Below, one piece after another: positions 1 to 64,000 of a stretch of DNA of 64,000 nucleotides (positions are counted from its first letter, which is position 1; the number at the start of each line of letters is the position of its first letter). Source of the DNA: Dehalococcoidia bacterium (GTDB lineage: Bacteria; Chloroflexota; Dehalococcoidia; Bin125); the NCBI GenBank assembly GCA_965203995.1, contig OZ241962.1, forward strand, positions 1,610,311-1,674,310. The letters run 5' to 3'. A program made the translations under genes and the position numbers. The notes beneath the pieces were generated by a model, which did no database searches, was not told the DNA's origin, and saw only the letters and a list, made by a program, of their open reading frames with translations.

Positions 1-458
1 GCGGCGACCAGTGGAGCGCCGAGTGCGGCGCGCTCGCGACTGACCAGGCTCTGCAGTCTCTCGCGTGCCTCTTCCAGGTCTTCATCCTCGAGCGCCGCTC
101 GGGTCGACTCGCCGGCGGCGATCAGTCCACTGACCGTGAAACTGGTGCGAAGCAGGATCGCGCCACCGAGCACGTACGCAGTCGTGCCCAGTTCGGTCAG
201 CCCCAGGATCGCCAGCCACGTAACCGCGCCCCATGCTCCGACGATGAACACCGCGCTAACGGCCCCGTAGGCCAGCGCCGCCGCAGGACGCCGAGGCGCC
301 CATCGCTCCAGTCCGCTGATCAGTCGTCCCATCCCGACCACCGGATGCACACGCGCCGGCGGTTCCGGCAAGAATCGATCCCACAAGAGCGCCAGCAGCA
401 GCACGCCGGCATCGAGCGCGAGATTCGCCCACCAATCGGAATAGATCGCCGGAATCAT
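1..458 (-). CDS. cobD: Adenosylcobinamide-phosphate synthase CobD/CbiB, N-terminal part. The gene continues beyond the window start.
   Basis: Reverse-strand translation from the ATG at 458 gives MIPAIYSDWWANLALDAGVLLLALLWDRFLPEPPARVHPVVGMGRLISGLERW... with the CobD signature (GEPP...HPVV.MGRLI) and multiple TM segments. It is absent from the ORF track because it has no stop codon inside the window. Confidence 0.6.
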   Translation of the reverse strand, partial: MIPAIYSDWWANLALDAGVLLLALLWDRFLPEPPARVHPVVGMGRLISGLERWAPRRPAAALAYGAVSAVFIVGAWGAVTWLAILGLTELGTTAYVLGGAILLRTSFTVSGLIAAGESTRAALEDEDLEEARERLQSLVSRERAALGAPLVA

Positions 459-724
459 CCGCTGCGCACCATCCGCCTCTGGGCTTCGTCTCACCCGAGC
501 CTCGGCATCGCCCGCTCGATACTAGGACAGCCGAGATCAAGTGGACGGTCGTTCGGCTGTCACCCCTGTAACTGTCCAATCCCCGGCCTGGAGTGAACTG
601 AGATAGCGGCTGGGCGACTCCGTCCAGGTCCGCCCGTCCCGATCGGTGACTCGATACGCCACGTGGCCGGCCTGTTCTGTCAACAGGACGCGCCAGGCGA
701 ACCGACAGCCTTCCTCGTCCCCGC

Positions 725-786
725 TTCATACGGGAACCCGCTCGGTCCCCTCTCCCCGAGGGAGAGGGTTAGGGTGAGGGCCCTCC
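725..786. repeat. REP/MITE-like intergenic repeat, copy 1, containing the palindrome CCCTCTCCCCGAGGGAGAGGG.
   Basis: The sequence TTCATACGGGAACCCGCTCGGTCCCCTCTCCCCGAGGGAGAGGGTTAGGGTGAGGGCCCTCC recurs near-identically at about 6281-6329 and 9604-9685. Confidence 0.7.
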
Positions 787-850
787 GCCGCAAATCGTGA
801 CTCCAACCCCTGCTTCTAATCTGTGACCACACCTGCGAGAGGCGCCGCCA

Positions 851-3562
851 GTGGCCAGTAAGCACGACCTCGAAAACCTGCTCAACGGAGAGCTCGCCCA
901 ACTCCTTACCGACGCCGGTGTCCCTGCCCAGGCCGAGGTCAAGCAGGGCAACCGCCGTCTCGACGTCCTCGCCGACGTCGACGGCCTCCGCGTCGTGCTC
1001 GAAGCCGAGACCGGGCACGGGAAACGAAGCCAGGCAATCAAGGACGCCGATGCTCGGCTCAAGCAGAATCTGACCGTGATCGCGTTCGCGGTGTGCTACC
1101 CGGAAGGTGCTCGGGTTGCCGAACTCGCGAACGCCGAACTCCTGTGGACTGTTCGCACCCGCGCCGATGCCAAGTGGTCTGACGGCGACTGGTCGCACGG
1201 AAACGTTCTCGACCTGTGCCAGGCGGTTCGCCAGGCGCCCGCCGGCTTCGACGACGTTGACGGTGCCGCAAAGATCCTTTCTCAAGGCCTCGATACTGGT
1301 GCCCAGCGCCTTACGAAGGCACAGCGGCGGGCCTTGGCCAAGGCGTTGAACCTCCCAGACCTAAAGACGAAAACCAAGAAGACAGATGGCTACTTCACTG
1401 CGGCCAAACGAGGACTTCTCGTCGTTGCAACAGCCATGCTCTTCCATCAGCGAGTGCTGGAGCACTTGCCCGACGAGTGTCCTGACCAATGGACTGGCGA
1501 ATGGCCACCGAAGACGGCAGCCGCCTGTTCCCTCGATCGCGTCACGGCGATACAAGAGTTCGACCTGGCCTGGGAGGCAATCCTCGCAGTTGACTACCGC
1601 CCGGTGTTCTGCACTGCTCGCGAGGCGCTGGCCGCACTGCCTGCAAACGTCGACGCAGGACAGTTGATTCAGGCGCTCGCCAAAGTAGTGGAACAGGTTG
1701 CTCGGCTTGTTTCAGGAATGCGACACGACCTGTTGGGCCGCATCTTCCATCGAGTTCTGGATACCGCGAGATACGACGGATCGTTCTACACGTCCACTGC
1801 TGCCGCGACCCTACTTGCCAACCTGGCAATTCGCGCCGACGACCGCGACTGGAGCGATGCCGACGCCGTTTCGGAAATGAGAATCGGCGATCCCGCTTGT
1901 GGGACCGGAACCCTGTTGATGGCCGCTGCTCGCCGAATCCACGACATTCGTGAACACGCAGGCAAGGGTGACGTGGATGATGAGACGCTGCTGGCGGAAG
2001 CTCTGGTTGAGGACGTGCTCTGGGGCTACGACATCAATGTCAGCGCGACACACATGGCCGCATCCGCACTGGGAATGCTCAGTCCCAAGACGCAGGCACG
2101 AGACTTCAACATTGTCGAGACCACGCTGGGCGTGCGGGATGGCAGTGTTTACCTCGGTTCGATTGCCCTCCTACAAGCTATGCCTCGTCTAATGGGCGAG
2201 GGGTCGGCAAGACAGATCGAAGAGAACATCGGCATGCCGGACAAGATTCCTGATCCAATGGACCTGGTGATCATGAATCCGCCATTCACGCGCGACAGCC
2301 TGCGACACGACCAATTCAGCTCCGAAGTAGAGCGGACCATCAAACAGGCCGAGAAGCGGCTCCTTGACGGCCAACCATATCGCCGAGCCGCGCGTCTTCA
2401 CTCTTCTGGCGGGATGTTCACGGTGCTCGCTGAGCGGATGCTCAAGTCGGACAGAGGAACCATCGCGCTGATCTTGCCATCGGTCGTCCCCACGGCCCCG
2501 GGCAATCTCGAGATGCGCAGGTTCCTCGCGGCTCAGTTCCACATTGAGACCGTCATCAGCTCGCACGACCCAGAGCGAGTCTTCATGTCCGAGAACACGA
2601 AGATCGGCGAGGTGCTCATCGTTGGTCGACGCTGGGGCTCGGAAGAGGAAAAGCCACCGACTCGATTCGTCAACCTCGCCGTAAACCCAGACTCCGGCAT
2701 CGACGCCCAGGGACTCGCTCAACGCCTGGAAAGTGGTGCGGAGGGCGACTTCACAATCCAGCAGGTAAAGGCCGAGCGAGTCGCGCGCGGCGACTGGAAC
2801 GCCATCAACTTCTTCTCTCCTTACCTCGTCGGCGCGTTCCGAGCGCTGACAGAAGACGAGAAGCTTCCACTTACGAGCATGTCCAGCATCGCCAAAGTCG
2901 GGCCAGCAGGACAACGCATCCGCGACGCCTACACCAAATCCGACACGCCAACCGCGTCAGGTCGTCGAGCGCTCTGGGAGCACAAGACGGACATCACTCA
3001 ATCCATGCACGGCAAGGCAGACAAGTTCATCGAGCCAAAGAAAGACAAGAAGTCGTTGGCCAACAAGTACTGGGAACAGCGAAGCCGATTCCTCTTGCCG
3101 CATCGCCTACGCCTGAACACCGCGAGGGTCGCGGCAGTCGTTCTTGATCAAAGAGCCGTCGGTTCGATCTGGACGCCCTGCCGTCCGAAAGATCAGAGCG
3201 AATCGACCGCCAAGGCGTTGGCCGTCTATCTCAACTCCGCCGTCGGCATCCTCAGCCTCCTCGGTGGCCGAGACAACCGAGTCCCGTCCTACCCCCAATT
3301 CTCCCTCGACACCCTGCGCTCCCTCCGAGTCCCCGACTTCCACAAGCTCGGCTCTGCCGCGCGAGACGCCCTCGCCGCCACCTACGACTCTCTCGGCGAC
3401 GACGTGCTGCTCCCACTCCCCCAGATGAACGACGACCCAATCCGAAAGCAGCTAGACGAAGCCGTCATCGCCGCCCTCGACCTCGACCCAGAGTGGGTCG
3501 CCCAAGTACGCCAGGCCCTCTCCGAAGAACCCTCAGTCACCAACCGCCGCTTCGCTCACTAG
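851..3562 (+). CDS. Large N6-adenine DNA methyltransferase (gamma-class, N6_Mtase-like), 903 aa. It could be a Type IIG/IIL restriction-modification enzyme or a BREX PglX-like methyltransferase. It starts with GTG.
   Basis: Motif I DPACGTGTLLMAAA and motif IV VIMNPPF are present. There is an N-terminal domain of about 330 aa with a D...ExE..K patch and a C-terminal region of about 400 aa that could be a target-recognition domain. An REP-like element lies just upstream. Confidence 0.75.
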   Translation: MASKHDLENLLNGELAQLLTDAGVPAQAEVKQGNRRLDVLADVDGLRVVLEAETGHGKRSQAIKDADARLKQNLTVIAFAVCYPEGARVAELANAELLWTVRTRADAKWSDGDWSHGNVLDLCQAVRQAPAGFDDVDGAAKILSQGLDTGAQRLTKAQRRALAKALNLPDLKTKTKKTDGYFTAAKRGLLVVATAMLFHQRVLEHLPDECPDQWTGEWPPKTAAACSLDRVTAIQEFDLAWEAILAVDYRPVFCTAREALAALPANVDAGQLIQALAKVVEQVARLVSGMRHDLLGRIFHRVLDTARYDGSFYTSTAAATLLANLAIRADDRDWSDADAVSEMRIGDPACGTGTLLMAAARRIHDIREHAGKGDVDDETLLAEALVEDVLWGYDINVSATHMAASALGMLSPKTQARDFNIVETTLGVRDGSVYLGSIALLQAMPRLMGEGSARQIEENIGMPDKIPDPMDLVIMNPPFTRDSLRHDQFSSEVERTIKQAEKRLLDGQPYRRAARLHSSGGMFTVLAERMLKSDRGTIALILPSVVPTAPGNLEMRRFLAAQFHIETVISSHDPERVFMSENTKIGEVLIVGRRWGSEEEKPPTRFVNLAVNPDSGIDAQGLAQRLESGAEGDFTIQQVKAERVARGDWNAINFFSPYLVGAFRALTEDEKLPLTSMSSIAKVGPAGQRIRDAYTKSDTPTASGRRALWEHKTDITQSMHGKADKFIEPKKDKKSLANKYWEQRSRFLLPHRLRLNTARVAAVVLDQRAVGSIWTPCRPKDQSESTAKALAVYLNSAVGILSLLGGRDNRVPSYPQFSLDTLRSLRVPDFHKLGSAARDALAATYDSLGDDVLLPLPQMNDDPIRKQLDEAVIAALDLDPEWVAQVRQALSEEPSVTNRRFAH

Positions 3563-3755
3563 GGCATTCAGACTTTGCGGAGACAGCGCGCTCCTGTCCG
3601 GCCTTATGAGCATCGACCGTCCCCGCCATTGCGTCGCGTAGTGCTCGCACTCATTCTCGTAGCAACTACGAAGCTCCACGCCTACGAACTCGGCACGCGC
3701 ACCTATGGCGTAGCTACGGCCTGGTGTGATACGCTTTTGGCAGGAGGCATAAGAA

Positions 3756-4532
3756 ATGACAACCGACACCAAAGAGCCCGCAACCACGAGGACGGCGCCA
3801 ATGTATGCGAGCTACCGCGTCTTCACGGGATTCCTGGACTGGCTCCGGGATCAGCCCGCAATTCCGGAGCAGCTTGACCGCAGCGTGGCCGGCGACAGAT
3901 ATTCGGGCTCACTATGGTCGCACCTAGTGTCCGGGCTTCAGTTCTTAGGGTTGACCCAAGGCGCAGTTCCTACTCCGGAGCTTGAGGAGCTGGTGAACGC
4001 CAATCAGGAACAGCGCAAGAAACTCGTAGAGGCCATGTTGCGGCGTGCGTATGGCGACGACTTCATCAACCGAGTGCCGCGGATTACACCCAGCAACTTT
4101 GACAAGCACTTGGACGAGTTGGGGACCACGTCGGCGACAAGGCAGAAGGCCGCAAGTTTCTTGACTAACGCGCTGAAGGACACCGATGTTGAGATCCCTC
4201 CCGGAATTGCCAAGCGCGCTAGAAACAGAACCACGACCGCAAATCGCCGCAACAGCAAGAGTCGAAACAGCCAAACCCCAGTTGATGGGAAGACCTCGGA
4301 CCGCAAATCCTCGCCCCCCCAATCTGCACTTTCAGGCGCCGAGGAACCACAGATTCAGCGCACCCACGATTTGGGCGAGGGTGTGGTTGCGATGTTGACC
4401 GTCCGGGGCGACATTCTCCAGATGGAGAATGCAGCAGCAGCAATGGCCTGGTTGAAGTCCGTGATCGAGGAGTTTGACAAGGATGCCAACAAAGCAGAGG
4501 AGAGTGAGGGCAAGCAGGGTGATGAGAGCTAA
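3756..4532 (+). CDS. Hypothetical protein, 258 aa, with a basic middle region and an acidic C-terminus.
   Basis: ORF in a lower-GC segment immediately downstream of the methyltransferase. No recognisable domain. The 3' part overlaps a tmRNA-like sequence, so the C-terminus is uncertain. Confidence 0.4.
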   Translation: MTTDTKEPATTRTAPMYASYRVFTGFLDWLRDQPAIPEQLDRSVAGDRYSGSLWSHLVSGLQFLGLTQGAVPTPELEELVNANQEQRKKLVEAMLRRAYGDDFINRVPRITPSNFDKHLDELGTTSATRQKAASFLTNALKDTDVEIPPGIAKRARNRTTTANRRNSKSRNSQTPVDGKTSDRKSSPPQSALSGAEEPQIQRTHDLGEGVVAMLTVRGDILQMENAAAAMAWLKSVIEEFDKDANKAEESEGKQGDES

Positions 4533-4628
4533 GCGGGCGCGGTGCCTGCCTAGCGGCTAAGCAAAGCAGACTCCGCGCCCAGTTTTGGGGCGAGGCTGGG
4601 GCCCAGGGTTTCCTGATAAGTCGCCGCT

Positions 4629-4657
4629 GGAGGGTTCGATTCCCTCTCGCTCCACCA
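4629..4657 (+). ncRNA. tmRNA/tRNA-like 3'-terminal fragment: T-arm (GAGGG-TTCGATT-CCCTC), 7-nt acceptor strand TCGCTCC, discriminator A, CCA.
   Basis: A canonical T-loop (GTTCGATTCC) and the ...GCTCCACCA ending typical of tmRNA (ssrA) 3' ends. No matching 5' acceptor strand lies within tRNA distance. A possible complementary GGGGCGA at 4404-4410, with a G3:U70 wobble as in tmRNA, lies about 250 nt upstream inside the preceding ORF. Confidence 0.5.
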
Positions 4658-4835
4658 TCAATGTATCACCGTCGTTCCGTACGACACCGCTGTCGCGATG
4701 TCCGTGCTGGTCACTTGACCCTCACCTCTCCCCAAGGTCGTGCTATACTTAGAACATAAGTCACACCACCAACCAACCCAACCCCCAAAACCCAACAGAA
4801 ACCCACAAAACCCTCCCAAAACTCGACGAAACTCA

Positions 4836-4924
4836 CCCTCACCCACCCAAATCCACCCTCATCCACCCAAATCTGACCAAATCTGACATAACCAGACCAA
4901 AATCCAGCCAGATTCCCAGCCCAA
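4836..4924. repeat. G-free (C/A-rich) direct repeat, copy A. It contains an internal duplicated core CCACCCAAATC(TGAC).
   Basis: By eye, about 80 of 88 nt are identical to 10457-10544. It sits in a G-depleted stretch of about 200 nt, 125 nt upstream of the substrate-binding protein gene. Confidence 0.8.
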
Positions 4925-5049
4925 ACCGCCCAACGACGATCCCGAGTCCATCGAAGTGCTGCATGACCTGGTGGTCAGCGGAGCCGGTTTGGTGATACAC
5001 CAGTGAAGGCCATGTGCCTTTGAGAAATCAATCATGAAAGACCACGCCG

Positions 5050-6180
5050 ATGCCAGCACCGAAGAGTCCACGCTCTCTCGCCGGATTGCTGGTCGGTGTG
5101 TTGTTGGCTGTCGCACTGTTCGCGACGGCCTGCGGCGACGATCAACAATCGCAATCGGCCGTTCGCCAGGATGCCGCTCAACCAACCCAGGAGCAGCAGA
5201 CGGCCGCCGCCGACGAACAGCAGCAAGAATCGGCGCCGGCGCAGGATCGGCCGGTCCAGCAGCAAACCGCCCAGGACGAGGCGGTACAGACACAGCCGGC
5301 TCCCGCGCAACAGCAGCAACAACAGGCGATGCAGCAACAGGGCCAACAGATGATGCCGGAAGAGGCTGTGCCCGAAGGCACCCGCCTGATCACCCTGTTC
5401 GGCGACCTGACCGAGATCGTCTACGCACTCGGCGCACAGGACTTCCTGGTCGCACGTGACACCAGCTCCATCTATCCACCCGAGGTTGAAGCGCTGCCCA
5501 ACCTGGGCTTCGCCGGCGCGCTCAACGCCGAAGCCATCCTCGACCTGGAGCCCACCTTGATCATCGGTAACCCGATGGCCGGACCGGCGGAAGTCCTGGA
5601 GCAGTTGCAACAGGCGGGAGTCGAGGTCCTCATCATCGAGGACCCGAACAGTCTCGACGCGCCCCAGATCAAGATCCGACTCGTGGGCGGCGCGCTGGGT
5701 CTGACCCAGCGTGCGGAAGCACTGGCACAGGATGTCGAGACGCGCATGCAGGCGGTCATCGCAGCCTCCGCCTCAGTCGACCAGCCGCTGCGCGTGATGC
5801 ACATCTACATCCGCCGCGGCGGACTGCAACTGGTCTCAGGCGCGGGCAACAGGGCGGAAGCGATCATCGAAGCCGCCGGTGGCATCGACGCCGCGACCGA
5901 ATCAGGCATCGTCGGCTGGCAACCGCTCACCCCTGAGGCGCTCGTCGCCGCCGACCCCGACGTCTACCTGGTCATGGACCGCGGCCTCGCGGTGATCGGC
6001 GGAATCGAGGGTCTCCTGGAGATTCCCGGCATGGCCCAGACCAGGGCCGGCGAGGGACCCTATGTGATCTCGATGGCCGATCTCTATCTGCTCGGCTTCG
6101 GCCCCCGCCTCCCCGAGGCAATCGCCGACCTCGCCCAGTTCCTGCGCAACGTCCAGTCCGAGATCCTCGCCGCAGACTGA
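5050..6180 (+). CDS. ABC-type Fe3+-siderophore/cobalamin-family periplasmic substrate-binding lipoprotein (Peripla_BP_2-like) with a Gln-rich linker.
   Basis: Signal peptide and lipobox-like ...LFATAC. A Q-rich low-complexity linker. The core LITLFGDLTEIVYALGAQDFLVARDTSS...PNLGFAGALNAEAILDLEPTLIIG is typical of FecB/BtuF-type binding proteins. No permease or ATPase gene is adjacent. Confidence 0.8.
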   Translation: MPAPKSPRSLAGLLVGVLLAVALFATACGDDQQSQSAVRQDAAQPTQEQQTAAADEQQQESAPAQDRPVQQQTAQDEAVQTQPAPAQQQQQQAMQQQGQQMMPEEAVPEGTRLITLFGDLTEIVYALGAQDFLVARDTSSIYPPEVEALPNLGFAGALNAEAILDLEPTLIIGNPMAGPAEVLEQLQQAGVEVLIIEDPNSLDAPQIKIRLVGGALGLTQRAEALAQDVETRMQAVIAASASVDQPLRVMHIYIRRGGLQLVSGAGNRAEAIIEAAGGIDAATESGIVGWQPLTPEALVAADPDVYLVMDRGLAVIGGIEGLLEIPGMAQTRAGEGPYVISMADLYLLGFGPRLPEAIADLAQFLRNVQSEILAAD

Positions 6181-6280
6181 CACCCGCTCCGCTCCCCTCT
6201 CCCCGACGGAGAGGACTCGCCCCCGCGCCGTCTACTCTCTCCCCCCTTTCAAGGGGGAGATGTCACGGAGTGACAGAGGG

Positions 6281-6329
6281 GGTTCCGGTTCCCTCTCCCC
6301 GAGGGAGAGGGTTAGGGTGAGGGCCCTCC
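6281..6329. repeat. REP/MITE-like repeat, copy 2 (shorter).
   Basis: GGTTCCGGTTCCCTCTCCCCGAGGGAGAGGGTTAGGGTGAGGGCCCTCC, preceded by the separate palindrome TCTCCCCCCTTTCAAGGGGGAGA at about 6237-6260. Confidence 0.7.
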
Positions 6330-6487
6330 CCGTTAGCCCCCCAACAACAATCCCCTTCCCCCAAAACCACCCCAATCTCCCCAATCACACGGATATTGCA
6401 CGCCACATCTCAAGAGTCCACACTGACCATAACCCCATCTTCATTGACAATAAACGCAAAACATACACCTCTGAAACGGCACCGCAA

Positions 6488-9400
6488 ATGAACTCAGTCC
6501 TGCGCCGCGCCCGCCTGCCGCTCATGGCCGCCCTCCTCATCCTCGGCGTCTTCTCGATCGCCGTCGCCGCCGCCCAAGCGCCCGACTCGCCGCCCGCCGC
6601 GCCGACCATCGACTCGCTCACCCCCGGCGACAAATCGATCACCGTCGCCTGGAGCCCGCCCGTGGACGCCGACGCCGTCACCGCTTACGACCTGCGCTAC
6701 ATCCGCTCCGACGCGGGCGACAAGAGCGACGGCAACTGGACCGTCGTTGACAACGCCTGGACCACCGGCGGTGCCGCGCTCAGCTACACCATCTCCGCGC
6801 TCGACCTCGCCGTCTACTACGACGTCCAGGTCCGCGCCGGCAACGCCGCCGGCGACGGCGAGTGGTCGGTCACGGCGAAGCAGATCACCTCCTGCGGCCC
6901 GCCCGCCGAAGGCATCGCCGACCCGCTCTTCCCCTGCCAGTGGAACCTCCACAACACCGGCCAGTTCGGCGGCACCCCCGGCGAGGACATCAACGTCCTC
7001 CCCGCCTGGGAAGTCACACTCGGCGAGGGCGTCGGCATCGCCATCATCGACGACGGAATGGTCGTCGACCATGAAGACCTCGTGGACAACATCGACCTCG
7101 ACCTCAGCCACTACTACCGCGAAGACGGAACCTGGCGTGGGCGTCACGGCACCCTGGTCGCCGGAACCGCCGCCGCAAGGGACAACGACCTTGGCGTTCG
7201 GGGAGTCGCGCCGCGTGCCCAGATTTACGCGTGGGGACCTGCCCACGACCTTGAGGGCGAATTGACGACCGATGCTCTGAACCGGAGCAGCAGGTTCGCT
7301 GCGGTGATCAATATCTCGCTCTCAACGCCTCCCTTCTTTAGTCAGTTTCTTCAAGCTTCTGACGCTTGGATCAACGCGATCGAATTGGCCGTGAGCCAGG
7401 GGTACAACGGCAAAGGTTCGGTGATCGTCAAGGGCGTCGGAAACGGCGGCCCGGGGGAGCAAGTGAATGACGACGGAGAGACAAACCACTACGGGATCGT
7501 GGCGGCCTGTGCTGTCACGAATCACGGGGATCGCGCCTCGTACTCGGAGCCTGGAGCGAACCTTTGGGTTTGCGCGCCTTCAAGCGACAACTTGGAACTA
7601 GGGCGATTGGTCGGAGCTCCCAGTACCCTCCCAAGTGGCTATGACACCGGTTTCGGTGGAACCTCAGCCGCCACACCGATCGTGGCCGGCGTCGCCGCCT
7701 TAGTGCGGTCGGCGAATCCCGACCTGACTTGGCGCGATGTCAAACTCATCCTGGCCGGCAGCGCCCGTAAGAATGACCCGACCAATAGGCATTGGGTGCT
7801 CGGCGCGCTGGAGTACGGGTCAGGTACACAGCGTTACTCGTTCAATCATGAGTACGGGTTTGGTGTGGTCGACGCTGGCGCGGCCATCACGTTGGCCCAG
7901 AACTGGCAGAACTTGCCGCCCTTCCGCGAGCAGTCTGTGTCGTCTACCGAGACGCCGGTTGACATTCCCAAGGAAAGCGGCACAACCTACGGGACGCTGA
8001 GCAGCAGCATCAGCTTGGGATCATACGTTCAGTTCACCGAGTTTGTAGCGGTTTCGATCGACATCGAACACGCTGACAGCTCCAACTTGAATATCAGTCT
8101 CACGTCGCCGTCTGGCGCAGTGAGCACACTTTCCAATCCGCTGTCGAGTGCCAGACAGACGTCGGGAGGATCGCCCTGGCCGGGCGAAGTCCGCTTCGGT
8201 GCGGCCAGCCACCTGGGAGAGAATCCCGCTGGCGAATGGACGCTCACGATCATCGATGCGTACGGTCGCTATGACGGCGTCCTCAAGTCGTGGAGCATCA
8301 CGGTCTACGGACACGGGCGGCTGCCTTACATCCCCATCGCCGCCGAGCTGGCGCATGTTGACGGCGGCGAGATCATGATCGACTGGACCGCGCCCTCGCC
8401 CGACGCGGGCGAAGCGCCGATCCAGTCCTACGACCTGCGCTACCGCAAGCTCGGCGGCGACTGGACCACCGTCCAGAACGTCTGGACCTCGGCCAACGCC
8501 GGCCCGCTGCAACACCGCATGTCTGGCCTCACCGACGGCGCGCGCTACGAGTTCCAGCTCCGCGCCGCCAACAGCGCCGGCGCGGGCGATTGGTCGGCCG
8601 CTCAGACCAGCGCGTTTCCCCCGCTCTCCTTCGGCGCGCAGACCGTCGCCGACCTCGAGCACACGATCGGCGAGACCCACGATCCGCTCATCCTGCCCCA
8701 GGCCACCGGCGGCTCCGGCGACATCTCCTATCGCCTGATCACCGAGCGCGGCACCAACAACCGCCGTTACCAGGGTCTGCCCCTCTGGCTCAGTTTCGAC
8801 CCAGCCACCCGCACCCTCTCCGGCAACGCCACCGTCCTCGGCGAGTACGGCATGCGCTACGAGGCCACCGACGCCGAGAACGGTCAGACCGTTTCGCTGC
8901 GTTTCACGATTAACGTCGTCGAGCCCGCGCCGCAGCCCGACGCGGTCGCTCCCTCATTCGGCGATGCGACCATCGCCGACCAGCGCTTCACGATCAACCA
9001 GGACAACCAGGTGCAGTTCCCCGAGGCCACCGCCGCCGGCGAGATCTCGTACCGCCTGGTCACTGAGAGCGGCACCAGCGACCGCCGCTTCCGCGGACTG
9101 CCCCTCTGGCTGACCTTCGATCCGAAGACGCGCACCCTCTCCGGCGGCGCGGCCGTGCCCGGCGCCTACCGGATGCGCTACGAGGCGGTCGACGAGTCCA
9201 ACCACGCCGTCGCCGCCCTGCGCTTCACCATCCACGTCGGGTCACCGCCCGTCGAATCGGTCGACAGGTTCTTCGGCACCAGCACCGTGCCCACGCAGGA
9301 CTACACGGTGGATGAGTGGATCACCCCGATCGTGCTCCCCGAAGCCTGGGCCCGAGGCCGACGCGCTTCCTTCGAGTACGAGCTGACGGTTGAGACCAGC

Positions 9401-9577
9401 ACCGGCGAACTCGACCGCCGCGGTCTGCCGGTTGGCCTATCCTTCGCCCCCGCCACTCGTCTCCTGGCTGGCTTCCCCATCGCCGTCGGCAACTACGAAA
9501 TGAGCTACACAGCCACCGACCCCAGCACCGGAGAGTCCTCCACCCTCCACTTCACCATCCGCGTCCAGCAAGAGTAA
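6488..9577 (+). CDS. Secreted subtilisin-like serine protease (S8) with a proprotein-convertase P-domain, fibronectin-III domains and three C-terminal Ig-like repeats.
   Basis: Start chosen at the internal ATG that gives the signal peptide MNSVLRRARLPLMAALLILGVFSIAVAAAQA. Catalytic triad motifs AIIDDGM (Asp), HGTLVAG (His) and GTSAATPIVAG (Ser). P-domain-like segment ...NLNISLTSPSG...GEWTLTIIDAYG.... Repeats ISYRLVTE(S/R)GT..RR(F/Y)(R/Q)GLPLWL(T/S)FDP(K/A)TRTLSG occur three times. Confidence 0.85.
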   Translation: MNSVLRRARLPLMAALLILGVFSIAVAAAQAPDSPPAAPTIDSLTPGDKSITVAWSPPVDADAVTAYDLRYIRSDAGDKSDGNWTVVDNAWTTGGAALSYTISALDLAVYYDVQVRAGNAAGDGEWSVTAKQITSCGPPAEGIADPLFPCQWNLHNTGQFGGTPGEDINVLPAWEVTLGEGVGIAIIDDGMVVDHEDLVDNIDLDLSHYYREDGTWRGRHGTLVAGTAAARDNDLGVRGVAPRAQIYAWGPAHDLEGELTTDALNRSSRFAAVINISLSTPPFFSQFLQASDAWINAIELAVSQGYNGKGSVIVKGVGNGGPGEQVNDDGETNHYGIVAACAVTNHGDRASYSEPGANLWVCAPSSDNLELGRLVGAPSTLPSGYDTGFGGTSAATPIVAGVAALVRSANPDLTWRDVKLILAGSARKNDPTNRHWVLGALEYGSGTQRYSFNHEYGFGVVDAGAAITLAQNWQNLPPFREQSVSSTETPVDIPKESGTTYGTLSSSISLGSYVQFTEFVAVSIDIEHADSSNLNISLTSPSGAVSTLSNPLSSARQTSGGSPWPGEVRFGAASHLGENPAGEWTLTIIDAYGRYDGVLKSWSITVYGHGRLPYIPIAAELAHVDGGEIMIDWTAPSPDAGEAPIQSYDLRYRKLGGDWTTVQNVWTSANAGPLQHRMSGLTDGARYEFQLRAANSAGAGDWSAAQTSAFPPLSFGAQTVADLEHTIGETHDPLILPQATGGSGDISYRLITERGTNNRRYQGLPLWLSFDPATRTLSGNATVLGEYGMRYEATDAENGQTVSLRFTINVVEPAPQPDAVAPSFGDATIADQRFTINQDNQVQFPEATAAGEISYRLVTESGTSDRRFRGLPLWLTFDPKTRTLSGGAAVPGAYRMRYEAVDESNHAVAALRFTIHVGSPPVESVDRFFGTSTVPTQDYTVDEWITPIVLPEAWARGRRASFEYELTVETSTGELDRRGLPVGLSFAPATRLLAGFPIAVGNYEMSYTATDPSTGESSTLHFTIRVQQE

Positions 9578-9603
9578 GTCCCCTCCCTCCTTTCCCGTCC
9601 CCG

Positions 9604-9685
9604 ATTCATTCGGGGACCCGCTCGGTTCCCCCCTCCGGTCCCCTCTCCCCGAGGGAGAGGGTTAGGGTGAGGGCTCCCTCCCCAG
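9604..9685. repeat. REP/MITE-like repeat, copy 3, full length.
   Basis: TTCATTCGGGGACCCGCTCGGTTCCCCCCTCCGGTCCCCTCTCCCCGAGGGAGAGGGTTAGGGTGAGGGCTCCCTCC, followed by the G/C hairpins CTCCCCCCCTTCCAGGGGGGAG and GGGGGTTCCCCC. Confidence 0.7.
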
Positions 9686-9877
9686 CACAGGCCTGCTGAG
9701 GACCCCTACTCGCTCCCCCCTTCCAGGGGGGAGCTGCCGAAGGCTGAGGGGGTTCCCCCAACTCCCCAAGATCGCCCTGGAATCAGAACAGCAGTGCAGC
9801 CAACCACAGGAAAGCACTCGCACAGACCAGAAGTCGAAGCCAGGAATGACGGGAATGGCAACCGGCTGACTACCCAC

Positions 9878-10327
9878 TCACACCCGCAGCAACGGCCGAT
9901 CCGGCGACTCCGGCCTCGGACCCAGCGTCTGATTCAGCGGGTCGGCAATCAGGTCCAGTGTCTCCATCACGACCTGCCCGACCAGCGCCTCGGCCTGCTC
10001 CGGCACCACGATGCAGTCCGTCGACATCTCCCGATCGCCAATCCGTATCGTCAGCGGCCCCGCGACCGGTAGCTCGCCGCGCCGCCCGTCGGCGTAGGTC
10101 GTCGCGATCGTGCGCCTGATCGGGATACCCAGCCGGTCAACGACCTCGTCGGGCAGCGCCAGCATGACGGCGCCGGTGTCCGCCACGGCCCGAACCGCTT
10201 CGCGTCGAACCGCTTCTTCGGCGAACGACCCCGCCTCGGCCAGTTGTCGGTCAACCGGATTCTCCAGCTCGATCTCCACAACAATCTCACCCACGACAGC
10301 CTCCGAACACGATGCTCCCGACCCCAT
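9878..10327 (-). CDS. Retropepsin-like (clan AA) aspartic protease family protein, about 150 aa.
   Basis: The aspartic-protease catalytic motif D-T-G-A occurs in VRAVADTGAVMLALPDEVVDRLGI, with a C-terminal ...ETLDLIADP... segment as in small bacterial retropepsin-like proteins. Confidence 0.5.
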   Translation of the reverse strand: MGSGASCSEAVVGEIVVEIELENPVDRQLAEAGSFAEEAVRREAVRAVADTGAVMLALPDEVVDRLGIPIRRTIATTYADGRRGELPVAGPLTIRIGDREMSTDCIVVPEQAEALVGQVVMETLDLIADPLNQTLGPRPESPDRPLLRV

Positions 10328-10456
10328 CCTACATCCCCGCCCCACCCCTCAGAGAAACCAAGTAGAATGAACGTACCAACCCGCCGCGAGCAGCATCCCC
10401 CCAACCGAAACCCAACCAGAACCCCCAACACCCACCCAGAGCATGACAAAATCCAG

Positions 10457-10544
10457 CCTCACCCACCCAAATCTGACCTCACTCACCCAAATCTGACCAA
10501 ATCTGACATAACCAGACCAAAATTCAGCCAAATTTCCAGCCCAC
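10457..10544. repeat. G-free direct repeat, copy B.
   Basis: Near-identical to 4836-4924. It lies about 370 nt upstream of the CoA-transferase gene in a G-depleted region. Confidence 0.8.
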
Positions 10545-10916
10545 AACCCCCCCCTCCCCCGATCCGCCCCGAAATTCCTCCCCGATTCGGCTCCCCCTCC
10601 TCGCCGGCCCCGCGTCCCCCAGTTGCGTAACGTCCAGGCAGAACGACCTCTGAATGCAAGGCAGCCGCCGATGAGCTGGCAAGCCGAGTTGGAGGAGATG
10701 CAGCGCCGGGCCGGGCTCGCGCGCCGGCGCCCCGGCCGTCATCGCCGCCGATGGGCATCTCAACGTGATGGTCGATGTCCTCCGCGATGCGCAGTCCTGC
10801 ATCGCCCAGAATCTGAGCCCCACCGCCCGGATTCCCTGCATGCCCTGAACCCGCATGGCTAGTATGCCAACGCGCCGACCGGATGCGATCAGGCTCATCG
10901 GAAAGGCGGCTACCTG

Positions 10917-13298
10917 ATGTTGCCGTTGAACGGGATCCGCGTGCTGGATCTGGGCGACCAGCGAGCCGCGCTGGGCGGACGGATGCTCGCCGATCTCGGG
11001 GCCGAAGTCACGCTCATAGAACCGCCCGGCGGCCAGGCCATTCGCCACGTCGCACCCTTCGTCGACGACCAGCCCTCACCGGAGCGCAGTTATCAGCATC
11101 TCTACTTCAACGCCAACAAGCGCTCGCTGGTCCTGAACTGGCGTACCGACGACGGCTGTTCGCAACTGCTGGAACTGGCCGAATCAGCCGACATCCTGAT
11201 CGCCTCGCATCAACCGGGCGACTTTCCGGTCGCAGAGCTCATGGCGCGAAATCTGCACTTGATCGTCGTCTCGGCGACACCCTACGGCCTGCGCGGCCCC
11301 AGGTCGGCCTGGCGAGCAACCGATCTGACCGCGACGGCTGCAGCCGGCTTGCTGCAAATCAGCGGCGAACGAGACGATCCACCGGTTCACGGCGCAGCCA
11401 ATCCCGCCTACACGATGACCGGGCTGACCGTCGCATCGGCCGCGATGACGGCGCTGCACGGTCGCGATCGCACACCTGGCCAACCCGGCGTTCACATCGA
11501 TATCTCCATGCAGGAGGCCACATCGTTCCAGGTCGTGCAGACCTCGAATCCCAACACCTGGCGCTGGCGCGGTGAGGCGCCCTATCGACCGGCGCTCTCC
11601 CAGGTCATTCGCTGCGCCGACGACCGCTGGATGGCCTGCAACATCTCGCCCAACAAGCTGCCTGAGTTCATCGCAATGCTGGACGAGGCCGGCGTCGAGC
11701 ATGAACTCGATGCCGACAACTGGGAAGTGATCCATCGCGGCGACCGGGCAGCCTGGCAGTATCTGGAGAATCCGCTGCAGGATCTGGCCGTCAAATTGGC
11801 TGCCGTCTGGCCGCGGCAGAAGTTGCTCGAACGCCTGTGGGAGGCCGGCGTGCCCGCCATGCCTACGCTGCGGTTCAGCGAGTTCGCCGAGAGCGAACAC
11901 TATCCAAACTCGGGCCAATTCATCAGTGTCGAGACGCCGGCAGTTGGCCGGACACTGAGCTGTTCGCGCAGCCCGCTCGATCCGGTTCAGTCGCCGTTGA
12001 CCATACGTCCGGCGCCAACGCTCGGCGAGCACGACGGGGCGACGACGTCCGCGCGGCGTTGGTCGTCGGAAACGCCGGTCGCCTTCCCCGACATGCCGCT
12101 CGCAGGCATTCGCGTACTCGACTTGACCTGGGTTGCAGCCGGTCCGTTGACGACGCGGTTGATGGCCAACTTCGGGGCCGAGGTGATCAAGGTCGAGTCC
12201 AGCGGCGATCGCATGGATCCGGTGCGAGTGCAACCAGTCAAAGGCGAGTTCCACGTCGATCTGCCCGACCTCTTCAACGACGTCAACACGGGCAAGAAGT
12301 CGGTAGCGATTGATCTCGCCAGCGAGCGAGGCAAGAACCTGCTGCGCGAACTCGTCGCTCACTGCGATGTAATGGTCAACAACTTCTCGGGCGGCTCGCT
12401 CGCGCGCATGGGCTTCCCCTGGCAAGACCTACGGCAGATCAATCCTGGCCTGATCAACCTCCACCTGCCCGGCGTCGGCGGCGATAGTCCTTGGCGGCGC
12501 CTTCGCACACTGGGCAATCTGCTCAAGGCGGCATCCGGAATGAACTTCCTGATGGGCTTTCCTCACCAACCGCCGCGCGGCATGGGAGTCGCATACCCCG
12601 ACTTCACCGCGCCGCACATCGGAGTGACTGCGATCCTGGCCGCTCTGCGGGCGAGAGAGTCGTCCGGGGAAGGACGGGAGATTGAACTGAGTCAGCTCAG
12701 CGCAACGGTCTCCCTGCTGGGCGCGCAATGGATGCAGTTCGACCGCATTGGCGCAGACCTGCCAAGGGTCGGCAACGCCGATCCCAACATGTCCCCGCAC
12801 GGCGTGTTTCCCAGTTTGGGTGACGATCAATGGGTTGCCATCGCCGTGGAGAGCGACGATCGGTGGCCGGCAATGGCTGAGGCCATCGGGCGGCCGGAAT
12901 GGGCCGGCAATCCCGGCTTCAACTCGCTCGCGGGTCGCCGGTCGGAGAACGAACAGATCGAGTCCGCAGTCTGCGCATGGACGAGTTCGCTTACCAAGTG
13001 GGAAGCCGCGGAGCGGTTGCAAGCAGCAGGGATCGCCGCCAACGCGGTCGAGGACCTGCGCGACATGATGGATCTGGACGAACACTTCCGCGATCACTAC
13101 CAACGGGTCGAACAACCAACGCATCCCGGATTCGGCATCTGGATCGACGGAGCGCCTTGGGAGTTCGCGCACCTCAAGCCGCGAACGCTGGAGCGCGCGC
13201 CGATGCTCGGTGAACATACGCAACAGGTGCTCAGCGAGCTTCTGGGCATGCGAGAGTCGGAAATTGCCGAGCTGGTCGGCGAAGGTGTCGTCGGTTAA
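10917..13298 (+). CDS. CoA-transferase family III (CaiB/BaiF-type) protein with two tandem CoA-transferase domains, 793 aa.
   Basis: Two copies of the family signature: MLPLNGIRVLDLGDQRAALGGRMLADLGAEVTLIEPPGG at the N-terminus and MPLAGIRVLDLTWVAAGPLTTRLMANFGAEVIKVESSGD at about residue 400. Confidence 0.85.
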   Translation: MLPLNGIRVLDLGDQRAALGGRMLADLGAEVTLIEPPGGQAIRHVAPFVDDQPSPERSYQHLYFNANKRSLVLNWRTDDGCSQLLELAESADILIASHQPGDFPVAELMARNLHLIVVSATPYGLRGPRSAWRATDLTATAAAGLLQISGERDDPPVHGAANPAYTMTGLTVASAAMTALHGRDRTPGQPGVHIDISMQEATSFQVVQTSNPNTWRWRGEAPYRPALSQVIRCADDRWMACNISPNKLPEFIAMLDEAGVEHELDADNWEVIHRGDRAAWQYLENPLQDLAVKLAAVWPRQKLLERLWEAGVPAMPTLRFSEFAESEHYPNSGQFISVETPAVGRTLSCSRSPLDPVQSPLTIRPAPTLGEHDGATTSARRWSSETPVAFPDMPLAGIRVLDLTWVAAGPLTTRLMANFGAEVIKVESSGDRMDPVRVQPVKGEFHVDLPDLFNDVNTGKKSVAIDLASERGKNLLRELVAHCDVMVNNFSGGSLARMGFPWQDLRQINPGLINLHLPGVGGDSPWRRLRTLGNLLKAASGMNFLMGFPHQPPRGMGVAYPDFTAPHIGVTAILAALRARESSGEGREIELSQLSATVSLLGAQWMQFDRIGADLPRVGNADPNMSPHGVFPSLGDDQWVAIAVESDDRWPAMAEAIGRPEWAGNPGFNSLAGRRSENEQIESAVCAWTSSLTKWEAAERLQAAGIAANAVEDLRDMMDLDEHFRDHYQRVEQPTHPGFGIWIDGAPWEFAHLKPRTLERAPMLGEHTQQVLSELLGMRESEIAELVGEGVVG

Positions 13299-13626
13299 GC
13301 GCCGTTGCCTCGCCGACCGAGCAATTCATGCACGGCTCGCCGCGACAACGCCGGCTATCCGAGCGGTTCGACGAGCGCTCCGGCCGGCGCAGCCAGATCC
13401 TGAGCGCGCTCGGTTCCGGCGCCGTGGATTGAGCGCTCAGCTATGCGCGCGTTGTCAGCCATCCGCCAGGAGCCGTCATCGGTGCTGTCGTTGACGAGTC
13501 GCGCGAACGGGCGCATCAGTCCCAATAGACCTTGCCGCCCAGGTCCGTTGAGAGCGTCTCCTGATCGACTCTGAGGACGTTGATGCCTAGCATCGCTGTC
13601 CCCCTCGCAGTACCGTGCCGCGCTGC

Positions 13627-15306
13627 TCATCGCAGGCGGGCGCTGGCAACGATCGTACCGCGGTTGGTTGGCGGCATGGAGTGAGCGACGCGCGGATATG
13701 GAGTTGGCGGTGTGGTGCCGTTTGGTAGGCCAGAGTTGGCGAAATATCGAACAGAAGTCTCTTCCTTCGTGACTCCGTCCGAGGGCATCGGGACTGTGTA
13801 GGTCAGCGTCGCCTGATCGCCGACGACTTCGATGTCCTGGACGAAGTTGCGAATCAGCGCCTTGCGCTCGGGGATCGTTCCCTGCTGGAGGAACTCGCGG
13901 AAGTCCGCCACGTAGGCCTTGATCTTCTCGGTGCTCGGCAATTCCACACGGCGATTTTCGAGTTGGCGGCTCAGGTCTTCCTGCGCGGCCATCAGTTGTT
14001 CCTCGCGGTGCCGCATCGAGTAGATGCGGGGCGACAGGACTTCCATCGTCAGGTCGCTGGTCTCCAGCGCCTCGTAGAGCCGCGACAGCCGATTGCGCAC
14101 GTCCTCTAGCTCACCTTCGACCGCTTTGAGCTTGCCGCCCAGCTCACCGGCCGCTTCGTCGACTTCTTCGGCGACCAGCGTCACCAGTTCCGTGATCGTC
14201 TCGTCGGTGAGAATGCGCTCCTTGATCTTGTCAACCACGAAGCCCTCGACCCTGGGTGCGTTCAGGTAGCGCGACTCGCATGCGCCGGCGCCCTCGCGCA
14301 TCAGCTTGCTGCAGACGTAGTAGGCGAACTTACCGCGCCTCGCTCCCTGAATGCTGAAGGGACTGCCGCAGACCCCGCAGCGCAGTAGTCCGCTCAGGAT
14401 GAACTTGCTGCCCACTCGCGCCGGCGGTCGCATCGCGGGAGCGCGCTCACGCATCGCCTGGCCAACGGCGTCGAACAGCTCGCGCGAGACGATGGCGGAC
14501 CAGGCATCCTCTACCCGGACCGGATCGGACGCCTTCTTGCCCTTGTTGGTCTTGCCCCAGACCGCCGTCCCCGTGTACGCCTCGTTGACCAGCAGCTTGT
14601 GGAGGCTGGCTCGCTGCCAGCGTCGTCCCCTATTGGTGATCCCCCTCTCGTTCAGGTCGCGGCAGATGTCCTTCAGGCCGTGGCCGCGCAGCGCCTTGTC
14701 AAAGATCTCTCTGACCACTGGAGCCGCGGCTTCGTCAATCTCCAACTTGGGTCGTTTCTTGGCGCCGTCCTGCACCTTCACGCGCCGGTACCCAAACGGT
14801 GCGATGGGCGCCATGAAGAAGCCCCGAGACGCGGCCTCGCGCATGCCGCGACGGACTTCCTGCGCCAGGTTTTCGGAATAGAACTCGTCCACGCTCTCGA
14901 TGATCGCCTCCATCAGGCGGCCGGTCGGAGAGTCGTCGGCGTGTTCGGTGATGGACGTGACCCGGATGCCGCGCCTGCGCAGCATCGACTTGAACGCGAC
15001 GGCGTGTTCGCGCTTGCGAGTGAAGCGCGAGAATTTCCAGACCAGGATCTCTTCGAAGGGCGCGTTCGTCTCGGAGGCTTCGTCGAGCATCTTGCTGAAT
15101 TGGGGTCGGTCAGCGACGCGCCCCGACTCCGCTTCGTCGATGTACTCGCGGGCGACGACATAGTTGTGTCGCTCTGCGAAGTCGCGAAGAGCGCGAAGTT
15201 GGGCGGCGACTGAGAGGTCGACATCCTGTCGCTCGCTGGACACTCTCGCGTAGAGCGCGACCGGGGTTCGTTGGGTGCTGGTTTCCATTGTGTGTTCCTT
15301 CCGCAT
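13627..15306 (-). CDS. Large serine recombinase/integrase (resolvase catalytic domain, recombinase domain, zinc ribbon, coiled coil).
   Basis: N-terminus VALYARVSSERQDVDLSVAAQLRALRDFAE... has the catalytic Ser-Arg core. Zinc-ribbon Cys pattern CGVCGSPF...YYVC. A long C-terminal coiled-coil region. 559 aa. Confidence 0.9.
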   Translation of the reverse strand: MRKEHTMETSTQRTPVALYARVSSERQDVDLSVAAQLRALRDFAERHNYVVAREYIDEAESGRVADRPQFSKMLDEASETNAPFEEILVWKFSRFTRKREHAVAFKSMLRRRGIRVTSITEHADDSPTGRLMEAIIESVDEFYSENLAQEVRRGMREAASRGFFMAPIAPFGYRRVKVQDGAKKRPKLEIDEAAAPVVREIFDKALRGHGLKDICRDLNERGITNRGRRWQRASLHKLLVNEAYTGTAVWGKTNKGKKASDPVRVEDAWSAIVSRELFDAVGQAMRERAPAMRPPARVGSKFILSGLLRCGVCGSPFSIQGARRGKFAYYVCSKLMREGAGACESRYLNAPRVEGFVVDKIKERILTDETITELVTLVAEEVDEAAGELGGKLKAVEGELEDVRNRLSRLYEALETSDLTMEVLSPRIYSMRHREEQLMAAQEDLSRQLENRRVELPSTEKIKAYVADFREFLQQGTIPERKALIRNFVQDIEVVGDQATLTYTVPMPSDGVTKEETSVRYFANSGLPNGTTPPTPYPRVAHSMPPTNRGTIVASARLR

Positions 15307-15507
15307 CCATCGACGGTTAGCCTGATTCTATGTTCGAAACATGTTATCCGAAGTGCCCCTGCAGCCACACTCCCTTCGTCCACATGCGCGGCCGTAACCT
15401 GCTGACGGTGTTCCTGCGAAGACGGTCTGGACCGAACTGCGGAGACAGCCGACAACCGGCGCATCGAAGGAAAACGGGTATGGTTGTTCCAGTCGGAGGA
15501 CTGAGTC

Positions 15508-15849
15508 ATGGTCACAGAGGCGGAACGAACGACACAGGCCAGTGAGTACCAGCTGCGGCAAATGTCGGATCGGATCGTGGAGCACTTCCAACCCGAGCAG
15601 GTATTCCTGCTTGGCGGTCGCGTCACAGGACAGGGCCAGTGGGTCGAAGTGGAGTTGTTGGTCGTACTGCCAGGTGAGTGGGACTACCGGGAGAAGTCGA
15701 CCGAGATCCAGGAGTCGCTGGTGGGCTCAGGGATAGGCAAGTTCGTCCACCTGAGCACGCCGGCGCTGCTCAAGGAGCGAAGTGAGGTAGGCGGCTCTAT
15801 GGAGCACAGCGCTCTCTGCGAAGGTCGTGTTCTGTATGAGCGCCAGTGA
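15508..15849 (+). CDS. Minimal nucleotidyltransferase (MNT)-like protein, putative antitoxin of a HEPN/MNT pair.
   Basis: Motif resembling the nucleotidyltransferase motif G[SG]x9-13Dh[DE]h (Glu replaces the usual Asp): QVFLLGGRVTGQGQWVEVELLVVLPGE. It overlaps the downstream HEPN gene by about 20 nt. Confidence 0.55.
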   Translation: MVTEAERTTQASEYQLRQMSDRIVEHFQPEQVFLLGGRVTGQGQWVEVELLVVLPGEWDYREKSTEIQESLVGSGIGKFVHLSTPALLKERSEVGGSMEHSALCEGRVLYERQ

Positions 15850-16261
15850 CGAAACGCGCATCGCGAGTCGCTGGCTGAGCTACGCGGAAGAGGATTTGCA
15901 GGTTGCAGACTGGCTCCTCGCTGAACCCGAACTCGCACCGCGCTACACATGCTGGCATTCGCAACAAGCGGCCGAGAAGGCGCTCAAAGCTCTCCTGCTA
16001 TTGGAGACCGGTGATTACAAGCCGACCCATGACTTGCACGAACTGGCAGATCTCCTACCGAAGCCGTTGGCAGAACGGATTCCTCGCCCACGCCTCTCGC
16101 TGTTGACGCAGCTATACATCGAGTCCCGTTATCCGGGGAGATATGCCGAGCCAACGTCAACAGAGGCGTTGACAGCCACGATGACCGCTCGCGCTGTATT
16201 CGATGCCGTCGACGGAGAGTTCCAGCGGCTCGGGGTCGCGTCCGAGAGGTCGGACGAATAG
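15827..16261 (+). CDS. HEPN domain protein, putative toxin of a HEPN/MNT pair.
   Basis: Classic HEPN helix CWHSQQAAEKALKALLLLETG...THDLHELADLL and ...ESRYPGRY... with the R-x4-6-H-like motif region. Confidence 0.7.
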   Translation: MFCMSASDETRIASRWLSYAEEDLQVADWLLAEPELAPRYTCWHSQQAAEKALKALLLLETGDYKPTHDLHELADLLPKPLAERIPRPRLSLLTQLYIESRYPGRYAEPTSTEALTATMTARAVFDAVDGEFQRLGVASERSDE

Positions 16262-16367
16262 CGCCCCAGACTCGAAAAGTCTCCGCTAATCGCAGTGGCT
16301 CAGTCGGCGCCCTTGGGAGAAGGAGACCCTGGCGTACCCTGCTCCACGACAGGGAGGGGGAGCAGGC

Positions 16368-18428
16368 ATGAACGCCCGGACCCATGCTGAGTTGGCGAAT
16401 TTTATCTGGAGCATCTGCAACCTGCTGCGCGGGCCGTACAAGCGGAACGAGTATCGCAAGGTCATCCTGCCACTGACCGTGCTGCGGCGATTTGACTGCG
16501 TGCTGGCGGGCACGAAGGCGGACGTGCTCGCGGCTGCTGAGCAGACCAAGGGCCAGGGTGAGACCATGCGGGACATCGCTCTGAGAGGTGTGTCGGGCTA
16601 CGAGTTCTATAACAGCTCTCGGCTCGATTTCCAGCGGCTCCTGGACGACCCGAACCACATTGCCCAGAACCTGAACGCCTACATCGCAGAGTTTTCGCAG
16701 AACGTGCGCGAGATTATGGAGCGCTTCGCCTTCGGCCAGCAGATCGCCAGGATGGACGAAAGGAACCTGCTCTTCCAGGTTGTACAGTCGTTCGCGAACG
16801 TGGACCTCTCGCCTGGGCGCGTCGACAACGTCCAGATGGGATACGCGTTCGAGGAGCTGATCCGTATCGGAGCGGAGCAGGCGAACGAGGAGGCCGGCGA
16901 GCACTTCACTCCGCGCGAAGTGATTCGTCTGATGGTGAGCTTGCTTCTATCGGATGAACCCGACCTGGGCCGCAGCCATGTGGTCAAGAAGATCTACGAC
17001 CCGGCCTGTGGGACGGGGGGAATGCTCTCGGTGGCTGAAGACTTCTTGAGGGAGCACAACGCCGAATCGCTGCCGGTGCTCTTCGGGCAGGACATCAACG
17101 ACGAAGCGTGGGCGGTCTGTAGGTCGGACAGGCTGCTTAAGGGGGATCGTGCCAACAACATCGTGCTCGGCGATAGCTTCACCAGTGACGGCTTCCGAAG
17201 GCAGGAGGGTGGGAAGTCCTGGACGTTCAACTACATGCTCGCCAATCCGCCATTTGGGGTGGAGTGGAAGCAGCAGCGACGGACAATCGAGCAAGAACGA
17301 AACACGATGGGATTCGAGGGTCGGTTCGGTGCCGGTCTGCCCCGGATCAATGACGGCTCGCTCCTGTTTCTGCAACACATGCTCTCGAAGATGGAGCCTG
17401 TGACGGACTCCGGCGAGGGCGGCAGCCGGATCGCGATCGTGTTCAACGGCTCGCCGCTGTTCACCGGCGACGCCGGCAGCGGCGAGAGCAACATCCGGCG
17501 CTGGATCATCGAGAACGATTGGCTTGAGACGATTGTCGCGCTGCCCGACCAGCTCTTCTACAACACCGGCATCTCGACCTACATCTGGATTCTGACCAAC
17601 CGCAAGGAGGAGCGCCGGCAGGGCAAGGTGCAACTTATCGATGGGCGTCAGTTCTCCGTCAAGATGGGCAAGAGCCTGGGCAACAAGCGCAACGAGCTGT
17701 CGGACGAGCAGATCGCGGACCTTACCCGTATCCATGGCAACTTCGAGGACGGCGAGACACGCGACCTGCCCTACGAGGACCCGGTGACGCACGACATGCG
17801 CTTGCGGCCGCGCGTGGTGAGCAAGGTGTTCGAGAACCAGGACTTCGGCTACCGCAAGATCACGGTTGAGCGCCCGCTGCGGTTGAACTTCGCCGCGACT
17901 CCGGAACGGGTCGAACGGCTCGATGGCGTGAAAGCGTTCCGCAAGCTCGCCGAAGGCAGACAGCAAGCGATACACAAACTGCTTGCGGCCCACGCCGAAG
18001 CGACCGGTGGCGGACTCTGCCGGGATCGGGACCTCTTTGAGCAACTGCTGGACGACACTGCTGCGGATTGCGAGATACGGATATCGGCGCCGGAGCGAAA
18101 GGCGGTACTTGGCGCGCTCGGGGAACGCGATACCGACGCCGAAATCTGTCTGGACCGGCACGGCGATCCAGAGCCGGACCCCGAGCTGCGCGACACCGAG
18201 AACGTGCCGCTCAGCGAGGAATTCGCCGATTACATGAAGCGCGAAGTCCTGCCGCACCTGCCCGACGCCTGGGTCGACACGAGCAAGACGAAGATCGGCT
18301 ACGAGATTCCGCTCAATCGCCACTTCTACGTGTACGAGCCGCCGCGCCCATTGGAGGAGATCGAGTCTGACATTCAGTCGTTGGAGCGGGAGATTGTCGA
18401 GTTGCTGTCCCAAGTGGGGAGGAACTGA
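16368..18428 (+). CDS. hsdM: Type I restriction-modification system methyltransferase subunit HsdM.
   Basis: HsdM N-terminal domain (ANFIWSICNLLRG...YRKVILPLTVLRRFDCVL). Motif I DPACGTGGMLS. Motif IV LANPPFG. Confidence 0.9.
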   Translation: MNARTHAELANFIWSICNLLRGPYKRNEYRKVILPLTVLRRFDCVLAGTKADVLAAAEQTKGQGETMRDIALRGVSGYEFYNSSRLDFQRLLDDPNHIAQNLNAYIAEFSQNVREIMERFAFGQQIARMDERNLLFQVVQSFANVDLSPGRVDNVQMGYAFEELIRIGAEQANEEAGEHFTPREVIRLMVSLLLSDEPDLGRSHVVKKIYDPACGTGGMLSVAEDFLREHNAESLPVLFGQDINDEAWAVCRSDRLLKGDRANNIVLGDSFTSDGFRRQEGGKSWTFNYMLANPPFGVEWKQQRRTIEQERNTMGFEGRFGAGLPRINDGSLLFLQHMLSKMEPVTDSGEGGSRIAIVFNGSPLFTGDAGSGESNIRRWIIENDWLETIVALPDQLFYNTGISTYIWILTNRKEERRQGKVQLIDGRQFSVKMGKSLGNKRNELSDEQIADLTRIHGNFEDGETRDLPYEDPVTHDMRLRPRVVSKVFENQDFGYRKITVERPLRLNFAATPERVERLDGVKAFRKLAEGRQQAIHKLLAAHAEATGGGLCRDRDLFEQLLDDTAADCEIRISAPERKAVLGALGERDTDAEICLDRHGDPEPDPELRDTENVPLSEEFADYMKREVLPHLPDAWVDTSKTKIGYEIPLNRHFYVYEPPRPLEEIESDIQSLEREIVELLSQVGRN

Positions 18429-18485
18429 CCCATTGCCGACGATAAACTCGACCGAGCACAGATTGCGGTGCGGTCTCTCTAGGCG

Positions 18486-18932
18486 GTGACCCTGATGCCC
18501 GATTCTCAAGCGTTGGACGAGCGATCTCCAGCCGTCCGCACTCACCTAGAGATGATGCAGGGCGTCATCGAGCGAATGGCGAGCAATAGCCGCTCGTGCA
18601 AGGTCTGGTGCGTGACGCTCGTTGCCGCGGTCTTGGTGCTCGTGGCGCGAACGGGCGAGTCGCAGCACGCTCTCATCGCGCTCGTGCCGACCGCGCTGTT
18701 TCTGGTGCTCGATGCCTATTATCTGGCGTTGGAGCGGGCATTCATTTCTTCCTACGACAGGTTCGTGTCCCGGCTGCACGGGCGAGCCCTAGCTTCGGAG
18801 GAGCTGTTCGCCATTTCGCCATCAGGCTCCATTCCGCGGACGGCTCTCCGCGCCGTGTTGTCCTTTTCCATATGGCCGTTCTACGCTCTGATTCTTGCCA
18901 CGACATTGCTCGCGTGGCTATTGATCCTCTAG
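18486..18932 (+). CDS. Small membrane protein with three predicted TM helices, 148 aa, of unknown function, encoded inside the hsdM-hsdS operon.
   Basis: Hydrophobic helices VWCVTLVAAVLVLVA, ALIALVPTALFLVLDAYYLAL and LRAVLSFSIWPFYALILATTLLAWLLIL. The gap to hsdM is 58 nt and the gap to the downstream TIR gene is 14 nt. Confidence 0.5.
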   Translation: MTLMPDSQALDERSPAVRTHLEMMQGVIERMASNSRSCKVWCVTLVAAVLVLVARTGESQHALIALVPTALFLVLDAYYLALERAFISSYDRFVSRLHGRALASEELFAISPSGSIPRTALRAVLSFSIWPFYALILATTLLAWLLIL

Positions 18933-18946
18933 GACCGGAGGGAACG

Positions 18947-19516
18947 ATGGCCAACAGGGCACCTCGGCATCAAGTGTTCGTCAGCTTTCATGAAGACGAT
19001 ATGAAGTACAAGAATCTCTTCGTCGCCAGAATGCGGGGCCGAATCCGCGACCGGTCCGTGGACACAGGCAACATCGATGACACGAACCTGAAGACCGACA
19101 CCATCCGGAACAAGATTCGCGACAGGTACATCCGTGACGCAACAGTGACTGTGGTCTTGATTGGCCCTTGCACGTGGCAGAGAAAGCACGTGGACTGGGA
19201 GATCGGTGGAAGCCTCCGAAGCACCAAGCGCAACCGAAGATGCGGGCTCGTAGGGATTTTGTTGCCCAATCACCCTGACTTTGGGAAGCGGCGACGGAAC
19301 CTGCAGCGTGTTCCGCCGCGGCTAGCGGACAACGTTGGAGGCCTCGACCCATACGCGCGGATCTACGATTGGCCTGAGCCTTGGGCACCTGCGCGGGTTG
19401 CCGACTGGATCCACAGCGCGTTCGTCCGGCGAGACGGGGCTCCACCAGACCAGAGCAGGCAGTCGTTTGGTCGCAACTGGACTCGGCGCCGTTGCTCTCA
19501 AGGCTGGGCCCAGTAG
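18947..19516 (+). CDS. ThsB-like TIR-domain protein (Thoeris ThsB / DUF1863 TIR-like family).
   Basis: Start at the internal ATG that has a GGAGGG ribosome-binding site. From memory it aligns block by block with Bacillus ThsB: QVFVSFHEDD versus RVFFSFHYQD; ATVTVVLIGPCTWQRKHVDWEIGGSL versus TSVTCVLIGSQTFNRRWVRYEIMKSI; LVGILLPNH versus IIGIHINAF; ARIYDWPEPW...VADWIHSAF versus YRVYDWVADDGYNKFSSWVNSL. Its stop codon abuts the hsdS start codon. Confidence 0.75.
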   Translation: MANRAPRHQVFVSFHEDDMKYKNLFVARMRGRIRDRSVDTGNIDDTNLKTDTIRNKIRDRYIRDATVTVVLIGPCTWQRKHVDWEIGGSLRSTKRNRRCGLVGILLPNHPDFGKRRRNLQRVPPRLADNVGGLDPYARIYDWPEPWAPARVADWIHSAFVRRDGAPPDQSRQSFGRNWTRRRCSQGWAQ

Positions 19517-20908
19517 ATGACCCTTAGACCAGCGAGCAAACTCCGCGTGTACGCGCGCGTCCGAGACCCGGGCTTCGAGTGGCTTGGCGAAGTGCCGGAA
19601 CACTGGCAAACGACGCGACTGGCCTACTCCGCCCTCAGATCGGATGTGAAGCTGGAACCTGACCAAGCGGAGGGTTTGCCTTACGTTGGGCTGGAGCATG
19701 TCGCGTCCTGGACCGGGCGACTGCTGCCGCTCGATGACCAAATGACCCCCGAAGGCGCGGCCAATGCCTTTGAGAGCGGCGATGTGCTGTTTGGGAAGCT
19801 GCGACCTTATCTGGCAAAGGCGGTGTGTGCCGATTTCGATGGCGTCTGCTCCGCAGAGTTCCTGGTGCTGAAATCGAGAGACTATGAGCGTCGCTACTTG
19901 CTGTACTTGTTGCTGACGGACGGCTTCATTTCCCACGTCGATTCGTCCACGTACGGGGCCAAGATGCCGAGGGCGAGCTGGGACTTCATAGGGGACTCAC
20001 TGCTGCCCGTTCCACCCCTCGATGAACAGCGCGATATTGCCGACTTCCTCGATCAGGAGACGGAGCGGATTGACTCGCTGATTGCGAAGAAGCGATTGCT
20101 GATTGAGCGGCTGCAGGAGTATCGGACGGCACTGATCACGCGCACGGTGACGCGCGGTCTCCCAGCCGAGGCCGCCCGCGCCGCCGGCCTCGACCCATCG
20201 CTCCGCCTCAAGCCCTCTGGCGTGGAGTGGCTGGGAGATGTCCCTGAGCATTGGCAAGTGGCTCGTCTGAAGTGGTCGCGGGCAGCAGCGGTCAATGGAG
20301 TGTGGGGAGAAGAGCCCGACGGAGAGAACGACATCCCGTGCGTGCGCGTCGCGGACTTTGATCGCCAGTCGTTTCGTGTGCGATTCGCAGAACCGACTAT
20401 GCGTTCTGTCGTCGCTGCCAAACGCGACGGTCGTGAACTTCGGCCAGGCGACTTGCTGCTCGAAAAGTCAGGGGGAGGCGAACACCAGCTTGTGGGTTGC
20501 GTCGTCCTCTTTGACCATGAGCAAACGGCGGTCTGTTCCAACTTCATCTCACGAGTGTCGCCTGCGGAGGGCGCGTATCCTGGCTATTGGATGTACGCGC
20601 ACGCTGCACTCTATGCAGGCCGCCTCAACTACCCAGCGGTGAAGCAAACAACTGGCATTCAGAATCTCGACGCCGATGCCTATTTCGACACTCTCTTCGT
20701 CTTTCCGCCTCACTTGGAGCAAAAGCAAATCGCCGAGTTCCTCGATGGCGAGACTTCAAGAATTGATGGCCTCCTGAATCGAGTGGAGGTTGCGATCGAG
20801 CGGCTCCACGAGTATCGCACCGCCCTCATCACTGCAGCGGTGACGGGCAAGATCGACGTGCGGGATGACGCTAACTCTGGCCGAGGCTCCGTCGAATCAG
20901 GGCCCTGA
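19517..20908 (+). CDS. hsdS: Type I restriction-modification system specificity subunit HsdS with two target-recognition domains.
   Basis: Conserved HsdS central and distal repeats: GDVLFGKLRPYLAK, LQEYRTALITRTVTRGL and LHEYRTALITAAVTGKIDVRD. Two variable target-recognition-domain-like regions. Confidence 0.85.
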   Translation: MTLRPASKLRVYARVRDPGFEWLGEVPEHWQTTRLAYSALRSDVKLEPDQAEGLPYVGLEHVASWTGRLLPLDDQMTPEGAANAFESGDVLFGKLRPYLAKAVCADFDGVCSAEFLVLKSRDYERRYLLYLLLTDGFISHVDSSTYGAKMPRASWDFIGDSLLPVPPLDEQRDIADFLDQETERIDSLIAKKRLLIERLQEYRTALITRTVTRGLPAEAARAAGLDPSLRLKPSGVEWLGDVPEHWQVARLKWSRAAAVNGVWGEEPDGENDIPCVRVADFDRQSFRVRFAEPTMRSVVAAKRDGRELRPGDLLLEKSGGGEHQLVGCVVLFDHEQTAVCSNFISRVSPAEGAYPGYWMYAHAALYAGRLNYPAVKQTTGIQNLDADAYFDTLFVFPPHLEQKQIAEFLDGETSRIDGLLNRVEVAIERLHEYRTALITAAVTGKIDVRDDANSGRGSVESGP

Positions 20909-21254
20909 CCTCTACGGGCGTGTCGAGATTTCGTAGTGCGCCCCGTTGGACTCGAGCGAGGAGCGAGGGCGAGAGAGGCTGATGAGTCTCGTACCTGCCT
21001 TCGGCGACTCGGCTCTCGATCAGCTCCAGGTCAGGCAGCGCTGCGCCCAGATAGAAGATGCAGGAGTTATGTGTCGGATACGGATGCTCGCCGGGAGCCA
21101 CAACGACGCAGTCGGCGTTGCAGGTTGGTCTCCTGGCCGGGTCGTGGGTCGTGAAGTTGGCTGCGGCCACACTGCCATCATCCGCAGCATCGGACAGGAT
21201 GATCCAGAGGTGGTTCTTCGCGTCGAGACCGAAGAACGTGTCTCCGACGTTCAC
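20871..21254 (-). CDS. Hypothetical 127-aa protein translationally coupled downstream of a Panacea (DUF4065) antitoxin gene. Candidate toxin partner.
   Basis: ATGA overlap (4 nt) with the upstream DUF4065 gene. No recognisable domain (MNVGDTFFGLDAKNHLWIILSDAADDGS...). Its 3' end overlaps the 3' end of hsdS in a convergent arrangement. Confidence 0.35.
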   Translation of the reverse strand: MNVGDTFFGLDAKNHLWIILSDAADDGSVAAANFTTHDPARRPTCNADCVVVAPGEHPYPTHNSCIFYLGAALPDLELIESRVAEGRYETHQPLSPSLLARVQRGALRNLDTPVEVRALIRRSLGQS

Positions 21255-21805
21255 CCGGCGCGTACCAGCTGGGTCCGCATCTGATAGACGGCTTCGGCAT
21301 TGTCAGTGGCCAACCCGATCGCGTAGTCGCTGTAGCCGGCGTAGCGCAGGATGTCGACCGGATCGATCGGAATCGAGGAATCGCCAGGATCCTGCCACTC
21401 GGGCAGGGCCTGTGTCTGGCAAACCACCTGCGAGGAGCGCAGCTTACCGAAGGTCTCGTGGATGTCGTTGAGCATGGCCACATCGAATTCAGAGAGCTGA
21501 TTCGACTCAGCGCCGCCGCACAGCGAGACCTCAAAGTATTGCCGCTTGACGTAGCGATGCCAGATCGAGTCCTCGGCTGGATGCTCCTCCAGTATGAGTT
21601 CGAGCACCTGGCAGGGCGTCGGCCCGTGCTTCATCGAGGCGTAGTGGTCTCTGGTGATTGGAGCCTCCGTCTCGATCAGGGCGGCGCGGTCGGCGAGGTA
21701 GAGCAACTTGACCAACTTGAGGTAGTCCATCGAGCCGCCGGCGCGCTCCAGAAGGATCGAGGCGGCCTGGGCCGCACGGTGCTCGTCGAACACGAATCTC
21801 ATCAT
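21251..21805 (-). CDS. Panacea-domain (DUF4065, SocA/GepA-like) antitoxin-type protein.
   Basis: MMRFVFDEHRAAQAASILLERAGGSMDYLKLVKLLYLADRAALIETEAPITRDHYASMKHGP matches the DUF4065 core (..Kl.KLlYlaD...l...g.pit...y.a...GPv). Start chosen at the internal ATG pair. The longer upstream extension in the ORF track looks non-coding. Confidence 0.75.
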   Translation of the reverse strand: MMRFVFDEHRAAQAASILLERAGGSMDYLKLVKLLYLADRAALIETEAPITRDHYASMKHGPTPCQVLELILEEHPAEDSIWHRYVKRQYFEVSLCGGAESNQLSEFDVAMLNDIHETFGKLRSSQVVCQTQALPEWQDPGDSSIPIDPVDILRYAGYSDYAIGLATDNAEAVYQMRTQLVRAG

Positions 21806-21923
21806 GGCGGTCACTCTATCCCTTTGGCGGCAATTGTTGCGTGAGGGGATCGGGTCGTCAAGACGCCGGGCCAGGCGGCGGTATCGTGGGCAAAGATCGA
21901 TAGTGCAAGCGGAGACGGTCTCG

Positions 21924-24900
21924 ATGACCACCCAGACCAAAGAGCAGGCGTTCGAGGCGACGGTCGAGTCGATCCTGCTTGATGTCGGCTGGGTCAAGGG
22001 CGTTCGTGAGGATTGGGATGTCGACCAGGCGCTGTTCGCCGAGCCCGCAATCGCGTTCATGCGGGACACGCAGCCCGAACAGTGGAACAAGATGCGGGAG
22101 CTGCACCAGGATGCGCTCGAATCGCGAATTGTCGAGGTGCTGTTGAAGGAGCTCGACAACAAAGGCTCACTGCACGTCCTGCGTCATGGGTTCAAGTTCT
22201 TCGGCCAGACCTTTCGCCTGGCCTACTTCAAGCCGGCGCACGGTCTCAACGAGGAGGCGCAAAGGCGGTTCGAGCGCAACGAGCTTTCGGTGACCCGCCA
22301 GGCGCGCTGTCATCCCAACAAGGGTCACGAGATCGACCTGCTGTTCGCGCTCAACGGCATCCCGGTTGCGACTTGCGAGCTCAAGAATCCGATGACCGGC
22401 CAGACCTGGAAGAGCGCCACCCGGCAGTACCAGCAGGATCGCGATCCCAACGCGCCGCTGTTCCGATTCCAGAAGCGAGCCCTCGTCCACTTCGCCGCCG
22501 ACACCGACGAAGTCCACATGACCACGAAGCTGCAGGGTGGCGAGACTCGCTTTCTCCCGTTCAATCGAGGCAGCAATCCTGGCGGAATCGAATGCGGCGC
22601 CGGTAATCCGCCCGATCCGTCCGGCTATCGGACGAGCTACTTCTGGAAAGAGGTGCTGGAACGCGAGCGCTTCCTCGACATTATCGGGTCATACATCTTC
22701 ACCGAGACGCGCGAAGAGAAGATCGAGGACGCGAGCGGTCCACGCACAGTGAAACGCGAGTCTGTGATCTTCCCGCGCTACCACCAACTCGACTCGGTCA
22801 ATCGGCTGGTCAAGACGGCGAAGGCCGAAGGCGCCGGCCACAACTACCTGATCCAGCATTCGGCCGGCAGCGGCAAGACGAACAGCATCTCCTGGCTCTC
22901 GCACCGGCTCGCCAGCCTGCACACCGACGACGACGAGAAGGTCTTTGATTGCGTGATCGTGATCACCGATCGCCGCGTGCTCGACCGTCAGCTTCAAGAC
23001 GCCATCTACCAGATCGAGCACGCGCAAGGAGTCGTCAAGCCGATCGACCAGGACTCGCGCCAGCTCGCCACAGCGCTAATCGACGGGACCAAGATCGGCA
23101 TCACCACGCTGCAGAAATTTCCCTTCGTCATGAGGGGCCTGCTCGCGGCCGCGGGCGCCGAATCGCTCGATGACCCGTCCGAAGTGGAGAAACAACAGCA
23201 AGCCGAGTGGCGGAAGGCGATCGCCAAGCGGCGGTACGCGGTCATCGTCGACGAGGCGCACTCCAGCCAGTCGGGCGAATCCGCGCGGGAGATGAAGGGA
23301 GTTCTCGGATCGCGAGCGCAGGAGGCGCTGGAGACCGGCGAAGTTGGTGAGGACATGCTCAATGCAGTGGTAGAGGCGCGCGGCCCGCAGCCGAACCTCT
23401 CGTTCTTCGCCTTCACCGCGACGCCCAAAGGGAAGACGCTGGAGCTCTTCGGCCGTAAGCCAGCCCCGGACCTGAATCCGCTCCCGTTCCACGTCTACAG
23501 CATGCGACAGGCGATTGAGGAAGGCTTCATCCTCGACGTGCTCCAGCGCTACATCGACTACGACGCCTACTTCAAGCTAGTGAAGGAAGCTGAAGACGAC
23601 CCGGATCTGCCCAAGCGTCGAACGTCGACGGCGATCGCCAAGTTTGCGCACCTGCACGAGCACAACATCGCGCAGAAGACGGAAGTGATCGTCGAGCATT
23701 TCCGCAACAACGTGCGGTTCCTAATGGACGGCCGAGCCAAGGCGATGGTGGTCACGTCATCGCGCCTCCACGCGGTGCGATACATGAAGGCCTTCAAGAA
23801 GTACATCGCCGAACAGGGATACCAGGACGTGCGCCCGCTAGTGGCCTTCAGCGGGACGGTCCACGATCCGGACACGGGCGAGGATTTCACTGAGCCAGGT
23901 ATGAACCTTGATGTCGTGACCGGCAAACCGATCGGCGAGTCGGCGCTGCCTGCGCGGTTCGCCTCGTCCGACTACAACGTCTTGCTCGTGGCCGAGAAGT
24001 ACCAGACCGGCTTCGACCAGCCGCTGCTCCAGGCGATGTACGTCGACAAGCGCCTCGACGGCGTTCAGGCAGTTCAGACGCTCTCACGCCTGAATCGCAC
24101 CGCGTTGGGCAAGCAGCCGCCGTTCGTCCTCGACTTCGTCAACGACCCCGAGGACATTCGGAAGGCGTTCAAGCCGTACTACGACCAAACCCAGTTGGAC
24201 GAGGAATCTGATCCATACCGCCTGGAGGAGCTGAAACACGAGCTCGATCAGACACAGGTCTACCACTGGAGCGAGGTCGAGGCGTTCGCGCAGGCCTTCT
24301 TCAGCCCGGGAACCGGCGGGGTGAAGAGCATTCACGCCCAACTGACGAGCCTGCTACAGCCGACTGTCGAGCGATTCCGCGAGTTGGACGACGAGGGACA
24401 GAAAGAGTTTCGCGACCGCTTGCAGGCATTCGTGAATCTGTACTCCTTCCTCAGCCAGATCATCCCCTACGGCGACCACGACTACGAGCGACTCTCCGCG
24501 TTCGGTCGCGCGCTGCTTCCGCATGTGCGAGCGGCCAGGGAGGACGTGATCGACATCGGCAACGATGTGGAGCTTGAGTTCTACCGACTCACACAGCAGT
24601 CTGTTGGAGCCATCCAGGTAGCAGAAGGCGCGCCCGAGTATGTCGCAAGCCCGACTGAGGTGGGTACCGCTGATCCCGAGGAGGAGCGGGCGCCGCTCTC
24701 GGAGATTATCGAGAATCTTAATGATCGGTTCGGGACGGAGTTCAAGGAATCGGACCGGCTGTTTTTCGAGCAGATCAAGGAGAGCGCCGTCGAGAACGAG
24801 ATGATTCGCCAGACAGCTCTGGCGAATTCGCTCGACAACTTCAAACTCGTCATCAGCCCTCGGATCCAGCACCTCATGTACGAGCGGATGAGCGAAAACG

Positions 24901-25040
24901 ACGCGCTGGTATCGAGAGTCATGAATGAGCCAGAGTTCCAGCAGATCGTGCTCGCGGGCTTGGTCCGCGAAATCCACGAAGCGGCTGGTGCCCTGGGAAG
25001 AGAAGAACCCCAGCAACTTGTCGGGGCGTCGGACGCCTAG
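21924..25040 (+). CDS. hsdR: Type I restriction enzyme endonuclease subunit HsdR.
   Basis: Walker A IQHSAGSGKTNS, DEAH box VIVDEAHSSQSGE, an SF2 helicase C-domain, and an N-terminal nuclease region. Start set at the ATG that has an upstream GGAGACGG ribosome-binding site (MTTQTKEQAFEATVESILLD...). Confidence 0.9.
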   Translation: MTTQTKEQAFEATVESILLDVGWVKGVREDWDVDQALFAEPAIAFMRDTQPEQWNKMRELHQDALESRIVEVLLKELDNKGSLHVLRHGFKFFGQTFRLAYFKPAHGLNEEAQRRFERNELSVTRQARCHPNKGHEIDLLFALNGIPVATCELKNPMTGQTWKSATRQYQQDRDPNAPLFRFQKRALVHFAADTDEVHMTTKLQGGETRFLPFNRGSNPGGIECGAGNPPDPSGYRTSYFWKEVLERERFLDIIGSYIFTETREEKIEDASGPRTVKRESVIFPRYHQLDSVNRLVKTAKAEGAGHNYLIQHSAGSGKTNSISWLSHRLASLHTDDDEKVFDCVIVITDRRVLDRQLQDAIYQIEHAQGVVKPIDQDSRQLATALIDGTKIGITTLQKFPFVMRGLLAAAGAESLDDPSEVEKQQQAEWRKAIAKRRYAVIVDEAHSSQSGESAREMKGVLGSRAQEALETGEVGEDMLNAVVEARGPQPNLSFFAFTATPKGKTLELFGRKPAPDLNPLPFHVYSMRQAIEEGFILDVLQRYIDYDAYFKLVKEAEDDPDLPKRRTSTAIAKFAHLHEHNIAQKTEVIVEHFRNNVRFLMDGRAKAMVVTSSRLHAVRYMKAFKKYIAEQGYQDVRPLVAFSGTVHDPDTGEDFTEPGMNLDVVTGKPIGESALPARFASSDYNVLLVAEKYQTGFDQPLLQAMYVDKRLDGVQAVQTLSRLNRTALGKQPPFVLDFVNDPEDIRKAFKPYYDQTQLDEESDPYRLEELKHELDQTQVYHWSEVEAFAQAFFSPGTGGVKSIHAQLTSLLQPTVERFRELDDEGQKEFRDRLQAFVNLYSFLSQIIPYGDHDYERLSAFGRALLPHVRAAREDVIDIGNDVELEFYRLTQQSVGAIQVAEGAPEYVASPTEVGTADPEEERAPLSEIIENLNDRFGTEFKESDRLFFEQIKESAVENEMIRQTALANSLDNFKLVISPRIQHLMYERMSENDALVSRVMNEPEFQQIVLAGLVREIHEAAGALGREEPQQLVGASDA

Positions 25041-26117
25041 TAGGAACCGGGCGCACCCCTGGAATTGCTTGACTTAGATGCCAGCAGAACAGGCTGCGCG
25101 CCGTGCGAACGAAGAGGGACTTTGCGCGATACGAGTTGCCCAACTCGCGCCAAACCCGACAAAGGACTCTCTGTACCGCGCCAGTTCCTCGACATGTTTC
25201 CTGTCCGCCTCCTCATGACGCGGGAGTTGGTCGTCTCCACTTGCCGGTAGTACGCACTCTTCAATGCTCTCGCGGATCTCGAAACCTGACCCAGTGTGTT
25301 GGGAACTCCGCTTTCGGAAGGTCCTGGTTGTGATCGCACAACTGCCTCGTGACCCTGGGCTGCCCTTCGCGGCTCTGGTCGCCTTCAACGTCACTCTTGT
25401 GATGAGGGAGGCTGAAGACGGGATGAGAACACTGCGAGCAAGCGAGGTCCAGGCTAGATAGAAAAAGAAGCCTGACCGGGGGGCGTGCAGGTCGCGTGGG
25501 AGGCGTTTACACCAACTGCAAGGCAGGGTTGTGCGGCCTGATCGGTCGCCGACTGACCAGCGCTTCGCATCGGGGCAGCGAATGCAAAGGACAACGGCAC
25601 CAGACCCTTGAGGAGCGGCACTTTCGCTACTCGAGATCAAGCGCATCGTGATCAGCCATCACACCGCCACACACGGGGAAGTCTGCCACCTGCTTGATCG
25701 GATCATCCGCCGAGAGGGCACCCACCGCTCATTGCTCCCACCGGAGCTCAAAGGCCCCTCCTAGATGAGCATCGAGGAACTGGCGGCGGAGATGGAAAGC
25801 GACCGGGGCAAGTTCGAGTGAATCCAGCCGGTGGATTCTGTGGAGAGCGGCGCGACCGACAGGCGACTCGAACTTGGCGATGCTCAGTCGGACATGGAGA
25901 GCAGGAATCAATGCCTGATAGGCGGGTTGCTATAGCAGAGCTGCTCTCAGTCGATCAAGAGGGGGATTTCATTGGGATGGGCGGACAAATGTCTTGGAGG
26001 CTAGAATCTACCAAGATTGCCATCGACAGGGGCAAGCTCCATCAATCCACAATTGCTCAAGCGCTTGTTCAGTTGCAGGGCTAGAAGCCGCTGGCTAGAA
26101 TAGTGTCTGCCACAACG

Positions 26118-26147
26118 AAACAACCGCCGCTTGCCGGCGGCGGTTGT
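26118..26147. terminator. Candidate intrinsic terminator hairpin: a GC-rich 12-13-bp stem with a 4-nt loop, followed by a T-rich run.
   Basis: AACAACCGCCGC-TTGC-CGGCGGCGGTTGTT followed by CGGGTTCTT, in a lower-GC region with no convincing coding sequence (25.05-26.57 kb). Confidence 0.35.
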
Positions 26148-26574
26148 TCGGGTTCTTGAGAACCGCTGGTTGGGTATTCACCTCCAGCGTAACCCCAGGA
26201 ACCATTAGCAGTCAAGCACCGACTTAGGGGGCTCGGCCGCTGCATGATGGCCCGGCTATCCAGTCGATGGCAGCCGGGAAAACGAGCGAGGGTCGCTGTC
26301 GTGGCGTCGACAGCGACCCTGTAGCGCGGAGAGGTGGTGGCGCAATGAAGCGCACCATGTGAGGCCATACGACTGGGGTCGTGAGGATTCCTGCAAGGGT
26401 GAGACTCACGATCGAAGTCGTCAGACGCTGAACCGGCGAGCGGTCGGGCAACTCCTCCCAGAGCTGTCCGTCCACTCTCATCCAATCCGCAATGCAGAGG
26501 ATAGCGCAGGGGTCTGCGCTTAACTCAATCCATCTCTCGTAGACCAGAGAGATGGCTCCCAGAAAGGGAGACAA

Positions 26575-26889
26575 ATGTCCAACGAGACCGCCAATTGGGG
26601 CGGCTACAACTTCTCTGTCCATTCACCAGGTATTGCCTGGAACGATGTCCCGGGTGTCTACATCTTCGCCAGCCGCAATGCGGGCGGAGGGTGGAAAGCC
26701 TGGTACATCGGCGAGACGGATTCCTTCGCTCGCAGGATTCCCAACCATGAGCGCTGGGCAGAGGCCAGGCGCCGAGGGGCAACCCACGTTCACGCCATGG
26801 TGGAGTACAGTGCCAGCACTCGCTCGAACCTCGAGCAGTCGTTGATCCGTCGCTACAATCCCCCGCTGAACGTCCAGCATCGGGTGTAA
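26575..26889 (+). CDS. Small stand-alone GIY-YIG nuclease-domain protein, 104 aa.
   Basis: GIY-YIG motifs: GVYIFASRN (GIY) ... KAWYIGETDSFARRIPNHE (YIG, with Arg and Glu in the expected positions). Confidence 0.65.
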   Translation: MSNETANWGGYNFSVHSPGIAWNDVPGVYIFASRNAGGGWKAWYIGETDSFARRIPNHERWAEARRRGATHVHAMVEYSASTRSNLEQSLIRRYNPPLNVQHRV

Positions 26890-27073
26890 TCGACACCATT
26901 GGCGCCCACCCCCTGTTCCTACCTGGCAGGGGCGAGGGGTGGGCGTGGTCAACGAGGTGAAGAGTTACCACCAGCTTGACTAACTTGACGGGCTGTGACT
27001 GACTCCAGAGATCGCTCGCTCGGATCTCAACTTCAACTTCACGTAGGCGATCCCCCGGAAGGTTACTCGCCAC

Positions 27074-27797
27074 TAGGGCCTGTTCTCATCGCGGCGTAGG
27101 TCTGGCAGAGTGGAGTTGGTCGGCGGCGCAGCCCTGGTGACGAAATGAGCGATCAGAAGAAGCTGAGCGGCGCGCAGTATGCGCGGCTGGCCCCGTTGCT
27201 GTCGCCGCCGAGCAATCACCTCAAGATCTCCCACCGCCAGGTGCTAGGCGCCTGGCCCTACGTGCTCTACCAGGGCTGCACGTGGCGCGGCCTGGCGCGC
27301 GAGCTCGGCAACTGACGCACGATCTAGGTGCGGCTCAACTGCTGCGCCAAGACGGGCGTCTTGGAACGGCTGACGGCCGAACTGCAGCGCGAAGAGTTGG
27401 CAGGGGTGGACTTGGACACGCTCGCCCTGGACAGCACGATCGTCAAGTTCCACGCGCCTGGGACAGGCGCCCCGAGGAACAGGGGTGCCAGGCGATCGAA
27501 TGCTCGCGTAGCCTGCCCCCGGCTTGAACGGTTGCGGCCCGACCTGCATACTGCACCTGGTCGCGGCCGACGAGCTAGGCTATGAGCCCGTCGTCCCGCC
27601 CAAGTCCAATCAACGCTGACCCTGGACCTGCGACGCTCAGCACTACCGCCGGCGCAACGAGCTCGAACGCCTCTTCGGCCGGCTTAAGCGCTTCCGCCGG
27701 ATCGGCACCCGCTACGACAAACTCGATGTGATCTTCCTCAGCGGGATCTACCTGGCGCTGATCTACGACCTGCTGACTTCGATGCGAACAGGCCCTA
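27074..27797 (+). mobile_element. Degenerate, internally deleted IS5-family (IS427/IS1031-like) insertion sequence, about 724 bp. The transposase is pseudogenised.
   Basis: Terminal inverted repeats TAGGGCCTGTTC (27074-27085) and GAACAGGCCCTA (27786-27797), a 12/12 match. Transposase fragments in three frames: MSDQKKLSGAQYARLAPLLSPP...VLGAWPYVLYQGCTWRGL (N-terminus), VDLDTLALDSTIVKFHAPG, and RRRNELERLFGRLKRFRRIGTRYDKLDVIFLSGIYLALI (C-terminus). The DDE core is largely missing. Confidence 0.7.
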
Positions 27798-27973
27798 AAG
27801 ACCATCGTCGCCCGGCCAATCCCCAACCCATGGGCGCTGTCCTCAAGGAGGAACTTCTCGGCAGATCTAGGCAAAGCGGTCTCCGCGGTCCAAATCCAAT
27901 GGAAGCGGGGTTCACCTGATACCCAAGTCACGACCAAGCCATCTGCTCCCTCAGGCACAACGCTCGAACTCCA

Positions 27974-30900
27974 TTGTTGGTCCACCGATGCCCTTACGCT
28001 GCGGGAGTGACCTCGGTGCAGTACCTGAGCCGCGCTGCCTTAGTTCGACGAGCCGCCGAGCGATGGCGGAAGGATCTTGTCGACACCTCGGGACGGAATC
28101 GACTTCGCCGGTTCCGCGACCTCCGGACGGGAACGCTTGACCTCACGCCAGGACGTGCCGAATGCCTGGACCGCCGGGCGTTGGATCGGATGCTGGATGG
28201 CAAGGCTGTTACGCTTCACGATCTGTTTCCTGAGCCTCGGAACGATCCGGAAGACGCCTCAGCCTTTCTCGATGCCCGGCGTCGCCTTTCTGCCATCCAC
28301 AAGCGGGCGCTGACTGACGCGGAAGAGAAGGGGATCGACACCTGTTTCGCTGCGATTGGTCTGGCGACATGGAAGGTGGACCAGGGAGCGCCTCCGATTG
28401 CTCCAGTGCTGCTTCTCCCACTAGAGGTCGAAGCAAGCGGAGCGGCGGCACGTGATTTCATTATCCGGGTCTCGGGCGATGCCCATTTGAACCCCGTGCT
28501 CGGCCACATCCTGCGGACAGAACACGACATCCAGACCGAGGCTCTAGAGGCAGAGGTGGCGGAGGATCCTCCGGCGGATGTCAATCACTTCCAATCCTGG
28601 CTGGATGGGCTGTCGGAGACCTGGCACGATCTGCCTGAGTTGGCGATCGAACTTCGGGTGGTGGTCTCGACCTTCTCCTACTCGACCATGCCGTTGGTCG
28701 TTGACCTGGAGCAGAACGAAGGGCACTTCGCCGAGCACGACATCGTCGCTGCCGTGGCCGGCGACATAGAGGCACGAGAGCGCCTCGCTGTGCAGATCTG
28801 TGATCCTGCGCCCAATCAGCCCGACCTCGATCCACCGGCCGACGAGTTCCTGGTGCTCGATGCGGACTCCAGTCAGCATCGAGCGATCAACCGCGTGATC
28901 GGCGGGGAATCGCTTGTCATTCAAGGCCCACCTGGAACGGGAAAGTCGCAGACGATCGCCAACCTCGTGGCGGCCCTGATCGCCCGCGGCAAGCGAGTGC
29001 TCTTCGTCGCCGAGAAGCGAGCGGCAATCGAGGCAGTGACCAAGAGGCTGGCGCAGGTCGGACTCGATGATCTGGTGATGGACATGCACGGCGGCGTCAC
29101 CTCACGTCGGGAGTTCGCCCGCACGTTGGCAGCATCACTCGAGCTTGTCTCGCGCATTCCGGAGCCTGACTTCTCGGCGACGCACCGTCGCCTCAAGCTA
29201 CGGCGTGATGCCCTGATCCAGAACAATGCGGCGCTGCACGAGATTAGGGATCCATGGAAGCTCAGCGTGGACGAGATGCGCCAACGCGTCTTGGCTATCC
29301 CGGAGGAAGCGAGAACCGATCTCCGTCTGACGCGTCGCGCGGCGGAAGGTCTGGACGTCCAGAAGTTCGAGGAACTCGCTGGCGAGGTTGAGGAGTGGAT
29401 CGACCTTGGGGGACACGTGCTGCCGGACCGCCATCCAGAATGGTCGGAAAGCAAGATTGCCACAACGGAGGACGTGTTGAACGCTTCAGACTTGCTGAGC
29501 GATCTTCATGCGGATCGGCTCCCGGAGGCTCGGGAGGACCTCGCTGCAGCGCTCAACCACGTGGGCCTGGAGTTTCCAGCCAAAATCGGTGAATGGACCC
29601 CGGTCGTCGATTTCCTTCTGTCGATCGAATCGACGCTGGCTTCTTGGCATCCCGAGGTCTACCGGCTCGACCTCGAGGCGACGCAAACAGCCCTCGCGCC
29701 AATCGAGCGCGGCACGCTGCCGCGTTTCTTCGCTCGGCTGTTCAAGAGCGACTATCGCTCAGCCATGCGGGCCGTTCGAGGACTCCTAAAGGACTCCGCC
29801 AGCGTCCGGGACGCTGATGTCCTGGCACTCATCAATGAGGCGATTGAGCAGCGCGCTGAGTGGAGCCAACGTCAGAAGGACGATGGTGATCCACGCGCTC
29901 CTTCCGAACTGAGTCAAGTCAAGAGCGCGGTTGAAACGCTCATGGATGGAGTCCGGGACCTCGGGCAAGTCTTGGCGAGGGACGACCTCGACCAGCTCGG
30001 CCATCACGAGCTCGCCGAGTTGCTGGACGGGCTTGTGACCACGCTCAGCGTCGCGGCGAACCTCCCTCGAATACGCGAGCTGGAAGCAACGTTCGAGAGG
30101 CAGGGCGTCGAGCGGGTGACCAGGCAGGTAGGTCGAGAGATACCGGCCACCGCGGCCGGCGCGGCCGTGGAACACGCATGGCTGTGCAAGGTGTTGGAAG
30201 ATCTGGACATTCGGGACAAGACCCTGAGGTCGTTCGATGGTGCGCGACATTCGAGGCAGCGCGACGAATTCGTCGATACCGACCGAAAGCATCTCGCCTC
30301 AACGCCAATCAGGGTTAAGCGCTTGGTCGCCGAGTCGATCATCGAGACCATGGAACAGCACCCGAAGGAACGTGATCTGGTGCGCAAAGAAGCGGCCAAG
30401 AAGAGCCGTCATCTCAGCGTGCGCCAACTCTACGCCCAAGCTCCGCACATGTTGTCCGCCCTGCGACCGTGTTGGACGATGTCGCCCATCCTCGTGGCCG
30501 AGATGATTCCGCATGAACGCAAGCTGTTCGACGTCGCGATCTTCGACGAGGCATCTCAGATCCCGCCTGCAGAGGCGATCGGGTGCTTGGCTCGGGCGCC
30601 GCAGGTCGTGGTTGCCGGCGACAGTCATCAGCTGCCACCGACCACGTTCTTTGGCCGCCACTCCGAGGATGAAGAGGAAGAGGAGGGCGACCTCGCGCTC
30701 ACTCGCAATATCGAATCGCTGCTGGATGTCGCTGGCGCGCTGCTGCGCGACCAGATGCTGTTGTGGCACTACCGCAGTCGTGATGACCGCCTGATCGCGT
30801 TTTCCAACCGCCACATCTACGGCGGCGCGTTGACGGCGTTTCCCGGCGCGCTGGTGGACAGCCCGATCAGTTTTCAGCTGATTCCGTTCCGGCCCATCAC

Positions 30901-32056
30901 AGGAGTTAGGGGAACGCGATCCAATCCCGATGAGGCCAACGCTGTTGTGGATCTCGTGCTCGACCATGCCCAGAACACGCCAGAGGAAACGCTTGGCGTG
31001 ATTGCCTTCGGTCAGCGCCATGCCGACAACATTGACGATCTGCTGCACACGCGCCTCGGCGAGGTCAGCGATCCGGCGCTCGACAGGTTCTTTTCGGTAA
31101 CCAATGAGGAGCGGTTCTTCATCAAGAACATCGAGCGAGTTCAGGGGGATGAGCGGGACGCGATCATCCTCAGCCTGGGCTATCACAAGGACGAGAACGG
31201 CAACCTCCCGCTTCGCTTCGGTCCTCTCAACCAGGAGGGGGGCGAACGGCGCCTCAACGTCGCGGTCAGCCGGGCCCGCGCTCGCCTGAAGCTGGTCTCT
31301 TCCTTTTCGCATCACGACATCGCGCCCGGTCGAACGTCAGCCAAGGGCGTAGAGCTCCTCCGTCAATACATCGAGTTCGCCGCGTCAGGCGGCGAAGAAC
31401 TGGGGCCCGAGATCGACGGCGCCGCGCTCAACCCCTTTGAGTTGTCCGTGCAAGACGGCTTGGAGCGGCGAGGCATCCCAGTCGTCGCGCAGTACGGCGT
31501 TTCCGGTTATCGCATCGATTTCGCCTGTGCGCACCCAGATGAGCCCGGCAGGATGGTTCTGGCAGTCGAGGCTGACGGCGCGAGCTACCACTCCTCCGCC
31601 ACAGCCCGTGATCGGGATCGCCTGCGTCAACAGGTCCTAGAGGACAAGGGATGGCAGTTCCACCGGATCTGGTCGACAGAGTGGTTCCGTAATCGCGAGG
31701 CGGAATTGGACAAAGTAGAACAAGCATGGAAGAACGCCGTGGCAGCTTCCGCCTACTTTGAGGAGGGTGCGGCGCCTGAGAGAAAGACGCCGGCAGCAGC
31801 CAAGCCCGTGCTAGCTCGTGCCCGGAGACGGGGCCAGAGGCCTCTCGTACCCAGAAAAGGTGCACCGGGATACGCGACGATCAACGACTACTCGCCGGAA
31901 GAGCTTGTGATGTTGGCCCGGTGGATTCAGTCAGACACACTGCTGCGCACCGAAGATGAACTGAGGCGGGAGATGTTGGACGAGTTGGGGTTCAAGCAAA
32001 TGGGATCGCGGATCAGACGGGCGTTGACCCACGCTATCCAGCAAACGAGGCGTTAG
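27974..32056 (+). CDS. Hhe-like defense protein: a DUF4011 N-terminal domain, a Upf1/DNA2-like SF1 helicase (AAA_11/AAA_12), and a C-terminal Vsr/DUF559-like PD-(D/E)xK endonuclease domain. 1360 aa.
   Basis: DUF4011-like N-terminus (...WRKDLVDTSGRNRLRRFRDL...). Walker A LVIQGPPGTGKSQTIANLVAALIARGKRVLFVAEKRAAIEAV. Helicase motifs (DEASQI, VVVAGDSHQLPPT, LNVAVSRARARL). A C-terminal nuclease-like block YRIDFACAHPDEPGRMVLAVEADGASYHSSATARDRDRLRQQVLEDKGWQFHRIWSTEWF. Confidence 0.8.
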   Translation: MLVHRCPYAAGVTSVQYLSRAALVRRAAERWRKDLVDTSGRNRLRRFRDLRTGTLDLTPGRAECLDRRALDRMLDGKAVTLHDLFPEPRNDPEDASAFLDARRRLSAIHKRALTDAEEKGIDTCFAAIGLATWKVDQGAPPIAPVLLLPLEVEASGAAARDFIIRVSGDAHLNPVLGHILRTEHDIQTEALEAEVAEDPPADVNHFQSWLDGLSETWHDLPELAIELRVVVSTFSYSTMPLVVDLEQNEGHFAEHDIVAAVAGDIEARERLAVQICDPAPNQPDLDPPADEFLVLDADSSQHRAINRVIGGESLVIQGPPGTGKSQTIANLVAALIARGKRVLFVAEKRAAIEAVTKRLAQVGLDDLVMDMHGGVTSRREFARTLAASLELVSRIPEPDFSATHRRLKLRRDALIQNNAALHEIRDPWKLSVDEMRQRVLAIPEEARTDLRLTRRAAEGLDVQKFEELAGEVEEWIDLGGHVLPDRHPEWSESKIATTEDVLNASDLLSDLHADRLPEAREDLAAALNHVGLEFPAKIGEWTPVVDFLLSIESTLASWHPEVYRLDLEATQTALAPIERGTLPRFFARLFKSDYRSAMRAVRGLLKDSASVRDADVLALINEAIEQRAEWSQRQKDDGDPRAPSELSQVKSAVETLMDGVRDLGQVLARDDLDQLGHHELAELLDGLVTTLSVAANLPRIRELEATFERQGVERVTRQVGREIPATAAGAAVEHAWLCKVLEDLDIRDKTLRSFDGARHSRQRDEFVDTDRKHLASTPIRVKRLVAESIIETMEQHPKERDLVRKEAAKKSRHLSVRQLYAQAPHMLSALRPCWTMSPILVAEMIPHERKLFDVAIFDEASQIPPAEAIGCLARAPQVVVAGDSHQLPPTTFFGRHSEDEEEEEGDLALTRNIESLLDVAGALLRDQMLLWHYRSRDDRLIAFSNRHIYGGALTAFPGALVDSPISFQLIPFRPITGVRGTRSNPDEANAVVDLVLDHAQNTPEETLGVIAFGQRHADNIDDLLHTRLGEVSDPALDRFFSVTNEERFFIKNIERVQGDERDAIILSLGYHKDENGNLPLRFGPLNQEGGERRLNVAVSRARARLKLVSSFSHHDIAPGRTSAKGVELLRQYIEFAASGGEELGPEIDGAALNPFELSVQDGLERRGIPVVAQYGVSGYRIDFACAHPDEPGRMVLAVEADGASYHSSATARDRDRLRQQVLEDKGWQFHRIWSTEWFRNREAELDKVEQAWKNAVAASAYFEEGAAPERKTPAAAKPVLARARRRGQRPLVPRKGAPGYATINDYSPEELVMLARWIQSDTLLRTEDELRREMLDELGFKQMGSRIRRALTHAIQQTRR

Positions 32057-32399
32057 GACGAGATCCGGTCTGGTGTTCGCAGGTCTCGGACTAAGCAGTG
32101 AACAGGGATGAACGAGGTTCGACGCAGATCCAGGTGTCCGCAACAGGTTCTCCGTGATTGCGCTCAAGTAATCTGACAAGGCTGTGTGGTTGGACAACAA
32201 CCGAACATTCCTGTGGGACGAAGGGGGCGCTCCCATCACCGAGACTCGCCCGAGACTCCTTACTCGGCTTGCACGTCTGTGTGGGAGCTGACAAAGGGGG
32301 CGTGGTCGCGCGCCGGATTGCGCGCGGTTCCCATTCGAGGAAGAACGGCAGAGCCGACACTAGCGCCGACCCGCAGCGTAGCGAGACCCTGCGGCATCA

Positions 32400-33998
32400 C
32401 TAGTGCTTCGAATCCGCGACGATGACCTCGACGTATCCAAGCAGCGCGGTCGGTTGGCGGTATGTGTCGTCGGTGCACCTGGTGGTGACCTCAACGCGGA
32501 CGCGGCCCGGCGCGGTCGGCACGCCTTGCAGGTAGATGCTTCTTGTTTCAGGGCCGGACGCCTCACCAATCTGCAGGCCGTTCCAGTGTCTACCCGCGCC
32601 GATCGTGAACGACCCCTCCAATCCGTAAGCGGAGGTCGTCAACGTGCCGTCCGTGTACTGGGACGTCACATAGCAGTTCGGTTGGCGAATGATCGAGACC
32701 TCGGAACTCCATGGATAAGCTTCTCCGACCACCAGCTCTGTCGTGCCGAGATGTAGTTCGGGGGGAATCGGTTCGTGATCGGACGGTAGCTGCGGAGCCG
32801 GCTGACTCAGCAACCGCAGGACCGTTTGCGTGCGCTCGGAGACCGGCTCGACCTCGATCGGATCGCCCACGGGGACGTGGTAGTCGCGAGCCAGTTGGCG
32901 GGCGAACTCTGCATCGAACTCAGGGGCGTATCGTTCCAGGAGCATCAGGAACGTAGCGGCGGCGCGTTCGCCGTGTCCGGGATCTGGGTGAACGAGCAGG
33001 CGGGCCAGCTCCAGCAGGATGCGGGTCATACCCGGATGTCGGCTCCACACCGTTCGTTGAGCGACGTCCAACCAGACGTCTCCGTGAGCGGGCATCGAGA
33101 ACCTGACCGGCGCGACGCGCCCGGCGAACAGGTCCTCAAGGATGTCGTCGAACCACCTTTGCGCGGCCCGGGCATAGGCTTCCCGATCCGGCAGCAGATC
33201 GCGTCCCGCCTCCTCGAACCCGCGCACGGCGGGATGACCGAACACGAGCTCTGACCGCACAGTGTGGAACCAGTCCTCGAATCGATAGCGTCCGACCTCG
33301 GGCCCGGTCCCGGCAACGGGGTGGTAGAAGCTGCGGCTGCTTCCGCCCGTTGGCGCCTGAATCAAGACGTCGTGCCGCAACCAGAGACCCGGAGGCCGGC
33401 TGCGCAGGGTGATTTCACCCCATCGATTCGGATAGCTCTCACCGAGCGACTCGGGCGTGTATCCGACGTGGATCCAGTTGTCCTCGCCGTCGATCACGAG
33501 TGTGCGAGACACGAAGTAGATGGTGAAGTCAGGGTTTGTGACGGTGCGATCGACCTCGTAGATTCGACCGGGACCGGCGCACGGGTAGCCCTGAACACTG
33601 ATTGACGTGCTCCCATCCTGTAGTGCGATCTCCCGGTCGCGCGAATCCCTGACTACGATTCGATCGTCGAACGCGGTGATGTAGAGCGAGGATTCGCGGT
33701 CCGGCCAGAGGATTGAGCTGTCTCCCGCGTCCATCAGCAGTCCATCGTCGAGCAGCTCGCCGGTCAACAAACGAATCTCACCGCGCGCGGCGGCAGCGCT
33801 CAGACAGGCTGAAAACTCCACCTCGGACGCACTGCCGGGGATGCCATCGGCGTATCCGAGCCACCGTTGACCGTCGAAGCACCACGCTGGAACCGGCGAC
33901 GGTGCTTCGCCAACCGTTGACCCCAAGCCAATGCCGGCGAGCAAGCCGCACAGCGCGATGACTCCCAGCAGGAACCAGCGGCCTGCTACACGCTGCAT
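32400..33998 (-). CDS. Secreted hypothetical protein, 532 aa.
   Basis: N-terminal signal/TM segment WFLLGVIALCGLLAGIGLG. No recognisable domain. Confidence 0.4.
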   Translation of the reverse strand: MQRVAGRWFLLGVIALCGLLAGIGLGSTVGEAPSPVPAWCFDGQRWLGYADGIPGSASEVEFSACLSAAAARGEIRLLTGELLDDGLLMDAGDSSILWPDRESSLYITAFDDRIVVRDSRDREIALQDGSTSISVQGYPCAGPGRIYEVDRTVTNPDFTIYFVSRTLVIDGEDNWIHVGYTPESLGESYPNRWGEITLRSRPPGLWLRHDVLIQAPTGGSSRSFYHPVAGTGPEVGRYRFEDWFHTVRSELVFGHPAVRGFEEAGRDLLPDREAYARAAQRWFDDILEDLFAGRVAPVRFSMPAHGDVWLDVAQRTVWSRHPGMTRILLELARLLVHPDPGHGERAAATFLMLLERYAPEFDAEFARQLARDYHVPVGDPIEVEPVSERTQTVLRLLSQPAPQLPSDHEPIPPELHLGTTELVVGEAYPWSSEVSIIRQPNCYVTSQYTDGTLTTSAYGLEGSFTIGAGRHWNGLQIGEASGPETRSIYLQGVPTAPGRVRVEVTTRCTDDTYRQPTALLGYVEVIVADSKH

Positions 33999-34386
33999 CC
34001 GTTGACTCCCTCTGGCGGTGCTGCCACAAGCTCCTGCGACACTGCGTCAACCTCGTCCAGGACCGGGAGCCGCCTCCGGGCGGGCGCCGGGGTACCTCGG
34101 ATCCAACGACGAGGCATGAAGGCGTGGCGGGTTGCCCCGTGTGTAGGGGGATCAGTCCATCGGGCAGAGTGCCAACAACTCCGCGTCGAAACTCTGTTGT
34201 CGGGGTCTTCCCGCGCAACAAGTGTGTGCCCGCGTAACTGCGCGTTCGATCTCCGGTGCGAGAGGGGCTCCGGCCGAGCCGCACCGATGACGCTGGGGAT
34301 TGACGGCAGTGATGTCGTTACAGGACGGTCCCGCAGGTCCGCTGCGGAGCGGTTCAGGCCGGGAGTGTCTGCGCCGGGCTGGCCGC

Positions 34387-36699
34387 TCATGGCTCGCTCT
34401 CGGCGGGAACGACTTCGATCCACACCTGGGCGTGAATGGTGACGGGTCGGAAGTTGCTGTCGCGCACGGCGACGGCGATCGACTGGTCGCCCGGTTCGGT
34501 CGGACAGTCGGTCTCGATCCGATCTCCGACCACGGTGGCGTCGGGATCACCGGGGAGGCTGACGTGATACGGGGCCACGCCGCCGATCGCCTTCCAGAGG
34601 AGTTGCAGGCGGTCGCCGGGCGCGCACGTGTTGCTCGGCGTCGGCGCTGCCGTCGCGAGCAACTCGACCAGCTCGGGCGGATCGTCGGTGACGACTAGGC
34701 GGACCACGGTGGTGGCGCGGTTCGGCGGGCTGGCATCATCGACGGCGCGCAGCGTGACGGTCTGCTGGCCGATCTGTTCCCGGCAACGGACTCGAGCGGT
34801 GCCCTCGCGTCCGAACCTCCCATCCAGGCCGTCGATTGTGACCACTCTTTCCAGGTCTTCGTGGTAGTCGGCGAACCAGCCGATCAGCACGGTCTCGCCG
34901 GGACGACAGTAGCCGGACAGGTGCGGGTAGGCGCGTAGGCTCAGTTCGTCGTCGCCCTCGCTGACCACGGTTTCGAAGTCGACGGCGAGCTGAGTCGACT
35001 GCGGTGGGTCGCTGTTGTCGCTCGCCTGCAGGTCGATCAATCCGGGACCTGGTTCCGCCGCACAGGAAATCACCATGCGATGCGCCGACGGATCGCGCCC
35101 GTTCAGCGTCACGGTGACGGGCGTCCAGAACCCACCGGTGACTGCCCAGTAGAGATTCAGGTGGCCGCCGCCGAGCGGCACACTCGAAGTCGTCCCGCTG
35201 CCGTCGGAGTTCAGCCACCCGTCCTCGTCGGCGGCCATAGCGATGAACACGCTGCTGGTGTCGCAGCTGATCGGGTCCGCATAGGCGGAAATCGCAAGCG
35301 GACGCAGTTGGTCGGCGTGGTCCTCGGGCAGCGCCGGCGGCTGGCCGACCGAGGCGGCGATCTGATCCAGCTTGGTGTGGATAGGGTGCGCCTCGTCTAC
35401 TGCGGGCATGATCACGCGGTCGTCGCCGCGGTACTCGCGGCCGCTGTCGACGCCGAAAGAGAGCCACGCCTCGATCTCGCCATCGCGGACGATGATCGAG
35501 AAGGTGTCTTCGCAGAAATAGGGATCCCGCTCGTAGTCCTCGTCGGTGCCCCAGCAGTGCCCATGCACATGTTCTCCGTCCTCAACACTGACGCCACCAG
35601 GGACGGTGATGACCTGTCCCGAGACCCGGTAGGTCTCGCCGCTTCGCAGAGTGGTGCTGCCCCCGACGTGCTTGATCCCGTAGGTGTGGACCACGTTGGA
35701 GGCGATTCGGCCGTCGGCGTCGATTACGGTCCCGTGGACCGAGTGCAGGCCGGAATCGCTCTGCCCGCCCAGCAGCGCTCCGCACTGGACGTGCAGCGTG
35801 CCCTCGCTCGCGCCCACCTGCTCCCCGTCGATCACGATCCGATAGGGCTTCGCGCCGCCGCTGATCTCCCAGGCCACGACGCTGGTCGAAGGCGCATAGG
35901 GCGGGCCGTTCTCCTCGCAGATCGCGGGCGCGATCATAGTCAAGCTCAGCTCGTCGGAACCGGGACCGCCGACGTTGGCGGGCAGAGCGGCGGTTGGCGC
36001 TTGTCCGATCGAGGCGATCAGTTCGTCGAGGATGTCATCAACCTGGTCGGCGCTCAGTTGGCCGAACTTCGAGACCTCGCGATTGGCCTCATCGGCGTGC
36101 CAGCGGCGGATCCAGATGTAGGGCGGCTCCGAGGCCCACCCGTCGGCGTGCAGCTGGAATCGATCGCCGCACTCCGCTAGGCCGATTGCGCAATCGGCCG
36201 ACCGGTATCCGCCGACATGGAGGTCGAACTCGTCCGGCGCGGTGAGCAGCACGCCGTGCACGCGGTAGGTGCGTCCGCGGAGGAGTGTGACGTCCGTGTA
36301 GCCTTCGACCGGGTCGGCGCGGATCACTCGAACGGCATAGACGTACGAGAGCGCACCGGCCGCAGAACCCGTGGCGTCCTCGACATGTGCCTGGATCGCC
36401 ATGATCCCGGCGTCGACCTCGTCGCCTTGCCAGACGCCGCAGACCACCGAGGCGGTGCCGCTGGCCTCCGAGTAACGCACGCCGTCAACGACCACGCGGT
36501 ACGGGGCGGAGCCGCCCTCTACCTGCCAATCCACTTCAAGGCCGGGCACGACCGCTCCGCTGTCGTAGTCGGCCTCGCAGCTCGTCGGAGTGCTGAGACT
36601 GATGGTCAGCGGTCTGGCCGATTCAGCCCCGCGCGGGAGCAGCAGGGCCAGACTCAGGATGGTTGCGACGGCGATCAGGACCGGAACGCGATGACTCAT
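34387..36699 (-). CDS. Secreted Cys-motif repeat protein, paralog L2 (770 aa), of an unrecognised four-member family.
   Basis: Signal peptide. Repeated modules carry the motifs C(E/D)xDYD, W(Q/E)V(E/S)GG.APY.V.(I/V)DG, CG.W, Y.Y.VRVIR, (T/G).YRVHG.LLT.P, C.D(R/E)FQL and PPYIW.RRW. It overlaps the downstream gene by 4 nt. Confidence 0.6.
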   Translation of the reverse strand: MSHRVPVLIAVATILSLALLLPRGAESARPLTISLSTPTSCEADYDSGAVVPGLEVDWQVEGGSAPYRVVVDGVRYSEASGTASVVCGVWQGDEVDAGIMAIQAHVEDATGSAAGALSYVYAVRVIRADPVEGYTDVTLLRGRTYRVHGVLLTAPDEFDLHVGGYRSADCAIGLAECGDRFQLHADGWASEPPYIWIRRWHADEANREVSKFGQLSADQVDDILDELIASIGQAPTAALPANVGGPGSDELSLTMIAPAICEENGPPYAPSTSVVAWEISGGAKPYRIVIDGEQVGASEGTLHVQCGALLGGQSDSGLHSVHGTVIDADGRIASNVVHTYGIKHVGGSTTLRSGETYRVSGQVITVPGGVSVEDGEHVHGHCWGTDEDYERDPYFCEDTFSIIVRDGEIEAWLSFGVDSGREYRGDDRVIMPAVDEAHPIHTKLDQIAASVGQPPALPEDHADQLRPLAISAYADPISCDTSSVFIAMAADEDGWLNSDGSGTTSSVPLGGGHLNLYWAVTGGFWTPVTVTLNGRDPSAHRMVISCAAEPGPGLIDLQASDNSDPPQSTQLAVDFETVVSEGDDELSLRAYPHLSGYCRPGETVLIGWFADYHEDLERVVTIDGLDGRFGREGTARVRCREQIGQQTVTLRAVDDASPPNRATTVVRLVVTDDPPELVELLATAAPTPSNTCAPGDRLQLLWKAIGGVAPYHVSLPGDPDATVVGDRIETDCPTEPGDQSIAVAVRDSNFRPVTIHAQVWIEVVPAESEP

Positions 36700-38780
36700 G
36701 GCGCCAACCTCTGCGGTCGCGCGGTCTGGACCCAGATGATGGCGCTGCGGGTCTCCACCTGGGGCGGGTCGGTCGCGGCGGTCACCCGGATCGTCAGCCG
36801 CTGCGGTCCGGCGACGTCGGCGCAGCGAATCTGTGTCTCGCCGGACGCGCCGAAGACGCGACGGAGACCGTCAAAGCGAACGCTGATTGGGGCCGAGCCG
36901 TTCAGCAGCGACGCGCCCCACTCGACCGTGGCTGTCTCGCCCGCTCGGCATGTCTTTGCGACACTCCACTGGTGGAAGATGTCGTTGTAGCCGTAGGTGT
37001 AATCGGCGCCGACCACATCGAGGCCCAGTTGGAAGTCGAAGTGAGCCGGTGCCGGGCCACCCTCGGTGATCCTGACCGGCGTCTGCTGGCGGCCGGGTTC
37101 GTCCTGGCAGTCGATGTAGGCGCGACCGTACTGCAGCAACTCGGGCTCGCCGTCGACCAGGAAGCTGAGCGGCCACCAGCGTCCACCCGTGGCGGACAGG
37201 AAGACATCCATGCCCCCGCCCGCTCCGCACTCGGCCTCAGGTGTGGTGTAGCTGAGCTGAACCGGACCGGACGCGTCATGGAAGTCAAGCGGCAGTTCCG
37301 GCGGCTGGTCGATCGACGCGACTAACCGGTCGAGTGCACCTATGAGCGATGCGGGCGCTTCGTCGGCGATTGTCCGTGAGTACTCGAAGCCGGTCTGATA
37401 GCCGAATTCGATCTGGGCGGCGTGTGCGCCGACTACGGCCGCGACCGTGACCCGTCGCTCACAGAACATGTCGTCGGCTTCCGGGACGGAATCAGCCGTG
37501 CAATCCGGCGCATATGCGAGGCGGGGGTCGTACCAGCTGGTCACCTCGCCCACGCCGAACTCGGCGCCCGCGGGTGGCGTCGCCAGCCAACCTCCGATGC
37601 GGTAGGTGCGGCCGGTCAGCAGCGAAGCGCCGCCGCTCGCGATCACATAGATGTCTGCCCGGGCGGAGGCAGAATCTCCAGAGGCATCGACCGCTGTCGC
37701 CTGCACAATCCGCCGCCCGGAATCCAGGCCGCGACTGTATGCGCGGTAGCAGTCGATCGTCGCGATGCCCCGGCGCCCGAGATAGCGCTCGCCGTCGATC
37801 GTCACCTCGTACGGCGCCCGACCGCCGGAGACGTTCCAGGTCAGATCGACATCTTCGTCGAACTCGCCGGCCTCGCAGATCGCGGGCGCCGAGAGCGTGA
37901 CCGCCAGGCGTCCGCTCTCCGTTCCGGCGGTTCGCACATCTCGACGGGCCGGAGGCTCCCCGAATGTGGCCAGAAACTCGTCGAACAGATCGCTGACCCA
38001 TCGTTGGTAGGAGGGGATCTCGACATCGTCGTCGTCCGCCCTGACCAAGAGCCCCGGGCGGCCGGTCGAACCGTCGAGCCAGCGCGAGTGCTCTAAGGCG
38101 CTCCAGCGCTGAATGTAGATCGACCCCTGGTAAAACCCGAATCCGTCGTTGTCAATCAGATCCAACCGAAAGCGGTCGCCGCAGGTCTCGTCGCGGACCG
38201 CGCAGCGTTCGGACAGGTACGCATGCAGTTGCATCCGGAAGCCCACCGGCACGGTCAGCAGGATGCCGTGCACGCGGTACGTCTCGCCGCCGTAGAGGTA
38301 GGCAGCGTCGCCCTGCTGACGAATCACCCGGATGCCGTAGATATCGTGCAGCGCGGAAGCCCGGCGCCCCTCGGCGTCGGTCACGCTGGCCTGGATGGTG
38401 CTGAAGCCGGAACTGATCTCTTCTCCCAGGTAGTCGACCAGGCGTCCGCACGGCGCCGCGACCACGCCGCTGCTCGTTCGGAAGTCATGGCCGTTGATCA
38501 ACACCCGGTACGGCGCGGTACCGCCCTGCACGCTCCAGGAAGCCTCAATCGTCTCAATCGGGTGGTACCGGTCAACGTCCGTCTCGCAGACATCCGGCGC
38601 CTCGATGCTGATCCGGAGAGGGCTCTCGGCGTCGGCCGCTATAGAGAGCAGCGCCAGGCTCGACCAGACCGCCAGCGCCGCCAGAACAAGCACACACGCG
38701 CCGGGATTCAGGTTGGGCAACCGCCGCAGGGTTCCAGGCATCCCGACCTCTTCAGCAGTTGGCCAACCGGCGCTGTCCAC
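36696..38780 (-). CDS. Secreted Cys-motif repeat protein, paralog L1 (694 aa).
   Basis: The same motif set (SWSVQGGTAPYRVLINGHDF..., LYGGETYRVHGILLTVP, CGDRFRLDL, YIQRWSALEHSRWLDGSTGRPGLL). Most similar to the protein at 47956-50118. Confidence 0.6.
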   Translation of the reverse strand: MDSAGWPTAEEVGMPGTLRRLPNLNPGACVLVLAALAVWSSLALLSIAADAESPLRISIEAPDVCETDVDRYHPIETIEASWSVQGGTAPYRVLINGHDFRTSSGVVAAPCGRLVDYLGEEISSGFSTIQASVTDAEGRRASALHDIYGIRVIRQQGDAAYLYGGETYRVHGILLTVPVGFRMQLHAYLSERCAVRDETCGDRFRLDLIDNDGFGFYQGSIYIQRWSALEHSRWLDGSTGRPGLLVRADDDDVEIPSYQRWVSDLFDEFLATFGEPPARRDVRTAGTESGRLAVTLSAPAICEAGEFDEDVDLTWNVSGGRAPYEVTIDGERYLGRRGIATIDCYRAYSRGLDSGRRIVQATAVDASGDSASARADIYVIASGGASLLTGRTYRIGGWLATPPAGAEFGVGEVTSWYDPRLAYAPDCTADSVPEADDMFCERRVTVAAVVGAHAAQIEFGYQTGFEYSRTIADEAPASLIGALDRLVASIDQPPELPLDFHDASGPVQLSYTTPEAECGAGGGMDVFLSATGGRWWPLSFLVDGEPELLQYGRAYIDCQDEPGRQQTPVRITEGGPAPAHFDFQLGLDVVGADYTYGYNDIFHQWSVAKTCRAGETATVEWGASLLNGSAPISVRFDGLRRVFGASGETQIRCADVAGPQRLTIRVTAATDPPQVETRSAIIWVQTARPQRLAP

Positions 38781-39167
38781 TACCGTCGTGGCGCCTGTGC
38801 GTCATTATCGCAGCGAAATTCTGAGCGCCCTGTGCGACGGCGTGTAACGCGGCGTGCAGTGTTGATGTAGTTTCCCGATCTGACGGACCGCTGCAGGATC
38901 CTCGGGCGGTTCGACGAACGGTTCAGTGCCGAACCGAAGGCTGCTGACCTGCCACAGCACCGCCACTCGGAGCGGCACCCGCAGGAAGTGATCGACAGGG
39001 GCGGACGGGGAAGCTTGGACAGCCCTCAGGTCGTCCAGGGATCGTCGTCCGTGCGGACGCGGGGACGGCAGGCGCCATGACTCGTCAGGACTCCTTGCTT
39101 GGTGATGAGGTCGCAGTGTGTGCTGACGATGGGGGCGTGGTCGAGCGTGGCGGCGCCCAGACTGCCG

Positions 39168-40808
39168 TCATTCGAACGCTCGACCGCGGCTCGACGACTG
39201 CACGGAACGCCAGGCGGGGCCGAGCGGACCCAGGCGTTCCAACATCGCGCGATCCGAGACCCGGATCGGCAACCGCTCGCGGTCGCCCCAGGGCTGCTCG
39301 CGCAGCATCCGCAGGAATCGGTCGGCGGCGAGCGGGTCGTCGAAGGCGATCAGCACCAGCGGCTGCACGCCGTGATCGTCGGTCGGCCGCTGTGTGGCGT
39401 AGTAGCGCCGGTAGGGGCCCAGCTTGGTCGTCATCGTCGAAGGCCGGATCGCTCGGCGCTCCCATTCGAGCAAGAATGGCTGGTCGCGGCCGCCTGAGCG
39501 GAGCAGGCCGAAGGCGTCGGGCTGGACCGAGTAGAGCGTGCCGTCGAGGCGGAAGTAACGCGAGGCGCGCTGGGGCGGGTCGAGCTGGACCAGTTCTCCG
39601 CTCCGCGCGCGGGCCTGCTCGGCCAGCGCGGCCAGGAACCCGTGCACCGACTCGGTGTGGGCGAGGTGGCGCAGCAGCTGCCGGGTCCGGCGGCCGCGCA
39701 GGTTGCGCCAGCCGAACGGCGCCTCGGGGTCGAGCGGTGCGGCGCTCCAACGCTTGCGCGCCTGGCCGACCGAGGCGCGGTCGCGGCGGGCGAGCAGGGC
39801 CAGGCCGCGATCGGTGAGCGCGAGCCGCCGGCGGCCCTCGATCCGCGTCGCAGTCACAAGCTCATTCCGCTCGAGTCCGGCGGTCAACTGCGAGACCCGG
39901 CGGCGGGCGACGCCGAGCAGCGCGGCCAGGTGGTCGGGCCGGATCCAGGGCCAGTCGCCGACCAGGTCGAGGGTCCGCTTCTCGGATGTCTTGAGCCGGG
40001 CCGGAAGCAGCCAGTCCGACTCGCGGATTCCCGCCTGTGCGGCCAGCGGGCGTGGCGGCTGAGACCGCCGGGGCGTCCGTTCAACCGCCCACTGACCCTG
40101 GGGCCGGACGTAGCCGAGCGCCTCCTCGAGGCTGAGTGCGGGGCCGCCCGCCGGGGAACGCCAGATCGGAGACTCGCCCGACTCGCGGGCGGCGTCGCGT
40201 TCGAGCGCGATGAAGCAGACGATCTGCGTGCTGCGGAGCAAGCGCCGGGCCTGGCGGAAGCGGACCTCGTCGGGCACGAGCAGAAGCGCGCCGGAGTAGG
40301 CCGGCCCCTCGCGCAGCCGGCCGATGCGCACGGTGAACGCGGTCCGGTCCAGGGTCGGGCCCCAGCGCACGACGGCCAGGCTGCGCCCCCCGGAGAGGGC
40401 GAAGGTGGCGTCGGCCGGCTGCGAGCGGTACCAGCGCAGCCGCGGCGGGCCGTCAACCTCGGCCAAGGCGGAGCCGAGCCGGTAGATCACGGCGACCGCG
40501 TCGATCCGCCGGAGCAAGGTCCGCCGCCACTGCTCGGAGACGGGATAGTCGCGCAGGATGTCCGCGCGGCTCCGATCCTGCTCGGCGGCCAACCGTTCGA
40601 TCCCGTCCGCCGTGAGCAGGAACCGGCGGGTCGGTCGGATCAGCTCGGAAGCGTGAGCCAGGTCCTCGACCAGGCCCGCGCGCTTGAGACCGGCGAGCCG
40701 CTGGTAGACGGCGCGCTCGGACCAATGCGAGAGGCGGGCCAGTTCGATCCGGTCGGCCAGCGGCGCCTCGGCCGCGAGGCGCAGCAGGTCGCGCTCGATC
40801 TCCCTCAT
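39168..40808 (-). CDS. Replication-relaxation (Replic_Relax) family protein with two tandem winged-helix/Replic_Relax modules, 546 aa.
   Basis: Two repeated modules of an HTH followed by a ...FLLEWERRA.../...(L/V)LIAFDD...-type core. The second (RPDHLAALLGVARRRVSQLTAGLERNELVTATRIEGRRRLALTDRGLALLARRD...PFLLEWERRAIRPSTMTTKLGPYRRYY) matches the Replic_Relax family (Pfam Replic_Relax; the accession PF13814 is quoted from memory) pattern. Confidence 0.55.
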   Translation of the reverse strand: MREIERDLLRLAAEAPLADRIELARLSHWSERAVYQRLAGLKRAGLVEDLAHASELIRPTRRFLLTADGIERLAAEQDRSRADILRDYPVSEQWRRTLLRRIDAVAVIYRLGSALAEVDGPPRLRWYRSQPADATFALSGGRSLAVVRWGPTLDRTAFTVRIGRLREGPAYSGALLLVPDEVRFRQARRLLRSTQIVCFIALERDAARESGESPIWRSPAGGPALSLEEALGYVRPQGQWAVERTPRRSQPPRPLAAQAGIRESDWLLPARLKTSEKRTLDLVGDWPWIRPDHLAALLGVARRRVSQLTAGLERNELVTATRIEGRRRLALTDRGLALLARRDRASVGQARKRWSAAPLDPEAPFGWRNLRGRRTRQLLRHLAHTESVHGFLAALAEQARARSGELVQLDPPQRASRYFRLDGTLYSVQPDAFGLLRSGGRDQPFLLEWERRAIRPSTMTTKLGPYRRYYATQRPTDDHGVQPLVLIAFDDPLAADRFLRMLREQPWGDRERLPIRVSDRAMLERLGPLGPAWRSVQSSSRGRAFE

Positions 40809-40957
40809 CTACCGGTCTCCGATCTCACCCGGATCGACCCTGCGCGGCGGAGCAAAGTGTGTCTCAGGACGCCCTCAAGCCTATCCGAACGGATATGCTG
40901 TGTAGATAACATTGGCCGCTGCCGGACACGAGTTGTCCGGGCTTCGAGAACGGAGTC

Positions 40958-42136
40958 GTGTACAAGGAAAAGGAACTGTTGGACAGTGTCCGGCAGTCGG
41001 CGGCGCCCAGTGTTTTACCGGGCGGACGCGGTTCCTGGACAGCAATCGGCAAGGAAGACGATGCGCGGGCCGGCTGCACGGGGTTTGGACAGCGGCAGGA
41101 CAACGGCGGTGACTGCCGGACAGGATTGGAGGCTTGGATGAACGGCGATGGATCGACTGAGCGGGGGGCGGGGACGGGCCCGGTGGGCGGTCCGGCGGCG
41201 GGCCCGGCGGTGACCGGGGAGGGGCAGCTCTGGGCCCTCCTACAGGACATGGTGGAGCGGGAGGGCCGGGACGCGGCGGCCGAGCGGCTCGGTCTGAGCG
41301 AGCGGACCATCCGACGCACCCTGACGGACCAGCACCTGAGCCGGCGGATGACCGAGGCGCTGCTCAAGGAGCGAAACCGGCGGCATCGTGAGCAACCGGC
41401 GGGGGCGGACGAAGACGCACAAGGGGAGCGGGAGCAACCGGAGGAGGGGGTGCAGACGGGGACCGGGGCGGTGGAAGAACTGGCTGCCCGGGTCGGCGTG
41501 CTGGAGACCGAGCTCAAGGACTGGAGCGGCTGCCTGGACCACGACCTGGAGCTGCTGGAGCAACAGCTCAGGTCCTTGGCCGGGCAGCTGGGGTTGGCCC
41601 TGAGCTCGCAAATGGGGGCGAAGTGGGAGCGCCGCCTCCCCCCGAGGATCCACCCGCAGCTGGTCACGGTTGAGCCTGCGCCCGACGACGCGGCGAACTA
41701 CCGCGAGGCTCTGCCCCTGGTCGCCGAGTGGCGGCGTACGCTGCGCGACCTGGAGGATCCCCCGCACACCCTGGCCTGGCTCAGACTGCAGGAGCGGCTG
41801 CTGGTCGTGGAAATCGAACTGCTCGACGACCACCGCCTGACCCTGCCGCCGGCCGAGCTCCCCTGGGACACGGTGCGGCGGGGCGACGAACTGCGTCTGC
41901 GCCGGCGCGAACTGGCCGACGTACGCCGGCAGCGGGCCTGGACCCAGGTCCTGCACATGCTGGCGCGCATCGCGACCGTCGGCTTGTGGGGCCGGGCGCC
42001 GAGCCTGGAGCGGCAGCTGCGGCAGGAGTTGCGGGCGCGTCAGGCGGCCGTGGTTGGCGGGCCGGACGGGGTAGACGACGGCCACGCGCCGGAGGACGGC
42101 GACAGCGCAGGACGCGGAGCGCCGACCGCGAGTTGA
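40958..42136 (+). CDS. Hypothetical protein with an HTH-like segment and a coiled coil. The start site is uncertain.
   Basis: ERLGLSERTIRRTLTDQHLSRRMTE (HTH-like), then a heptad-like region ELAARVGVLETELKDWSGCLDHDLELLEQQLRSLAGQLG. The C-terminal 70 aa or so recur as a fragment at 42830-43064. Confidence 0.35.
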   Translation: MYKEKELLDSVRQSAAPSVLPGGRGSWTAIGKEDDARAGCTGFGQRQDNGGDCRTGLEAWMNGDGSTERGAGTGPVGGPAAGPAVTGEGQLWALLQDMVEREGRDAAAERLGLSERTIRRTLTDQHLSRRMTEALLKERNRRHREQPAGADEDAQGEREQPEEGVQTGTGAVEELAARVGVLETELKDWSGCLDHDLELLEQQLRSLAGQLGLALSSQMGAKWERRLPPRIHPQLVTVEPAPDDAANYREALPLVAEWRRTLRDLEDPPHTLAWLRLQERLLVVEIELLDDHRLTLPPAELPWDTVRRGDELRLRRRELADVRRQRAWTQVLHMLARIATVGLWGRAPSLERQLRQELRARQAAVVGGPDGVDDGHAPEDGDSAGRGAPTAS

Positions 42137-42829
42137 GTCGGGCTAAGCCGGACGGCGGCCGCAGTTGCTTCGCCGCTGAGCAGGTTGAGCCTTGAACTGA
42201 ACACCGCTGCGCCCGAACCTACATCCAAGCTGCATGAACACCCGCAGGGACACACTGCTACCGCTCAATGGAATTGCCCGACAGTGGATGTGTCAGCCTC
42301 GTTTCATGGGTCCTTGGTCCTACGCCTCGGCCCGGCGGGTACCATTGCGCAGCGCAGATCGAGATCACAGCAGGACTTGGGTGCCGGCGTGCGGATCTGT
42401 GACTGTCTGCGGCGGGGATGACGCCATGAGCGAGCTGCTGGCCTGGGCCATCACGCAGACCATTCTGACGCCCTTCATCTGGCGATGGCTCCGCGAATGG
42501 CAGCAGGCCGACGATCCGCGCATGCGACGACCCCGCTGCTGCTCGGCATGGTGAAGGCGTTGGTGCTCGGCTCGTTGCTTTTCGAGTGGGTCGGCGTCGC
42601 GCTCGAGTTGGCGTGGTGACCGCCAGCGCGGGTCTCTGCGCGGACTCGGCGACAGACACAGGGAGCAGATCGCCCGGCCGGCACGCAAGTCGGCGCGACA
42701 CATCCCGGTCTGGCTGCGGGCCGAATGCCGGCGGCTGGACTTGGAGCTTTCACTGATCGGCGGCTTCGGGCTGACGCGGTCCCCGGCCGACGCGCCCTGG
42801 CGAGAACGACGGCGTGAGCATGAGCTGGG

Positions 42830-43064
42830 CTGGCGGGGACGGACGCCGCGACGGCTGCAGGTCTGGGCGGAGGTCCTACACGGGCTGGCGCGGGTCGCGA
42901 CGCTGGGGCTGAGGGGGAGGGCGCCGAGCCTCGGGCGCTCACTGCGCCAGGAGCTGCGGGCGCGGCGGGCGACGTTGGTTGGCGGGCCGGAGGACGGCCA
43001 TGCGCCGGTGCCGAGTGACGGCGCCGGGGAGGGTGCACGCGCCGTCGCGCGAGACGCGGACTGA
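42830..43064 (+). pseudogene. Fragmentary paralog of the C-terminus of the 40958-42136 gene.
   Basis: EVLHGLARVATLGLRGRAPSLGRSLRQELRARRATLVGGPEDGHAPVPSDG versus VLHMLARIATVGLWGRAPSLERQLRQELRARQAAVVGGPDGVDDGHAPEDG. About 75% nucleotide identity by eye. Confidence 0.3.
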
Positions 43065-43337
43065 GCAGAGCCGCACGGCGCCAGCCGCGACGAGCTTGGC
43101 AACTTCAGGGCTTCGGCCTGCGAACGGCATCGAGACTGCATGAGCAGTCCCACGGACGCACACCATCTGCTCGGCGGGCACGAGCGATACTGAACGCGTG
43201 AGACCCATCTCGCCGGTTCTTGGTGGTACAGCGGCGCTAAGCGGGAACAACCGAGCGGTGCGCATCGTCTCACCTGGCAACGGGGCGACAGCCGGTCGTC
43301 AATCTGACGCCCCCGCAAGTCCCAACAGGAGGCCGAG

Positions 43338-45191
43338 ATGAGCGAGATCCCAACCCGAACCAGGAAGCCGGCGCGGCTGCGCAGCCTGGCCCTGCTGTTG
43401 ATCGTCCTGGCGACCGCCGCCGCGCTGCTGGCCGCGGCCTGCGGCAGCGAGCCGGACCAGCAGGTCAGCGAGCAGCCGATTCGCGCCCCGCGCCAATCGG
43501 AACAGTCGGCGGCCGCGGTCCAACAACAGCAGCAGCAACAACAGGAGGCGATGCAAGAGCAGGCGCAGCAGCAAGAGTACGAGCAGGTAGCCGAGCAGCA
43601 AGAAGCTGAGTACGCCGTTGCTGCCCAGCAGCAGGAGCAAGCGGCCCAAGCGGCGGAACAGCAACAGGCAGAGCAGGAGGCTTCGTCCGACAGCTCCCGC
43701 AGCCGCCGTCAGCAGCGTGAACAGCGATCCAGCGAAGGGCGCCAGACTCCGCCAGGCTCGCTGCCCGGCGCGACCAACTTCGAGGACTACGCCACCACCG
43801 GCTGGCGCGAGACCGTGGACGACGATACATCCACCTTCTCCCTCGACGTTGACCGCACCTCCTACTTCCTCGCCCTCAACTGGGTCGAGGCGGGCTACGC
43901 GATCGACCCGGCCTCGGTCCGGGCCGAGGAGTGGATCAACGCCTTCGACTACGGCTACGAGCTGCCCGACGCGAGCGACAGCTTCGCCGTGACGACCAAG
44001 ATCCTCCAGCACCCGCTGCACGACGGCCTGCACCTGGTCCGGATCGCCACCCAGGCGCCCGAGTTTGTCGACAACACCCCGCTCAACGTGACCCTGGTGC
44101 TGGACGCGTCCGGCTCGATGGGCGACGGGAACCGGGTCGCCATCGCCCGAGCCGCCGCCGAGTCGATCCGTCAAGGTCTAAGCCGCGACGACCGGATCGC
44201 CGTCGTCCTATTCTCCAACTCGATCGTCGATTACGAAGAGCACCAGCGCCCCAATGATCGCGACATCGAGCGGATCATCGATCGGCTGGCCCCGACCGGC
44301 GGGACCAATGTGCAGGCCGGCCTCAATCTGGGCGTGGAGTTTGCCGACGACATCCGCCGTGAGCGCCCGGACGCCTACAACTACGTGATTCTGATGTCCG
44401 ACGGCGTCGCCAACGTGGACGCCACCGACCCGTTCGCCATCCTGCGCGCGGCCGGGGACCGCGACGACTCGAACCCGCTGCGCCTGATCACCGTCGGCGT
44501 CGGCATCGCCAACTACAACGACGTGCTGCTCGAACAGCTCGCCCAGCACGGCAACGGCTGGTACCGCTACCTCCAGGACGTCGCCCAGGCCCGCTCGACG
44601 TTCAGCCGCGAGAACTGGCTGGCCCTCTCCGTCCCCTTCGCCGACCAGACCCGCGCCCAGGTGCGCTGGGACGACGACTCCGTCCTCGCCTGGCGGCTGG
44701 TCGGCTACGAGAACCGCGTCACTGCCGACCGCAACTTCGAACAGGACCGCCGCGAGTTCGCCGAGATCCCGATGGGCTCGGCCACGACCATGTTCTTCGA
44801 GGTCGAACTGACCGTGGACGCCCTGCGCCGCGAATTGATTGAACTGGGCGAGATTGAGTTGAGGTGGGTGGTCCCGATGTCGGACGAGTCCCGCAGCCAG
44901 CAGGTCGGGATGGTCAGCGGCGTGTCCCGCTTCGGCGACGACGCCATGCTCGACCTCGGATCGGTCGTCGCGCTGGCCGCCGACCGCTACAGCTGGTTCG
45001 GCCAGGACGGTCTCAGCGAAAGCACGATGAATCTCGCCGCCGAACACCTGGATGAGATTGCGTACTGGTTCGAAGAGCTGCCGCGCGACCTCCGCGACGC
45101 CCAGGCCGGCCAGGACTTGGCCAAACTACTCCTCGCCATGGGCGCTGTCGCCGGGGAGCACGAGTCCGAGGACCCCGGATACTCGCGCTGA
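43338..45191 (+). CDS. Lipoprotein with a Gln-rich linker and a von Willebrand factor type A (VWA) domain (YfbK-like, with a C-terminal DUF3520-like region).
   Basis: Lipobox LLAAACGSEP. QQQQQQQQEAMQEQAQQQ low-complexity region. VWA MIDAS block LNVTLVLDASGSMGDGNRVAIA...TNVQAGLNLG...NYVILMSDGVANVD. Confidence 0.8.
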   Translation: MSEIPTRTRKPARLRSLALLLIVLATAAALLAAACGSEPDQQVSEQPIRAPRQSEQSAAAVQQQQQQQQEAMQEQAQQQEYEQVAEQQEAEYAVAAQQQEQAAQAAEQQQAEQEASSDSSRSRRQQREQRSSEGRQTPPGSLPGATNFEDYATTGWRETVDDDTSTFSLDVDRTSYFLALNWVEAGYAIDPASVRAEEWINAFDYGYELPDASDSFAVTTKILQHPLHDGLHLVRIATQAPEFVDNTPLNVTLVLDASGSMGDGNRVAIARAAAESIRQGLSRDDRIAVVLFSNSIVDYEEHQRPNDRDIERIIDRLAPTGGTNVQAGLNLGVEFADDIRRERPDAYNYVILMSDGVANVDATDPFAILRAAGDRDDSNPLRLITVGVGIANYNDVLLEQLAQHGNGWYRYLQDVAQARSTFSRENWLALSVPFADQTRAQVRWDDDSVLAWRLVGYENRVTADRNFEQDRREFAEIPMGSATTMFFEVELTVDALRRELIELGEIELRWVVPMSDESRSQQVGMVSGVSRFGDDAMLDLGSVVALAADRYSWFGQDGLSESTMNLAAEHLDEIAYWFEELPRDLRDAQAGQDLAKLLLAMGAVAGEHESEDPGYSR

Positions 45192-45238
45192 TTGACTCCG
45201 TCGAGCGGCTCACCGGCGCAACGAGTCACTGCGCCCAC

Positions 45239-47509
45239 ATGAATGGAACCGCCCCAATGCCGAGACCGACGATCAAAGCCGTCCGCGGCACTGTCGTGCT
45301 CCTGAATTCGCGCTCGGCGGAGAAGCTGCTGATCGGCCGCTCGGGCGACGAGTCACCGCCGGCATCCACGGGCCGGCCACGAACAACAGGTTCCGTCGAC
45401 GCTACAGACCGGGGGACCGAGACGGCGGACGCACCGCTGCGACGCTTCAGTCCGGGTTGGTCTCATCGTACGAGTGGCGGTTCCGCCACTCGCGCGTCCG
45501 CCAACTCGACGCCGTTCCGCCGCCAACGCTTGACCCGCCGCCGCTTGCTACAGGCCAGCGCCCGGGCCGGGGTGGGGATCGCCGGTCTGGCCCTCGTCGG
45601 ATGCGCCGACGATGCAGGGTCGAAGCCGTTGTCATCGGACGAGGTTCGCGCAACCGAGCCTGCCCAGCGAGCACAGCCTGCAGCGACGCAGCCCACGAAC
45701 GAGGCGCAACGGAGCAATCGATCGCGACGCCAACGGCCCTCCCCGAGCCACGCGATCGACCCGCCGCCCGTAGCGGCGCCGGTTCCGGCCCAACCGGCCG
45801 CCCGACCCGATCCGGCCACGCGGGTCACGCACCAGTTCGTGGGCGCAAACGAGGTCGACACCTGGGATCCGCATCGCGCGCGCACGACTTTCGCGCAGCG
45901 GGTGCATTCGCTGACCTATCAGAGAATCCTGCGCCCGCAGCGCTCCAGTTCACTCTGGTTGGAACCCGATCTCTGCGGACTTCCGGAGATTCTGGACCCC
46001 GTAACATTCGTCTTCCAGATCGATCCGCGTTCCCGGTTCCCATCCGACGCCGACGAGGCGGGCCGGCCGGTGACGGTCGAGGACGTGAGACGCAGCATTG
46101 AGCGGCTGGCCTGGGCCGGCCAGGTCGACGTGTTCCGGGACGCGAGGCTCCAGGCCGCCTTCGATTGGAACACGCTCGAGTTTGAGGCGATCGAGCCCTT
46201 CGACGGAACTCAGCCATTCAGATTGACGCAAGTCGCTGGTCTCAATTTCTCCCTGCTCCTCAACGGTCTGATCGCAGGGCCGTTCGCCTGGATCGCCGGC
46301 GCGGACGCGATCGATCAGGCTGACGCGCGCTGGCCCAGCGGATTGGACGGTGATCCGGTTGCCGACGGCTCGGGCCCCTACCGACTACAGAGTCACCGCG
46401 GGCGGCTGACCACCTTCGACAGATCGGAGTATTGGTCGGCCGCGCCAACTCCCGATGTCGGCTGGGGCTGGCGCGACCCGCGCCCGGCCCGCCTGGACGC
46501 CATCAAGATGTTCAGCGGCACGGCGGACGATCTGCTCCGAGGCTACGCGGCCGGGGAAATCGACCTGGCCGGCTGGCCGCTGGATGATGAGCAGGTCGCA
46601 GCCCTGTCGCAAGAGTTTCCGGAGCACAACACTTACACGATGCCCGGGCGGCGCCCGCTGCAGTTGGTCACCCCGCGCGATCTGGATCCCGCCGGCGCCC
46701 TCAGCGATCCGCGGATCGCAACAGCGATCAACTGGTCCGTGAATCGAGCCCAACTCGAGCGCTCCGAAGGCGGGCCGGTCCGGCTCAGGGCGTCCGGGCC
46801 GGTGGCGCAGCACTTCACGGAGTTGGCGCTGCCCGACGAGGAACTGCACGACTACCCGGGCTACGGGTCCGACGATAGCGCGGCCAGAGCGGCGGCGGCC
46901 GACCTGGTCGGCGCGGCCGGCGGCTCAGAGCCTGCAGCGCCGCTCAAGCTGGTTGTGCTTGAAGAGATTGAGCGCGTCCTTCCCAGGCTGGGGGACGCGG
47001 TGTTCCGGATGATCCGCGAGACGAGCGGGCTCGCGATCGAACTGGAACACGCGACGCGGACAGAAGCGCGCGGCCGGCTCGAAGGCGGCGAGCGCTTCGC
47101 CTACGTCCAGTGGGGCGAGACGCCGGAGACCCCGTTTCCGCTCCAGACTTGGCTGCGCACGCTTCACTCGGACGGCGCCGAGAACTGGGGCGCGTTCGCC
47201 AATCCCGGACTGGATCAGTTGCGGATTGACTTGCTGTCCGAGTACGACACTGAGTATGCGATGAACAAGACCGCAGGCATCCAACGAGCGTTGCTCTCCG
47301 GCTCGTTCACGGGTTGGATTCACAACCTGGCCACGCCGGTGCAGCGCGTTATCGTCCAGCCCTGGTTCAGCCCCGACGCCCGGCTGCTCGAGTTCGCCTG
47401 GTCGGATCAGCACCTGGCCGACTGCGGCATCCGCCTCAGAGGCGGAACCGGCTACCCCGCCGATCGCCGGCCGCACCGTGTCTCCAATCAGAATCAGGCG
47501 GAATCGTGA
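45239..47509 (+). CDS. Tat-secreted ABC transporter substrate-binding protein, family 5 (peptide/nickel-type)-like. The N-terminal extent is uncertain.
   Basis: Tat-like signal LTRRRLLQASARAGVGIAGLALVGCADD about 100 codons into the ORF. SBP_bac_5-like segments (...NEVDTWDPHRA...). No adjacent permease. Confidence 0.5.
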   Translation: MNGTAPMPRPTIKAVRGTVVLLNSRSAEKLLIGRSGDESPPASTGRPRTTGSVDATDRGTETADAPLRRFSPGWSHRTSGGSATRASANSTPFRRQRLTRRRLLQASARAGVGIAGLALVGCADDAGSKPLSSDEVRATEPAQRAQPAATQPTNEAQRSNRSRRQRPSPSHAIDPPPVAAPVPAQPAARPDPATRVTHQFVGANEVDTWDPHRARTTFAQRVHSLTYQRILRPQRSSSLWLEPDLCGLPEILDPVTFVFQIDPRSRFPSDADEAGRPVTVEDVRRSIERLAWAGQVDVFRDARLQAAFDWNTLEFEAIEPFDGTQPFRLTQVAGLNFSLLLNGLIAGPFAWIAGADAIDQADARWPSGLDGDPVADGSGPYRLQSHRGRLTTFDRSEYWSAAPTPDVGWGWRDPRPARLDAIKMFSGTADDLLRGYAAGEIDLAGWPLDDEQVAALSQEFPEHNTYTMPGRRPLQLVTPRDLDPAGALSDPRIATAINWSVNRAQLERSEGGPVRLRASGPVAQHFTELALPDEELHDYPGYGSDDSAARAAAADLVGAAGGSEPAAPLKLVVLEEIERVLPRLGDAVFRMIRETSGLAIELEHATRTEARGRLEGGERFAYVQWGETPETPFPLQTWLRTLHSDGAENWGAFANPGLDQLRIDLLSEYDTEYAMNKTAGIQRALLSGSFTGWIHNLATPVQRVIVQPWFSPDARLLEFAWSDQHLADCGIRLRGGTGYPADRRPHRVSNQNQAES

Positions 47510-47955
47510 TCCGCGAGTGGAGGGAGCTTGCGTGCTCCTGGGTCAGTTAGCGTGTCCGATGCGGATCCGATTCGGCAATCATCGAGCGCTCCAGTGGGTC
47601 GGCGCTTCAGCAGGGCGTCCGCTACGCCAACGCCCGTCAAGTCCAAGAAATGCCGAACCCACCTCTGCCCTGGTCGGCATGATCCGCCTGGCGTCGCAAG
47701 CAGTCGAACCGTGAAAGATATGACCACCCGGCGACGCGTGCGGAGATGCTGCAACGCAGGAATCATCGCCCTTGAGCGAGCGCGCAGTGTAGTGCCGGCT
47801 CGGCGCGTGCCGCACTCAAGCAACGTCGGCGATCGGCACAGGCTGCGCCAGTCGCCGCAAACGGGGCGGCCCGTCCGACAGCCTCTGAGCGCCCCGCTTC
47901 TATCGGACGTACGAATCCCGGCGGCCGCCAACACATCACAGCGGGGCATCTGGAC

Positions 47956-50118
47956 ATGACCGACAAGCCGCCTCCCGGCGGAGCGCTGGCGTGGATCGCC
48001 CGGCGGCCAGGCAGTAGACGGAGACATAGCGTCGGCGCGCTGGTCGTGATCGGTAGCGTCCTCGCCGCCTGGCTGCTGGCCGGCTCGCTCGTCCAGTCAC
48101 AGTCGCCTCCGCTGGCGCTTACGCTGAGCGGACCGGACACCTGCGAGAACGACGCCGCCACGGACTATCTCCCAGGCGCGGTGCGTGCACCCGAGGTTGA
48201 GATCGAATGGAGCGTGAGCGGCGGAACCCCGCCCTACCAGGTGATGATTCACGGAGCCCGCCACACCGGGGCGATAGGGCGCGCCTCGGTGGTCTGCGCC
48301 GTCTGGTCGGACGAGTGGCGCTCGGCCTCGGGCGATATCGCGGTGGCGGCGACCGTCACAGACGCCGGAGGGCGCCGAGCGTCGGCGGTGCACGATATCT
48401 ACAGCATCCGTTCCTACCGCGAGATGGGCCACCAGTCGGCGGTCAACGCCGCCTACCGCACACACCGCCTGTACGGGGGCGGCACCTACCGGGTCCACGG
48501 GCGCCTGTGGACCCTCCCCGAGGACCGCCCCGTCCACATGCGCGAACACCTCTCCGCCGATTGCGCATCGCCGGGTCCCGACTGCCGCGATCGGTTTCGC
48601 CTGGAGATGTACGAGTCGAGCGGATCGGACCATAGCCAGGGCTACATCTGGATCTATCGCTGGAGCGGAACGGAGCACTCGCGGTGGCTCGACAGCTCGA
48701 TCGGGCGGCACGGCGTCCTGATCCTCGCCGACGATCCGGACGCCGTGGTTCCCGGATACGAGCGCCGCGCCAACGAAGCGTTCGACCGCTTGCTGGAGTC
48801 CCGCGGCCGGCCGCCGGACCGGCTGGTCGCGGCGGCGGCCGGCGCGCACAGCGGTCGACTCTCGATCACGTTGACCATGCCGCGGCTCTGCAGGAGCGGC
48901 TCGTTCCGCGAGGACAACGGACTGCCGGTGCGCTGGGAGGTCGAGGGCGGCGCGCCGCCCTACGACGTGACGATTGGCGGCGCTCGCTACCTGGGCCGGG
49001 AGGGGCTGCACTGGATCAAGTGCGGATTCGAGCCGGGCCGGGCGCTGGACTCGGGCGTGCGCACGCTCCAGGCGGTCGCGGTCGACAGCCGGGGAGACAG
49101 CGCGTCCGATCACGCAGACATGGTCGTCGTCCGCCGATTCTTACCCGGCCACTGGCAGGTCGAGCACCTGACAGCGGGCCGCACCTACCTGCTCGGCAAC
49201 TGGTTCGGCACGCCGCCCGCGGGCGCCCAGGTCCGCTTGGTCGCTCCGTTCTCCGAGGAGCGGTTCTGCCCGCCTGCGGATGCCGGAGGAGAGGAACGGC
49301 TCTGCGACTACGACATGCACTTCGAAATCGAGGCGGACGGCGCGATCGGGACGCTCACGCTCGGGGCGCGGGCGGGCGACGAGTACGCCCGCGCGCTGCC
49401 CGCCCGCGCCCCGCTGGCCCTGGCGCGCGCGATCGACGGGTTCGTCGCTTCGGTCGGCCGCCACCCCCGCGTCGGCGAGGACTTCCGCGACGCATCGGCT
49501 GAGCCTCGGTTTCGCTGGCTGGCCGACCCCGGCGAATGCTCGCCCGGCGGATCGGTGCGGGTCCACGTGCGGGCGACGGGAGGCCAGTGGTGGCCGCTCT
49601 CGACGATCGAGCTAGGCGACCAGGAGGTACGCCTGCAGAACAGCGCGCGGGGCGACTCGGCATCGTTCTGGGTGAACTGCGGCGACGCGGCGCGGCCCTT
49701 GGAGTTGGAGCTCCGGGCGACGGAACTGCGCTTCTCGCCGTTTGAGCGGGTAACCACGGTCGCCGAGTCGAAGGTCCTCATCGGCGCGCGAGGTGCGGAC
49801 CAGGACCCGCACGACAACGACATCTACACCCAGGTTGATCTCGGCATGGAGCACGGCGTGTGCGTCGCTGGGGAACCGTTTCCACTCGAGTGGCAGGTGC
49901 GTCCCGCTCGCGGCCAGGAGGGCCGTATCAGCGTGACGATTGACGGGGTTGTCGGCGTTCACGGCGGCCTGGACGCCGTGCAGTTGCGCTGCGCCGAGCC
50001 GCCCGGACCGCACCGCATCACGCTGCGGGTCCGGGCGGAGTTCGACACGCCGCAGTTTGAGACGTTGGACATCGTCTATGAGTCGGTCACGGGACGACCG
50101 GAGCGGAGGCCGCGATGA
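47956..50118 (+). CDS. Secreted Cys-motif repeat protein, paralog R1 (720 aa).
   Basis: EWSVSGGTPPYQVMIHGARH..., ATVTDAGGRRASAVHDIYSIR, LYGGGTYRVHGRLWTLP, CRDRFRLEM, YIWIYRWSGTEHSRWLDSSIGRHGVL. Ortholog-like to 36696-38780. It overlaps the next gene by 4 nt. Confidence 0.6.
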   Translation: MTDKPPPGGALAWIARRPGSRRRHSVGALVVIGSVLAAWLLAGSLVQSQSPPLALTLSGPDTCENDAATDYLPGAVRAPEVEIEWSVSGGTPPYQVMIHGARHTGAIGRASVVCAVWSDEWRSASGDIAVAATVTDAGGRRASAVHDIYSIRSYREMGHQSAVNAAYRTHRLYGGGTYRVHGRLWTLPEDRPVHMREHLSADCASPGPDCRDRFRLEMYESSGSDHSQGYIWIYRWSGTEHSRWLDSSIGRHGVLILADDPDAVVPGYERRANEAFDRLLESRGRPPDRLVAAAAGAHSGRLSITLTMPRLCRSGSFREDNGLPVRWEVEGGAPPYDVTIGGARYLGREGLHWIKCGFEPGRALDSGVRTLQAVAVDSRGDSASDHADMVVVRRFLPGHWQVEHLTAGRTYLLGNWFGTPPAGAQVRLVAPFSEERFCPPADAGGEERLCDYDMHFEIEADGAIGTLTLGARAGDEYARALPARAPLALARAIDGFVASVGRHPRVGEDFRDASAEPRFRWLADPGECSPGGSVRVHVRATGGQWWPLSTIELGDQEVRLQNSARGDSASFWVNCGDAARPLELELRATELRFSPFERVTTVAESKVLIGARGADQDPHDNDIYTQVDLGMEHGVCVAGEPFPLEWQVRPARGQEGRISVTIDGVVGVHGGLDAVQLRCAEPPGPHRITLRVRAEFDTPQFETLDIVYESVTGRPERRPR

Positions 50119-52271
50119 GCGCCAAGTTCCCGCGCCGTTGGCTGTGGACCGTTCTCGGGGGCGGCGGCGCGTTGGTGCTGCTTCTGTTCGTCCCGCAGGC
50201 CGGCGGCCAGGAGCCGCTCACGCTTACGCTCACTGCGCCGGCGGGCTGTGAAGCCGACTATGACGAACGGGAGATCGCCCGCAACGTCGACCTGCAGTGG
50301 CAGGTCAGCGGAGGTCAGGAGCCGTTTTCTGTCGCCATTGACGGCGTTGCGTACACGGGTGAGCGGGGCCTGGCGCAGACCATCTGCGGCATCTGGGACG
50401 AGACCGATCCGTCCCTCGTCGACTCGGGGCTGATGAGCTTCAACGCCCAGGTGCGGGACGCCCGCGGCGAGCAGGCGACCGCCGTCGCCTACACCTACGC
50501 CGTCCGGGTGATCCGCGCCGACGGCCGTCCCAACGACTACCCGGTCGGCCTCAACGCGGGGCGAACCTACCGGGTGCACGGGATGCTCTTGACGATGCCC
50601 GAGGAGTTCGGCCTGATCATGGGCCCCTATCACAGCGCTGCCTGCGCCGATCCCGTAAACGCCGATGCATGCGCTGATGAGTTCCAACTCCGCGCGGGCA
50701 GGTGGTCCGATCAGCCGCCCTACATCTGGCTGCGGCGCTGGAGCCGGGACGAGGCGCGCCGGGCGCTGGCTCCGCTGCACGAGTATTCCGCCGACGAGGT
50801 CGCCGACTATTTCGATCGACTGGTCGCGTCGATCGGGCGGCCGCCGCCCCCGGTCCCCGGAGCGACCAGCATCGGCGAGGACTCCAGCGATCTGCGGATC
50901 GAGCTCTTCGCTCCCCGGATCTGCGAGGCGTACTGGGGTCGTTACGGCGGGACCCGGCAGTCGATCCCGGTCGAGTGGCGCGTGAGCGGCGGCGCGGCGC
51001 CCTACCAGGTCGAGATCGGCGGCGAGCGCTTCAAGGGCGAGTCAGGTGAGATCTCCGTGGCTTGCGGGCGCGCGAGCACGGATCGCACCGGCGTCGACTC
51101 CCAGCTCATGGCGGTTCAGGCGAGCGTCACCGACGCCCGCGGCGGCCGGGCGTCGGGCGTGGTCAACACCTACGTCATCGCAGCAAGAAGATTCGGGGAC
51201 GACCGCCTGCGCGCCGGCTGGACGCACCGGGTCCAGGGTCTGCTCATGACGATCCCAGAAGGGCTGCAGTTCGACGTTGAGTACTTCGGCTCGACGCTGG
51301 TCGATTGCGAACCCGACGAGCCGGAAGAGGAGGCGGAACCTGAGTCCGGCCTGGACGCGGGCGGCGCCGTCCTGGCCCAGAGCGGACTGCCGCCCGCCGA
51401 CCGCGAGAGCGACCGCTACCGCTGCCAGAACTTCTGGTCGATGAGCGGCGAATGGATGATCGCCGGTCACCGGGGCAGCGTCTGGGTCGGATTCGGCGAA
51501 ACGACCAACGATGTCTCCGACTACGGCGTGGAACTGGACGACGGATCGGCCGGTCGCGCCGGCGCCGAGCAGGCGCTGCAGGAGGCGGAGCGCCGCGTCT
51601 GGCGGTTGGCCCACTCGGTGGGCAAGCCGCCGGAGCTGCCCGAGGCCGGGAACTTCAACCCAGCCCCGCTGCGCATTCGCGCCTGGGCGGAACCGCTGGC
51701 CTGCGGCTGGCTGCACGAAGGCCACCGCCGGAGACAGGCGAGCGCGCAGCGCCGGGTGAGCGGCGGAGCCTGGTGGCCGCTCGGCATCGGAGACGAAGCC
51801 TGGTCGAGCACGCATCGCCACGCCAACCTGGACTGTCCGGCGACGCTCGGGCCGCACCAATCGGTGCTTGAGACCCACGAAAGTGGTCCCGATCCCGCAA
51901 CGGTCGAAGCGACCGTCACGCACTACGCCGTGCCGGTGGTCGCCTCAGGCGACCTCAGCGGCTCCGGTCAAGGTTGGCCGACCAGCTACTGCAGGCCCGG
52001 CGGCGAGCGGAGTATCAGGTGGAGCGTGAGCGGCGGCTCGGGCGCCTACCGGGCGCGGGTGAGCGGCGCCGATGTCGACATGGAGTACCACCCGGAACTT
52101 GGCTATGGAGACGGATGGGCCCAGGTCAGATGCACGAACCGCCTGGGCCTCCAGGCGATGACGGTCGCGGTCTGGGTCGAGGCCGAACCCGGCAACCGGC
52201 TCGTCTTTCCCGTCTTGTTGATGGCGGTCGAAGAGCATCCCTCTGGACGGCCGTGGTCGGACTTCGAGTGA
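50115..52271 (+). CDS. Secreted Cys-motif repeat protein, paralog R2 (718 aa).
   Basis: CEADYDEREIARNVDLQWQVSGGQEPFSVAIDGVAYTGERG..., YTYAVRVIRADG, GRTYRVHGMLLTMPEEF, CADEFQLRAGRWSDQPPYIWLRRW. Most similar to 34387-36699. Confidence 0.6.
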   Translation: MSAKFPRRWLWTVLGGGGALVLLLFVPQAGGQEPLTLTLTAPAGCEADYDEREIARNVDLQWQVSGGQEPFSVAIDGVAYTGERGLAQTICGIWDETDPSLVDSGLMSFNAQVRDARGEQATAVAYTYAVRVIRADGRPNDYPVGLNAGRTYRVHGMLLTMPEEFGLIMGPYHSAACADPVNADACADEFQLRAGRWSDQPPYIWLRRWSRDEARRALAPLHEYSADEVADYFDRLVASIGRPPPPVPGATSIGEDSSDLRIELFAPRICEAYWGRYGGTRQSIPVEWRVSGGAAPYQVEIGGERFKGESGEISVACGRASTDRTGVDSQLMAVQASVTDARGGRASGVVNTYVIAARRFGDDRLRAGWTHRVQGLLMTIPEGLQFDVEYFGSTLVDCEPDEPEEEAEPESGLDAGGAVLAQSGLPPADRESDRYRCQNFWSMSGEWMIAGHRGSVWVGFGETTNDVSDYGVELDDGSAGRAGAEQALQEAERRVWRLAHSVGKPPELPEAGNFNPAPLRIRAWAEPLACGWLHEGHRRRQASAQRRVSGGAWWPLGIGDEAWSSTHRHANLDCPATLGPHQSVLETHESGPDPATVEATVTHYAVPVVASGDLSGSGQGWPTSYCRPGGERSIRWSVSGGSGAYRARVSGADVDMEYHPELGYGDGWAQVRCTNRLGLQAMTVAVWVEAEPGNRLVFPVLLMAVEEHPSGRPWSDFE

Positions 52272-52640
52272 TCGATGCAATCGGCCGGTGCTGGCCGGAG
52301 TGCAGCCCCAATCGGACGCGGGGAACCGAGCACGGCGCCGGGCAGTCGGCGGCAAAACTGGTCGCGGTCGAGGAAGCGCCAGAGCGTCAGACGCGAGTCC
52401 CCGAACCGCTCCGCCGTGCGCTGCTGGCCGTGGCTCCGGGTCGAGGCGTTGAGGTAGTCCCGGATCGCGTCGATGCGCGCGGCGGCGGCGCAAGCGGGAT
52501 GTCGCCGCTGGACGAAGAGCGATCTCCGTCCACGGGGAGGCGCTCGACGCTGCGGCGCCGGGAAGCCCGCCCGCTTGTCCGTCGGTTCTCACCTAGTCGG
52601 CCTGCCGGCGTCTTGGCGTCAGTGCCGAATCTGCATCCAG

Positions 52641-52660
52641 ATTGCATGACAACTGATACG
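52641..52660 (+). promoter_or_regulatory. Conserved upstream motif (copy 1 of 3) ATTGCA(T/C)..(A/C)AAC(A/T)..TAC, about 110-120 nt before each adhesin-like gene start.
   Basis: ATTGCATGACAACTGATACG here, CAATTGCATCCAAACATCTACGCAG at 55045-55069, and CAATTGCACATGAACATCTACTGACG at 58300-58325. The spacing to the start codon is similar in all three. It contains a TTGCAT -35-like hexamer. Confidence 0.4.
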
Positions 52661-52781
52661 GATGCACACCCACCATTGCTTGCACCTGTTGGATAATCCG
52701 AGATCAAACCGTGTCGCTCCGGGACCGCGAGGGGCCGACGAGACGCTCGGCGCGGCCGAGTCGCAGGAAAGCAGGGTGTGA

Positions 52782-54905
52782 ATGACCAGTCGCAGCGACC
52801 GCCGATCGTTCCGTCCGCAGACCCCCCCCCCCCCCGCAGATAGCGCCCCCGCTAGGCTAGCCCGCCGGCTCTTCCCGCTCCCCCTCCTGGCCGCCGCGCT
52901 GGTCGCACTGGCGGTCGTTTTCGTCCACGACGCCCGGCCAACCCAGGCGCAGAGCAGCACCATCTGGTCCGCCACACTGACAGTGGCAGATCTGGGCGAC
53001 GGCGTTCTCGGGTGCAATACCACCGCTGGCTGCTCCGGCGCGCTCACGGACAACGACCTCTGGTATGGCGACACGTACCATGAGATCGAACAAGTCCTCG
53101 GGCCCGGCCAGCTCACGTTCACCCTCAGCAATAGAGATTCACTCAAACGTACCCTTTTTTCGTCCGGCACGTTGACCGTAGGAGACAGAGAGTTTCCCCT
53201 GACAGGCGCGCAGCGGGGTACCTTCGGTGTCAGTGGCGTCCAGTTGATTTGGGCTTCTGCCGGTCTGAGTTGGAGCGCCGGCGACACGGTGCAGCTGAGC
53301 CTGGAGGTCGAGCCCCTGGAGGTCACGGTCAGCGCCGACGGCCCGCTGCGCGAGGGCGGCCCGCCGGTGAACGTGACCTTCACTCTGGACCGGCCGGCCC
53401 CGCGCAACCTGCACGCCACGCTGGGCCACAACGACTCGGTCCGCTTCAACGCCGACGGCCCGCGCTTCGCCGTCGGCCAGACGAGCGCCGTGATGCAGCT
53501 CAGCGTGCCCCAGGACCAGATCGACAACAACTGCCGCACGCTTCACTTGCAGGTCTGGTTCCTGCCCCACGTCCACGGCGCGCAGCTGCAGGCCGACGTC
53601 GGCTTCAGCGTGATCGACGACGACGGTGCGGCGGACACCTGCTCCGGCCTGCTCGGCTCGCCCTACCCCACCCAGCTGTCGCTGCAGTTCGTGGAAGCCA
53701 GCCGCTGGACCGAGAAGATCCGGGTCACCTTCCTCGCCCAGCTGGACCGGCCGCCGCTCAACCGCAACGTCGTCTCGGTCAGCGCCAGCAGCGATACGAT
53801 CATCCAGCGCGACGGGTTTTCCGGCGCAGACGGCAACTACTACTACGTCCCCCGCGACCGGTTCTCGATCTGGGCGCCTCACACCGTCCCCAAGTACACG
53901 GACGACCGGGGCACCCACGACTGGCCGATCGAAATCTGGATCTGGGACTCCGTCCCCGATCACGCCAGCATCACCCTGGAAGCGACCACGCAGTTCCCGG
54001 CGCTGAGCATCACGGCGCCTGTCTTGGTGAACGCCATGCGAGGGCTGGCCGACCGCCAGAGCAGCCCCGGCATCGTGCCGGAGGGGGGCGGCAGCCCCGG
54101 TACGGACAGCGATGTGGGCGTCGTCCACAACCCGAATCCCGGGAACGACTACGCGGCCCTGATCGCCGATGTGCAGCTCTGGCGCGACGACCCCTGCTGC
54201 GCGAGCAACCAGGCCCACACCGACCGCTGGGACCGGGTCCTGCTGGCCCTCGGCGAGTCGGTCGCCGACGCCTCGCTGGAGCCGATGACGGCCGCGGAGG
54301 CGCAGGGCTTCGCCGACCGCGGCTGGACGCGCTGGGTGAACGTCGCCGCCGTGCTGCAGCAGATCGAGGGCGTCAGGCAGATCCTCGCGCTGATCGAGTC
54401 CCAGGGGCCGCAGCCGGATCAGGAGCCGGCCGTCGATCCCCAGCCGCCGCCGAACCAGGCGCCGACGGTCTCGGCGGCGCCGGCCGACGTGAGCGGCCTC
54501 GAGGCGGGCGCGACGCGCGAGGTCTCGCTGGCCGGGGTCTTCCACGACGCCGACGGCGACGCGCTGACGATCACGGGCGGTCCCGACGACGACCAGGTCG
54601 TCACGGTCGAGCTGGCTTCCGACGGCTCCAAGCTGACCCTGACCGGCGTCTCCGAGGGCGCGGCGATCGTGCTCGTCTTCGCCCAGGACCCGTCCGGCGC
54701 GTCGGTGTTCACCGAGTTCAACGTGACCGTGGTCGCGGCGCCGGAACCGGCGGCATCGCTGACGGGGGCGGCCGCCCGCTACGACACGGACGCGAACGGC
54801 AAGATCGACCTCTCCGAGTACCGTCGGGCGCTCAACGACTACGTCGCCCGCACGATCAGCTATACGGAGCTGCTCGAGGTCGTGACCGCCTACCAGGCCT
54901 CCTGA
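52782..54905 (+). CDS. Secreted adhesin-like surface protein 1 (707 aa) with an N-terminal poly-Pro stretch encoded by a poly-C tract and a C-terminal Ig-like module plus a dockerin/EF-hand-like Ca-binding loop.
   Basis: Signal ...RRLFPLPLLAAALVALAVVFVHDARP. C-terminal DTDANGKIDLSEY loop. The last 470 nt or so are near-identical to the 3' end of the next gene. Confidence 0.7.
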   Translation: MTSRSDRRSFRPQTPPPPADSAPARLARRLFPLPLLAAALVALAVVFVHDARPTQAQSSTIWSATLTVADLGDGVLGCNTTAGCSGALTDNDLWYGDTYHEIEQVLGPGQLTFTLSNRDSLKRTLFSSGTLTVGDREFPLTGAQRGTFGVSGVQLIWASAGLSWSAGDTVQLSLEVEPLEVTVSADGPLREGGPPVNVTFTLDRPAPRNLHATLGHNDSVRFNADGPRFAVGQTSAVMQLSVPQDQIDNNCRTLHLQVWFLPHVHGAQLQADVGFSVIDDDGAADTCSGLLGSPYPTQLSLQFVEASRWTEKIRVTFLAQLDRPPLNRNVVSVSASSDTIIQRDGFSGADGNYYYVPRDRFSIWAPHTVPKYTDDRGTHDWPIEIWIWDSVPDHASITLEATTQFPALSITAPVLVNAMRGLADRQSSPGIVPEGGGSPGTDSDVGVVHNPNPGNDYAALIADVQLWRDDPCCASNQAHTDRWDRVLLALGESVADASLEPMTAAEAQGFADRGWTRWVNVAAVLQQIEGVRQILALIESQGPQPDQEPAVDPQPPPNQAPTVSAAPADVSGLEAGATREVSLAGVFHDADGDALTITGGPDDDQVVTVELASDGSKLTLTGVSEGAAIVLVFAQDPSGASVFTEFNVTVVAAPEPAASLTGAAARYDTDANGKIDLSEYRRALNDYVARTISYTELLEVVTAYQAS
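52822..52835 (+). repeat. Homopolymeric C14 tract inside the 5' coding region (encodes PPPP). Candidate slipped-strand phase-variation site.
   Basis: Counted directly: ...gcagaCCCCCCCCCCCCCCgcagatagcgcc.... In frame as sequenced. Confidence 0.8.
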
Positions 54906-54910
54906 CCCGG
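54434..54910. repeat. Block of about 477 bp near-identical (about 95% by eye) to 57664-58140. It covers the shared C-terminal coding module and the stop codon of adhesin-like genes 1 and 2.
   Basis: Side-by-side comparison of the two 3' ends: AACCAGGCGCCGACGGTCTCGGCG... through ...GTCGTGACCGCCTACCAGGCCTCCTGACCCGG. Confidence 0.75.
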
Positions 54911-55174
54911 GCCGCTCCGGCTCGGAGATCGAGCCGGGGTGATGCGGCACGGGTCGCGGCCATGCACTCAGCCTGGGCGCGCGGGTGCGCACACAATCCG
55001 GTTCGAGTGCGCCGCCCGAGCGGACAACTGCGGGCGACCCTTCGGACTACACGGCAATTGCATCCAAACATCTACGCAGCGCCACAACATGTATCGGCCG
55101 GATGTAAGAAACTGGCGAGGCGATTCTGGGTCCGCTGCATCCGGCGGATGCCCGCATCGCCCAAGTGATCGCCG

Positions 55175-58135
55175 TTGCACGGAAGGTGGCCGCCGATGAT
55201 CGAACGCCTGGATCGCGCCGCCTTGCTTGAGCGCTCACGCCGCCTGAGCGCGGCCCTGCCCCCCCCCCCCGCAGATAGCGCGCCCGCGCGGCTAAGCCGC
55301 CGGCTCTTCCCGCTTCCCCTCCTGGCCGCCGCGCTGATGGCGCTGGCGGTCGTCTTCGTCCACGACGCCCGGCCCGCCTCCGCCGATCACGAGCACACCA
55401 CCATCCTCTGGCACGCAACCTTGACGGTGGGATCAACAGGCGGGTCCGGGTGCTCTGTTGGCGTCGATGACTGCCGCGAACTGCTCACCGATACTCGATT
55501 CACCTATGAGGGTGCGACCTACACCGTCACAAACGTGGACAATGAACGCGATGTAGTAAGCGCTAAGTTCATCTTCTGGCTCGATAAGGCGCTGCCGGCC
55601 AGCTTGCTCTCCGCCGGGACGCTCTACGTCGACGGCAGGGCGCTCAGCCTGGCGGATTTCAGGCATGACGCTGACGTTAGCCGCTTCCATTTGGTAATGC
55701 GCCCGTCGCCGCGAATACCGCAGTGGGAGCCGGGCGACAAGGTGCTTCTCACCCTCAGCGGGCCGCGCCCGCCCGCCTGGTCCGCCACGCTGTCACCGAG
55801 CGATCTCTCCAACTTCAGCGGAACAGGCTTCGGTTGCCAAGATGGCTTCCTGGGCTGTTCGCAAGTTCTCACCGGTAGTAACACCTTCACTTACAACGGG
55901 ACTTCCCACACGATCGACACGATTAAGGTGGACGGCGGTGTCCTTACCTTTGCGACCGATCTTGGGCAGAGCGGCTTGCGGGAATTGACGTTGAATGTGG
56001 ACGGAACGGCGTTCCCCCTTGCCGACGCCGCGTCCAACCAGTGGAGCAACACCGGCCTGACCTGGAGCAGCGGCGGTTCGGTCGAGCTGAGCCTGACCGG
56101 GCCGCCCCCGACGGGCGTGGAGATCTCGCCCAACACCCTGAACGTCACCGAGGGCGACACTGGCACCTTCACGGTCGCCCTGACCTCCGATCCCGGGACG
56201 GACAAGACCGTGCAACTGGTCACGACGCAGTTCTTCCAATCCGCGGGCGAGCCGGGCCACGTCTGGGACAAGAACGCCGTCACGGTCTTGCCGGTGACAA
56301 TGACCTTCACCGCGGGCTCCTCCGGCAACTGGGCCACGCCCCAGACCGTGACGGTGCGCGCCCCCGGGGACGCCGACGTCACGAACGAGCAGTTGATCAT
56401 CCATGTGTTTGAGCAAAAGTCGTCCTACGGCTTCGTCCAGTGCATCGGCGCAGGCGACTACGACTACAACGGCGTCACGCACGTCTACCACGGCAACGGC
56501 GACGGCGACTACTGCAGCGCGCAACTCTTCGACCACGGGCCCGTGGGCGGCGTCTACAACGCGGTCAACGGCGTCCACGTGACGGTCGCCGACAGCGGCG
56601 TCAACTTCGTGATCGAGCCGCCGACCGGCGTCGAGGCCCACGCCGGCAGAGCCCTGATGTATGACTCACATGGGAACGACCAGGGGCGCTGGCTGGCGCG
56701 CTTCTCTTGGGATGCGCCCGGCGGCTCGATTACGGTGACCGGCTACGACTTCCAGTGGCGCCGGGAGGGCGGCGCCTGGCCTGCGGGTGCGACCTCCCTG
56801 AGCGCCTCGGACACGAGCCGCATCATCCGGCCCAACCTCGGCAACTTCGTCAACCAATCGCGGGGCACGGTGCTCGGCTACCGCGTGCGCACGCGCACCG
56901 CCGACGGCGCGAGCCCGTGGATCGAGGGGACGCTGACCCTGGACAACCCCGCCAACCTGGTGCGCGACCTGCTCGTGCTCCCGGGAAACGCCGGCGAGCT
57001 GAGTCTGTCCTGGTCTGCTCCCGCCGGCTGGCCGGCCACGGACTACGAGGTGCAGTACAAGGTCGCCGGGGCCTCCAACTGGATGTCCTCCGACCCGGAG
57101 AAGGGCTGGGTCGACGCGAACTACACCGGCGGCACCGACCAGCTCATGACGATCCCGAACCTGAAGGACGGCACCGCCTACGCGGTGCGCGTGCGGGCGA
57201 AGAGCGACTGGGACTTCCGCTGGACGGTCGCCCAGGGCACGACCTCGGGCACGGCGCCCGCTATCGGCGGGTCCGGCGGCACGGACGGCGACCTCGGCGT
57301 CGTCCACAACCCGAATGCGCAGAACGAGCACGCCGGCCTGATCGCGGATGTCAGGCAGTGGCGCGACGACCCCTGCTGCGCCCACAACTCAGCTCACACC
57401 GACCGCTGGGACCGCGTCCTGCTGGCCCTGGGCGAGTCGGTCGCCGACGCCTCGCTTGAGCCGATGACGGCCTCGGAGGCGCAGGACCTCGCCGACCGCG
57501 GCTGGAGCCGCTGGACGGGCGTGGCCGAGGCGCTGCGCGAGCTGGAAGCGGCCGCCCAGAACGATCCGGTTCCGCCCGCGGTCGGCCCGGATCCGGGCGA
57601 CTCCTCAGGGGACTCGCCAGGGTCACCCGGCGATGCGCCGGACGAGGGACCGGGCGACGGGCCGGAACCGGCCAACCCTGCCAACCAGGCGCCGACGGTC
57701 TCGGCGACGCCGGCCGACGTGAGCGGCCTCGAGGCGGGCGCGACCCGCGAGGTCTCGCTGGCCGGGGTCTTCCACGACGCCGACGGCGACGCCCTGACGA
57801 TCACGGGCGGTCCCGACGACGATCAGATCGTCACGGTTGAGGTGGCTTCCGACGGCTCCAGGCTGACGCTGACCGGCGTCTCCGAGGGCACGGCGATCGT
57901 GCTCGTGTTCGCCCAGGACCCATCCGGAGCGTCGGTCTTCACCGAGTTCAACGTCACCGTCGTGGCGGCCCCGGAACCGGCGGCATCGCTGACGGGGACG
58001 GCCGCCCGCTACGACGCCGACTCGAACGGCAAGATCGACGTCTCGGAGTACCGCCGGGCGGTCAACGACTACGTCGCGCGCACGATCAGCTATACGGAGC
58101 TGTTGGAGGTCGTGACCGCCTACCAGGCCTCCTGA
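55175..58135 (+). CDS. Secreted adhesin-like surface protein 2 (986 aa) with Fn3-like domains, the shared C-terminal Ig-like/dockerin-like module, and a poly-C-encoded poly-Pro N-terminus.
   Basis: Signal ...RRLFPLPLLAAALMALAVVFVHDARP. Fn3-like segments (...ELSLSWSAPAGWPATDYEVQYKVAG...AYAVRVRAKS). A central block GTD.D.GVVHNPN...DDPCC...HTDRWDRVLLALGESVADASLEPMTA shared with gene 1. Confidence 0.7.
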   Translation: MHGRWPPMIERLDRAALLERSRRLSAALPPPPADSAPARLSRRLFPLPLLAAALMALAVVFVHDARPASADHEHTTILWHATLTVGSTGGSGCSVGVDDCRELLTDTRFTYEGATYTVTNVDNERDVVSAKFIFWLDKALPASLLSAGTLYVDGRALSLADFRHDADVSRFHLVMRPSPRIPQWEPGDKVLLTLSGPRPPAWSATLSPSDLSNFSGTGFGCQDGFLGCSQVLTGSNTFTYNGTSHTIDTIKVDGGVLTFATDLGQSGLRELTLNVDGTAFPLADAASNQWSNTGLTWSSGGSVELSLTGPPPTGVEISPNTLNVTEGDTGTFTVALTSDPGTDKTVQLVTTQFFQSAGEPGHVWDKNAVTVLPVTMTFTAGSSGNWATPQTVTVRAPGDADVTNEQLIIHVFEQKSSYGFVQCIGAGDYDYNGVTHVYHGNGDGDYCSAQLFDHGPVGGVYNAVNGVHVTVADSGVNFVIEPPTGVEAHAGRALMYDSHGNDQGRWLARFSWDAPGGSITVTGYDFQWRREGGAWPAGATSLSASDTSRIIRPNLGNFVNQSRGTVLGYRVRTRTADGASPWIEGTLTLDNPANLVRDLLVLPGNAGELSLSWSAPAGWPATDYEVQYKVAGASNWMSSDPEKGWVDANYTGGTDQLMTIPNLKDGTAYAVRVRAKSDWDFRWTVAQGTTSGTAPAIGGSGGTDGDLGVVHNPNAQNEHAGLIADVRQWRDDPCCAHNSAHTDRWDRVLLALGESVADASLEPMTASEAQDLADRGWSRWTGVAEALRELEAAAQNDPVPPAVGPDPGDSSGDSPGSPGDAPDEGPGDGPEPANPANQAPTVSATPADVSGLEAGATREVSLAGVFHDADGDALTITGGPDDDQIVTVEVASDGSRLTLTGVSEGTAIVLVFAQDPSGASVFTEFNVTVVAAPEPAASLTGTAARYDADSNGKIDVSEYRRAVNDYVARTISYTELLEVVTAYQAS
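55259..55270 (+). repeat. Homopolymeric C12 tract in the 5' coding region of adhesin-like gene 2.
   Basis: ...gcggccctgCCCCCCCCCCCCgcagatagcgcg.... It encodes LPPPPA, in frame as sequenced. Confidence 0.8.
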
Positions 58136-58436
58136 CCCGGGGCCGCGGGCGGGCACGGCGGATCGCATCCCTGCGTGCGTCGACGCGGACGGCAACGCCC
58201 TGAGGATGGGGGAAGACGGCGCTCGCGCGCCAGTGCGCTTCCCGACTGACCTCGATCTCTGTTCCCTACTGCTGCGTGAGTCGGCCTGGTCGCACACAGC
58301 AATTGCACATGAACATCTACTGACGTTCACAGATTCTAAGGCAGTCGTGCTTGAGAATTGCACTCGGAAGCGGATCTGGTCCAGTGCATCGTCGCCCTGC
58401 GCTTCAGGTGCGATCGAGGTTGAAGGTCAGCAGGGT

Positions 58437-61400
58437 ATGTATGTTCTCTCGCCGCGAGCGTCGAGCGCTCGAACCTCAACTTCCGACCCCCCCCCCCCGC
58501 AGTTACGCCACTCTCGTTCTAATCTGGCCCGACGACGCCCCTCGCTTCCGCTCCTCGCCCTCGCGCTGCTCGCGCTAGCCCTGTTCGCCGCGGACGGCGC
58601 GCCGCCCGCGCAGGCGCAGAGCCCCGTCGAACTGGTGACTAACAAGGGTCAGTCATCCAGCGCTCTCCGTCACGATTGGAACGACGCATTCGGCTTGATC
58701 ATCTTCACGGGCGCCGGCAACGCGGGGAAAACCTACACGCTGACGAAGATTCGTGTCTTCCAGAACAGCGCCATGGGCAACACCGCTGCATTCAGAGCGG
58801 AGTTGTGGTCCGGCAGCAATACCGAGTTCGTGCCGGTTGAGAAGATCACCGACCTGACGATCACGGCCGTCGACGGGGTTAGTGCCGTCGATCTCGTGGC
58901 GCCCGAGGGCACCGTGCTCCAGGGGAACGACAGGTACGCCCTGGTGGTGTACCGGGTGGCCGGCTTTAGCGCCACCGGTTGGACATACGCGGCGACGGTA
59001 TCGCCGTCGGAAACCAGCAGTCTCGGGTGGCGTCTCGGGAACAACCGCAAGGCGACCTCTAGCCCCCCGACCAGCTCTTCGACGTGGGGAGACCCCGGAG
59101 ACACCGTTTTCGTCAGAATCCCCAAGATCACCGTCTTCGGCTTCGAGGGCGTGCTGCCGACGGTCACGCTGACCTCGGACGACGCCGACGGCGAGATCGC
59201 GGAGTCGGCCGGGTCGGTGACGCTGACGGCGACTCTGAGCGAGGCGGCGCCCAGCGGCGGGGTGAGCGTGACGCTCTCGAAGGCCAGCGGTACGGCGACG
59301 GCGACGGACGACTACTCGCTCTCGTCGGCGACGATCACGATCGCCCAGGGCGACACCACCGGCACGACGAACCTGAACATCGTCGACGACGCGGTGGCCG
59401 AGGGCGATGAGACGCTGGTGCTGAAAGCCGCCGCGAGCGGTCACACCTCGGGGTCGCTGAGCCTGACGATCAAGGACAACGATGCGCTGACCCAGTCCTC
59501 GAACGCGGACCTGTCGGCGCTGACGGTGAACACGAGCACCGACGACTCCGACTTCACGACATCGCTGACGCTGGACCAGACCTTCGCGGCAATCACGACG
59601 AGCTACACGGCCACGGTGGGGAACCTGGTCACGCACGTGAAGGTGACGCCGACGGTGGACGACACGGGCAAGGCGGCGGTGAAGGTCGGTCCCAGTGGCG
59701 GCACGCTGACGGCGGTGACCGACGCCACGGCGTCGGCGTCGATCGCACTGGACGTGGGCTTGAACGCGATCGAGGTGGAGGTGACCGCGGAGGACTCCTC
59801 GACGAAGACCTATGTGGTGACGATCCTCCGCTACCCCGCGAACCTTTTGGTGAGCAACGTGGCGAAGGCCTCGGCTCAGAGTGTGACCACCAGCAACTCC
59901 GCCCATGCCGTCGGGTTCGAGACCGGTTCGAACTCCGCGGGCTACACGCTGTCGAGCATCGACGTGGTGATGGAGGGCGAGCCGACCTCGGCTGAGCGCG
60001 ACACCATCGAGGCGGAGCTGTGGTCCGCGGCCAGCAACGGCCGGCCCGACGACAAGATCGCCGACCTGGCGGTGCCGGCGCATCCGATCGCGCCGGGCGT
60101 GGTGTCGTTCACCGCGCCGGCCAGCACCACGCTGACGGCGAGCACCGAGTACTTCCTGGTGGTGCACACGACGGGGACCTTCAACATGGGGCTGGACACC
60201 ACGGAATCCACCGGCGAGGACTCCGCCGGCGTCCCGGGCTTCAGCATCGACGACGACCAAGTCTACGTCAGCCCGGGCACCCAGCCGGACTCGTCCACGA
60301 CGTGGACGCGCTCGGCGACGGGCCTGGTGGTGAGAATCCACGTCACGGGCACCGCCAACACCGCGACGCTGTCGTCGAACGCGGACCTCTCCGCCCTGGC
60401 GGTGAACACCAGCACCGACAACTCCGACTTCATGACGTCGCTGACGCCGGTCCCGGCGTTCGCGGCGGCCACCACGGCCTACACGGCGTCGGTGGCGAAC
60501 GCGGTCACCCACGTGAAGATCACGCCGACGGTGGACGCGACGGGCAAGGCGGCGGTGAAGGTGGGTCCGAGCGGCGGCACGCTGACGACGGTGGCCGACG
60601 CCACGGCGTCGGCATCGCTCGCCCTGAGCGTGGGCTTGAACGTGATCGACGTGGAGGTGACCGCCGAGAACCTCTCGACGAAGACGTACACGCTGACGGT
60701 CGTCCGGCACCCGGCGAACCTGCTGGCCAGCAACCTCGGGCAGCAGCCCGACGGCAGCTTCCGGGGCACGTCGGGCTTCGCGCACGCCCAGGGCTTCCGC
60801 ACCGGCAGCAACGCCGGGGGCTACACCCTGGCGGGGGTGACGGCGGTGATCGGCAGCGACCCGACGTCTGCGCAGCGCGACACGATCCGCGCGGAGCTGT
60901 GGTCCTGGGACAACGGGCCCGGCGAGAAGCTGGCCGACCTGACGGTGCCGGCCCATCCGATCACGGCGGGCCTGGTCGGGTTCGCGACGCCCCCGGGCAC
61001 CGTGCTCGATCCCGAGACCCGGTACTTCTTCGTGCTCTACACCACCACGGGCTACGCGCTGCAGTTCGGGACGACGAGCTCCGGCGGCGAGGACGCCGCG
61101 AGCGCCACGGGCTGGACCCTCTTCGACAACCGCCACTCCGTCAACGTGAACGAACCGACCTCGTCCACGACGTGGACCCGGCAGGCGTCCACCACCGCGC
61201 TGCGGCTCACGATCGCGGGCGCGCAGCGGAGCCTGGCGACGATCGCCGACCTCTCCGCGCTGGCGGTGAACACGAGCACCGACAACTCCGACTTCACCGC
61301 GTCGCTCGTGCCGGTCCCGGCGTTCGACGCGGCCACGACCGTCTATACGGCGTCGGTCGCCAACGACGTCACCCATGTGAAGGTGACGCCGACGGCGGAG

Positions 61401-64000
61401 GCCGCCGGCCAGGCGACGCTGAAGGCGGGCAAGCGGGGCACGACGCTGGCGGCGGTGACCAGCGGCTCGCCGTCGGCGTCGATCGCCCTTGACGTGGGCG
61501 CCAACGTGATCGAGGTGGAGGTCACCTCCGGCGACACCAACACGACGACGACCTACACGGTCACGATCATCCGGCACCCGTCGGATCTGCTGCTGAGCAA
61601 CCTCGGCCAGCTGCCCGCCGCGGACTCCGCGACCACGAACAACTTCGCCCACGCCCAGGGGTTCTGGACCGCCGGCCAGAGCTACACGCTATCGAGCATC
61701 TCGGTGGTGCTGGGCGGCAGCCCGACCCAGGCCCAGCGCAACACCATCCACGCCGAGCTGTGGTCGGGGAACAGCACCGGTCCGACCGCGGAGGTGGCCG
61801 ATCTGACGGTGCCGGACCATCCGATCACGCCGGGCGTCGTGACGTTCACGGCCCCCGCCAACACCGCCATGATGGCGAACAGCCGCTACTTCCTGGTGCT
61901 CTACACCACCGGCAGCTACGACGTGGAGCTGGGCACGACGGACTCGACGAGCGGCGACGACGCCAGCGCCGCGGGCTGGTCGGTGTTCGCCAACCGCCAC
62001 TACGTCAGCCCGGGGACGGGGCCGAGCTCGTCCACGATGTGGACCACGCGGTCGGCCACCGGCGGCATCAGGCTGACCGTCGCGGGCACGGGCCAGGCCG
62101 TCCAGTCGTCGAACGCCGACCTCTCCGCCCTGACGGGGAACACGAGCGAGGACAACTCCGACTTCACGGCGTCGCTGACGCTCTCCCCAGCCTTCGCGAC
62201 GGGCACCACCGGCTACCGGGCGGGAGTGGCGAACGCCGTCACGCACGTGACGCTGACGCCGACGGTGGCCGACACCGGCAAGGCCACGGTCGAGGTGGGC
62301 ACGAGCGGCAACTTGACGAGCGTGAGCGACGGGACGGCGTCGGCGTCGATCGCCCTGGCCGTGGGCGACAACGCCATCATCGTCAAGGTCACCGCCGAGG
62401 ACGGCTCGACGACCCGGGAGTACACGGTCACGGTAACGCGGCACCCGGCCAACATGCTGGTGAGCAACTTCGGGCAGGCGGATGGCGCGAGCGGCCACTT
62501 CAACACCAACGAGTTGGTTCTCTCCCAGGGGTTCACGACGGGCGCCCACAGCGGGGGCTACACGCTGGCGGCCATCGATGCGGCCGTGGCGACCCTCTCG
62601 TCGGGCTTCGACCGGACGACCCTCCGGGCCGAGCTGTGGTCGGCCGCCTCCGGCGGCGGGCCGGACGCGAAGCTCTACGAGCTGACGGTGCCGAGCAGTG
62701 TGGCGGTGGGCGCCGTCTCCTTCGAGGCGGAGTCGAACGCCGCGCTCGCCGCGAGCACGTCCTACTACCTGGTGGTCTACACGACCGACGCCGGCAACCG
62801 GCTTGGAGTCACGACAACCGACTCCCCCGGCGAGGACGGCGGCAGCCTGTCCGGCTGGAGCATCGAGAATGACTGGTGGGACCAGGAGGTGAACGTGCCG
62901 GGCGGGGGGAGCTGGGGCGAGACAGACAACGAGAGCTTCAAGATCCGCGTCAGGGGCACGGCGGGCAGCACGGCGCTGCCCGCGCCGACGGGCCTGTCGG
63001 TGACGGCGGGCGACTCCAAGCTCGACCTCACCTGGACGGCGCCCTCGGGGGCGGTGAGCTTCGACGTGCACTACACGTCGGACAACGCGACCGACACCGC
63101 GGATGGCGCGGCGGTGCAGACCGGCATGAGCGCGAGCGCGGCGGACGGCTGGGTGGACGCGAGTCACACCGGCATGGACGCGTCGGACGAGATCACGGGC
63201 CTCGACAACGGCACCGACTACCGCGTTCGGGTGCGGGCCGTGAACGCCGCCGGCGACGGCGCGTGGGCGCACCAATCGGGCAGACCCGCGGCGCAGGTCG
63301 CGCTGTCCACGAACGCCGACCTCTCCGCCCTGGCGGTGAACACGAGCGAGGACAACTCCGACTTCACGGCGTCGCTGACCCTGGACCAGACCTTCGCGGC
63401 GGCGACGACGAGCTACACGGCCACGGTGGGCAACGCGGTCACCCATGTGAAGCTGACGCCCACGGTGGACGACACCGGCAAGGCGACGGTGGAGGTGGGC
63501 AAGAGCGGCAGCGAGGCCTCGGTGACCGACGGGACGGCGTCGGCGTCGATCGCCCTGGACGTGGGCGACAACGCGATCAACGTGAAGGTCACCGCCGAGG
63601 ACACCACCACGACCACGACCTACACGGTGACGGTCACGCGCCGCCCGGCGGCGCCGACGAACCTGCGGGCGAAGGCGGGCGACGCGAAGCTCGACCTGAC
63701 CTGGACGGCCCCGGCGGGCACGCTGACGGGCTACGACGTGCACTACACCTCCGACAACGCCACCGACACCCCCAACGACGCGGCCGTGCAGGGCGGGTCC
63801 AACCCCAGCGCGGCGGACGGCTGGGTCGACGCCGGGCACACGGGCACGACGGCCTCGGACGAGCTCACGGGCCTGACCAACAACACGCCCTACCGCGTGC
63901 GGGTGCGGGCCACGGCCGGCGCGGCGAACGCGGCGGGCGCCTGGCTGCACGGCTCGGGCCGCCCGGCGATGCCGGTGGTGCCGACGGTCTCGCTCTCGGT
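58437..64000 (+). CDS. Giant secreted adhesin-like protein 3 (at least 1854 codons; runs off the window end) with a Calx-beta domain, repeated cadherin-like beta-sandwich modules and Fn3 domains. It is not in the ORF track.
   Basis: Manual translation in frame 58437 reads without a stop codon to the window end: MYVLSPRASSARTSTSDPPPPQLRHSRSNLARRRPSLPLLALALLALALFAADGAPPAQAQ... (signal peptide). A Calx-beta-like block (VTLTATLSEAAPSGGVSVTLSKASGTATATDDYSLSSATITIAQGDTTGTTNLNIVDDAVAEGDETLVLKA). At least six cadherin-like modules (NADLSALAVNTSTDNSDFTASL...THVKVTPTVDDTGKA.VKVG.SG......ASIALDVG.N.I.V.VTAED.ST.TYTVT..R.P). Fn3 modules (LDLTWTAP...YDVHYTSDNATDT...YRVRVRA). Confidence 0.7.
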   Translation, partial: MYVLSPRASSARTSTSDPPPPQLRHSRSNLARRRPSLPLLALALLALALFAADGAPPAQAQSPVELVTNKGQSSSALRHDWNDAFGLIIFTGAGNAGKTYTLTKIRVFQNSAMGNTAAFRAELWSGSNTEFVPVEKITDLTITAVDGVSAVDLVAPEGTVLQGNDRYALVVYRVAGFSATGWTYAATVSPSETSSLGWRLGNNRKATSSPPTSSSTWGDPGDTVFVRIPKITVFGFEGVLPTVTLTSDDADGEIAESAGSVTLTATLSEAAPSGGVSVTLSKASGTATATDDYSLSSATITIAQGDTTGTTNLNIVDDAVAEGDETLVLKAAASGHTSGSLSLTIKDNDALTQSSNADLSALTVNTSTDDSDFTTSLTLDQTFAAITTSYTATVGNLVTHVKVTPTVDDTGKAAVKVGPSGGTLTAVTDATASASIALDVGLNAIEVEVTAEDSSTKTYVVTILRYPANLLVSNVAKASAQSVTTSNSAHAVGFETGSNSAGYTLSSIDVVMEGEPTSAERDTIEAELWSAASNGRPDDKIADLAVPAHPIAPGVVSFTAPASTTLTASTEYFLVVHTTGTFNMGLDTTESTGEDSAGVPGFSIDDDQVYVSPGTQPDSSTTWTRSATGLVVRIHVTGTANTATLSSNADLSALAVNTSTDNSDFMTSLTPVPAFAAATTAYTASVANAVTHVKITPTVDATGKAAVKVGPSGGTLTTVADATASASLALSVGLNVIDVEVTAENLSTKTYTLTVVRHPANLLASNLGQQPDGSFRGTSGFAHAQGFRTGSNAGGYTLAGVTAVIGSDPTSAQRDTIRAELWSWDNGPGEKLADLTVPAHPITAGLVGFATPPGTVLDPETRYFFVLYTTTGYALQFGTTSSGGEDAASATGWTLFDNRHSVNVNEPTSSTTWTRQASTTALRLTIAGAQRSLATIADLSALAVNTSTDNSDFTASLVPVPAFDAATTVYTASVANDVTHVKVTPTAEAAGQATLKAGKRGTTLAAVTSGSPSASIALDVGANVIEVEVTSGDTNTTTTYTVTIIRHPSDLLLSNLGQLPAADSATTNNFAHAQGFWTAGQSYTLSSISVVLGGSPTQAQRNTIHAELWSGNSTGPTAEVADLTVPDHPITPGVVTFTAPANTAMMANSRYFLVLYTTGSYDVELGTTDSTSGDDASAAGWSVFANRHYVSPGTGPSSSTMWTTRSATGGIRLTVAGTGQAVQSSNADLSALTGNTSEDNSDFTASLTLSPAFATGTTGYRAGVANAVTHVTLTPTVADTGKATVEVGTSGNLTSVSDGTASASIALAVGDNAIIVKVTAEDGSTTREYTVTVTRHPANMLVSNFGQADGASGHFNTNELVLSQGFTTGAHSGGYTLAAIDAAVATLSSGFDRTTLRAELWSAASGGGPDAKLYELTVPSSVAVGAVSFEAESNAALAASTSYYLVVYTTDAGNRLGVTTTDSPGEDGGSLSGWSIENDWWDQEVNVPGGGSWGETDNESFKIRVRGTAGSTALPAPTGLSVTAGDSKLDLTWTAPSGAVSFDVHYTSDNATDTADGAAVQTGMSASAADGWVDASHTGMDASDEITGLDNGTDYRVRVRAVNAAGDGAWAHQSGRPAAQVALSTNADLSALAVNTSEDNSDFTASLTLDQTFAAATTSYTATVGNAVTHVKLTPTVDDTGKATVEVGKSGSEASVTDGTASASIALDVGDNAINVKVTAEDTTTTTTYTVTVTRRPAAPTNLRAKAGDAKLDLTWTAPAGTLTGYDVHYTSDNATDTPNDAAVQGGSNPSAADGWVDAGHTGTTASDELTGLTNNTPYRVRVRATAGAANAAGAWLHGSGRPAMPVVPTVSLS
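58487..58498 (+). repeat. Homopolymeric C12 tract in the 5' coding region of giant adhesin gene 3, immediately downstream of overlapping start codons ATGTATG.
   Basis: ...ttccgaCCCCCCCCCCCCgcagttacgcc.... With 12 Cs the ATG at 58437 is in frame. With 13 Cs the overlapping ATG at 58441 would be in frame. The ORF-track ORF 58351-58578 is the out-of-frame reading from ATG 58441. Confidence 0.75.

Follow-up and report, generated by a model that had tools for sequence, protein, structure and literature searches.

The pair of genes lying between hsdM and hsdS of a Type I restriction-modification (R-M) operon is most probably a type V Thoeris abortive-infection module, composed of thsF followed by thsB, equivalent to the PADLOC candidate PDC-M50 and occupying the hsdM-hsdS slot as cargo. 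The window, that is, the whole stretch of 64,000 nucleotides analyzed, comes from a Dehalococcoidia bacterium (contig OZ241962.1). Type V Thoeris consists of ThsB and the three-helix membrane effector ThsF and has been phage-validated in Bacillus (Yirmiya et al., bioRxiv 10.64898/2025.12.03.692087, December 2025). Phage defence, toxicity triggered by 3'cADPR and a predicted channel-like oligomer were described in that preprint, in which the validated type V systems were two, both from Bacillus. A sequence-only reading of the window had considered the pair an undescribed two-gene layout. This could not be maintained, because the layout is already PADLOC PDC-M50 and the effector family is, by homology, ThsF of type V Thoeris.

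The coordinates of the features are listed in Table 1. Both ORFs were intact and in the same orientation inside the hsdM-hsdS interval, and the two genes were tightly packed with hsdM and hsdS. The membrane and TIR pair proposed earlier at this position was real, with a gap of 14 nt within the pair and of 0 nt before hsdS, where the thsB stop TAG (19514-19516) touched the hsdS ATG at 19517 (junction TAGATG). Its embedding in a Type I R-M operon was also borne out, with hsdM and hsdS directly flanking it. As for the ORF figures, the span of the TIR gene stood, while its product has 189 aa rather than 190, and the distance from the hsdM stop (18428) to the GTG start of the membrane ORF is 57 nt rather than 58, or 66 nt to the ATG start. 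The longest membrane ORF, from the GTG at 18486 to 18932, encodes 148 aa and represents an alternative start. Nearly all homologs were 145-146 aa in length, with a start equivalent to the ATG at 18495, which makes the 145-aa version the likelier thsF gene. No convincing promoter or terminator was found between hsdM and hsdS in a sigma-70 consensus scan, which is weak evidence in Chloroflexota. The upstream edge of the embedding slot was hsdM. Furthermore, a Panacea cassette lay between hsdS and hsdR, the true start of hsdR is probably near 21924 (MTTQTKEQ...), and the surroundings of the thsF-thsB pair were defence and TA genes, forming a low-GC defence island.

Table 1. Features of the hsd locus carrying the thsF-thsB pair (positions within the window).
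Feature	Position	Strand	Description
hsdM	16368..18428	+	Pfam N6_Mtase 9.7e-56, HsdM_N 2.7e-26; Type I R-M methylase subunit
thsF-like gene	18495..18932	+	145-aa putative membrane effector, three TM helices, PADLOC PDC-M50A
Spacer thsF-thsB	18933..18946	+	14 nt; contains GGAGG, the ribosome-binding site of thsB (sequence reading)
thsB-like gene	18947..19516	+	189-aa TIR protein, PADLOC PDC-M50B; putative sensor and signal synthase
hsdS	19517..20908	+	Pfam Methylase_S 4.2e-08; specificity subunit
hsdR	21804..25040	+	Pfam HSDR_N, SWI2_SNF2, ResIII, T1R_D3-like; restriction subunit, same Type I system

The relationship of the membrane protein to ThsF was assessed against the validated system of B. 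thuringiensis DAR 81934. The ThsB of that strain was 100% identical to protein P0391, and the gene next to P0391 on its contig (L086:3773-4198) encoded a protein of 141 aa with three hydrophobic segments. This gene was taken to be the tested ThsF on the strength of consecutive IMG gene numbers and the three-TM description. In BLASTP, the window membrane protein showed 35% identity to B. thuringiensis ThsF over 140 aa (E 2e-19), and hhalign aligned the two with a probability of 99.4% (E 6e-22). Moreover, both proteins matched the PADLOC model PDC-M50A, the window protein with E 3.6e-29 and B. thuringiensis ThsF with E 1.8e-48. The first plasmid matches of B. thuringiensis ThsB (H1 and H2) were found in SIR2 and Macro contexts; these were rejected as type V and correspond to type I and type II.

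Hydropathy analysis revealed three hydrophobic segments in the window protein, centred at about residues 41-46, 68-70 and 126-136, and the AF2 model (pLDDT 80) contained helices at 12-53, 56-95, 114-121 and 127-144. The previous description of a protein made almost only of three TM helices was right about the three segments, but it overlooked, at the N-terminus, a conserved amphipathic helix of about 25 aa and also a linker of about 45 aa on the cytoplasmic side. The family-invariant residues R27, N31, K36, T41 and D73 were all present. Among them, R27 and K36 are candidate signal-pocket residues: they lie at the end of the N-terminal helix and TM1 that faces the cytoplasm, and their invariance is compatible with positively charged pockets between the protomers of a ring-shaped homo-oligomer.

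Searches of Pfam and NCBIfam with the membrane protein returned no significant family. The preprint labels the effector as PF10028 (DUF2270). Against this model, the E values were 3.3 for the window protein and 0.13 for the best-scoring of 19 family members, and B. thuringiensis ThsF itself had no match at E up to 10 in the Pfam copy used. Such faint scores (E 0.13-3.3) are insufficient by themselves, and DUF2270 membership from Pfam alone was not adopted. The label was therefore unusable as a criterion, and homology to ThsF was used instead. PF20355/DUF6650, the domain of ThsG, was not matched at E up to 10 by any of the 19 ThsF-family members. SLATT was found neither in Pfam at E up to 10 nor in NCBIfam, and a SLATT or Type VII Thoeris effector was rejected at the sequence level, a level at which remote kinship may escape notice. 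Similarly, the membrane protein had no match to a Macro domain, for which 145 aa leaves no room, and a profile search of PDB sequences with the ThsF family retrieved no relative. The canonical ThsA or TM-Macro partner was indeed missing, as had been supposed, since Pfam and PADLOC scans of the pair and of the flanking ORFs covered detected no SIR2, SLOG or Macro domain.

The adjacent window genes matched PDC-M50A and then PDC-M50B, in the order of the A>>B cassette definition. According to the accessible part of Payne et al. 2024 (bioRxiv 10.1101/2024.01.29.577857), PDC-M50 was defined from cassettes that lie inside BREX, DISARM and Type I R-M loci, and it is a computational candidate of 57 instances, given there with no mechanism. 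A literature search for 'PDC-M50' found the name in a supplement table only and in none of the main texts. From the profile matches described above, PDC-M50A is the ThsF family. This link is drawn in our analysis and was not found stated in the accessible text of either bioRxiv 10.1101/2024.01.29.577857 or 10.64898/2025.12.03.692087. It joins a PADLOC candidate and an experimentally validated effector as one family.

The TIR protein matched Pfam PF08937 (ThsB_TIR) with E 3.7e-16 and 59.8 bits (cut-off 21.2), and PADLOC assigned it to PDC-M50B (3.6e-10) and ThsB (9e-10), in agreement with the earlier proposal of a ThsB-like protein. The structural comparison agreed as well: in Foldseek, the AF2 model of the TIR protein (pLDDT 68) resembled the solved ThsB structures 8wcf, 9b7d and 8v6t with TM scores of 0.48-0.57. 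The pairwise match to B. cereus ThsB (6lhy, 9b7d) was weak (E 0.09) and restricted to residues 9-97, which correspond to the FVSFH and VTVVLIG...DWEI blocks. The supposed block-by-block agreement with Bacillus ThsB held for these blocks, but the C-terminal blocks LVGILLPNH, PPRLADN and YDWP were common to the type VI ThsB clade and not to B. cereus ThsB. The window TIR and ThsB from a validated type VI system had 40% identity (E 1e-33) and the motifs RKHVDWEI, GLVGILLP and PPRLADN in common. Glu85 of the window protein, in the motif HVDWEIG, aligned with the catalytic Glu85 of Bacillus ThsB and was invariant in 25 TIR homologs. By these profile and alignment matches, the window protein was shown to be a ThsB-family TIR carrying the putative catalytic Glu. 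As judged from its alignments, its clade is outside the validated type V TIRs, and its closest validated relative is type VI. The '3TM' effector class, for which the preprint lists TIRs but no effector sequences, was also considered as a possible match; the TIRs (YNLFISHSW type) are unlike that of the window. Some TIR clusters of the '3TM' class also appear under type V in the preprint.

Based on the published type V work, infection would be sensed by ThsB, which would cyclise NAD+ into a cyclic ADP-ribose isomer. The isomer would then bind the positively charged pockets between the protomers of a ring-shaped ThsF homo-oligomer, and ThsF would breach or depolarise the membrane, so that phage replication is halted and the cell sacrificed. 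The idea, raised from the sequence, that a minimal pore-like membrane protein reads a ThsB signal thus appears to be the one favoured by the best evidence. The candidate isomers diverge, because B. thuringiensis type V uses 3'cADPR and the type VI system of the window TIR clade uses 2'cADPR. Since the window ThsB groups with the type VI TIRs, it is possible, albeit somewhat doubtful, that the ThsF clade of the window reads 2'cADPR or another isomer and not 3'cADPR. One validated type V variant was unresponsive to 3'cADPR, and a type V system from Vibrio did not protect E. coli (bioRxiv 10.64898/2025.12.03.692087).

A census of 80 related loci around ThsF-family genes, mostly from Dehalococcoidia, was used to examine how the module is organized in relatives. 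A TIR gene adjoined the ThsF gene at 72/80 loci, so that the membrane protein proved conserved and syntenic in the gene-neighbourhood check, and at 34/80 loci a TIR was found on both sides (a TIR-ThsF-TIR triplet). At least five TIR families were found as partners of ThsF, and at a single locus (L075) the partner was a SIR2_2 protein; the flanking TIR types matched TIR clusters under type V in Table S1 of the preprint. The ThsF family comprised 4170 clusters at 50% identity and had plasmid-borne copies in E. coli, Klebsiella, lactobacilli, Priestia, Vibrio and haloarchaea; TIR-ThsF pairing also occurred on plasmids of Vibrio, Terribacillus, Clostridium and Klebsiella. Conservation of the pairing extends over many phyla and to plasmids.

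The constancy of ThsF and the swapping of the TIRs, often two at a locus, point to a constant effector with variable sensors. The opposite polarity would make the TIR a toxic NAD+-depleting NADase and the membrane protein a sensor, anchor or regulator, responding, for instance, to membrane perturbation induced by phage. Many bacterial TIRs are NADase effectors, which is a caveat for the unverified types in bioRxiv 10.64898/2025.12.03.692087, and the SIR2_2 partner at L075 is another NADase fold. However, such a polarity is unlikely, since the validated type V TIR produces 3'cADPR by itself upon infection, 3'cADPR supplied to cells is toxic only if they have the type V system, and the TIR clusters of type V also pair with soluble enzymatic effectors (bioRxiv 10.64898/2025.12.03.692087). 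In addition, exchange of TIR families around one membrane protein is typical of sensors and not of effectors. The related suggestion of a TIR NADase acting alone is disfavoured by the same interchangeable families, which partner the membrane gene and often stand one on each side of it.

The hsdM-hsdS slot was occupied by the ThsF module at 37/80 loci, and the other 43/80 were not hsd-embedded. Other cassettes were found in the same slot of relatives, namely AbiEii, BrnT, IS200 and Hypoth_Ymh. Together with the Panacea cassette between hsdS and hsdR of the window, these unrelated cassettes indicate a generic cargo site. The most likely reason for the position inside hsd is transcription and mobility in common with the R-M genes, rather than a mechanistic need for the R-M enzyme. 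A PrrC-like guard, in which the pair is functionally tied to the Type I R-M complex and is set off by a phage anti-restriction protein that puts HsdM/HsdS/HsdR out of action, would agree with the frequency of this exact slot and with the hsdS start directly touching the thsB stop; PrrC is almost exclusive to the same kind of slot, according to the accessible part of bioRxiv 10.1101/2024.01.29.577857. Nevertheless, coupling of this kind is very unlikely, because the module is found outside hsd at more than half of the loci and on plasmids, unrelated cassettes share the slot, and validated type V defends as two genes in a heterologous host (bioRxiv 10.64898/2025.12.03.692087). It is similarly improbable that ThsB in the hsd-embedded lineage is silenced by the HsdM/HsdS complex or senses its inactivation.

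The commonest layout among relatives was the two-gene layout of the window (28/80). The upstream TIR frequent in relatives was missing from the window locus. This absence, and the fact that the clade is known from sequence alone, would suit a remnant that has lost its activity, or a membrane/TIR pair unrelated to defence that hitch-hikes in the hsd operon. Such an explanation is extremely improbable, as both ORFs are intact, the ThsF family-invariant residues, the catalytic Glu and 45 invariant TIR columns are all kept, the layout is the prevailing one, and the neighbours are defence and TA genes. The type V Thoeris module carried as cargo accordingly remained the preferred reading. Dehalococcoidia MAGs very often have the module in the hsdM-hsdS slot, frequently as TIR-ThsF-TIR with interchangeable TIRs, which extends the known range of type V. 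The word 'restriction' does not occur in the main text of the type V preprint (0 occurrences), and hsd embedding is unmentioned there (bioRxiv 10.64898/2025.12.03.692087).

Compared with known systems, the window pair occupies the same niche as the anticodon nucleases PrrC and RloC, namely that of abortive-infection cargo between Type I R-M genes. It was different from them in that the proteins and mechanism are unrelated and no sign of regulation by the R-M complex was seen in the pair. Type I (ThsA SIR2-SLOG) and type II (TM-Macro) Thoeris likewise combine a TIR sensor with a separate effector, and type II also kills via a membrane-anchored effector, whereas the window pair and its neighbours are devoid of the SIR2, SLOG and Macro domains of these types. 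Type VI Thoeris (ThsB with ThsG/DUF6650; 2'cADPR) resembles the pair only in its TIR, and the window effector has no DUF6650 domain. For PDC-M50, both window proteins match its models in the defined order.

Type V Thoeris was different in its gene order, which is TIR then effector in B. thuringiensis and effector then TIR in the window. Furthermore, the window host belongs to Chloroflexota, the pair sits within an hsd operon, and the window TIR lies in another clade, nearest type VI ThsB, so that the signal may differ from 3'cADPR. A type VI-clade TIR paired with a type V effector poses the question of whether signal specificity tracks the TIR clade or the effector family. In agreement with type V, the window has the genes of a ThsB TIR and of a three-TM effector of about 140 aa together as a two-gene operon, this effector is a full-length homolog of B. 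thuringiensis ThsF, and the relatives carry an assortment of TIR clusters listed as type V. The orphan ThsB and the bare membrane protein beside it would thus be accounted for by type V Thoeris, and represent neither a new mechanism nor a new class.

Two co-oriented ORFs were called in the gap between hsdM and hsdS, encoding a membrane protein and a TIR protein. The sequence-only reading had taken them for a Thoeris-like TIR with a minimal membrane effector in an undescribed layout. The functional part of that proposal gained support from homology to a validated type V ThsF, and the layout proved to be known already as PADLOC PDC-M50, with the type V Thoeris protein ThsF as effector. PDC-M50 corresponds to cassette CAS_00164 (FAM_00415>>FAM_00416; 57 instances), assigned as a candidate by Payne et al. 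(bioRxiv 10.1101/2024.01.29.577857), who took 145 'phage defence candidates' from among genes lying inside BREX, DISARM and Type I R-M loci. Yirmiya et al. (bioRxiv 10.64898/2025.12.03.692087) described 29 putative Thoeris types and validated seven new ones. In their work, type V consists of ThsB and ThsF; the latter has three membrane-spanning helices and the label DUF2270, and is predicted by AF3 to form a homo-heptamer that resembles a channel and has positively charged pockets between protomers. The type V system of B. thuringiensis DAR 81934 defended B. subtilis, its TIR made 3'cADPR on infection, and added 3'cADPR was toxic to cells carrying the system (same preprint).

The reference effector was traced from the ThsB sequence in Table S1 of that preprint, through a 100% identical protein record (P0391) and its contig (L086), to the next gene (3773-4198), whose 141-aa product has three hydrophobic segments; the product of the upstream 271-aa gene had none. 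The window membrane protein, also with three hydrophobic segments, aligned with the Bacillus protein over the whole length (35% identity, E 2e-19), and the profile-profile comparison of the two ThsF subfamilies gave 99.4% probability (E 6e-22). Furthermore, PADLOC PDC-M50A matched both the window protein (E 3.6e-29) and the Bacillus protein (1.8e-48). Residues R27, N31, K36, T41 and D73 (window numbering) were invariant in both subfamilies, and L18, Q22, M28, S32, W38, P65, L77, E80, S123 and Y130 were near-invariant. Because of this homology, the common PADLOC model and the common invariant residues, the analysis equates PDC-M50A with the family of ThsF and places the window pair in type V Thoeris.

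Pfam and NCBIfam searches with the window membrane protein gave nothing significant. In the Pfam copy used, PF10028 (DUF2270) was reached by neither this protein nor Bacillus ThsF; since even the latter was unmatched, membership rests on ThsF homology and not on the DUF2270 label. The AF2 monomer was confident (pLDDT 80), with a long N-terminal helix continuing into TM1 (12-53), TM2 with an extension (56-95) and, after a short helix, TM3 (127-144). This family is very large: a word-indexed search yielded about 1950 clusters at the 90% identity level, and an exhaustive one (E up to 1e-3) yielded 4170 at the 50% level. Separately, residues 10-134 of B. thuringiensis ThsF gave a full-length, sub-threshold match (E 0.012) to positions 6-130 of 136 of PF24838 ('8xMP, octameric membrane protein family'). 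This match was absent from the window ThsF family in the Pfam search, and a literature search on 8xMP found no paper.

The two-gene arrangement was confirmed by the ORFs, by the 14-nt spacer between them, which contains GGAGG, and by the TAGATG junction at which the TIR stop directly abuts the hsdS ATG. For the membrane gene, the ATG is the more likely start, because nearly all homologs have a length of 145-146 aa, starting at the equivalent position. In the consensus scan, the hsdM-hsdS interval contained neither a convincing promoter nor a convincing terminator, which is compatible with, and no proof of, co-transcription with the hsd genes. The hsdS-hsdR gap holds a minus-strand cassette (20871-21844) of a SocA/Panacea-domain antitoxin and an overlapping ORF, whose product is a candidate for a novel toxin in a TA pair of the PanA type.

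Features of the hsd operon and its surroundings in the window
Feature	Position	Strand	Basis
903-aa protein, left of island	851-3562	+	weak MTase_II, type IIG, PglX matches
1105-aa protein, left of island	6260-9577	+	subtilase-like
large serine recombinase	13627-15306	minus	CcrB/XisF-like, 2e-47
MNT-like ORF	15508-15849	+	no family match
HEPN protein	15827-16261	+	PF05168 9.4e-22
hsdM	16368-18428	+	Pfam N6_Mtase 9.7e-56
membrane-protein gene (thsF-like)	18495-18932 from ATG; alternative GTG start 18486	+	ORF reading
TIR gene (thsB-like), 189 aa	18947-19516	+	Pfam ThsB_TIR
hsdS	19517-20908	+	Pfam Methylase_S
127-aa ORF, overlaps antitoxin gene	20871-21254	minus	no match in Pfam, NCBIfam or PADLOC
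Panacea-domain antitoxin	21251-21844	minus	PF13274 8.7e-16
hsdR	about 21924-25040	+	after hsdS, minus-strand cassette intervening
1360-aa protein	27974-32056	+	PADLOC PDC-S37 5e-273, Hhe 9e-138

The ThsB-like nature of the TIR protein was borne out. Residues 11-108 matched Pfam ThsB_TIR (PF08937, E 3.7e-16), and the top PADLOC model was PDC-M50B (3.6e-10), ahead of several ThsB models. In addition, EcThsB, BcThsB and EcThsB2 were among the top Foldseek PDB matches (TM 0.48-0.57) of its moderately confident AF2 model (pLDDT 68); this search also returned the related folds of DNPH1 and plant TIRs. Similarity to B. cereus ThsB (6lhy, 9b7d) was weak in pairwise comparison (E 0.09), and this alignment paired VTVVLIGPCTWQRKHVDWEI with VTCVLIGSQTFNRRWVRYEI of BcThsB, whose Glu85 is catalytic. 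Window Glu85 falls on that residue (counted from the ThsB sequence in Table S1 of the preprint), and it was invariant, with the flanking RKHxDWEI, among 25 homologs. Thus, of the block-by-block match to Bacillus ThsB proposed earlier, the Glu85-bearing block aligned, whereas the C-terminal motifs GLVGILLPNHP, PPRLADN and YDWP were absent from B. cereus ThsB and were instead common to the window TIR and the ThsB of a type VI Thoeris system that has been validated (Ga0209396_100023224; 40% identity, E 1e-33).

Scanning one genome per species gave 307 loci that encode relatives, and the best 80 were examined by a tblastn neighbour census with queries from the window and from the loci themselves. 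These 80 were mostly from MAGs of Dehalococcoidia and other Chloroflexota, and a few were from Bryobacterales, Opitutales, Binatia, Omnitrophota, Aminicenantes and Fraserbacteria. The pairing was conserved: 72 of the 80 had a same-strand TIR gene within 200 bp, located downstream of ThsF in 63, upstream in 43 and on both sides in 34. The window layout, ThsF followed by the 189-aa TIR with no upstream TIR, was found in 28/80. At least five partner TIR families occurred in these 80 loci, all Pfam-confirmed (189-aa window type, 158-aa, 128-aa, 164-aa and a DUF1883-TIR_2 fusion), of which the 164-aa and 128-aa types resembled clusters under 'DUF2270 - Type V' in Table S1 of the preprint. This swapping of TIRs around the membrane protein disfavours a reversed polarity, possible in principle, in which the TIR would be an NADase effector. 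A small effector that stays constant while its TIRs, often more than one, are swapped is the hallmark of Thoeris. One Aminicenantes locus, TIR(164 aa)-ThsF-SIR2_2 (L075 1146-3197; PF13289 1.9e-13), hints at combination of the ThsF module with a SIR2 protein.

The module lay between hsdM and hsdS in 37 of the best 80 loci, a slot often also holding AbiEi/AbiEii or other cargo. In one HsdM subclade, the slot carried AbiEi/AbiEii-like genes with TIR-ThsF-TIR (L008 4949-6477 and the similar L006, L010, L013, L017, L018, L020, L027 and L059), making two unrelated abortive-infection cassettes stacked in one R-M operon. Outside R-M loci, ThsF with neighbouring TIR genes occurred on plasmids of Vibrio chagasii (L082 3986-8197; two ThsF paralogs, each paired with a separate TIR), Terribacillus, Clostridium botulinum and Klebsiella, and ThsF homologs as such were plasmid-borne in E. 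coli, lactobacilli and haloarchaea. A PrrC-like dependence of the pair on the R-M enzyme is possible but disfavoured by these frequent non-embedded and plasmid copies, by the unrelated cargo in the slot and by validated relatives that act alone in heterologous hosts. Duplicate ThsF was frequent: L008, L017 and L018 had a second copy downstream of hsdR, and in L038 (4824-8010) the hsdM-hsdS slot held two ThsF-TIR pairs in tandem. A match to window ThsF on a Rathayibacter plasmid (NZ_CP047175.1 122615-122968, H26) fell under a feature with the annotation 'HIT domain-containing protein', which could reflect either a fusion or overlapping annotations; type XI Thoeris has a HIT hydrolase as its effector.

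The hsd operon is located in an approximately 18-kb stretch (13.6-32 kb) of 60-62% GC, compared with 69% to the right, that begins at its left edge with the serine recombinase, and this is a typical defence island, probably an integrated mobile element. The overlapping MNT-like and HEPN ORFs directly upstream of hsdM are probably a HEPN/MNT toxin-antitoxin. The 1360-aa protein, encoded in the same stretch at a few kb's distance from hsdR, is a candidate single-gene helicase-type defence gene, and the 903-aa and 1105-aa proteins may be further defence-related genes.

By analogy with validated relatives, ThsB would detect infection and turn NAD+ into a cyclic ADPR isomer, whose binding by ThsF oligomers would disrupt the membrane and cause abortive infection. 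The value of the find is modest: a known, partly validated module is placed in a little-studied phylum and an hsd-embedded context, and the useful part lies in two by-products. One is the equivalence of PDC-M50 and ThsF; the other is that a TIR resembling type VI is joined here to an effector of type V, which makes signal specificity a testable question. In the preprint of Yirmiya et al., 3'cADPR did not trigger a second validated variant of type V. The signal of the validated B. thuringiensis type V system is 3'cADPR, whereas the closest validated relative of the window TIR belongs to a type VI system whose signal is 2'cADPR (same preprint).

Follow-up and report, generated by a model that had tools for sequence, protein, structure and literature searches.

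Among the described systems closest to the proteins considered here are the bacterial PKD/Ig-like domains, represented by the PKD domains of an archaeal M14 peptidase (4xed) and of ColH (4u7k) and by the Pfam families BiPBP_C, SprB, HYR and Big_1. The cap-binding domains of segmented negative-strand RNA virus polymerases (PB2 or L protein) are also named among the closest known systems. In type IV pilins, a variable surface loop bracketed by Cys, the D-region, sits on a scaffold that is conserved. For uncultivated sponge symbionts, persistence in the host has been explained mainly by counts of known eukaryote-like and adhesion domains, and cadherin/fn3 adhesion genes are enriched in sponge MAGs (PMC8163846). 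The four genes described here would represent two members of a conserved operon family of Dehalococcoidia, mostly sponge-associated, in which an A-type gene is followed by a B-type gene.

The genes lie in a window of 64,000 nucleotides, by which we mean the whole stretch of Dehalococcoidia DNA that was analyzed. An earlier note had described them as two pairs, each coupled by a 4-nt overlap. All four reading frames were recovered intact at the positions given there, with ATGA at both junctions, and the two pairs point outwards from a 9.2-kb core (Table 1). The public gene call places the start of L2 at M14 (nt 38741), resulting in a protein of 681 aa. Gene order is a consistent feature of the family: the A gene is found directly 5' of the B gene in all five loci with called genes (L001, L002, L003, L005 and L017), with a 4-nt overlap in each except L002, where a 2-nt gap separates them. 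Comparison with orthologues yielded dN/dS values of 0.28 for L2, 0.29 for L1, 0.26 for R1 and 0.21 for R2. All four genes are under purifying selection, and with intact frames and these values none of them is a pseudogene, a possibility that the earlier note had allowed for. Scanning the two arms for promoters and terminators returned nothing, the consensus used being ill-suited to the GC content and phylum of this DNA, and the window likewise gave no matches in searches for Rfam families and tRNAs. No element shared upstream of the two operons was found; only about 128 nt beside the operon start are conserved with L003.

Table 1. Positions of the paired genes, their domains and neighboring features in the window (SP, N-terminal signal; Ig, Ig/PKD-like domain; X, X domain).
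Feature	Position	Strand	Remarks
Serine recombinase	13627-15306		nearest recombinase
Exported 532-aa protein	32400..33998	-	family without known match; downstream of L1, same strand
Block shared with L003	34129-42835		8.7 kb
L1 gene	34387..36699	-	left pair downstream, B-long type; 770 aa
L1 domains	Ig 36337-36615, X 35992-36345, Ig 35686-35958, X 35332-35694, Ig 34966-35304, Ig 34687-34950, Ig 34408-34665	-	SP-Ig-X-Ig-X-Ig-Ig-Ig
L2/L1 coupling overlap	36696..36699	-	ATGA start/stop
L2 gene	36696..38780	-	left pair upstream, A type; longest ORF 694 aa
L2 domains	Ig 38343-38624, X 37947-38348, Ig 37650-37913, X 37296-37658, Ig 37011-37268, Ig 36729-36989	-	SP-Ig-X-Ig-X-Ig-Ig
Replic_Relax gene	39168-40808	-	33.3 bits vs cutoff 25.3
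HTH gene	40958-42136	+	divergent from Replic_Relax; absent from the earlier note's core list
VWA/vWF_A/YfbK_C lipoprotein	43338-45191	+	YfbK-like
SBP_bac_5-like lipoprotein	45239-47509	+	Tat signal; marginal, 33.6 vs 32.4
R1 gene	47956..50118	+	right pair upstream, A type; 720 aa
R1 domains	Ig 48106-48399, X 48391-48819, Ig 48853-49119, X 49114-49470, Ig 49498-49770, Ig 49849-50085	+	SP-Ig-X-Ig-X-Ig-Ig
R1/R2 coupling overlap	50115..50118	+	ATGA start/stop
R2 gene	50115..52271	+	right pair downstream, B-short type; 718 aa
R2 domains	Ig 50211-50492, X 50487-50849, Ig 50886-51167, X 51162-51635, Ig 51663-51929, Ig 51948-52229	+	SP-Ig-X-Ig-X-Ig-Ig; conserved HPSGxxWSxFE tail

A map based on profile HMMs resolved the repeat unit into an Ig/PKD-like beta-sandwich and an X domain of about 120 aa ending in a helix, together some 210-250 aa. 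A module of about 250 aa had been thought to occur 2-3 times per protein. The repetition is real, and the sequence motifs listed for it are seen in module 1 and again in module 2, but the full module is present exactly twice in each protein; the apparent third copy is the Ig-like half alone, of which 2-3 additional copies follow. Cysteine spacing follows the domain boundaries, with exactly two Cys in every domain of all four proteins (12 Cys in the mature part of L2, 14 in L1 and 12 in R1), and this pair provides the sole invariant columns in an alignment of 34 Ig domains. All four proteins have N-terminal positive charge and a single N-terminal hydrophobic segment, with no other transmembrane segment by Kyte-Doolittle scan, an arrangement conserved in the homologues and indicative of Sec export; because signals were judged from hydrophobicity alone, signal peptides and signal-anchors appear alike. 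A C-terminal anchor is absent. These features, together with the two Cys per domain, suggest from sequence that the proteins are exported, in agreement with the earlier description of them as secreted. They are acidic multi-Ig proteins; their low Lys content was considered as a special feature and rejected, all resident-looking and exported genes of the window being Lys-poor. The AF2 model of L1, based on a 12-sequence alignment, had a pLDDT of 81.6 and a pTM of 0.79.

The X domain appears to be an undescribed small domain of beta-sheet and helix. The last Ig strand of the module runs directly into it, and its conserved elements are a hairpin (GxTYRVxGxLxTxP) and a C-terminal helix (LDxLxASxGxPP). 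The region between these is variable and usually contains a loop bracketed by Cys, 4-38 residues long (0 in one outlier); such a loop is found in 59 of 88 X domains, the Cys pair being missing in about a third. The second X domain of R2 carries an acidic loop at the upper limit of 38 residues. Invariant residues of a catalytic type were not found in X. Neither sequence nor structure comparison matched X to curated families or solved structures, no structural match was found in BFVD, and the X alignment, used in a word-indexed search of proteins, produced 3 matches only, which were uninformative.

Searches of Pfam, NCBIfam, PADLOC and PDB sequences gave nothing above threshold for the four proteins, and X has no structural neighbor among solved structures or in BFVD; no known domain accounts for the module, and the family stays unrecognized, as first proposed. 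The best Pfam score, for BiPBP_C (PF06832), was 14.2 bits (E 0.042) over L1 residues 273-336 only, below the gathering threshold of 26.8, and among 34 isolated Ig domains the same family matched one (E 0.055). Cadherin (PF00028) also matched one of the 34 (E 0.094), and PDB profile searches recovered protocadherins at E 0.035-0.32, neither result being significant; some members carry the NCBI product name 'cadherin repeat domain-containing protein'. Assignment of the Ig domains to the PKD/Ig-like beta-sandwich fold comes from their structural superposition on solved PKD/Ig domains.

An exhaustive HMM search found 537 cluster representatives at E<=1e-3, and every named source belongs to the Chloroflexota/Dehalococcoidia. 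The sponge origin of most of these MAGs is inferred from isolate names, the sole traced source being bin125 (MPNM) from the sponge Aplysina aerophoba (PMC5649159); on this basis, the family is mostly one of sponge-associated Dehalococcoidia. The bin125 orthologues do not occur in the supplements of PMC6081418 and PMC12879404, which report omics of A. aerophoba. The family also includes single-module, TM-anchored proteins of about 300 aa, whose genes form tandem arrays with as many as 8 members; some lie directly 5' of a pair or overlap a gene for a 1121-aa Ig-rich protein. The C-terminal Ig domains also occur in fn3 giants of 1000-2500 aa, and the genes beside the pairs frequently encode further proteins that are exported or are giants of the cell surface. 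Close matches are few (9), and JGI metagenomes contained 2 loci only. No eukaryotic counterpart was found. A phage origin was rejected, with no relatives on IMG/VR viral contigs and no BFVD structural match.

Of the proposed core contents, the Replic_Relax regulator, the VWA lipoprotein and a marginal SBP_bac_5 protein were all recovered, along with an HTH protein. The left pair, Replic_Relax and HTH genes form one block with 80-85% nt identity to L003, a close relative, both flanks of the block differing; L003 has this combination without the VWA gene, the SBP gene or the right pair. An RCC1-repeat protein is inserted in the operon region of L003. Among the genomes examined, Replic_Relax and HTH are linked to the pair only in L003, and VWA and SBP genes are absent beside orthologous pairs elsewhere. 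A functional link of the pairs to the VWA/SBP/Replic_Relax core was rejected, the core genes not being conserved beside orthologues. A defence-system reading was also set aside, PADLOC returning 0 families for the four proteins, u532, VWA, SBP and u707. The exported 532-aa protein encoded downstream of L1 is a possible third partner, because a homologue (36% identity over 507 aa) adjoins the right-pair orthologue in bin125.

The similarity of the two arms is far beyond chance (paralogue E-values 1e-50 to 1e-141), and had been taken for an inverted duplication of a two-gene operon. Upstream gene does match upstream gene (38% aa identity) and downstream matches downstream (33%), with cross-comparisons at 28-31%, but the similarity is confined to the protein level. 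A, B-long and B-short form separate clades, and the sequences point to two old lineages, A with B-long on the left and A with B-short on the right. L2 is 87% identical to its L003 orthologue, and R1 and R2 are 67% and 71% identical to their L013 orthologues. Each pair is therefore closer to an orthologue in another genome, present there singly and without the VWA/SBP core, than the arms are to each other, so the suggestion that arms and core make up one invertible or selfish unit, in which the 9-kb core flips or the whole 18-kb unit moves, is not supported. The geometry of inverted homologous pairs, the Replic_Relax gene between them and an adjoining recombinase-bounded defence island would all suit such a unit. 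Against it, DNA shared by the arms is limited in blastn to patches 25-365 nt long with 65-96% identity, none both long and near-identical, and inverted repeats in a repeat scan span just 27-86 nt at 71-83% (the longest 86 nt at 71%, the best 63 nt at 83%); no recombinase adjoins either arm, the nearest lying 19 kb from the left arm and none being found in 32-58 kb; and bin125 has, on MPNM01000037, the right pair alone, with no shared flanks. With the pairs in different old subfamilies and no viral relatives, we consider this unit highly improbable. Defence and mobile genes do surround several of the loci, leaving room for other roles, such as cargo of integrative elements or defence islands that excludes phage or conjugation at the surface, for example by masking receptors. 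The conservation of the L003 block between differing flanks fits this proposal, as does a related serine recombinase beyond variable defence cargo in both genomes (type I RM and a DUF4011 helicase-nuclease in the window, McrBC/RES/IS in L003); DUF499/DUF1156 genes adjoin the pair in L001, and L005 has an integrase and a transposase nearby. The pair genes, however, have a GC content of 0.67-0.71 and 0.1-0.6% Lys, like resident-looking genes, compared with 0.61 and 2.8-5.4% for the defence genes, and in L001 and L017 the pair is flanked by the same syntenic housekeeping genes (ECH ... DinB, luciferase, phoBR, pst), defence genes looking inserted in just one of the two. Proximity to such genes is in any case expected in sponge symbionts, whose genomes generally abound in RM systems and mobile elements (PMC5649159). 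Together with the lack of PADLOC matches and of IMG/VR relatives, this makes a cargo role quite unlikely.

A lineage-specific cell-surface system, the other reading of the earlier note, fits the data best. We favor, with a probability of about 0.55, an A/B operon family of sponge Dehalococcoidia encoding exported, disulfide-locked Ig and X proteins that form a non-enzymatic surface complex for adhesion or recognition, or a coat. The products would leave the cytoplasm by an N-terminal signal or signal-anchor and fold outside it into a chain of disulfide-locked domains, [Ig/PKD-like + X + helix] twice and then 2-3 cadherin-like Ig domains. Coupling at ATGA would yield A and B in a ratio of roughly 1:1, and we infer that the two assemble as a hetero-complex on the membrane's outer face, in a lineage that may have no cell wall, by extrapolation from sponge-associated SAR202 relatives. 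This complex would be a binding or structural element rather than an enzyme, with specificity presumably set by the variable loops, and may act in adhesion to, or recognition of, the host matrix, other cells or giant surface proteins that serve as partners, or as part of a proteinaceous coat. A purely structural alternative, in which the pairs are the main S-layer-like lattice of a wall-less cell, is consistent with the lack of peptidoglycan genes in sponge SAR202 genomes (PMC6306507), with two coupled, acidic multi-Ig subunits and with the pTM of the L1 model, which suggests rigid packing between domains. It is nevertheless unlikely given two divergent pairs in one genome, additional arrays of single-module paralogues, a relatively high dN/dS and the very rare, patchy occurrence of the family. 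Capture of glycans or dissolved organic matter for uptake with the nearby binding proteins is improbable: these neighbors are not conserved beside orthologous pairs, the proteins have no catalytic or CBM domain, and the pair is not coupled to genes for a transporter.

As an extension of the surface-complex reading, we tentatively suggest, as an unlikely case, that Ig and X constitute a new superfamily with a new fold, specific to sponge Dehalococcoidia, that pairs and anchored arrays make up the exposed surface of wall-less symbionts, and that the X loops determine recognition by the sponge (attachment or escape from phagocytosis). If so, these proteins would be a class of symbiosis factor distinct from known eukaryote-like repeat proteins. 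Having no Pfam domain, the family is missed by domain counts. It is nevertheless expanded, apparently exported, under purifying selection and restricted to one major symbiont lineage, and so offers a concrete candidate for the study of surface and host interaction. Should its function be only structural, it would be a further part of metagenomic dark matter that now has a name, and not a new principle.

Relative to bacterial PKD/Ig-like domains, those found here score below every Pfam gathering threshold, have an invariant Cys pair each, and continue from the last strand into X. With protocadherin repeats, the C-terminal Ig domains share an end motif (A.D..(D/S)PP......V.V.V.D.PP), and both form extracellular tandem sandwiches. 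The Ca2+-binding cadherin linker DxNDNxP has no equivalent here, no DxNDN motif being present; the aligned linkers read VTDDPPE in B-long, QTARPQ and VTGRPE in A types and VEEHPSG in B-short, and cadherins have neither the paired Cys nor an X domain. By analogy with the type IV pilin D-region, a variable Cys-bracketed loop on a conserved scaffold could carry specificity, but the folds are unrelated and the proteins lack a pilin N-terminal helix or prepilin signal. Eukaryote-like and adhesion proteins of sponge symbionts (ANK, TPR, LRR, WD40, fn3 and cadherin) share the niche and the proposed role in host association or attachment; the family is, like them, expanded, lineage-restricted and found beside RM systems and mobile elements, but instead of being built of those Pfam repeats it has an X domain of its own.

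All four genes that the earlier note had described as two translationally coupled pairs are intact ORFs, with an ATGA overlap at both junctions (L2/L1 in the left, minus-strand pair and R1/R2 in the right, plus-strand pair). The proposed counterpart-to-counterpart arrangement was borne out by BLASTP, which matched the upstream genes L2 and R1 (38% identity, E 1e-140) and the downstream genes L1 and R2 (33%, E 1e-109), compared to 28-31% for upstream-versus-downstream comparisons. The domains of these proteins were found in no further ORF of the window. Pseudogene status was rejected for all four genes because they are under purifying selection relative to their closest orthologues (dN/dS 0.21-0.29). 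The core between the pairs encodes the Replic_Relax protein, VWA/YfbK-type lipoprotein and (marginal) SBP_bac_5 lipoprotein named previously, and also a divergent HTH protein.

Coordinates of the paired genes and neighbouring features in the window
Feature	Position	Strand	Description
Subtilase	6260-9577		exported, 1105 aa; P-domain, fn3, He_PIG and Ig-like domains
Defence island	13627-32056		compositionally foreign; GC ~0.61, Lys 2.8-5.4%
Large serine recombinase	13627-15306	-	in defence island
Type I RM hsdM/S/R	16368-25040		in defence island
Helicase-nuclease	27974-32056		DUF4011/AAA_11/AAA_12/MTES_1575; in defence island
u532	32400-33998	-	exported, 532 aa, no family match; downstream of L1
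L1	34387-36699	-	770 aa, intact ORF
L2	36696-38780	-	694 aa, intact ORF; public gene call from M14, 681 aa
R1	47956-50118	+	720 aa, intact ORF
R2	50115-52271	+	718 aa, intact ORF
Surface protein 1	52782-54905		TM-anchored, 707 aa
Surface protein 2	55175-58135		TM-anchored, 986 aa; paralogue of 1, with fn3

Domain architecture was read from an alignment (A1) of the four proteins and eight database homologues; module 1 was also aligned with module 2, and HMMs from the parts agree with the same architecture. Each protein contains an N-terminal hydrophobic signal, two modules consisting of an Ig-like domain (~90 aa) and a domain designated X (~120 aa), and further C-terminal Ig-like domains (two in L2, R1 and R2, three in L1). 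The two to three repeats per protein counted earlier are thus two full Ig+X copies, the apparent third being the Ig half only. The products are acidic. Their mature forms contain 14, 12, 12 and 12 Cys (L1, L2, R1, R2), exactly two per domain, and the two Cys are the sole invariant columns among 34 Ig domains. This Cys content, together with the single N-terminal hydrophobic segment and the lack of TM segments elsewhere, indicates that the products are probably exported and form disulfides outside the cytoplasm.

The family could not be assigned to a known domain, as had been claimed: searches of Pfam, NCBIfam, PADLOC and PDB profiles all lacked a significant match. Pfam returned only BiPBP_C for the four proteins (14.2 bits, cutoff 26.8), and NCBIfam and PADLOC returned nothing. 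The 34 Ig domains gave scattered sub-threshold matches to SprB, Big_1, BiPBP_C, Cadherin and HYR. When 88 X domains were scanned singly against Pfam, no family was matched by more than one member, and the PDB profile search with X found nothing. Modelled alone (alignment A2, 88 sequences), X gave a pLDDT of 91.5 and a pTM of 0.82, with a predicted fold of a five-to-six-stranded sheet and two helices. Foldseek against BFVD found nothing at E <= 1e-3, PB2 recurring at TM 0.3-0.4, a likeness that would reflect shared topology at most. Judged solely against solved and viral structures, the X model appears to have no known fold. Conserved parts of X are an N-terminal hairpin (GxTYRVxGxLxTxP) and a C-terminal helix (ASxGxxP); between them lies a variable stretch with a Cys-bracketed loop, mostly of 4-38 residues, in 59 of the 88 domains. 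The 88-domain alignment contains no invariant His, Asp, Ser or Cys suggestive of catalysis.

Close relatives numbered only nine by word-indexed search; the yield of an exhaustive HMM search was 537 cluster representatives (E <= 1e-3), of which 252 reach <= 1e-10 and 64 <= 1e-30. Besides full-length A and B proteins these include many of ~300 aa, lacking any Pfam domain, that combine a single Ig+X module with a low-complexity linker and a TM anchor, and some of ~1270 aa with an N-terminal module and fn3. In giants of 1000-2500 aa the likeness is confined to the C-terminal Ig type, and fn3 was detected in those scanned. Single-module genes form tandem arrays, with eight paralogues in L006 and at least five in L015; in L017 they lie directly upstream of a pair, in the same orientation, and in L018 they overlap an Ig-rich gene (1121 aa). 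The arrays (L006 8001-16105, L015 7900-13800; 5-8 paralogues of ~230-330 aa) adjoin genes of 758-930 aa with faint fn3 matches. Best matches in the L006 array loosely alternate between module-2-like and module-1-like, a hint that fusion of neighbouring single-module genes may have given rise to the two-module proteins.

The arms of the inverted duplication proposed earlier are counterparts at the protein level, but their DNA matches only in patches of 25-365 nt (65-96% identity), no patch combining length with near-identity. Inverted repeats between the arms are 27-86 nt (71-83%), a likeness far too small for homologous inversion. The neighbour-joining tree contains three old clades, A (L2, R1), B-long (L1) and B-short (R2), the left pair combining A with B-long and the right pair A with B-short. 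Left-pair orthologues in the related locus L003 (87% and 78% aa) lie with Replic_Relax and HTH genes in a collinear 8.7-kb block (window 34129-42835, 80-85% nt), with flanks unlike the window's. The right pair is found in bin125, the MPNM01 MAG (67% and 71% aa; 74% nt over 48035-52274), with no flanks in common. Each pair thus has a much closer orthologue elsewhere, and the conserved unit is the two-gene operon; the presence of two around this core is, from these comparisons, specific to this genome. In L001 and L017 the pair occupies one shared chromosomal position, with ECH on one side and DinB/luciferase/phoBR/pst on the other; a DUF499/DUF1156 cassette on the ECH side in L001 is apparently an insertion. 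The larger selfish or invertible unit that the inverted layout had suggested is rejected on the low arm identity, the lack of a recombinase adjoining either arm and the non-conserved linkage, the pairs being separate in L003 and bin125; we give inversion almost no credence.

Several features were observed around the pairs. At the position equivalent to the defence island, L003 carries IS genes, McrBC and a RES toxin, followed by a related serine recombinase (77% nt); the pattern resembles a recombinase-associated hotspot whose cargo has been exchanged. All predicted exported or resident-looking proteins in the window are extremely Lys-poor (0.1-1.5% K, Arg 4-16%) and Lys is at normal levels in the defence genes, which were presumably acquired horizontally, making Lys content a simple marker for foreign DNA in this genome. 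A homologue of u532 (L019 9662-11281, minus strand; 36% over 507 aa) adjoins the right-pair orthologue in bin125; lying beside pairs of two different lineages, u532 could be a third partner. The u532-L1-L2 block is flanked by a 59-nt direct repeat (32254-32312 and 39089-39147, 73%), each copy ending, on the minus strand, in AAGGAGTC; the short peptides that the copies encode are alike (DHAP[FI]VS[ST]H), and chance, a common leader or the remnant of a gene could each account for the repeat. Some 0.9 kb downstream of the 3' part of the HTH gene lies a partial second copy of it (41924-42066 / 42849-42991, 143 nt at 77%). L003 has a similar second fragment of its HTH homologue (2683-2976), and the block conserved between L003 and the window stops (~42835) at this duplicate. 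In L003, the close relative, a secreted RCC1-repeat gene (eukaryote-like beta-propeller; 6575-7450) is inserted between Replic_Relax and A; the window lacks it. The two surface proteins share a near-identical N-terminus (52824-52939 / 55259-55374, 116 nt at 91%) and a C-terminal region of ~250 aa in which a cadherin-like segment and an EF-hand/dockerin-like motif (DxDxNGKIDxSEY) occur. In L002 and L008 the pair has S8/Calx-beta giants beside it that resemble the window subtilase.

All ten loci in one-genome-per-species contigs come from Dehalococcoidia/Chloroflexota MAGs, and named cluster members are all Chloroflexota. MPNM01 derives from the sponge Aplysina aerophoba (PMC5649159), and the isolate names SB0664 and RHO1-3 look like those of sponge MAG series. 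JGI metagenomes contained two loci only, one identical to bin125, and IMG/VR contigs yielded no relative. Peptidoglycan genes are absent from sponge SAR202 genomes (PMC6306507), and cadherin/fn3 adhesion genes, RM systems and mobile elements are enriched in sponge MAGs (PMC8163846; PMC5649159), a context consistent with a putative surface role for the A and B proteins.

We favour, at a probability of about 0.55, a reading in which A and B would be co-translated in fixed proportion, exported, locked by disulfides and joined in a hetero-complex on the outer face of the membrane of a possibly wall-less symbiont. Their part would be one of binding or structure and not enzymatic, with specificity from the variable X loops, likely in adhesion or recognition of host matrix, other cells or neighbouring giant surface proteins. 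The proteins could also build an S-layer-like structural lattice, an unlikely role. Island-borne surface exclusion or defence is slightly less likely still: in two related genomes the left pair is linked to Replic_Relax and HTH genes next to a variable defence region bounded by a recombinase, and the left copy may be associated with a mobile island, but pair genes match resident-looking genes in their high GC and very low Lys, whereas the RM, helicase and recombinase genes nearby are foreign in composition. An accessory function in nutrient capture, to which the core's SBP gene might point, is improbable; L003 has the left pair without VWA, SBP or right pair.

The Ig+X family, a well-defined and testable dark-matter family, is a plausible candidate symbiosis factor. 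In profile searches the C-terminal Ig domains aligned with PDB protocadherins (E 0.035-0.32) through an end motif like "A.D...PP......V.V.V.D.PP", which accounts for the NCBI name "cadherin repeat domain-containing protein" on some members. Cadherins, however, pass an HMM threshold and carry a DxNDNxP calcium linker, and the Ig domains here do neither. Exported multi-Ig proteins are already known as a kind; as far as the libraries show, the novelty lies in X, in the Ig+X module, in the conserved coupling of A with B and in a distribution confined to sponge-type Dehalococcoidia.

Follow-up and report, generated by a model that had tools for sequence, protein, structure and literature searches.

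Poly-C tracts between translation start and signal peptide as candidate phase-variation switches in an uncultured Dehalococcoidia lineage

Three consecutive genes in the chromosome of an uncultured Dehalococcoidia bacterium each carry a long cytosine run shortly after the start codon. Are these runs slippage-prone switches of surface proteins, or do they reflect a demand for proline, a regulatory element or an error of assembly? The genes lie in a stretch of 64,000 nucleotides (hereafter the window), and a preliminary description of this DNA had proposed them as candidate contingency loci in a high-GC organism; the window is indeed 65.7% GC. The tract lengths and positions given there are exact, and the distance from start codon to tract, described as 40–85 nt, measures 40 nt in gene 1, 63 nt in gene 2 (84 nt if TTG 55175 is used) and 50 nt in gene 3.

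Anatomy of the three genes

The genes and their tracts are as follows.

52782–54905, + strand: gene 1, 707 aa, with an extended leader, a signal peptide (RRLFPLPLLAAALVALAVVF...AQA-QS), a variable middle and a conserved C-terminal module
52822–52835, + strand: poly-C tract of gene 1, C14, read as T-PPPP-A, in frame with ATG 52782
55196–58135, + strand: gene 2, 979 aa, a secreted protein with fn3 whose sequence matches database protein P0008 exactly
55259–55270, + strand: poly-C tract of gene 2, C12, read as PPPP, in frame
58437–64000, + strand: gene 3, more than 1854 aa, with Calx-beta, Glucodextran_B, fn3 and five Cadherin-like domains, continuing past the end of the window
58487–58498, + strand: poly-C tract of gene 3, C12, in frame with ATG 58437

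These are the only C or G runs longer than 8 in the window. The three tracts aside, the number of C runs falls about 4.5-fold with each added base and the distribution ends at 8; the remaining long runs are one C7 and one C8 (10547–10554), and no G run exceeds 6. Three runs of C12–C14 are thus far beyond chance, and all are longer than the 8–9 or so from which G/C homopolymers are taken to be hypermutable.

The signal peptides of genes 1–3 can be read directly from the sequence. The genes had been described as adhesin-like, which rests on the domain content of genes 2 and 3, while gene 1 has no significant match in Pfam. Relatives of the window proteins carry Big_2, Big_9 and Cadherin_5 domains, and the family proteins have conserved ends and variable middles. 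Signal peptides and domains together point to proteins that are probably exposed at the cell surface or interact with hosts or phages, and it is in genes of this class, whose products combine a signal peptide with fn3, cadherin-like or Calx-beta domains, that such switches are classically found. Two genes of 720 aa directly upstream (47956–52271) were considered as family members with decayed tracts, and proved to be paralogues of another family, which lacks the tract. The window also adjoins a restriction/TIR defence island.

In all three genes the tract has the same place: a Shine-Dalgarno-like sequence and a start codon are followed by the poly-C run and then immediately by the signal peptide. 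The elements that determine the reading frame are listed below.

52778–52784, + strand: overlapping starts GTGAATG of gene 1, with the Shine-Dalgarno-like GGAAAGCAGGG 5′ of them
52841–52860, + strand: off-frame stops of gene 1, TAG 52841–52843 (+2 frame) and TAG 52858–52860 (+1 frame)
55196–55198, + strand: start codon ATG of gene 2, with GGAAGGTGG 5′ of it; starts in one frame only
55276–55295, + strand: off-frame stops of gene 2, TAG 55276–55278 and TAA 55293–55295
58437–58443, + strand: overlapping starts ATGTATG of gene 3, with GCAGGG 5′ of them
58515–58522, + strand: conserved post-tract block of gene 3, CGTTCTAA, read as R-S-N in the ON frame and containing TAA in one OFF frame

The overlapping starts of gene 3 had been noted before, together with lengths that suit them: C12 brings ATG 58437 into frame, and C13 would do so for ATG 58441. 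A tract of C10 would likewise suit ATG 58441. The dead-end reading from 58441 is also confirmed, since at C12 that frame stops at TAG 58576. Gene 1 has the same dual-start layout, which had been overlooked, with GTG 52778 in frame at C13 and C16 and ATG 52782 at C11, C14 and C17. Starts 4 nt apart in different frames thus occur in genes 1 and 3 and also in L013 and L014, a contig pair from another lineage whose gene A has the same ATGTATG overlap. We found no orthologue of gene 3 using the alternative ATG frame (N-terminus MFSRRERR...); its closest relatives use an internal start of their own (MTR..), a position that reads CAC here.

In each of the three genes both wrong frames end 1–26 codons past the tract, in gene 3 at TAA 58520–58522 and TAG 58576, and the CGTTCTAA block that supplies the first of these recurs as CGTTCTAR in distant family members. 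No in-frame ATG, GTG or TTG lies between tract and signal-peptide core in genes 1–3. A change of one unit therefore shifts the reading frame, and a truncated product is predicted from the sequence, as in translational phase variation.

Upstream of the three genes, the preliminary description had also reported a shared motif of about 20 nt. With one mismatch allowed, ATTGCANNNNAACNNNTAC (ATTGCA-N4-AAC-N3-TAC) matches the window exactly three times, at 52641, 55057 and 58302, and not once in 100 shuffles; its 3′ end lies 122, 120 and 116 nt from the ATG of genes 1, 2 and 3. The motif is specific to the window lineage. Identical copies are present in the related chromosome OZ241982.1 (a Dehalococcoidia MAG), whose cassette locus is designated L001.

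52641–52659, + strand: upstream motif of gene 1, ATTGCATGACAACTGATAC, a candidate promoter element or regulator site, with the same sequence in orthologues and paralogues at L001 and L008
52687–52697, + strand: second conserved block of gene 1, TGTTGGATAAT, 46 nt after the motif start, possibly −10-like (GATAAT)
55057–55075, + strand: upstream motif of gene 2, ATTGCATCCAAACATCTAC, identical at L001 9710 and 12852
58302–58320, + strand: upstream motif of gene 3, ATTGCACATGAACATCTAC, located by the motif search

The second block lies at equal offset in gene 2 (55103–55113) and gene 3 (58348–58358). TTGCAT within the motif resembles a −35 element and is followed 46 nt downstream by GATAAT, GAAACT or GAGAAT, a spacing that does not fit the usual 16–18 nt. 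A consensus scan of 52200–58700 gave no sigma-70-like site, and Dehalococcoidia promoters may differ from that consensus; comparison by eye with the sigma-54 site (TGGCAC-N5-TTGCW) 5′ of ATTGCA showed the −24 GG to be missing in all three genes, and a sigma-54 promoter was therefore rejected. A near-identical leader of about 110 nt had been described around the tracts of genes 1 and 2. The likeness is real on the 3′ side, where 96 of 110 nt counted from the tract end and extending through the signal peptide are identical, and does not extend 5′ of the tract, where only 8 of 40 nt agree, so that the shared block begins at the tract instead of surrounding it.

Tract lengths in related genomes and a family of 24 cassettes

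Comparing tract lengths across relatives, a check proposed in the preliminary description, revealed differences in all four orthologous pairs. The orthologue of gene 1 in OZ241982.1 has C12 (L001 7468–7479) where the window has C14, and that of gene 2 has C20 (L001 9912–9931), out of frame, where the window has C12; the flanks are near-identical in both cases. Between L013 and L014 gene A differs as C12 against C9 and gene B as C12 against C10, and a paralogue with a gene 1-type leader (L008) has C13. In three of the four pairs the lengths differ by a number that is not divisible by three, and in the remaining one (C12 to C9 in gene A) accompanying changes in the flanks also take the gene out of frame. 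The genomes compared are 82–91% identical in this region, and the differences accordingly measure evolutionary lability, not switching. Most assemblies look long-read, judging from their names and coverages of 2.7x to 20x, and exact lengths and ON/OFF calls may be off by one: were OZ241982.1 under-called by a single base, three of its four OFF cassettes would read ON.

Altogether 24 leader cassettes were found, with tracts of C9–C20 and at least four leader types. Of 26 C or G runs of at least 9 in the 204.5 kb of family loci, 24 occupy this one place in the leader, and in every one of them the sense strand carries the C residues. Outside the cassettes, homopolymers of these loci include a G9 at L001 11598–11606 and a G9 at L017 15440–15448 (plus-strand coordinates; C9 on the minus strand). 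This position is conserved among proteins only 36–50% identical, with long intact ORFs behind the tract, and in nearly all cassettes one off frame reaches a stop within 7 codons. In 12 cassettes the tract is followed by no further start, and these divide evenly into six in frame and six out of frame. Out-of-frame alleles are annotated as N-terminally truncated proteins starting inside or beyond the signal peptide (P0003, P0011, P0012 and P0019). On the 3.10-Mb contig of P0008, from the window's own or its nearest genome, the paralogues P0001, P0002 and P0010 are called from inside the signal peptide and P0015 from farther downstream; cassettes with a called start inside the signal peptide would, judging from that start, be OFF.

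A further 11 of the 24 cassettes (for example L002, L015 and L016) have a start of their own after the tract, sometimes with a good Shine-Dalgarno sequence, and the tract lies as little as 3–10 nt 5′ of a usable start in L013 gene B and L001 tract 4. In these 11 a frameshift would not suffice to shut off expression; the tract is kept nonetheless. L002 has a separate 23-codon uORF (MFDFGNSSRRVRRLLPPPPIFSR*) that holds the tract, followed by the main gene, which has a GGGAGG and an ATG to itself; such a separate leader ORF is also partly present in L015, L016 and L017 and is absent from the window genes.

When metagenomes were scanned with CCCCGCAGATAGCGCSCCCGC, which directly follows the tract, three unrelated chance matches came up and no further copies. 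Four of the seven loci from the genome scan (in Acutalibacteraceae, Saprospiraceae, Caulobacter and Bacterioplanoides) were single chance matches in unrelated context and were set aside, and exact-protein look-ups of P0001, P0010 and P0008 returned no record. Similar MAG locus tags presumably derive from sponge metagenomes, which we take as a lead to habitat only.

Slippage and its alternatives

We consider it likely that the three tracts are simple-sequence-repeat on/off switches of secreted, probably surface, proteins. The earlier proposal of contingency loci gains support from the length differences between orthologues, the truncated gene calls, the off-frame stops and the conservation of the tract across 24 genes. 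In each gene a hypermutable C run would separate the start of translation from the signal peptide, the product being a multi-domain protein that is secreted and probably lies at the cell surface, and slipped-strand mispairing during replication would add or remove C residues. Only lengths in the right frame would give the full pre-protein, because the stretch from the tract to the hydrophobic signal-peptide core contains no usable start; all other lengths would end translation within the 26 codons mentioned above. Gene 2 would be a plain one-in-three switch. In genes 1 and 3 two of the three length classes would yield product, possibly at different levels, and the third none, because a second start lies 4 nt away in another frame. 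The variable proline run would be part of the pre-sequence and presumably be cut off with the signal peptide, so that length changes should leave the mature protein unaffected. If the several genes of a genome switched independently of one another, many combinations of surface proteins would coexist in a clonal population. We infer in this that the upstream ATGs are the true starts, and that changes within a population are frequent and reversible.

The tract might instead be kept for the peptide that it encodes, as a PPPP stretch in a uORF or N-terminal extension where ribosome stalling in the absence of EF-P would tune downstream translation. Poly-C reads as proline in all three frames, and the tract always falls within a short frame opening at a start preceded by a Shine-Dalgarno-like sequence, as in the uORF of L002 and similarly in L015, L016 and parts of L017. 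We nevertheless regard this reading as improbable. Proline outside the tracts of these genes is encoded by CCG in 61% and CCC in 35% of cases and other proline runs use mixed codons, whereas all 24 tracts are pure C, so that the homopolymer has to be ascribed to the DNA itself and not to any need for this peptide. Moreover, run length varies from 9 to 20 and differs between orthologues, the peptides preceding the tract are unrelated between leader types (as in genes 1 and 2), and the window genes are single continuous ORFs with no separate main start, so that frame matters in any case. An effect of poly-proline could still act alongside slippage, and in the slippage reading recoding the run to CCGCCACCGCCA should lock the state. 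Slippage could also take place in the RNA, with a stuttering polymerase producing mRNAs of mixed length, a constant fraction of them in frame, and DNA length setting the level of expression and not an on/off state. In other bacteria RNA polymerase can slip on runs as long as these (12–20 identical bases), and slippage of this kind would account for the persistence of out-of-frame alleles as apparently intact genes of 600–970 codons. Intact out-of-frame genes are, however, equally expected from reversible DNA switches, and transcriptional slippage has no need of the DNA length polymorphism observed; we judge it quite improbable.

Homopolymers are the weakest point of long-read assemblies, and names and coverages suggest that these are long-read metagenome assemblies, some at just 2.7–4.2x (L015 and L016). 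The runs might then be real and their length differences consensus errors, or else neutral hotspots of no use in decaying genes. Differences of eight bases (C12 against C20) and three bases (C12 against C9) are nevertheless beyond plausible consensus error, and L013, which is named as a scaffold and comes from a separate study and assembler, has C12, C12 and C10 at the same positions. Neutral tracts would also decay by interruption, whereas this one holds its position across the leader types ahead of intact ORFs, and an origin of this kind appears very improbable. Still less can be said for a cis-regulatory element, whether a promoter spacer as in Bordetella fim, a structured leader sequestering the G-rich ribosome-binding site or a protein-binding site. 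In the 11 cassettes with internal starts a usable start formally follows the tract, but the window tracts lie downstream of a Shine-Dalgarno-like sequence and an ATG and not between promoter hexamers, in contrast to promoter-spacer phase variation (Bordetella fim, Neisseria porA/opc type). The five leaders folded fold no better than shuffled sequences (z from +0.07 to +1.46), the C run being mostly unpaired, and the window has no Rfam match at the gathering threshold; a structured RNA leader was dropped on these grounds, and we hold a cis-regulatory role to be extremely improbable. A tRNA scan likewise gave no match.

A broader version of the slippage switch is possible, though doubtful. The leader would be a portable cassette, spread by recombination to non-homologous secreted-protein genes across an uncultured Dehalococcoidia clade and working as a three-state device. 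Its parts would follow in the order upstream motif, ribosome-binding site with one or two starts in different frames, poly-C, stop-bearing CGTTCTAR and signal peptide. In the window lineage the device would be set to a strong start, a weak start or off, whereas in sister lineages with an internal start the uORF would be fused to the gene, terminate just before it or read across it.

Relation to known switches and significance

Parts of this design are found in well-known switches. The Neisseria opa genes reportedly carry CTCTT repeats in the leader-coding region and switch copy by copy, giving combinatorial surfaces; here too each copy of a multigene secreted or surface family has its own leader repeat, although opa combines a pentanucleotide with small beta-barrels, and the genes described here a homopolymer with large modular beta-sandwich proteins. 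In Haemophilus influenzae, lic1A and lic2A are said to have starts in several frames 5′ of the repeat, repeat number selecting the expression state, which resembles the starts in more than one frame in genes 1 and 3; there the repeat is CAAT and the products modify LPS, whereas here a homopolymer precedes secreted multi-domain proteins whose graded output is a prediction. Bordetella pertussis fim2 and fim3 have a poly-C run of similar length in a high-GC bacterium, lying between promoter elements and acting on the transcription of surface structures, unlike the present run, which is 3′ of the start codon and would act on the reading frame. The run of Neisseria pilC reportedly lies, like the present one, in the region that codes for the signal peptide; here it occupies an N-terminal extension before the signal peptide, in a leader cassette common to paralogues.

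In surface-associated genes of Neisseria, changes in run length cause frameshifts that turn expression on or off, with genic G/C runs in pilC (G9–20), nalP (C9–13) and lgtG (C10–16), and the opa repeat (CTTCT, 7–21) is genic as well (PMC5953494). The C9–C20 range of the present family is that of the proven genic G/C switches in Neisseria, and, as in pilC1/pilC2, nalP, lgtG and pglA, a G/C run of 9–21 nt is found in the 5′ part of the ORF of several genes per genome (PMC5953494). The differences are that the host is an uncultured MAG of the Chloroflexota (Dehalococcoidia) and not one of the Proteobacteria, that the protein family is unrelated, and that switching has been shown by experiment in Neisseria and is predicted from the sequence here. 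In Listeria monocytogenes inlA, a frameshift in a 5′ poly-A run leads to a very short peptide and reversion restores the protein, and homopolymeric tracts are generally biased to the 5′ end of genes (Orsi et al. 2010, PMC2831843). The inlA run is likewise a homopolymer near the 5′ end of a surface-protein gene, but it is an A/T run of about 7 nt in a single gene, with neither a shared leader cassette nor dual starts.

Phase variation by repeat slippage has been worked out almost wholly in cultured animal pathogens and commensals, and our full-text literature searches found no paper tying Dehalococcoidia to phase variation. The switch design is a known one, and what is new is the bacterial group, in which no report was found: complete chromosomes of this uncultured Dehalococcoidia lineage each contain the same design many times over. 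There is also a consequence for annotation, as gene callers already split or truncate such genes, as in the four truncated proteins named above, and the surface proteomes of such MAGs are therefore under-called.

If the switches are real, they would amount to a hedging of surface composition, implying strong fluctuating selection by phages, hosts or grazers. Should the three-state cassette also prove true, it would constitute a combinatorial and graded surface 'phasome', possibly driven by phages or hosts, in a phylum in which none has been described.

Poly-C tracts in three consecutive leaders

The preliminary description had placed poly-C tracts of C14, C12 and C12 just inside the start of three consecutive adhesin-like genes, and all three tracts were found there, at equivalent positions in each gene. 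The window has a G+C content of 65.7%; cassette tracts aside, its C runs drop about 4.5-fold with each added base and end with one C7 and one C8, and no G run in the window exceeds 6, so that three runs of 12–14 are not due to chance. We refer to the leader unit of start codon(s), poly-C tract and signal peptide as a cassette, and to tract lengths in or out of frame as ON or OFF.

Genes carrying cassettes in the window
52782-54905, plus: gene 1, 707 aa; start …GGAAAGCAGGGTGTGA-ATG at 52782, in frame with C14 at 52822-52835; N-terminus MTSRSDRRSFRPQT-PPPP-ADSAPARLARRLFPLPLLAAALVALAVVFVHDARPTQAQS; off-frame stops TAG 52841, TAG 52858
55196-58135, plus: gene 2, 979 aa; start …GGAAGGTGGCCGCCG-ATG at 55196, in frame with C12 at 55259-55270; N-terminus MIERLDRAALLERSRRLSAAL-PPPP-ADSAPARLSRRLFPLPLLAAALMALAVVFVHDARPASA; off-frame stops TAG 55276, TAA 55293
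58437-end, plus: gene 3, >1854 aa, exiting the window; start …GGTCAGCAGGGT-ATG at 58437, in frame with C12 at 58487-58498; N-terminus MYVLSPRASSARTSTSD-PPPP-QLRHSRSNLARRRPSLPLLALALLALALFAADGAPPAQAQS; off-frame stops TAA 58520, TAG 58576

An SD-like G-rich stretch precedes each upstream ATG, and the N-termini, as read from the sequence, consist of a short variable peptide followed by the proline run and a typical signal peptide. The overlapping starts of gene 3 (ATGTATG), of which the first was said to be in frame with a C12 allele and the second with a C13 allele, behave as claimed, and gene 1 also has this device, as GTGAATG. The near-identity of genes 1 and 2 around the tract held from the tract in the 3' direction (96 of 110 nt identical) but not 5' of it (8 of 40 nt).

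The upstream motif proposed to be common to the three genes, ATTGCA-N4-AAC-N3-TAC, gave exactly three matches in the window, no others even at one mismatch and none in 100 shuffles, and is followed after 46 nt by a second short block (TGTTGGATAAT, TGTAAGAAACT and TGCTTGAGAAT in the three genes). It is a candidate promoter or regulator site.

Outside the cassettes, the longest C run in the window is the C8 of an interrupted C-rich run, ACCCCCCCCTCCCCCG (C8 then C5), at 10546-10561, which is intergenic, lies ~360 nt upstream of a CoA-transferase gene (10917-13298) and may have arisen through decay of a tract or by chance.

Tract length and reading frame in related genomes

Scanning one genome per species for the motif followed by 164–194 nt and C9 gave four cassettes, all on OZ241982.1, the 3,151,661-bp chromosome of a Dehalococcoidia bacterium MAG; the other four hits were single chance matches in unrelated taxa. 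The syntenic region on this chromosome (L001) is 82–91% identical to the window here, and a second set of orthologues was provided by two contigs from separate ENA assemblies, L013 (a scaffold by name) and L014. A comparison of tract lengths across strains or isolates had been suggested as a check; made here between related genomes, it revealed differences in all four orthologous pairs.

Tract lengths in orthologous genes
Gene 1: window C14, L001 C12
Gene 2: window C12, L001 C20
Gene A: L013 C12, L014 C9
Gene B: L013 C12, L014 C10

The 40 nt preceding the tract of gene 1 and the flanks of that of gene 2 are the same in L001 as in the window. OZ241982.1 also encodes, at another position, a paralogue (L008) that has the gene 1 leader with C13. 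In total 24 cassettes were read, their tracts ranging from C9 to C20 (window, 3; L001, 4; L008, 1; and, in further family loci of related genomes, L002, 1; L013, 3; L014, 2; L015, 4; L016, 1; L017, 5). Of the 26 C/G runs of at least 9 in 204.5 kb, 24 are these tracts, in every case poly-C on the sense strand. The L001 orthologue of gene 2 also has a G9 inside its coding region (11598-11606, …LTW-GG-VD…), missing at the matching place in window gene 2, which could offer a further slippage-prone position in this gene.

In twelve cassettes, including those of the window, no in-frame ATG, GTG or TTG separates the tract from the hydrophobic core of the signal peptide, and therefore protein would be made only from a start upstream of the tract. 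Six are in frame (window genes 1–3, L013 genes A and C, and the L017 tract at 10041) and six out of frame (L001 genes 1–3, L008, L014 gene A and the L017 tract at 19389). The out-of-frame cassettes are those annotated by gene callers as N-terminally truncated proteins: P0011 and P0019 are called from 'MALAVVF…', inside the signal peptide, and 'MLLAAAL…', respectively, and P0012 and P0003 from further downstream. On the 3,097,899-bp contig encoding P0008, a database protein identical to the gene 2 product, paralogues P0001, P0002 and P0010 also have their called starts inside the signal peptide, and that of P0015 lies further downstream. In the window genes the off-frame stops come soon after the tract, and a stop ~7 codons past the tract, within a conserved CGTTCTAR block that reads R-S-x in the ON frame, recurs in distant family members.

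Eleven cassettes retain their own start 3' of the tract. The L002 tract is part of a stand-alone 23-codon upstream ORF (MFDFGNSSRRVRRLLPPPPIFSR-stop) with its own AGGAG, preceding GGGAGG-ATG-ATG and a full signal peptide, and in L015 the L002-type leader either continues in frame into the main gene (P0004, seven prolines) or is out of frame. The nearest relatives of gene 3 initiate at their own 'MTR…', where the corresponding window codon is CAC; the internal start has therefore disappeared from the window lineage, a loss that would leave expression there entirely dependent on the tract. Among the remaining lineages the tract may modulate, rather than abolish, expression, and the own-start layout is the chief finding not fully accounted for by a plain ON/OFF model.

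Alternative explanations

Poly-proline stalling is an attractive explanation, as poly-C encodes proline in every frame and the tract always lies inside the translated leader. However, CCG (61%) outnumbers CCC (35%) among the proline codons of these genes and other proline runs mix their codons, so four consecutive CCC codons are expected at 0.015 per site, whereas each of the 24 runs is pure C; moreover, run length varies and the peptides before the tract show no relationship from one leader type to another. RNA structure was rejected, since five leaders folded no better than shuffles (z +0.07 to +1.46) with the C run unpaired; Rfam gave no match in the window. Switching through a promoter spacer was likewise discarded, the tract being 3' of the start codon and a sigma-70-like site not having been found.

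The length differences could instead be assembly artefacts, given coverage of 2.7–20x and contig names suggestive of long-read assemblers, but five independent assemblies agree on the presence and position of the tract, and 3 and 8 bases are larger differences than consensus error would give. Because a one-base consensus error could flip individual ON/OFF calls, we place more trust in length variation than in any single ON/OFF state. Transcriptional slippage at the tract is a further rival. On balance, we consider that the poly-C tracts are probably slippage switches.

Gene family, surroundings and known systems

By Pfam, gene 3 encodes Calx-beta, Glucodextran_B, fn3 and five cadherin-like beta-sandwich domains and gene 2 an fn3 domain; gene 1 had no significant Pfam match. 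The gene 1 and gene 3 products have no exact match in the protein database (best matches 84% and 78% identity, respectively), as would be expected if the window belonged to a genome outside the database whose gene 2 is identical to that of the 3.10-Mb contig, or if gene calling treated these two genes differently on that contig. Genes 1 and 2 have in common the leader and a ~280-aa C-terminal module (74% identity), with unrelated middles. This 3' module, highly conserved in paralogues that also have a conserved leader and unrelated middles (window 54057-54905 and 57626-58135; L001; L002), runs from WRDDPCCAHN…HTDRWDRVLLALGE… through an Ig-like domain to an EF-hand/dockerin-like segment (ARYDADSNGKIDxSEY…LEVVTAYQAS; EF-hand match below the Pfam threshold). 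Such a mosaic suggests recombination between copies.

The exact upstream motif is specific to the lineage of the window and OZ241982.1; L013 and L014 keep ATTGCAY as a core, with …ACGGATRC·CAC after it at a comparable distance, and L002 and L015 a conserved block of another sequence. A gene joining a GAF-PAS histidine kinase to a receiver and an OmpR-type DNA-binding domain (GAF-PAS-HisKA-HATPase-receiver-Trans_reg_C) adjoins cassette clusters in five loci of different lineages and is a candidate regulator of the cassette genes; none of its domains occurred among the window ORFs scanned.

Kinase/regulator fusion genes
L001: 1-1269
L002: 7228-9621
L013: 12743-15160
L015: 912-2183 (HATPase, receiver and Trans_reg_C domains only)
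L017: 7021-9399 and 22282-end

Serpin genes (PF00079) adjoin cassette clusters in two lineages (L013 3364-4710; L017 603-1949); this eukaryote-like protease inhibitor is a hint of life in association with a host.

The rest of the window, which also encodes other secreted proteins, looks like a variable island, and the block at 13627-32056 may be an integrated mobile or defence island adjoining the surface-protein genes.

Features of the variable region
13627-15306, minus: large serine recombinase
16368-18428, 19517-20908, 21804-25040: type I restriction-modification genes hsdM, hsdS and hsdR
18596-19516: ThsB-like TIR-domain gene, inserted between hsdM and hsdS
27974-32056: helicase-nuclease, 1360 aa (DUF4011/AAA_11/AAA_12/MTES_1575)
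39168-40808, minus: Replic_Relax (relaxase-like) protein

Two tandem pairs at 34387-38780 (minus) and 47956-52271 (plus) encode four paralogous proteins of ~700–770 aa with signal-peptide-like N-termini and 28–38% mutual identity; these have no Pfam match, lack a poly-C tract and show no relationship to the cassette family.

The overlapping starts recall the dual starts of H. influenzae lic1A, and the cassette family recalls the multigene leader repeat of the opa genes. The cassettes of the window match the design of the genic homopolymer switches of Neisseria, namely pilC (G9-20), nalP (C9-13) and lgtG (C10-16) (PMC5953494), and the 5'-tract logic demonstrated for Listeria inlA (PMC2831843). 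Six features define contingency loci, and the four that can be assessed from sequence all appear to be present, the other two being within-population switching and phenotype. Full-text literature searches turned up no description of phase variation for Dehalococcoidia or for sponge-symbiotic Chloroflexi. The mechanism is an ordinary one, and what is new is the host lineage, the family-wide leader cassette and its two layouts.
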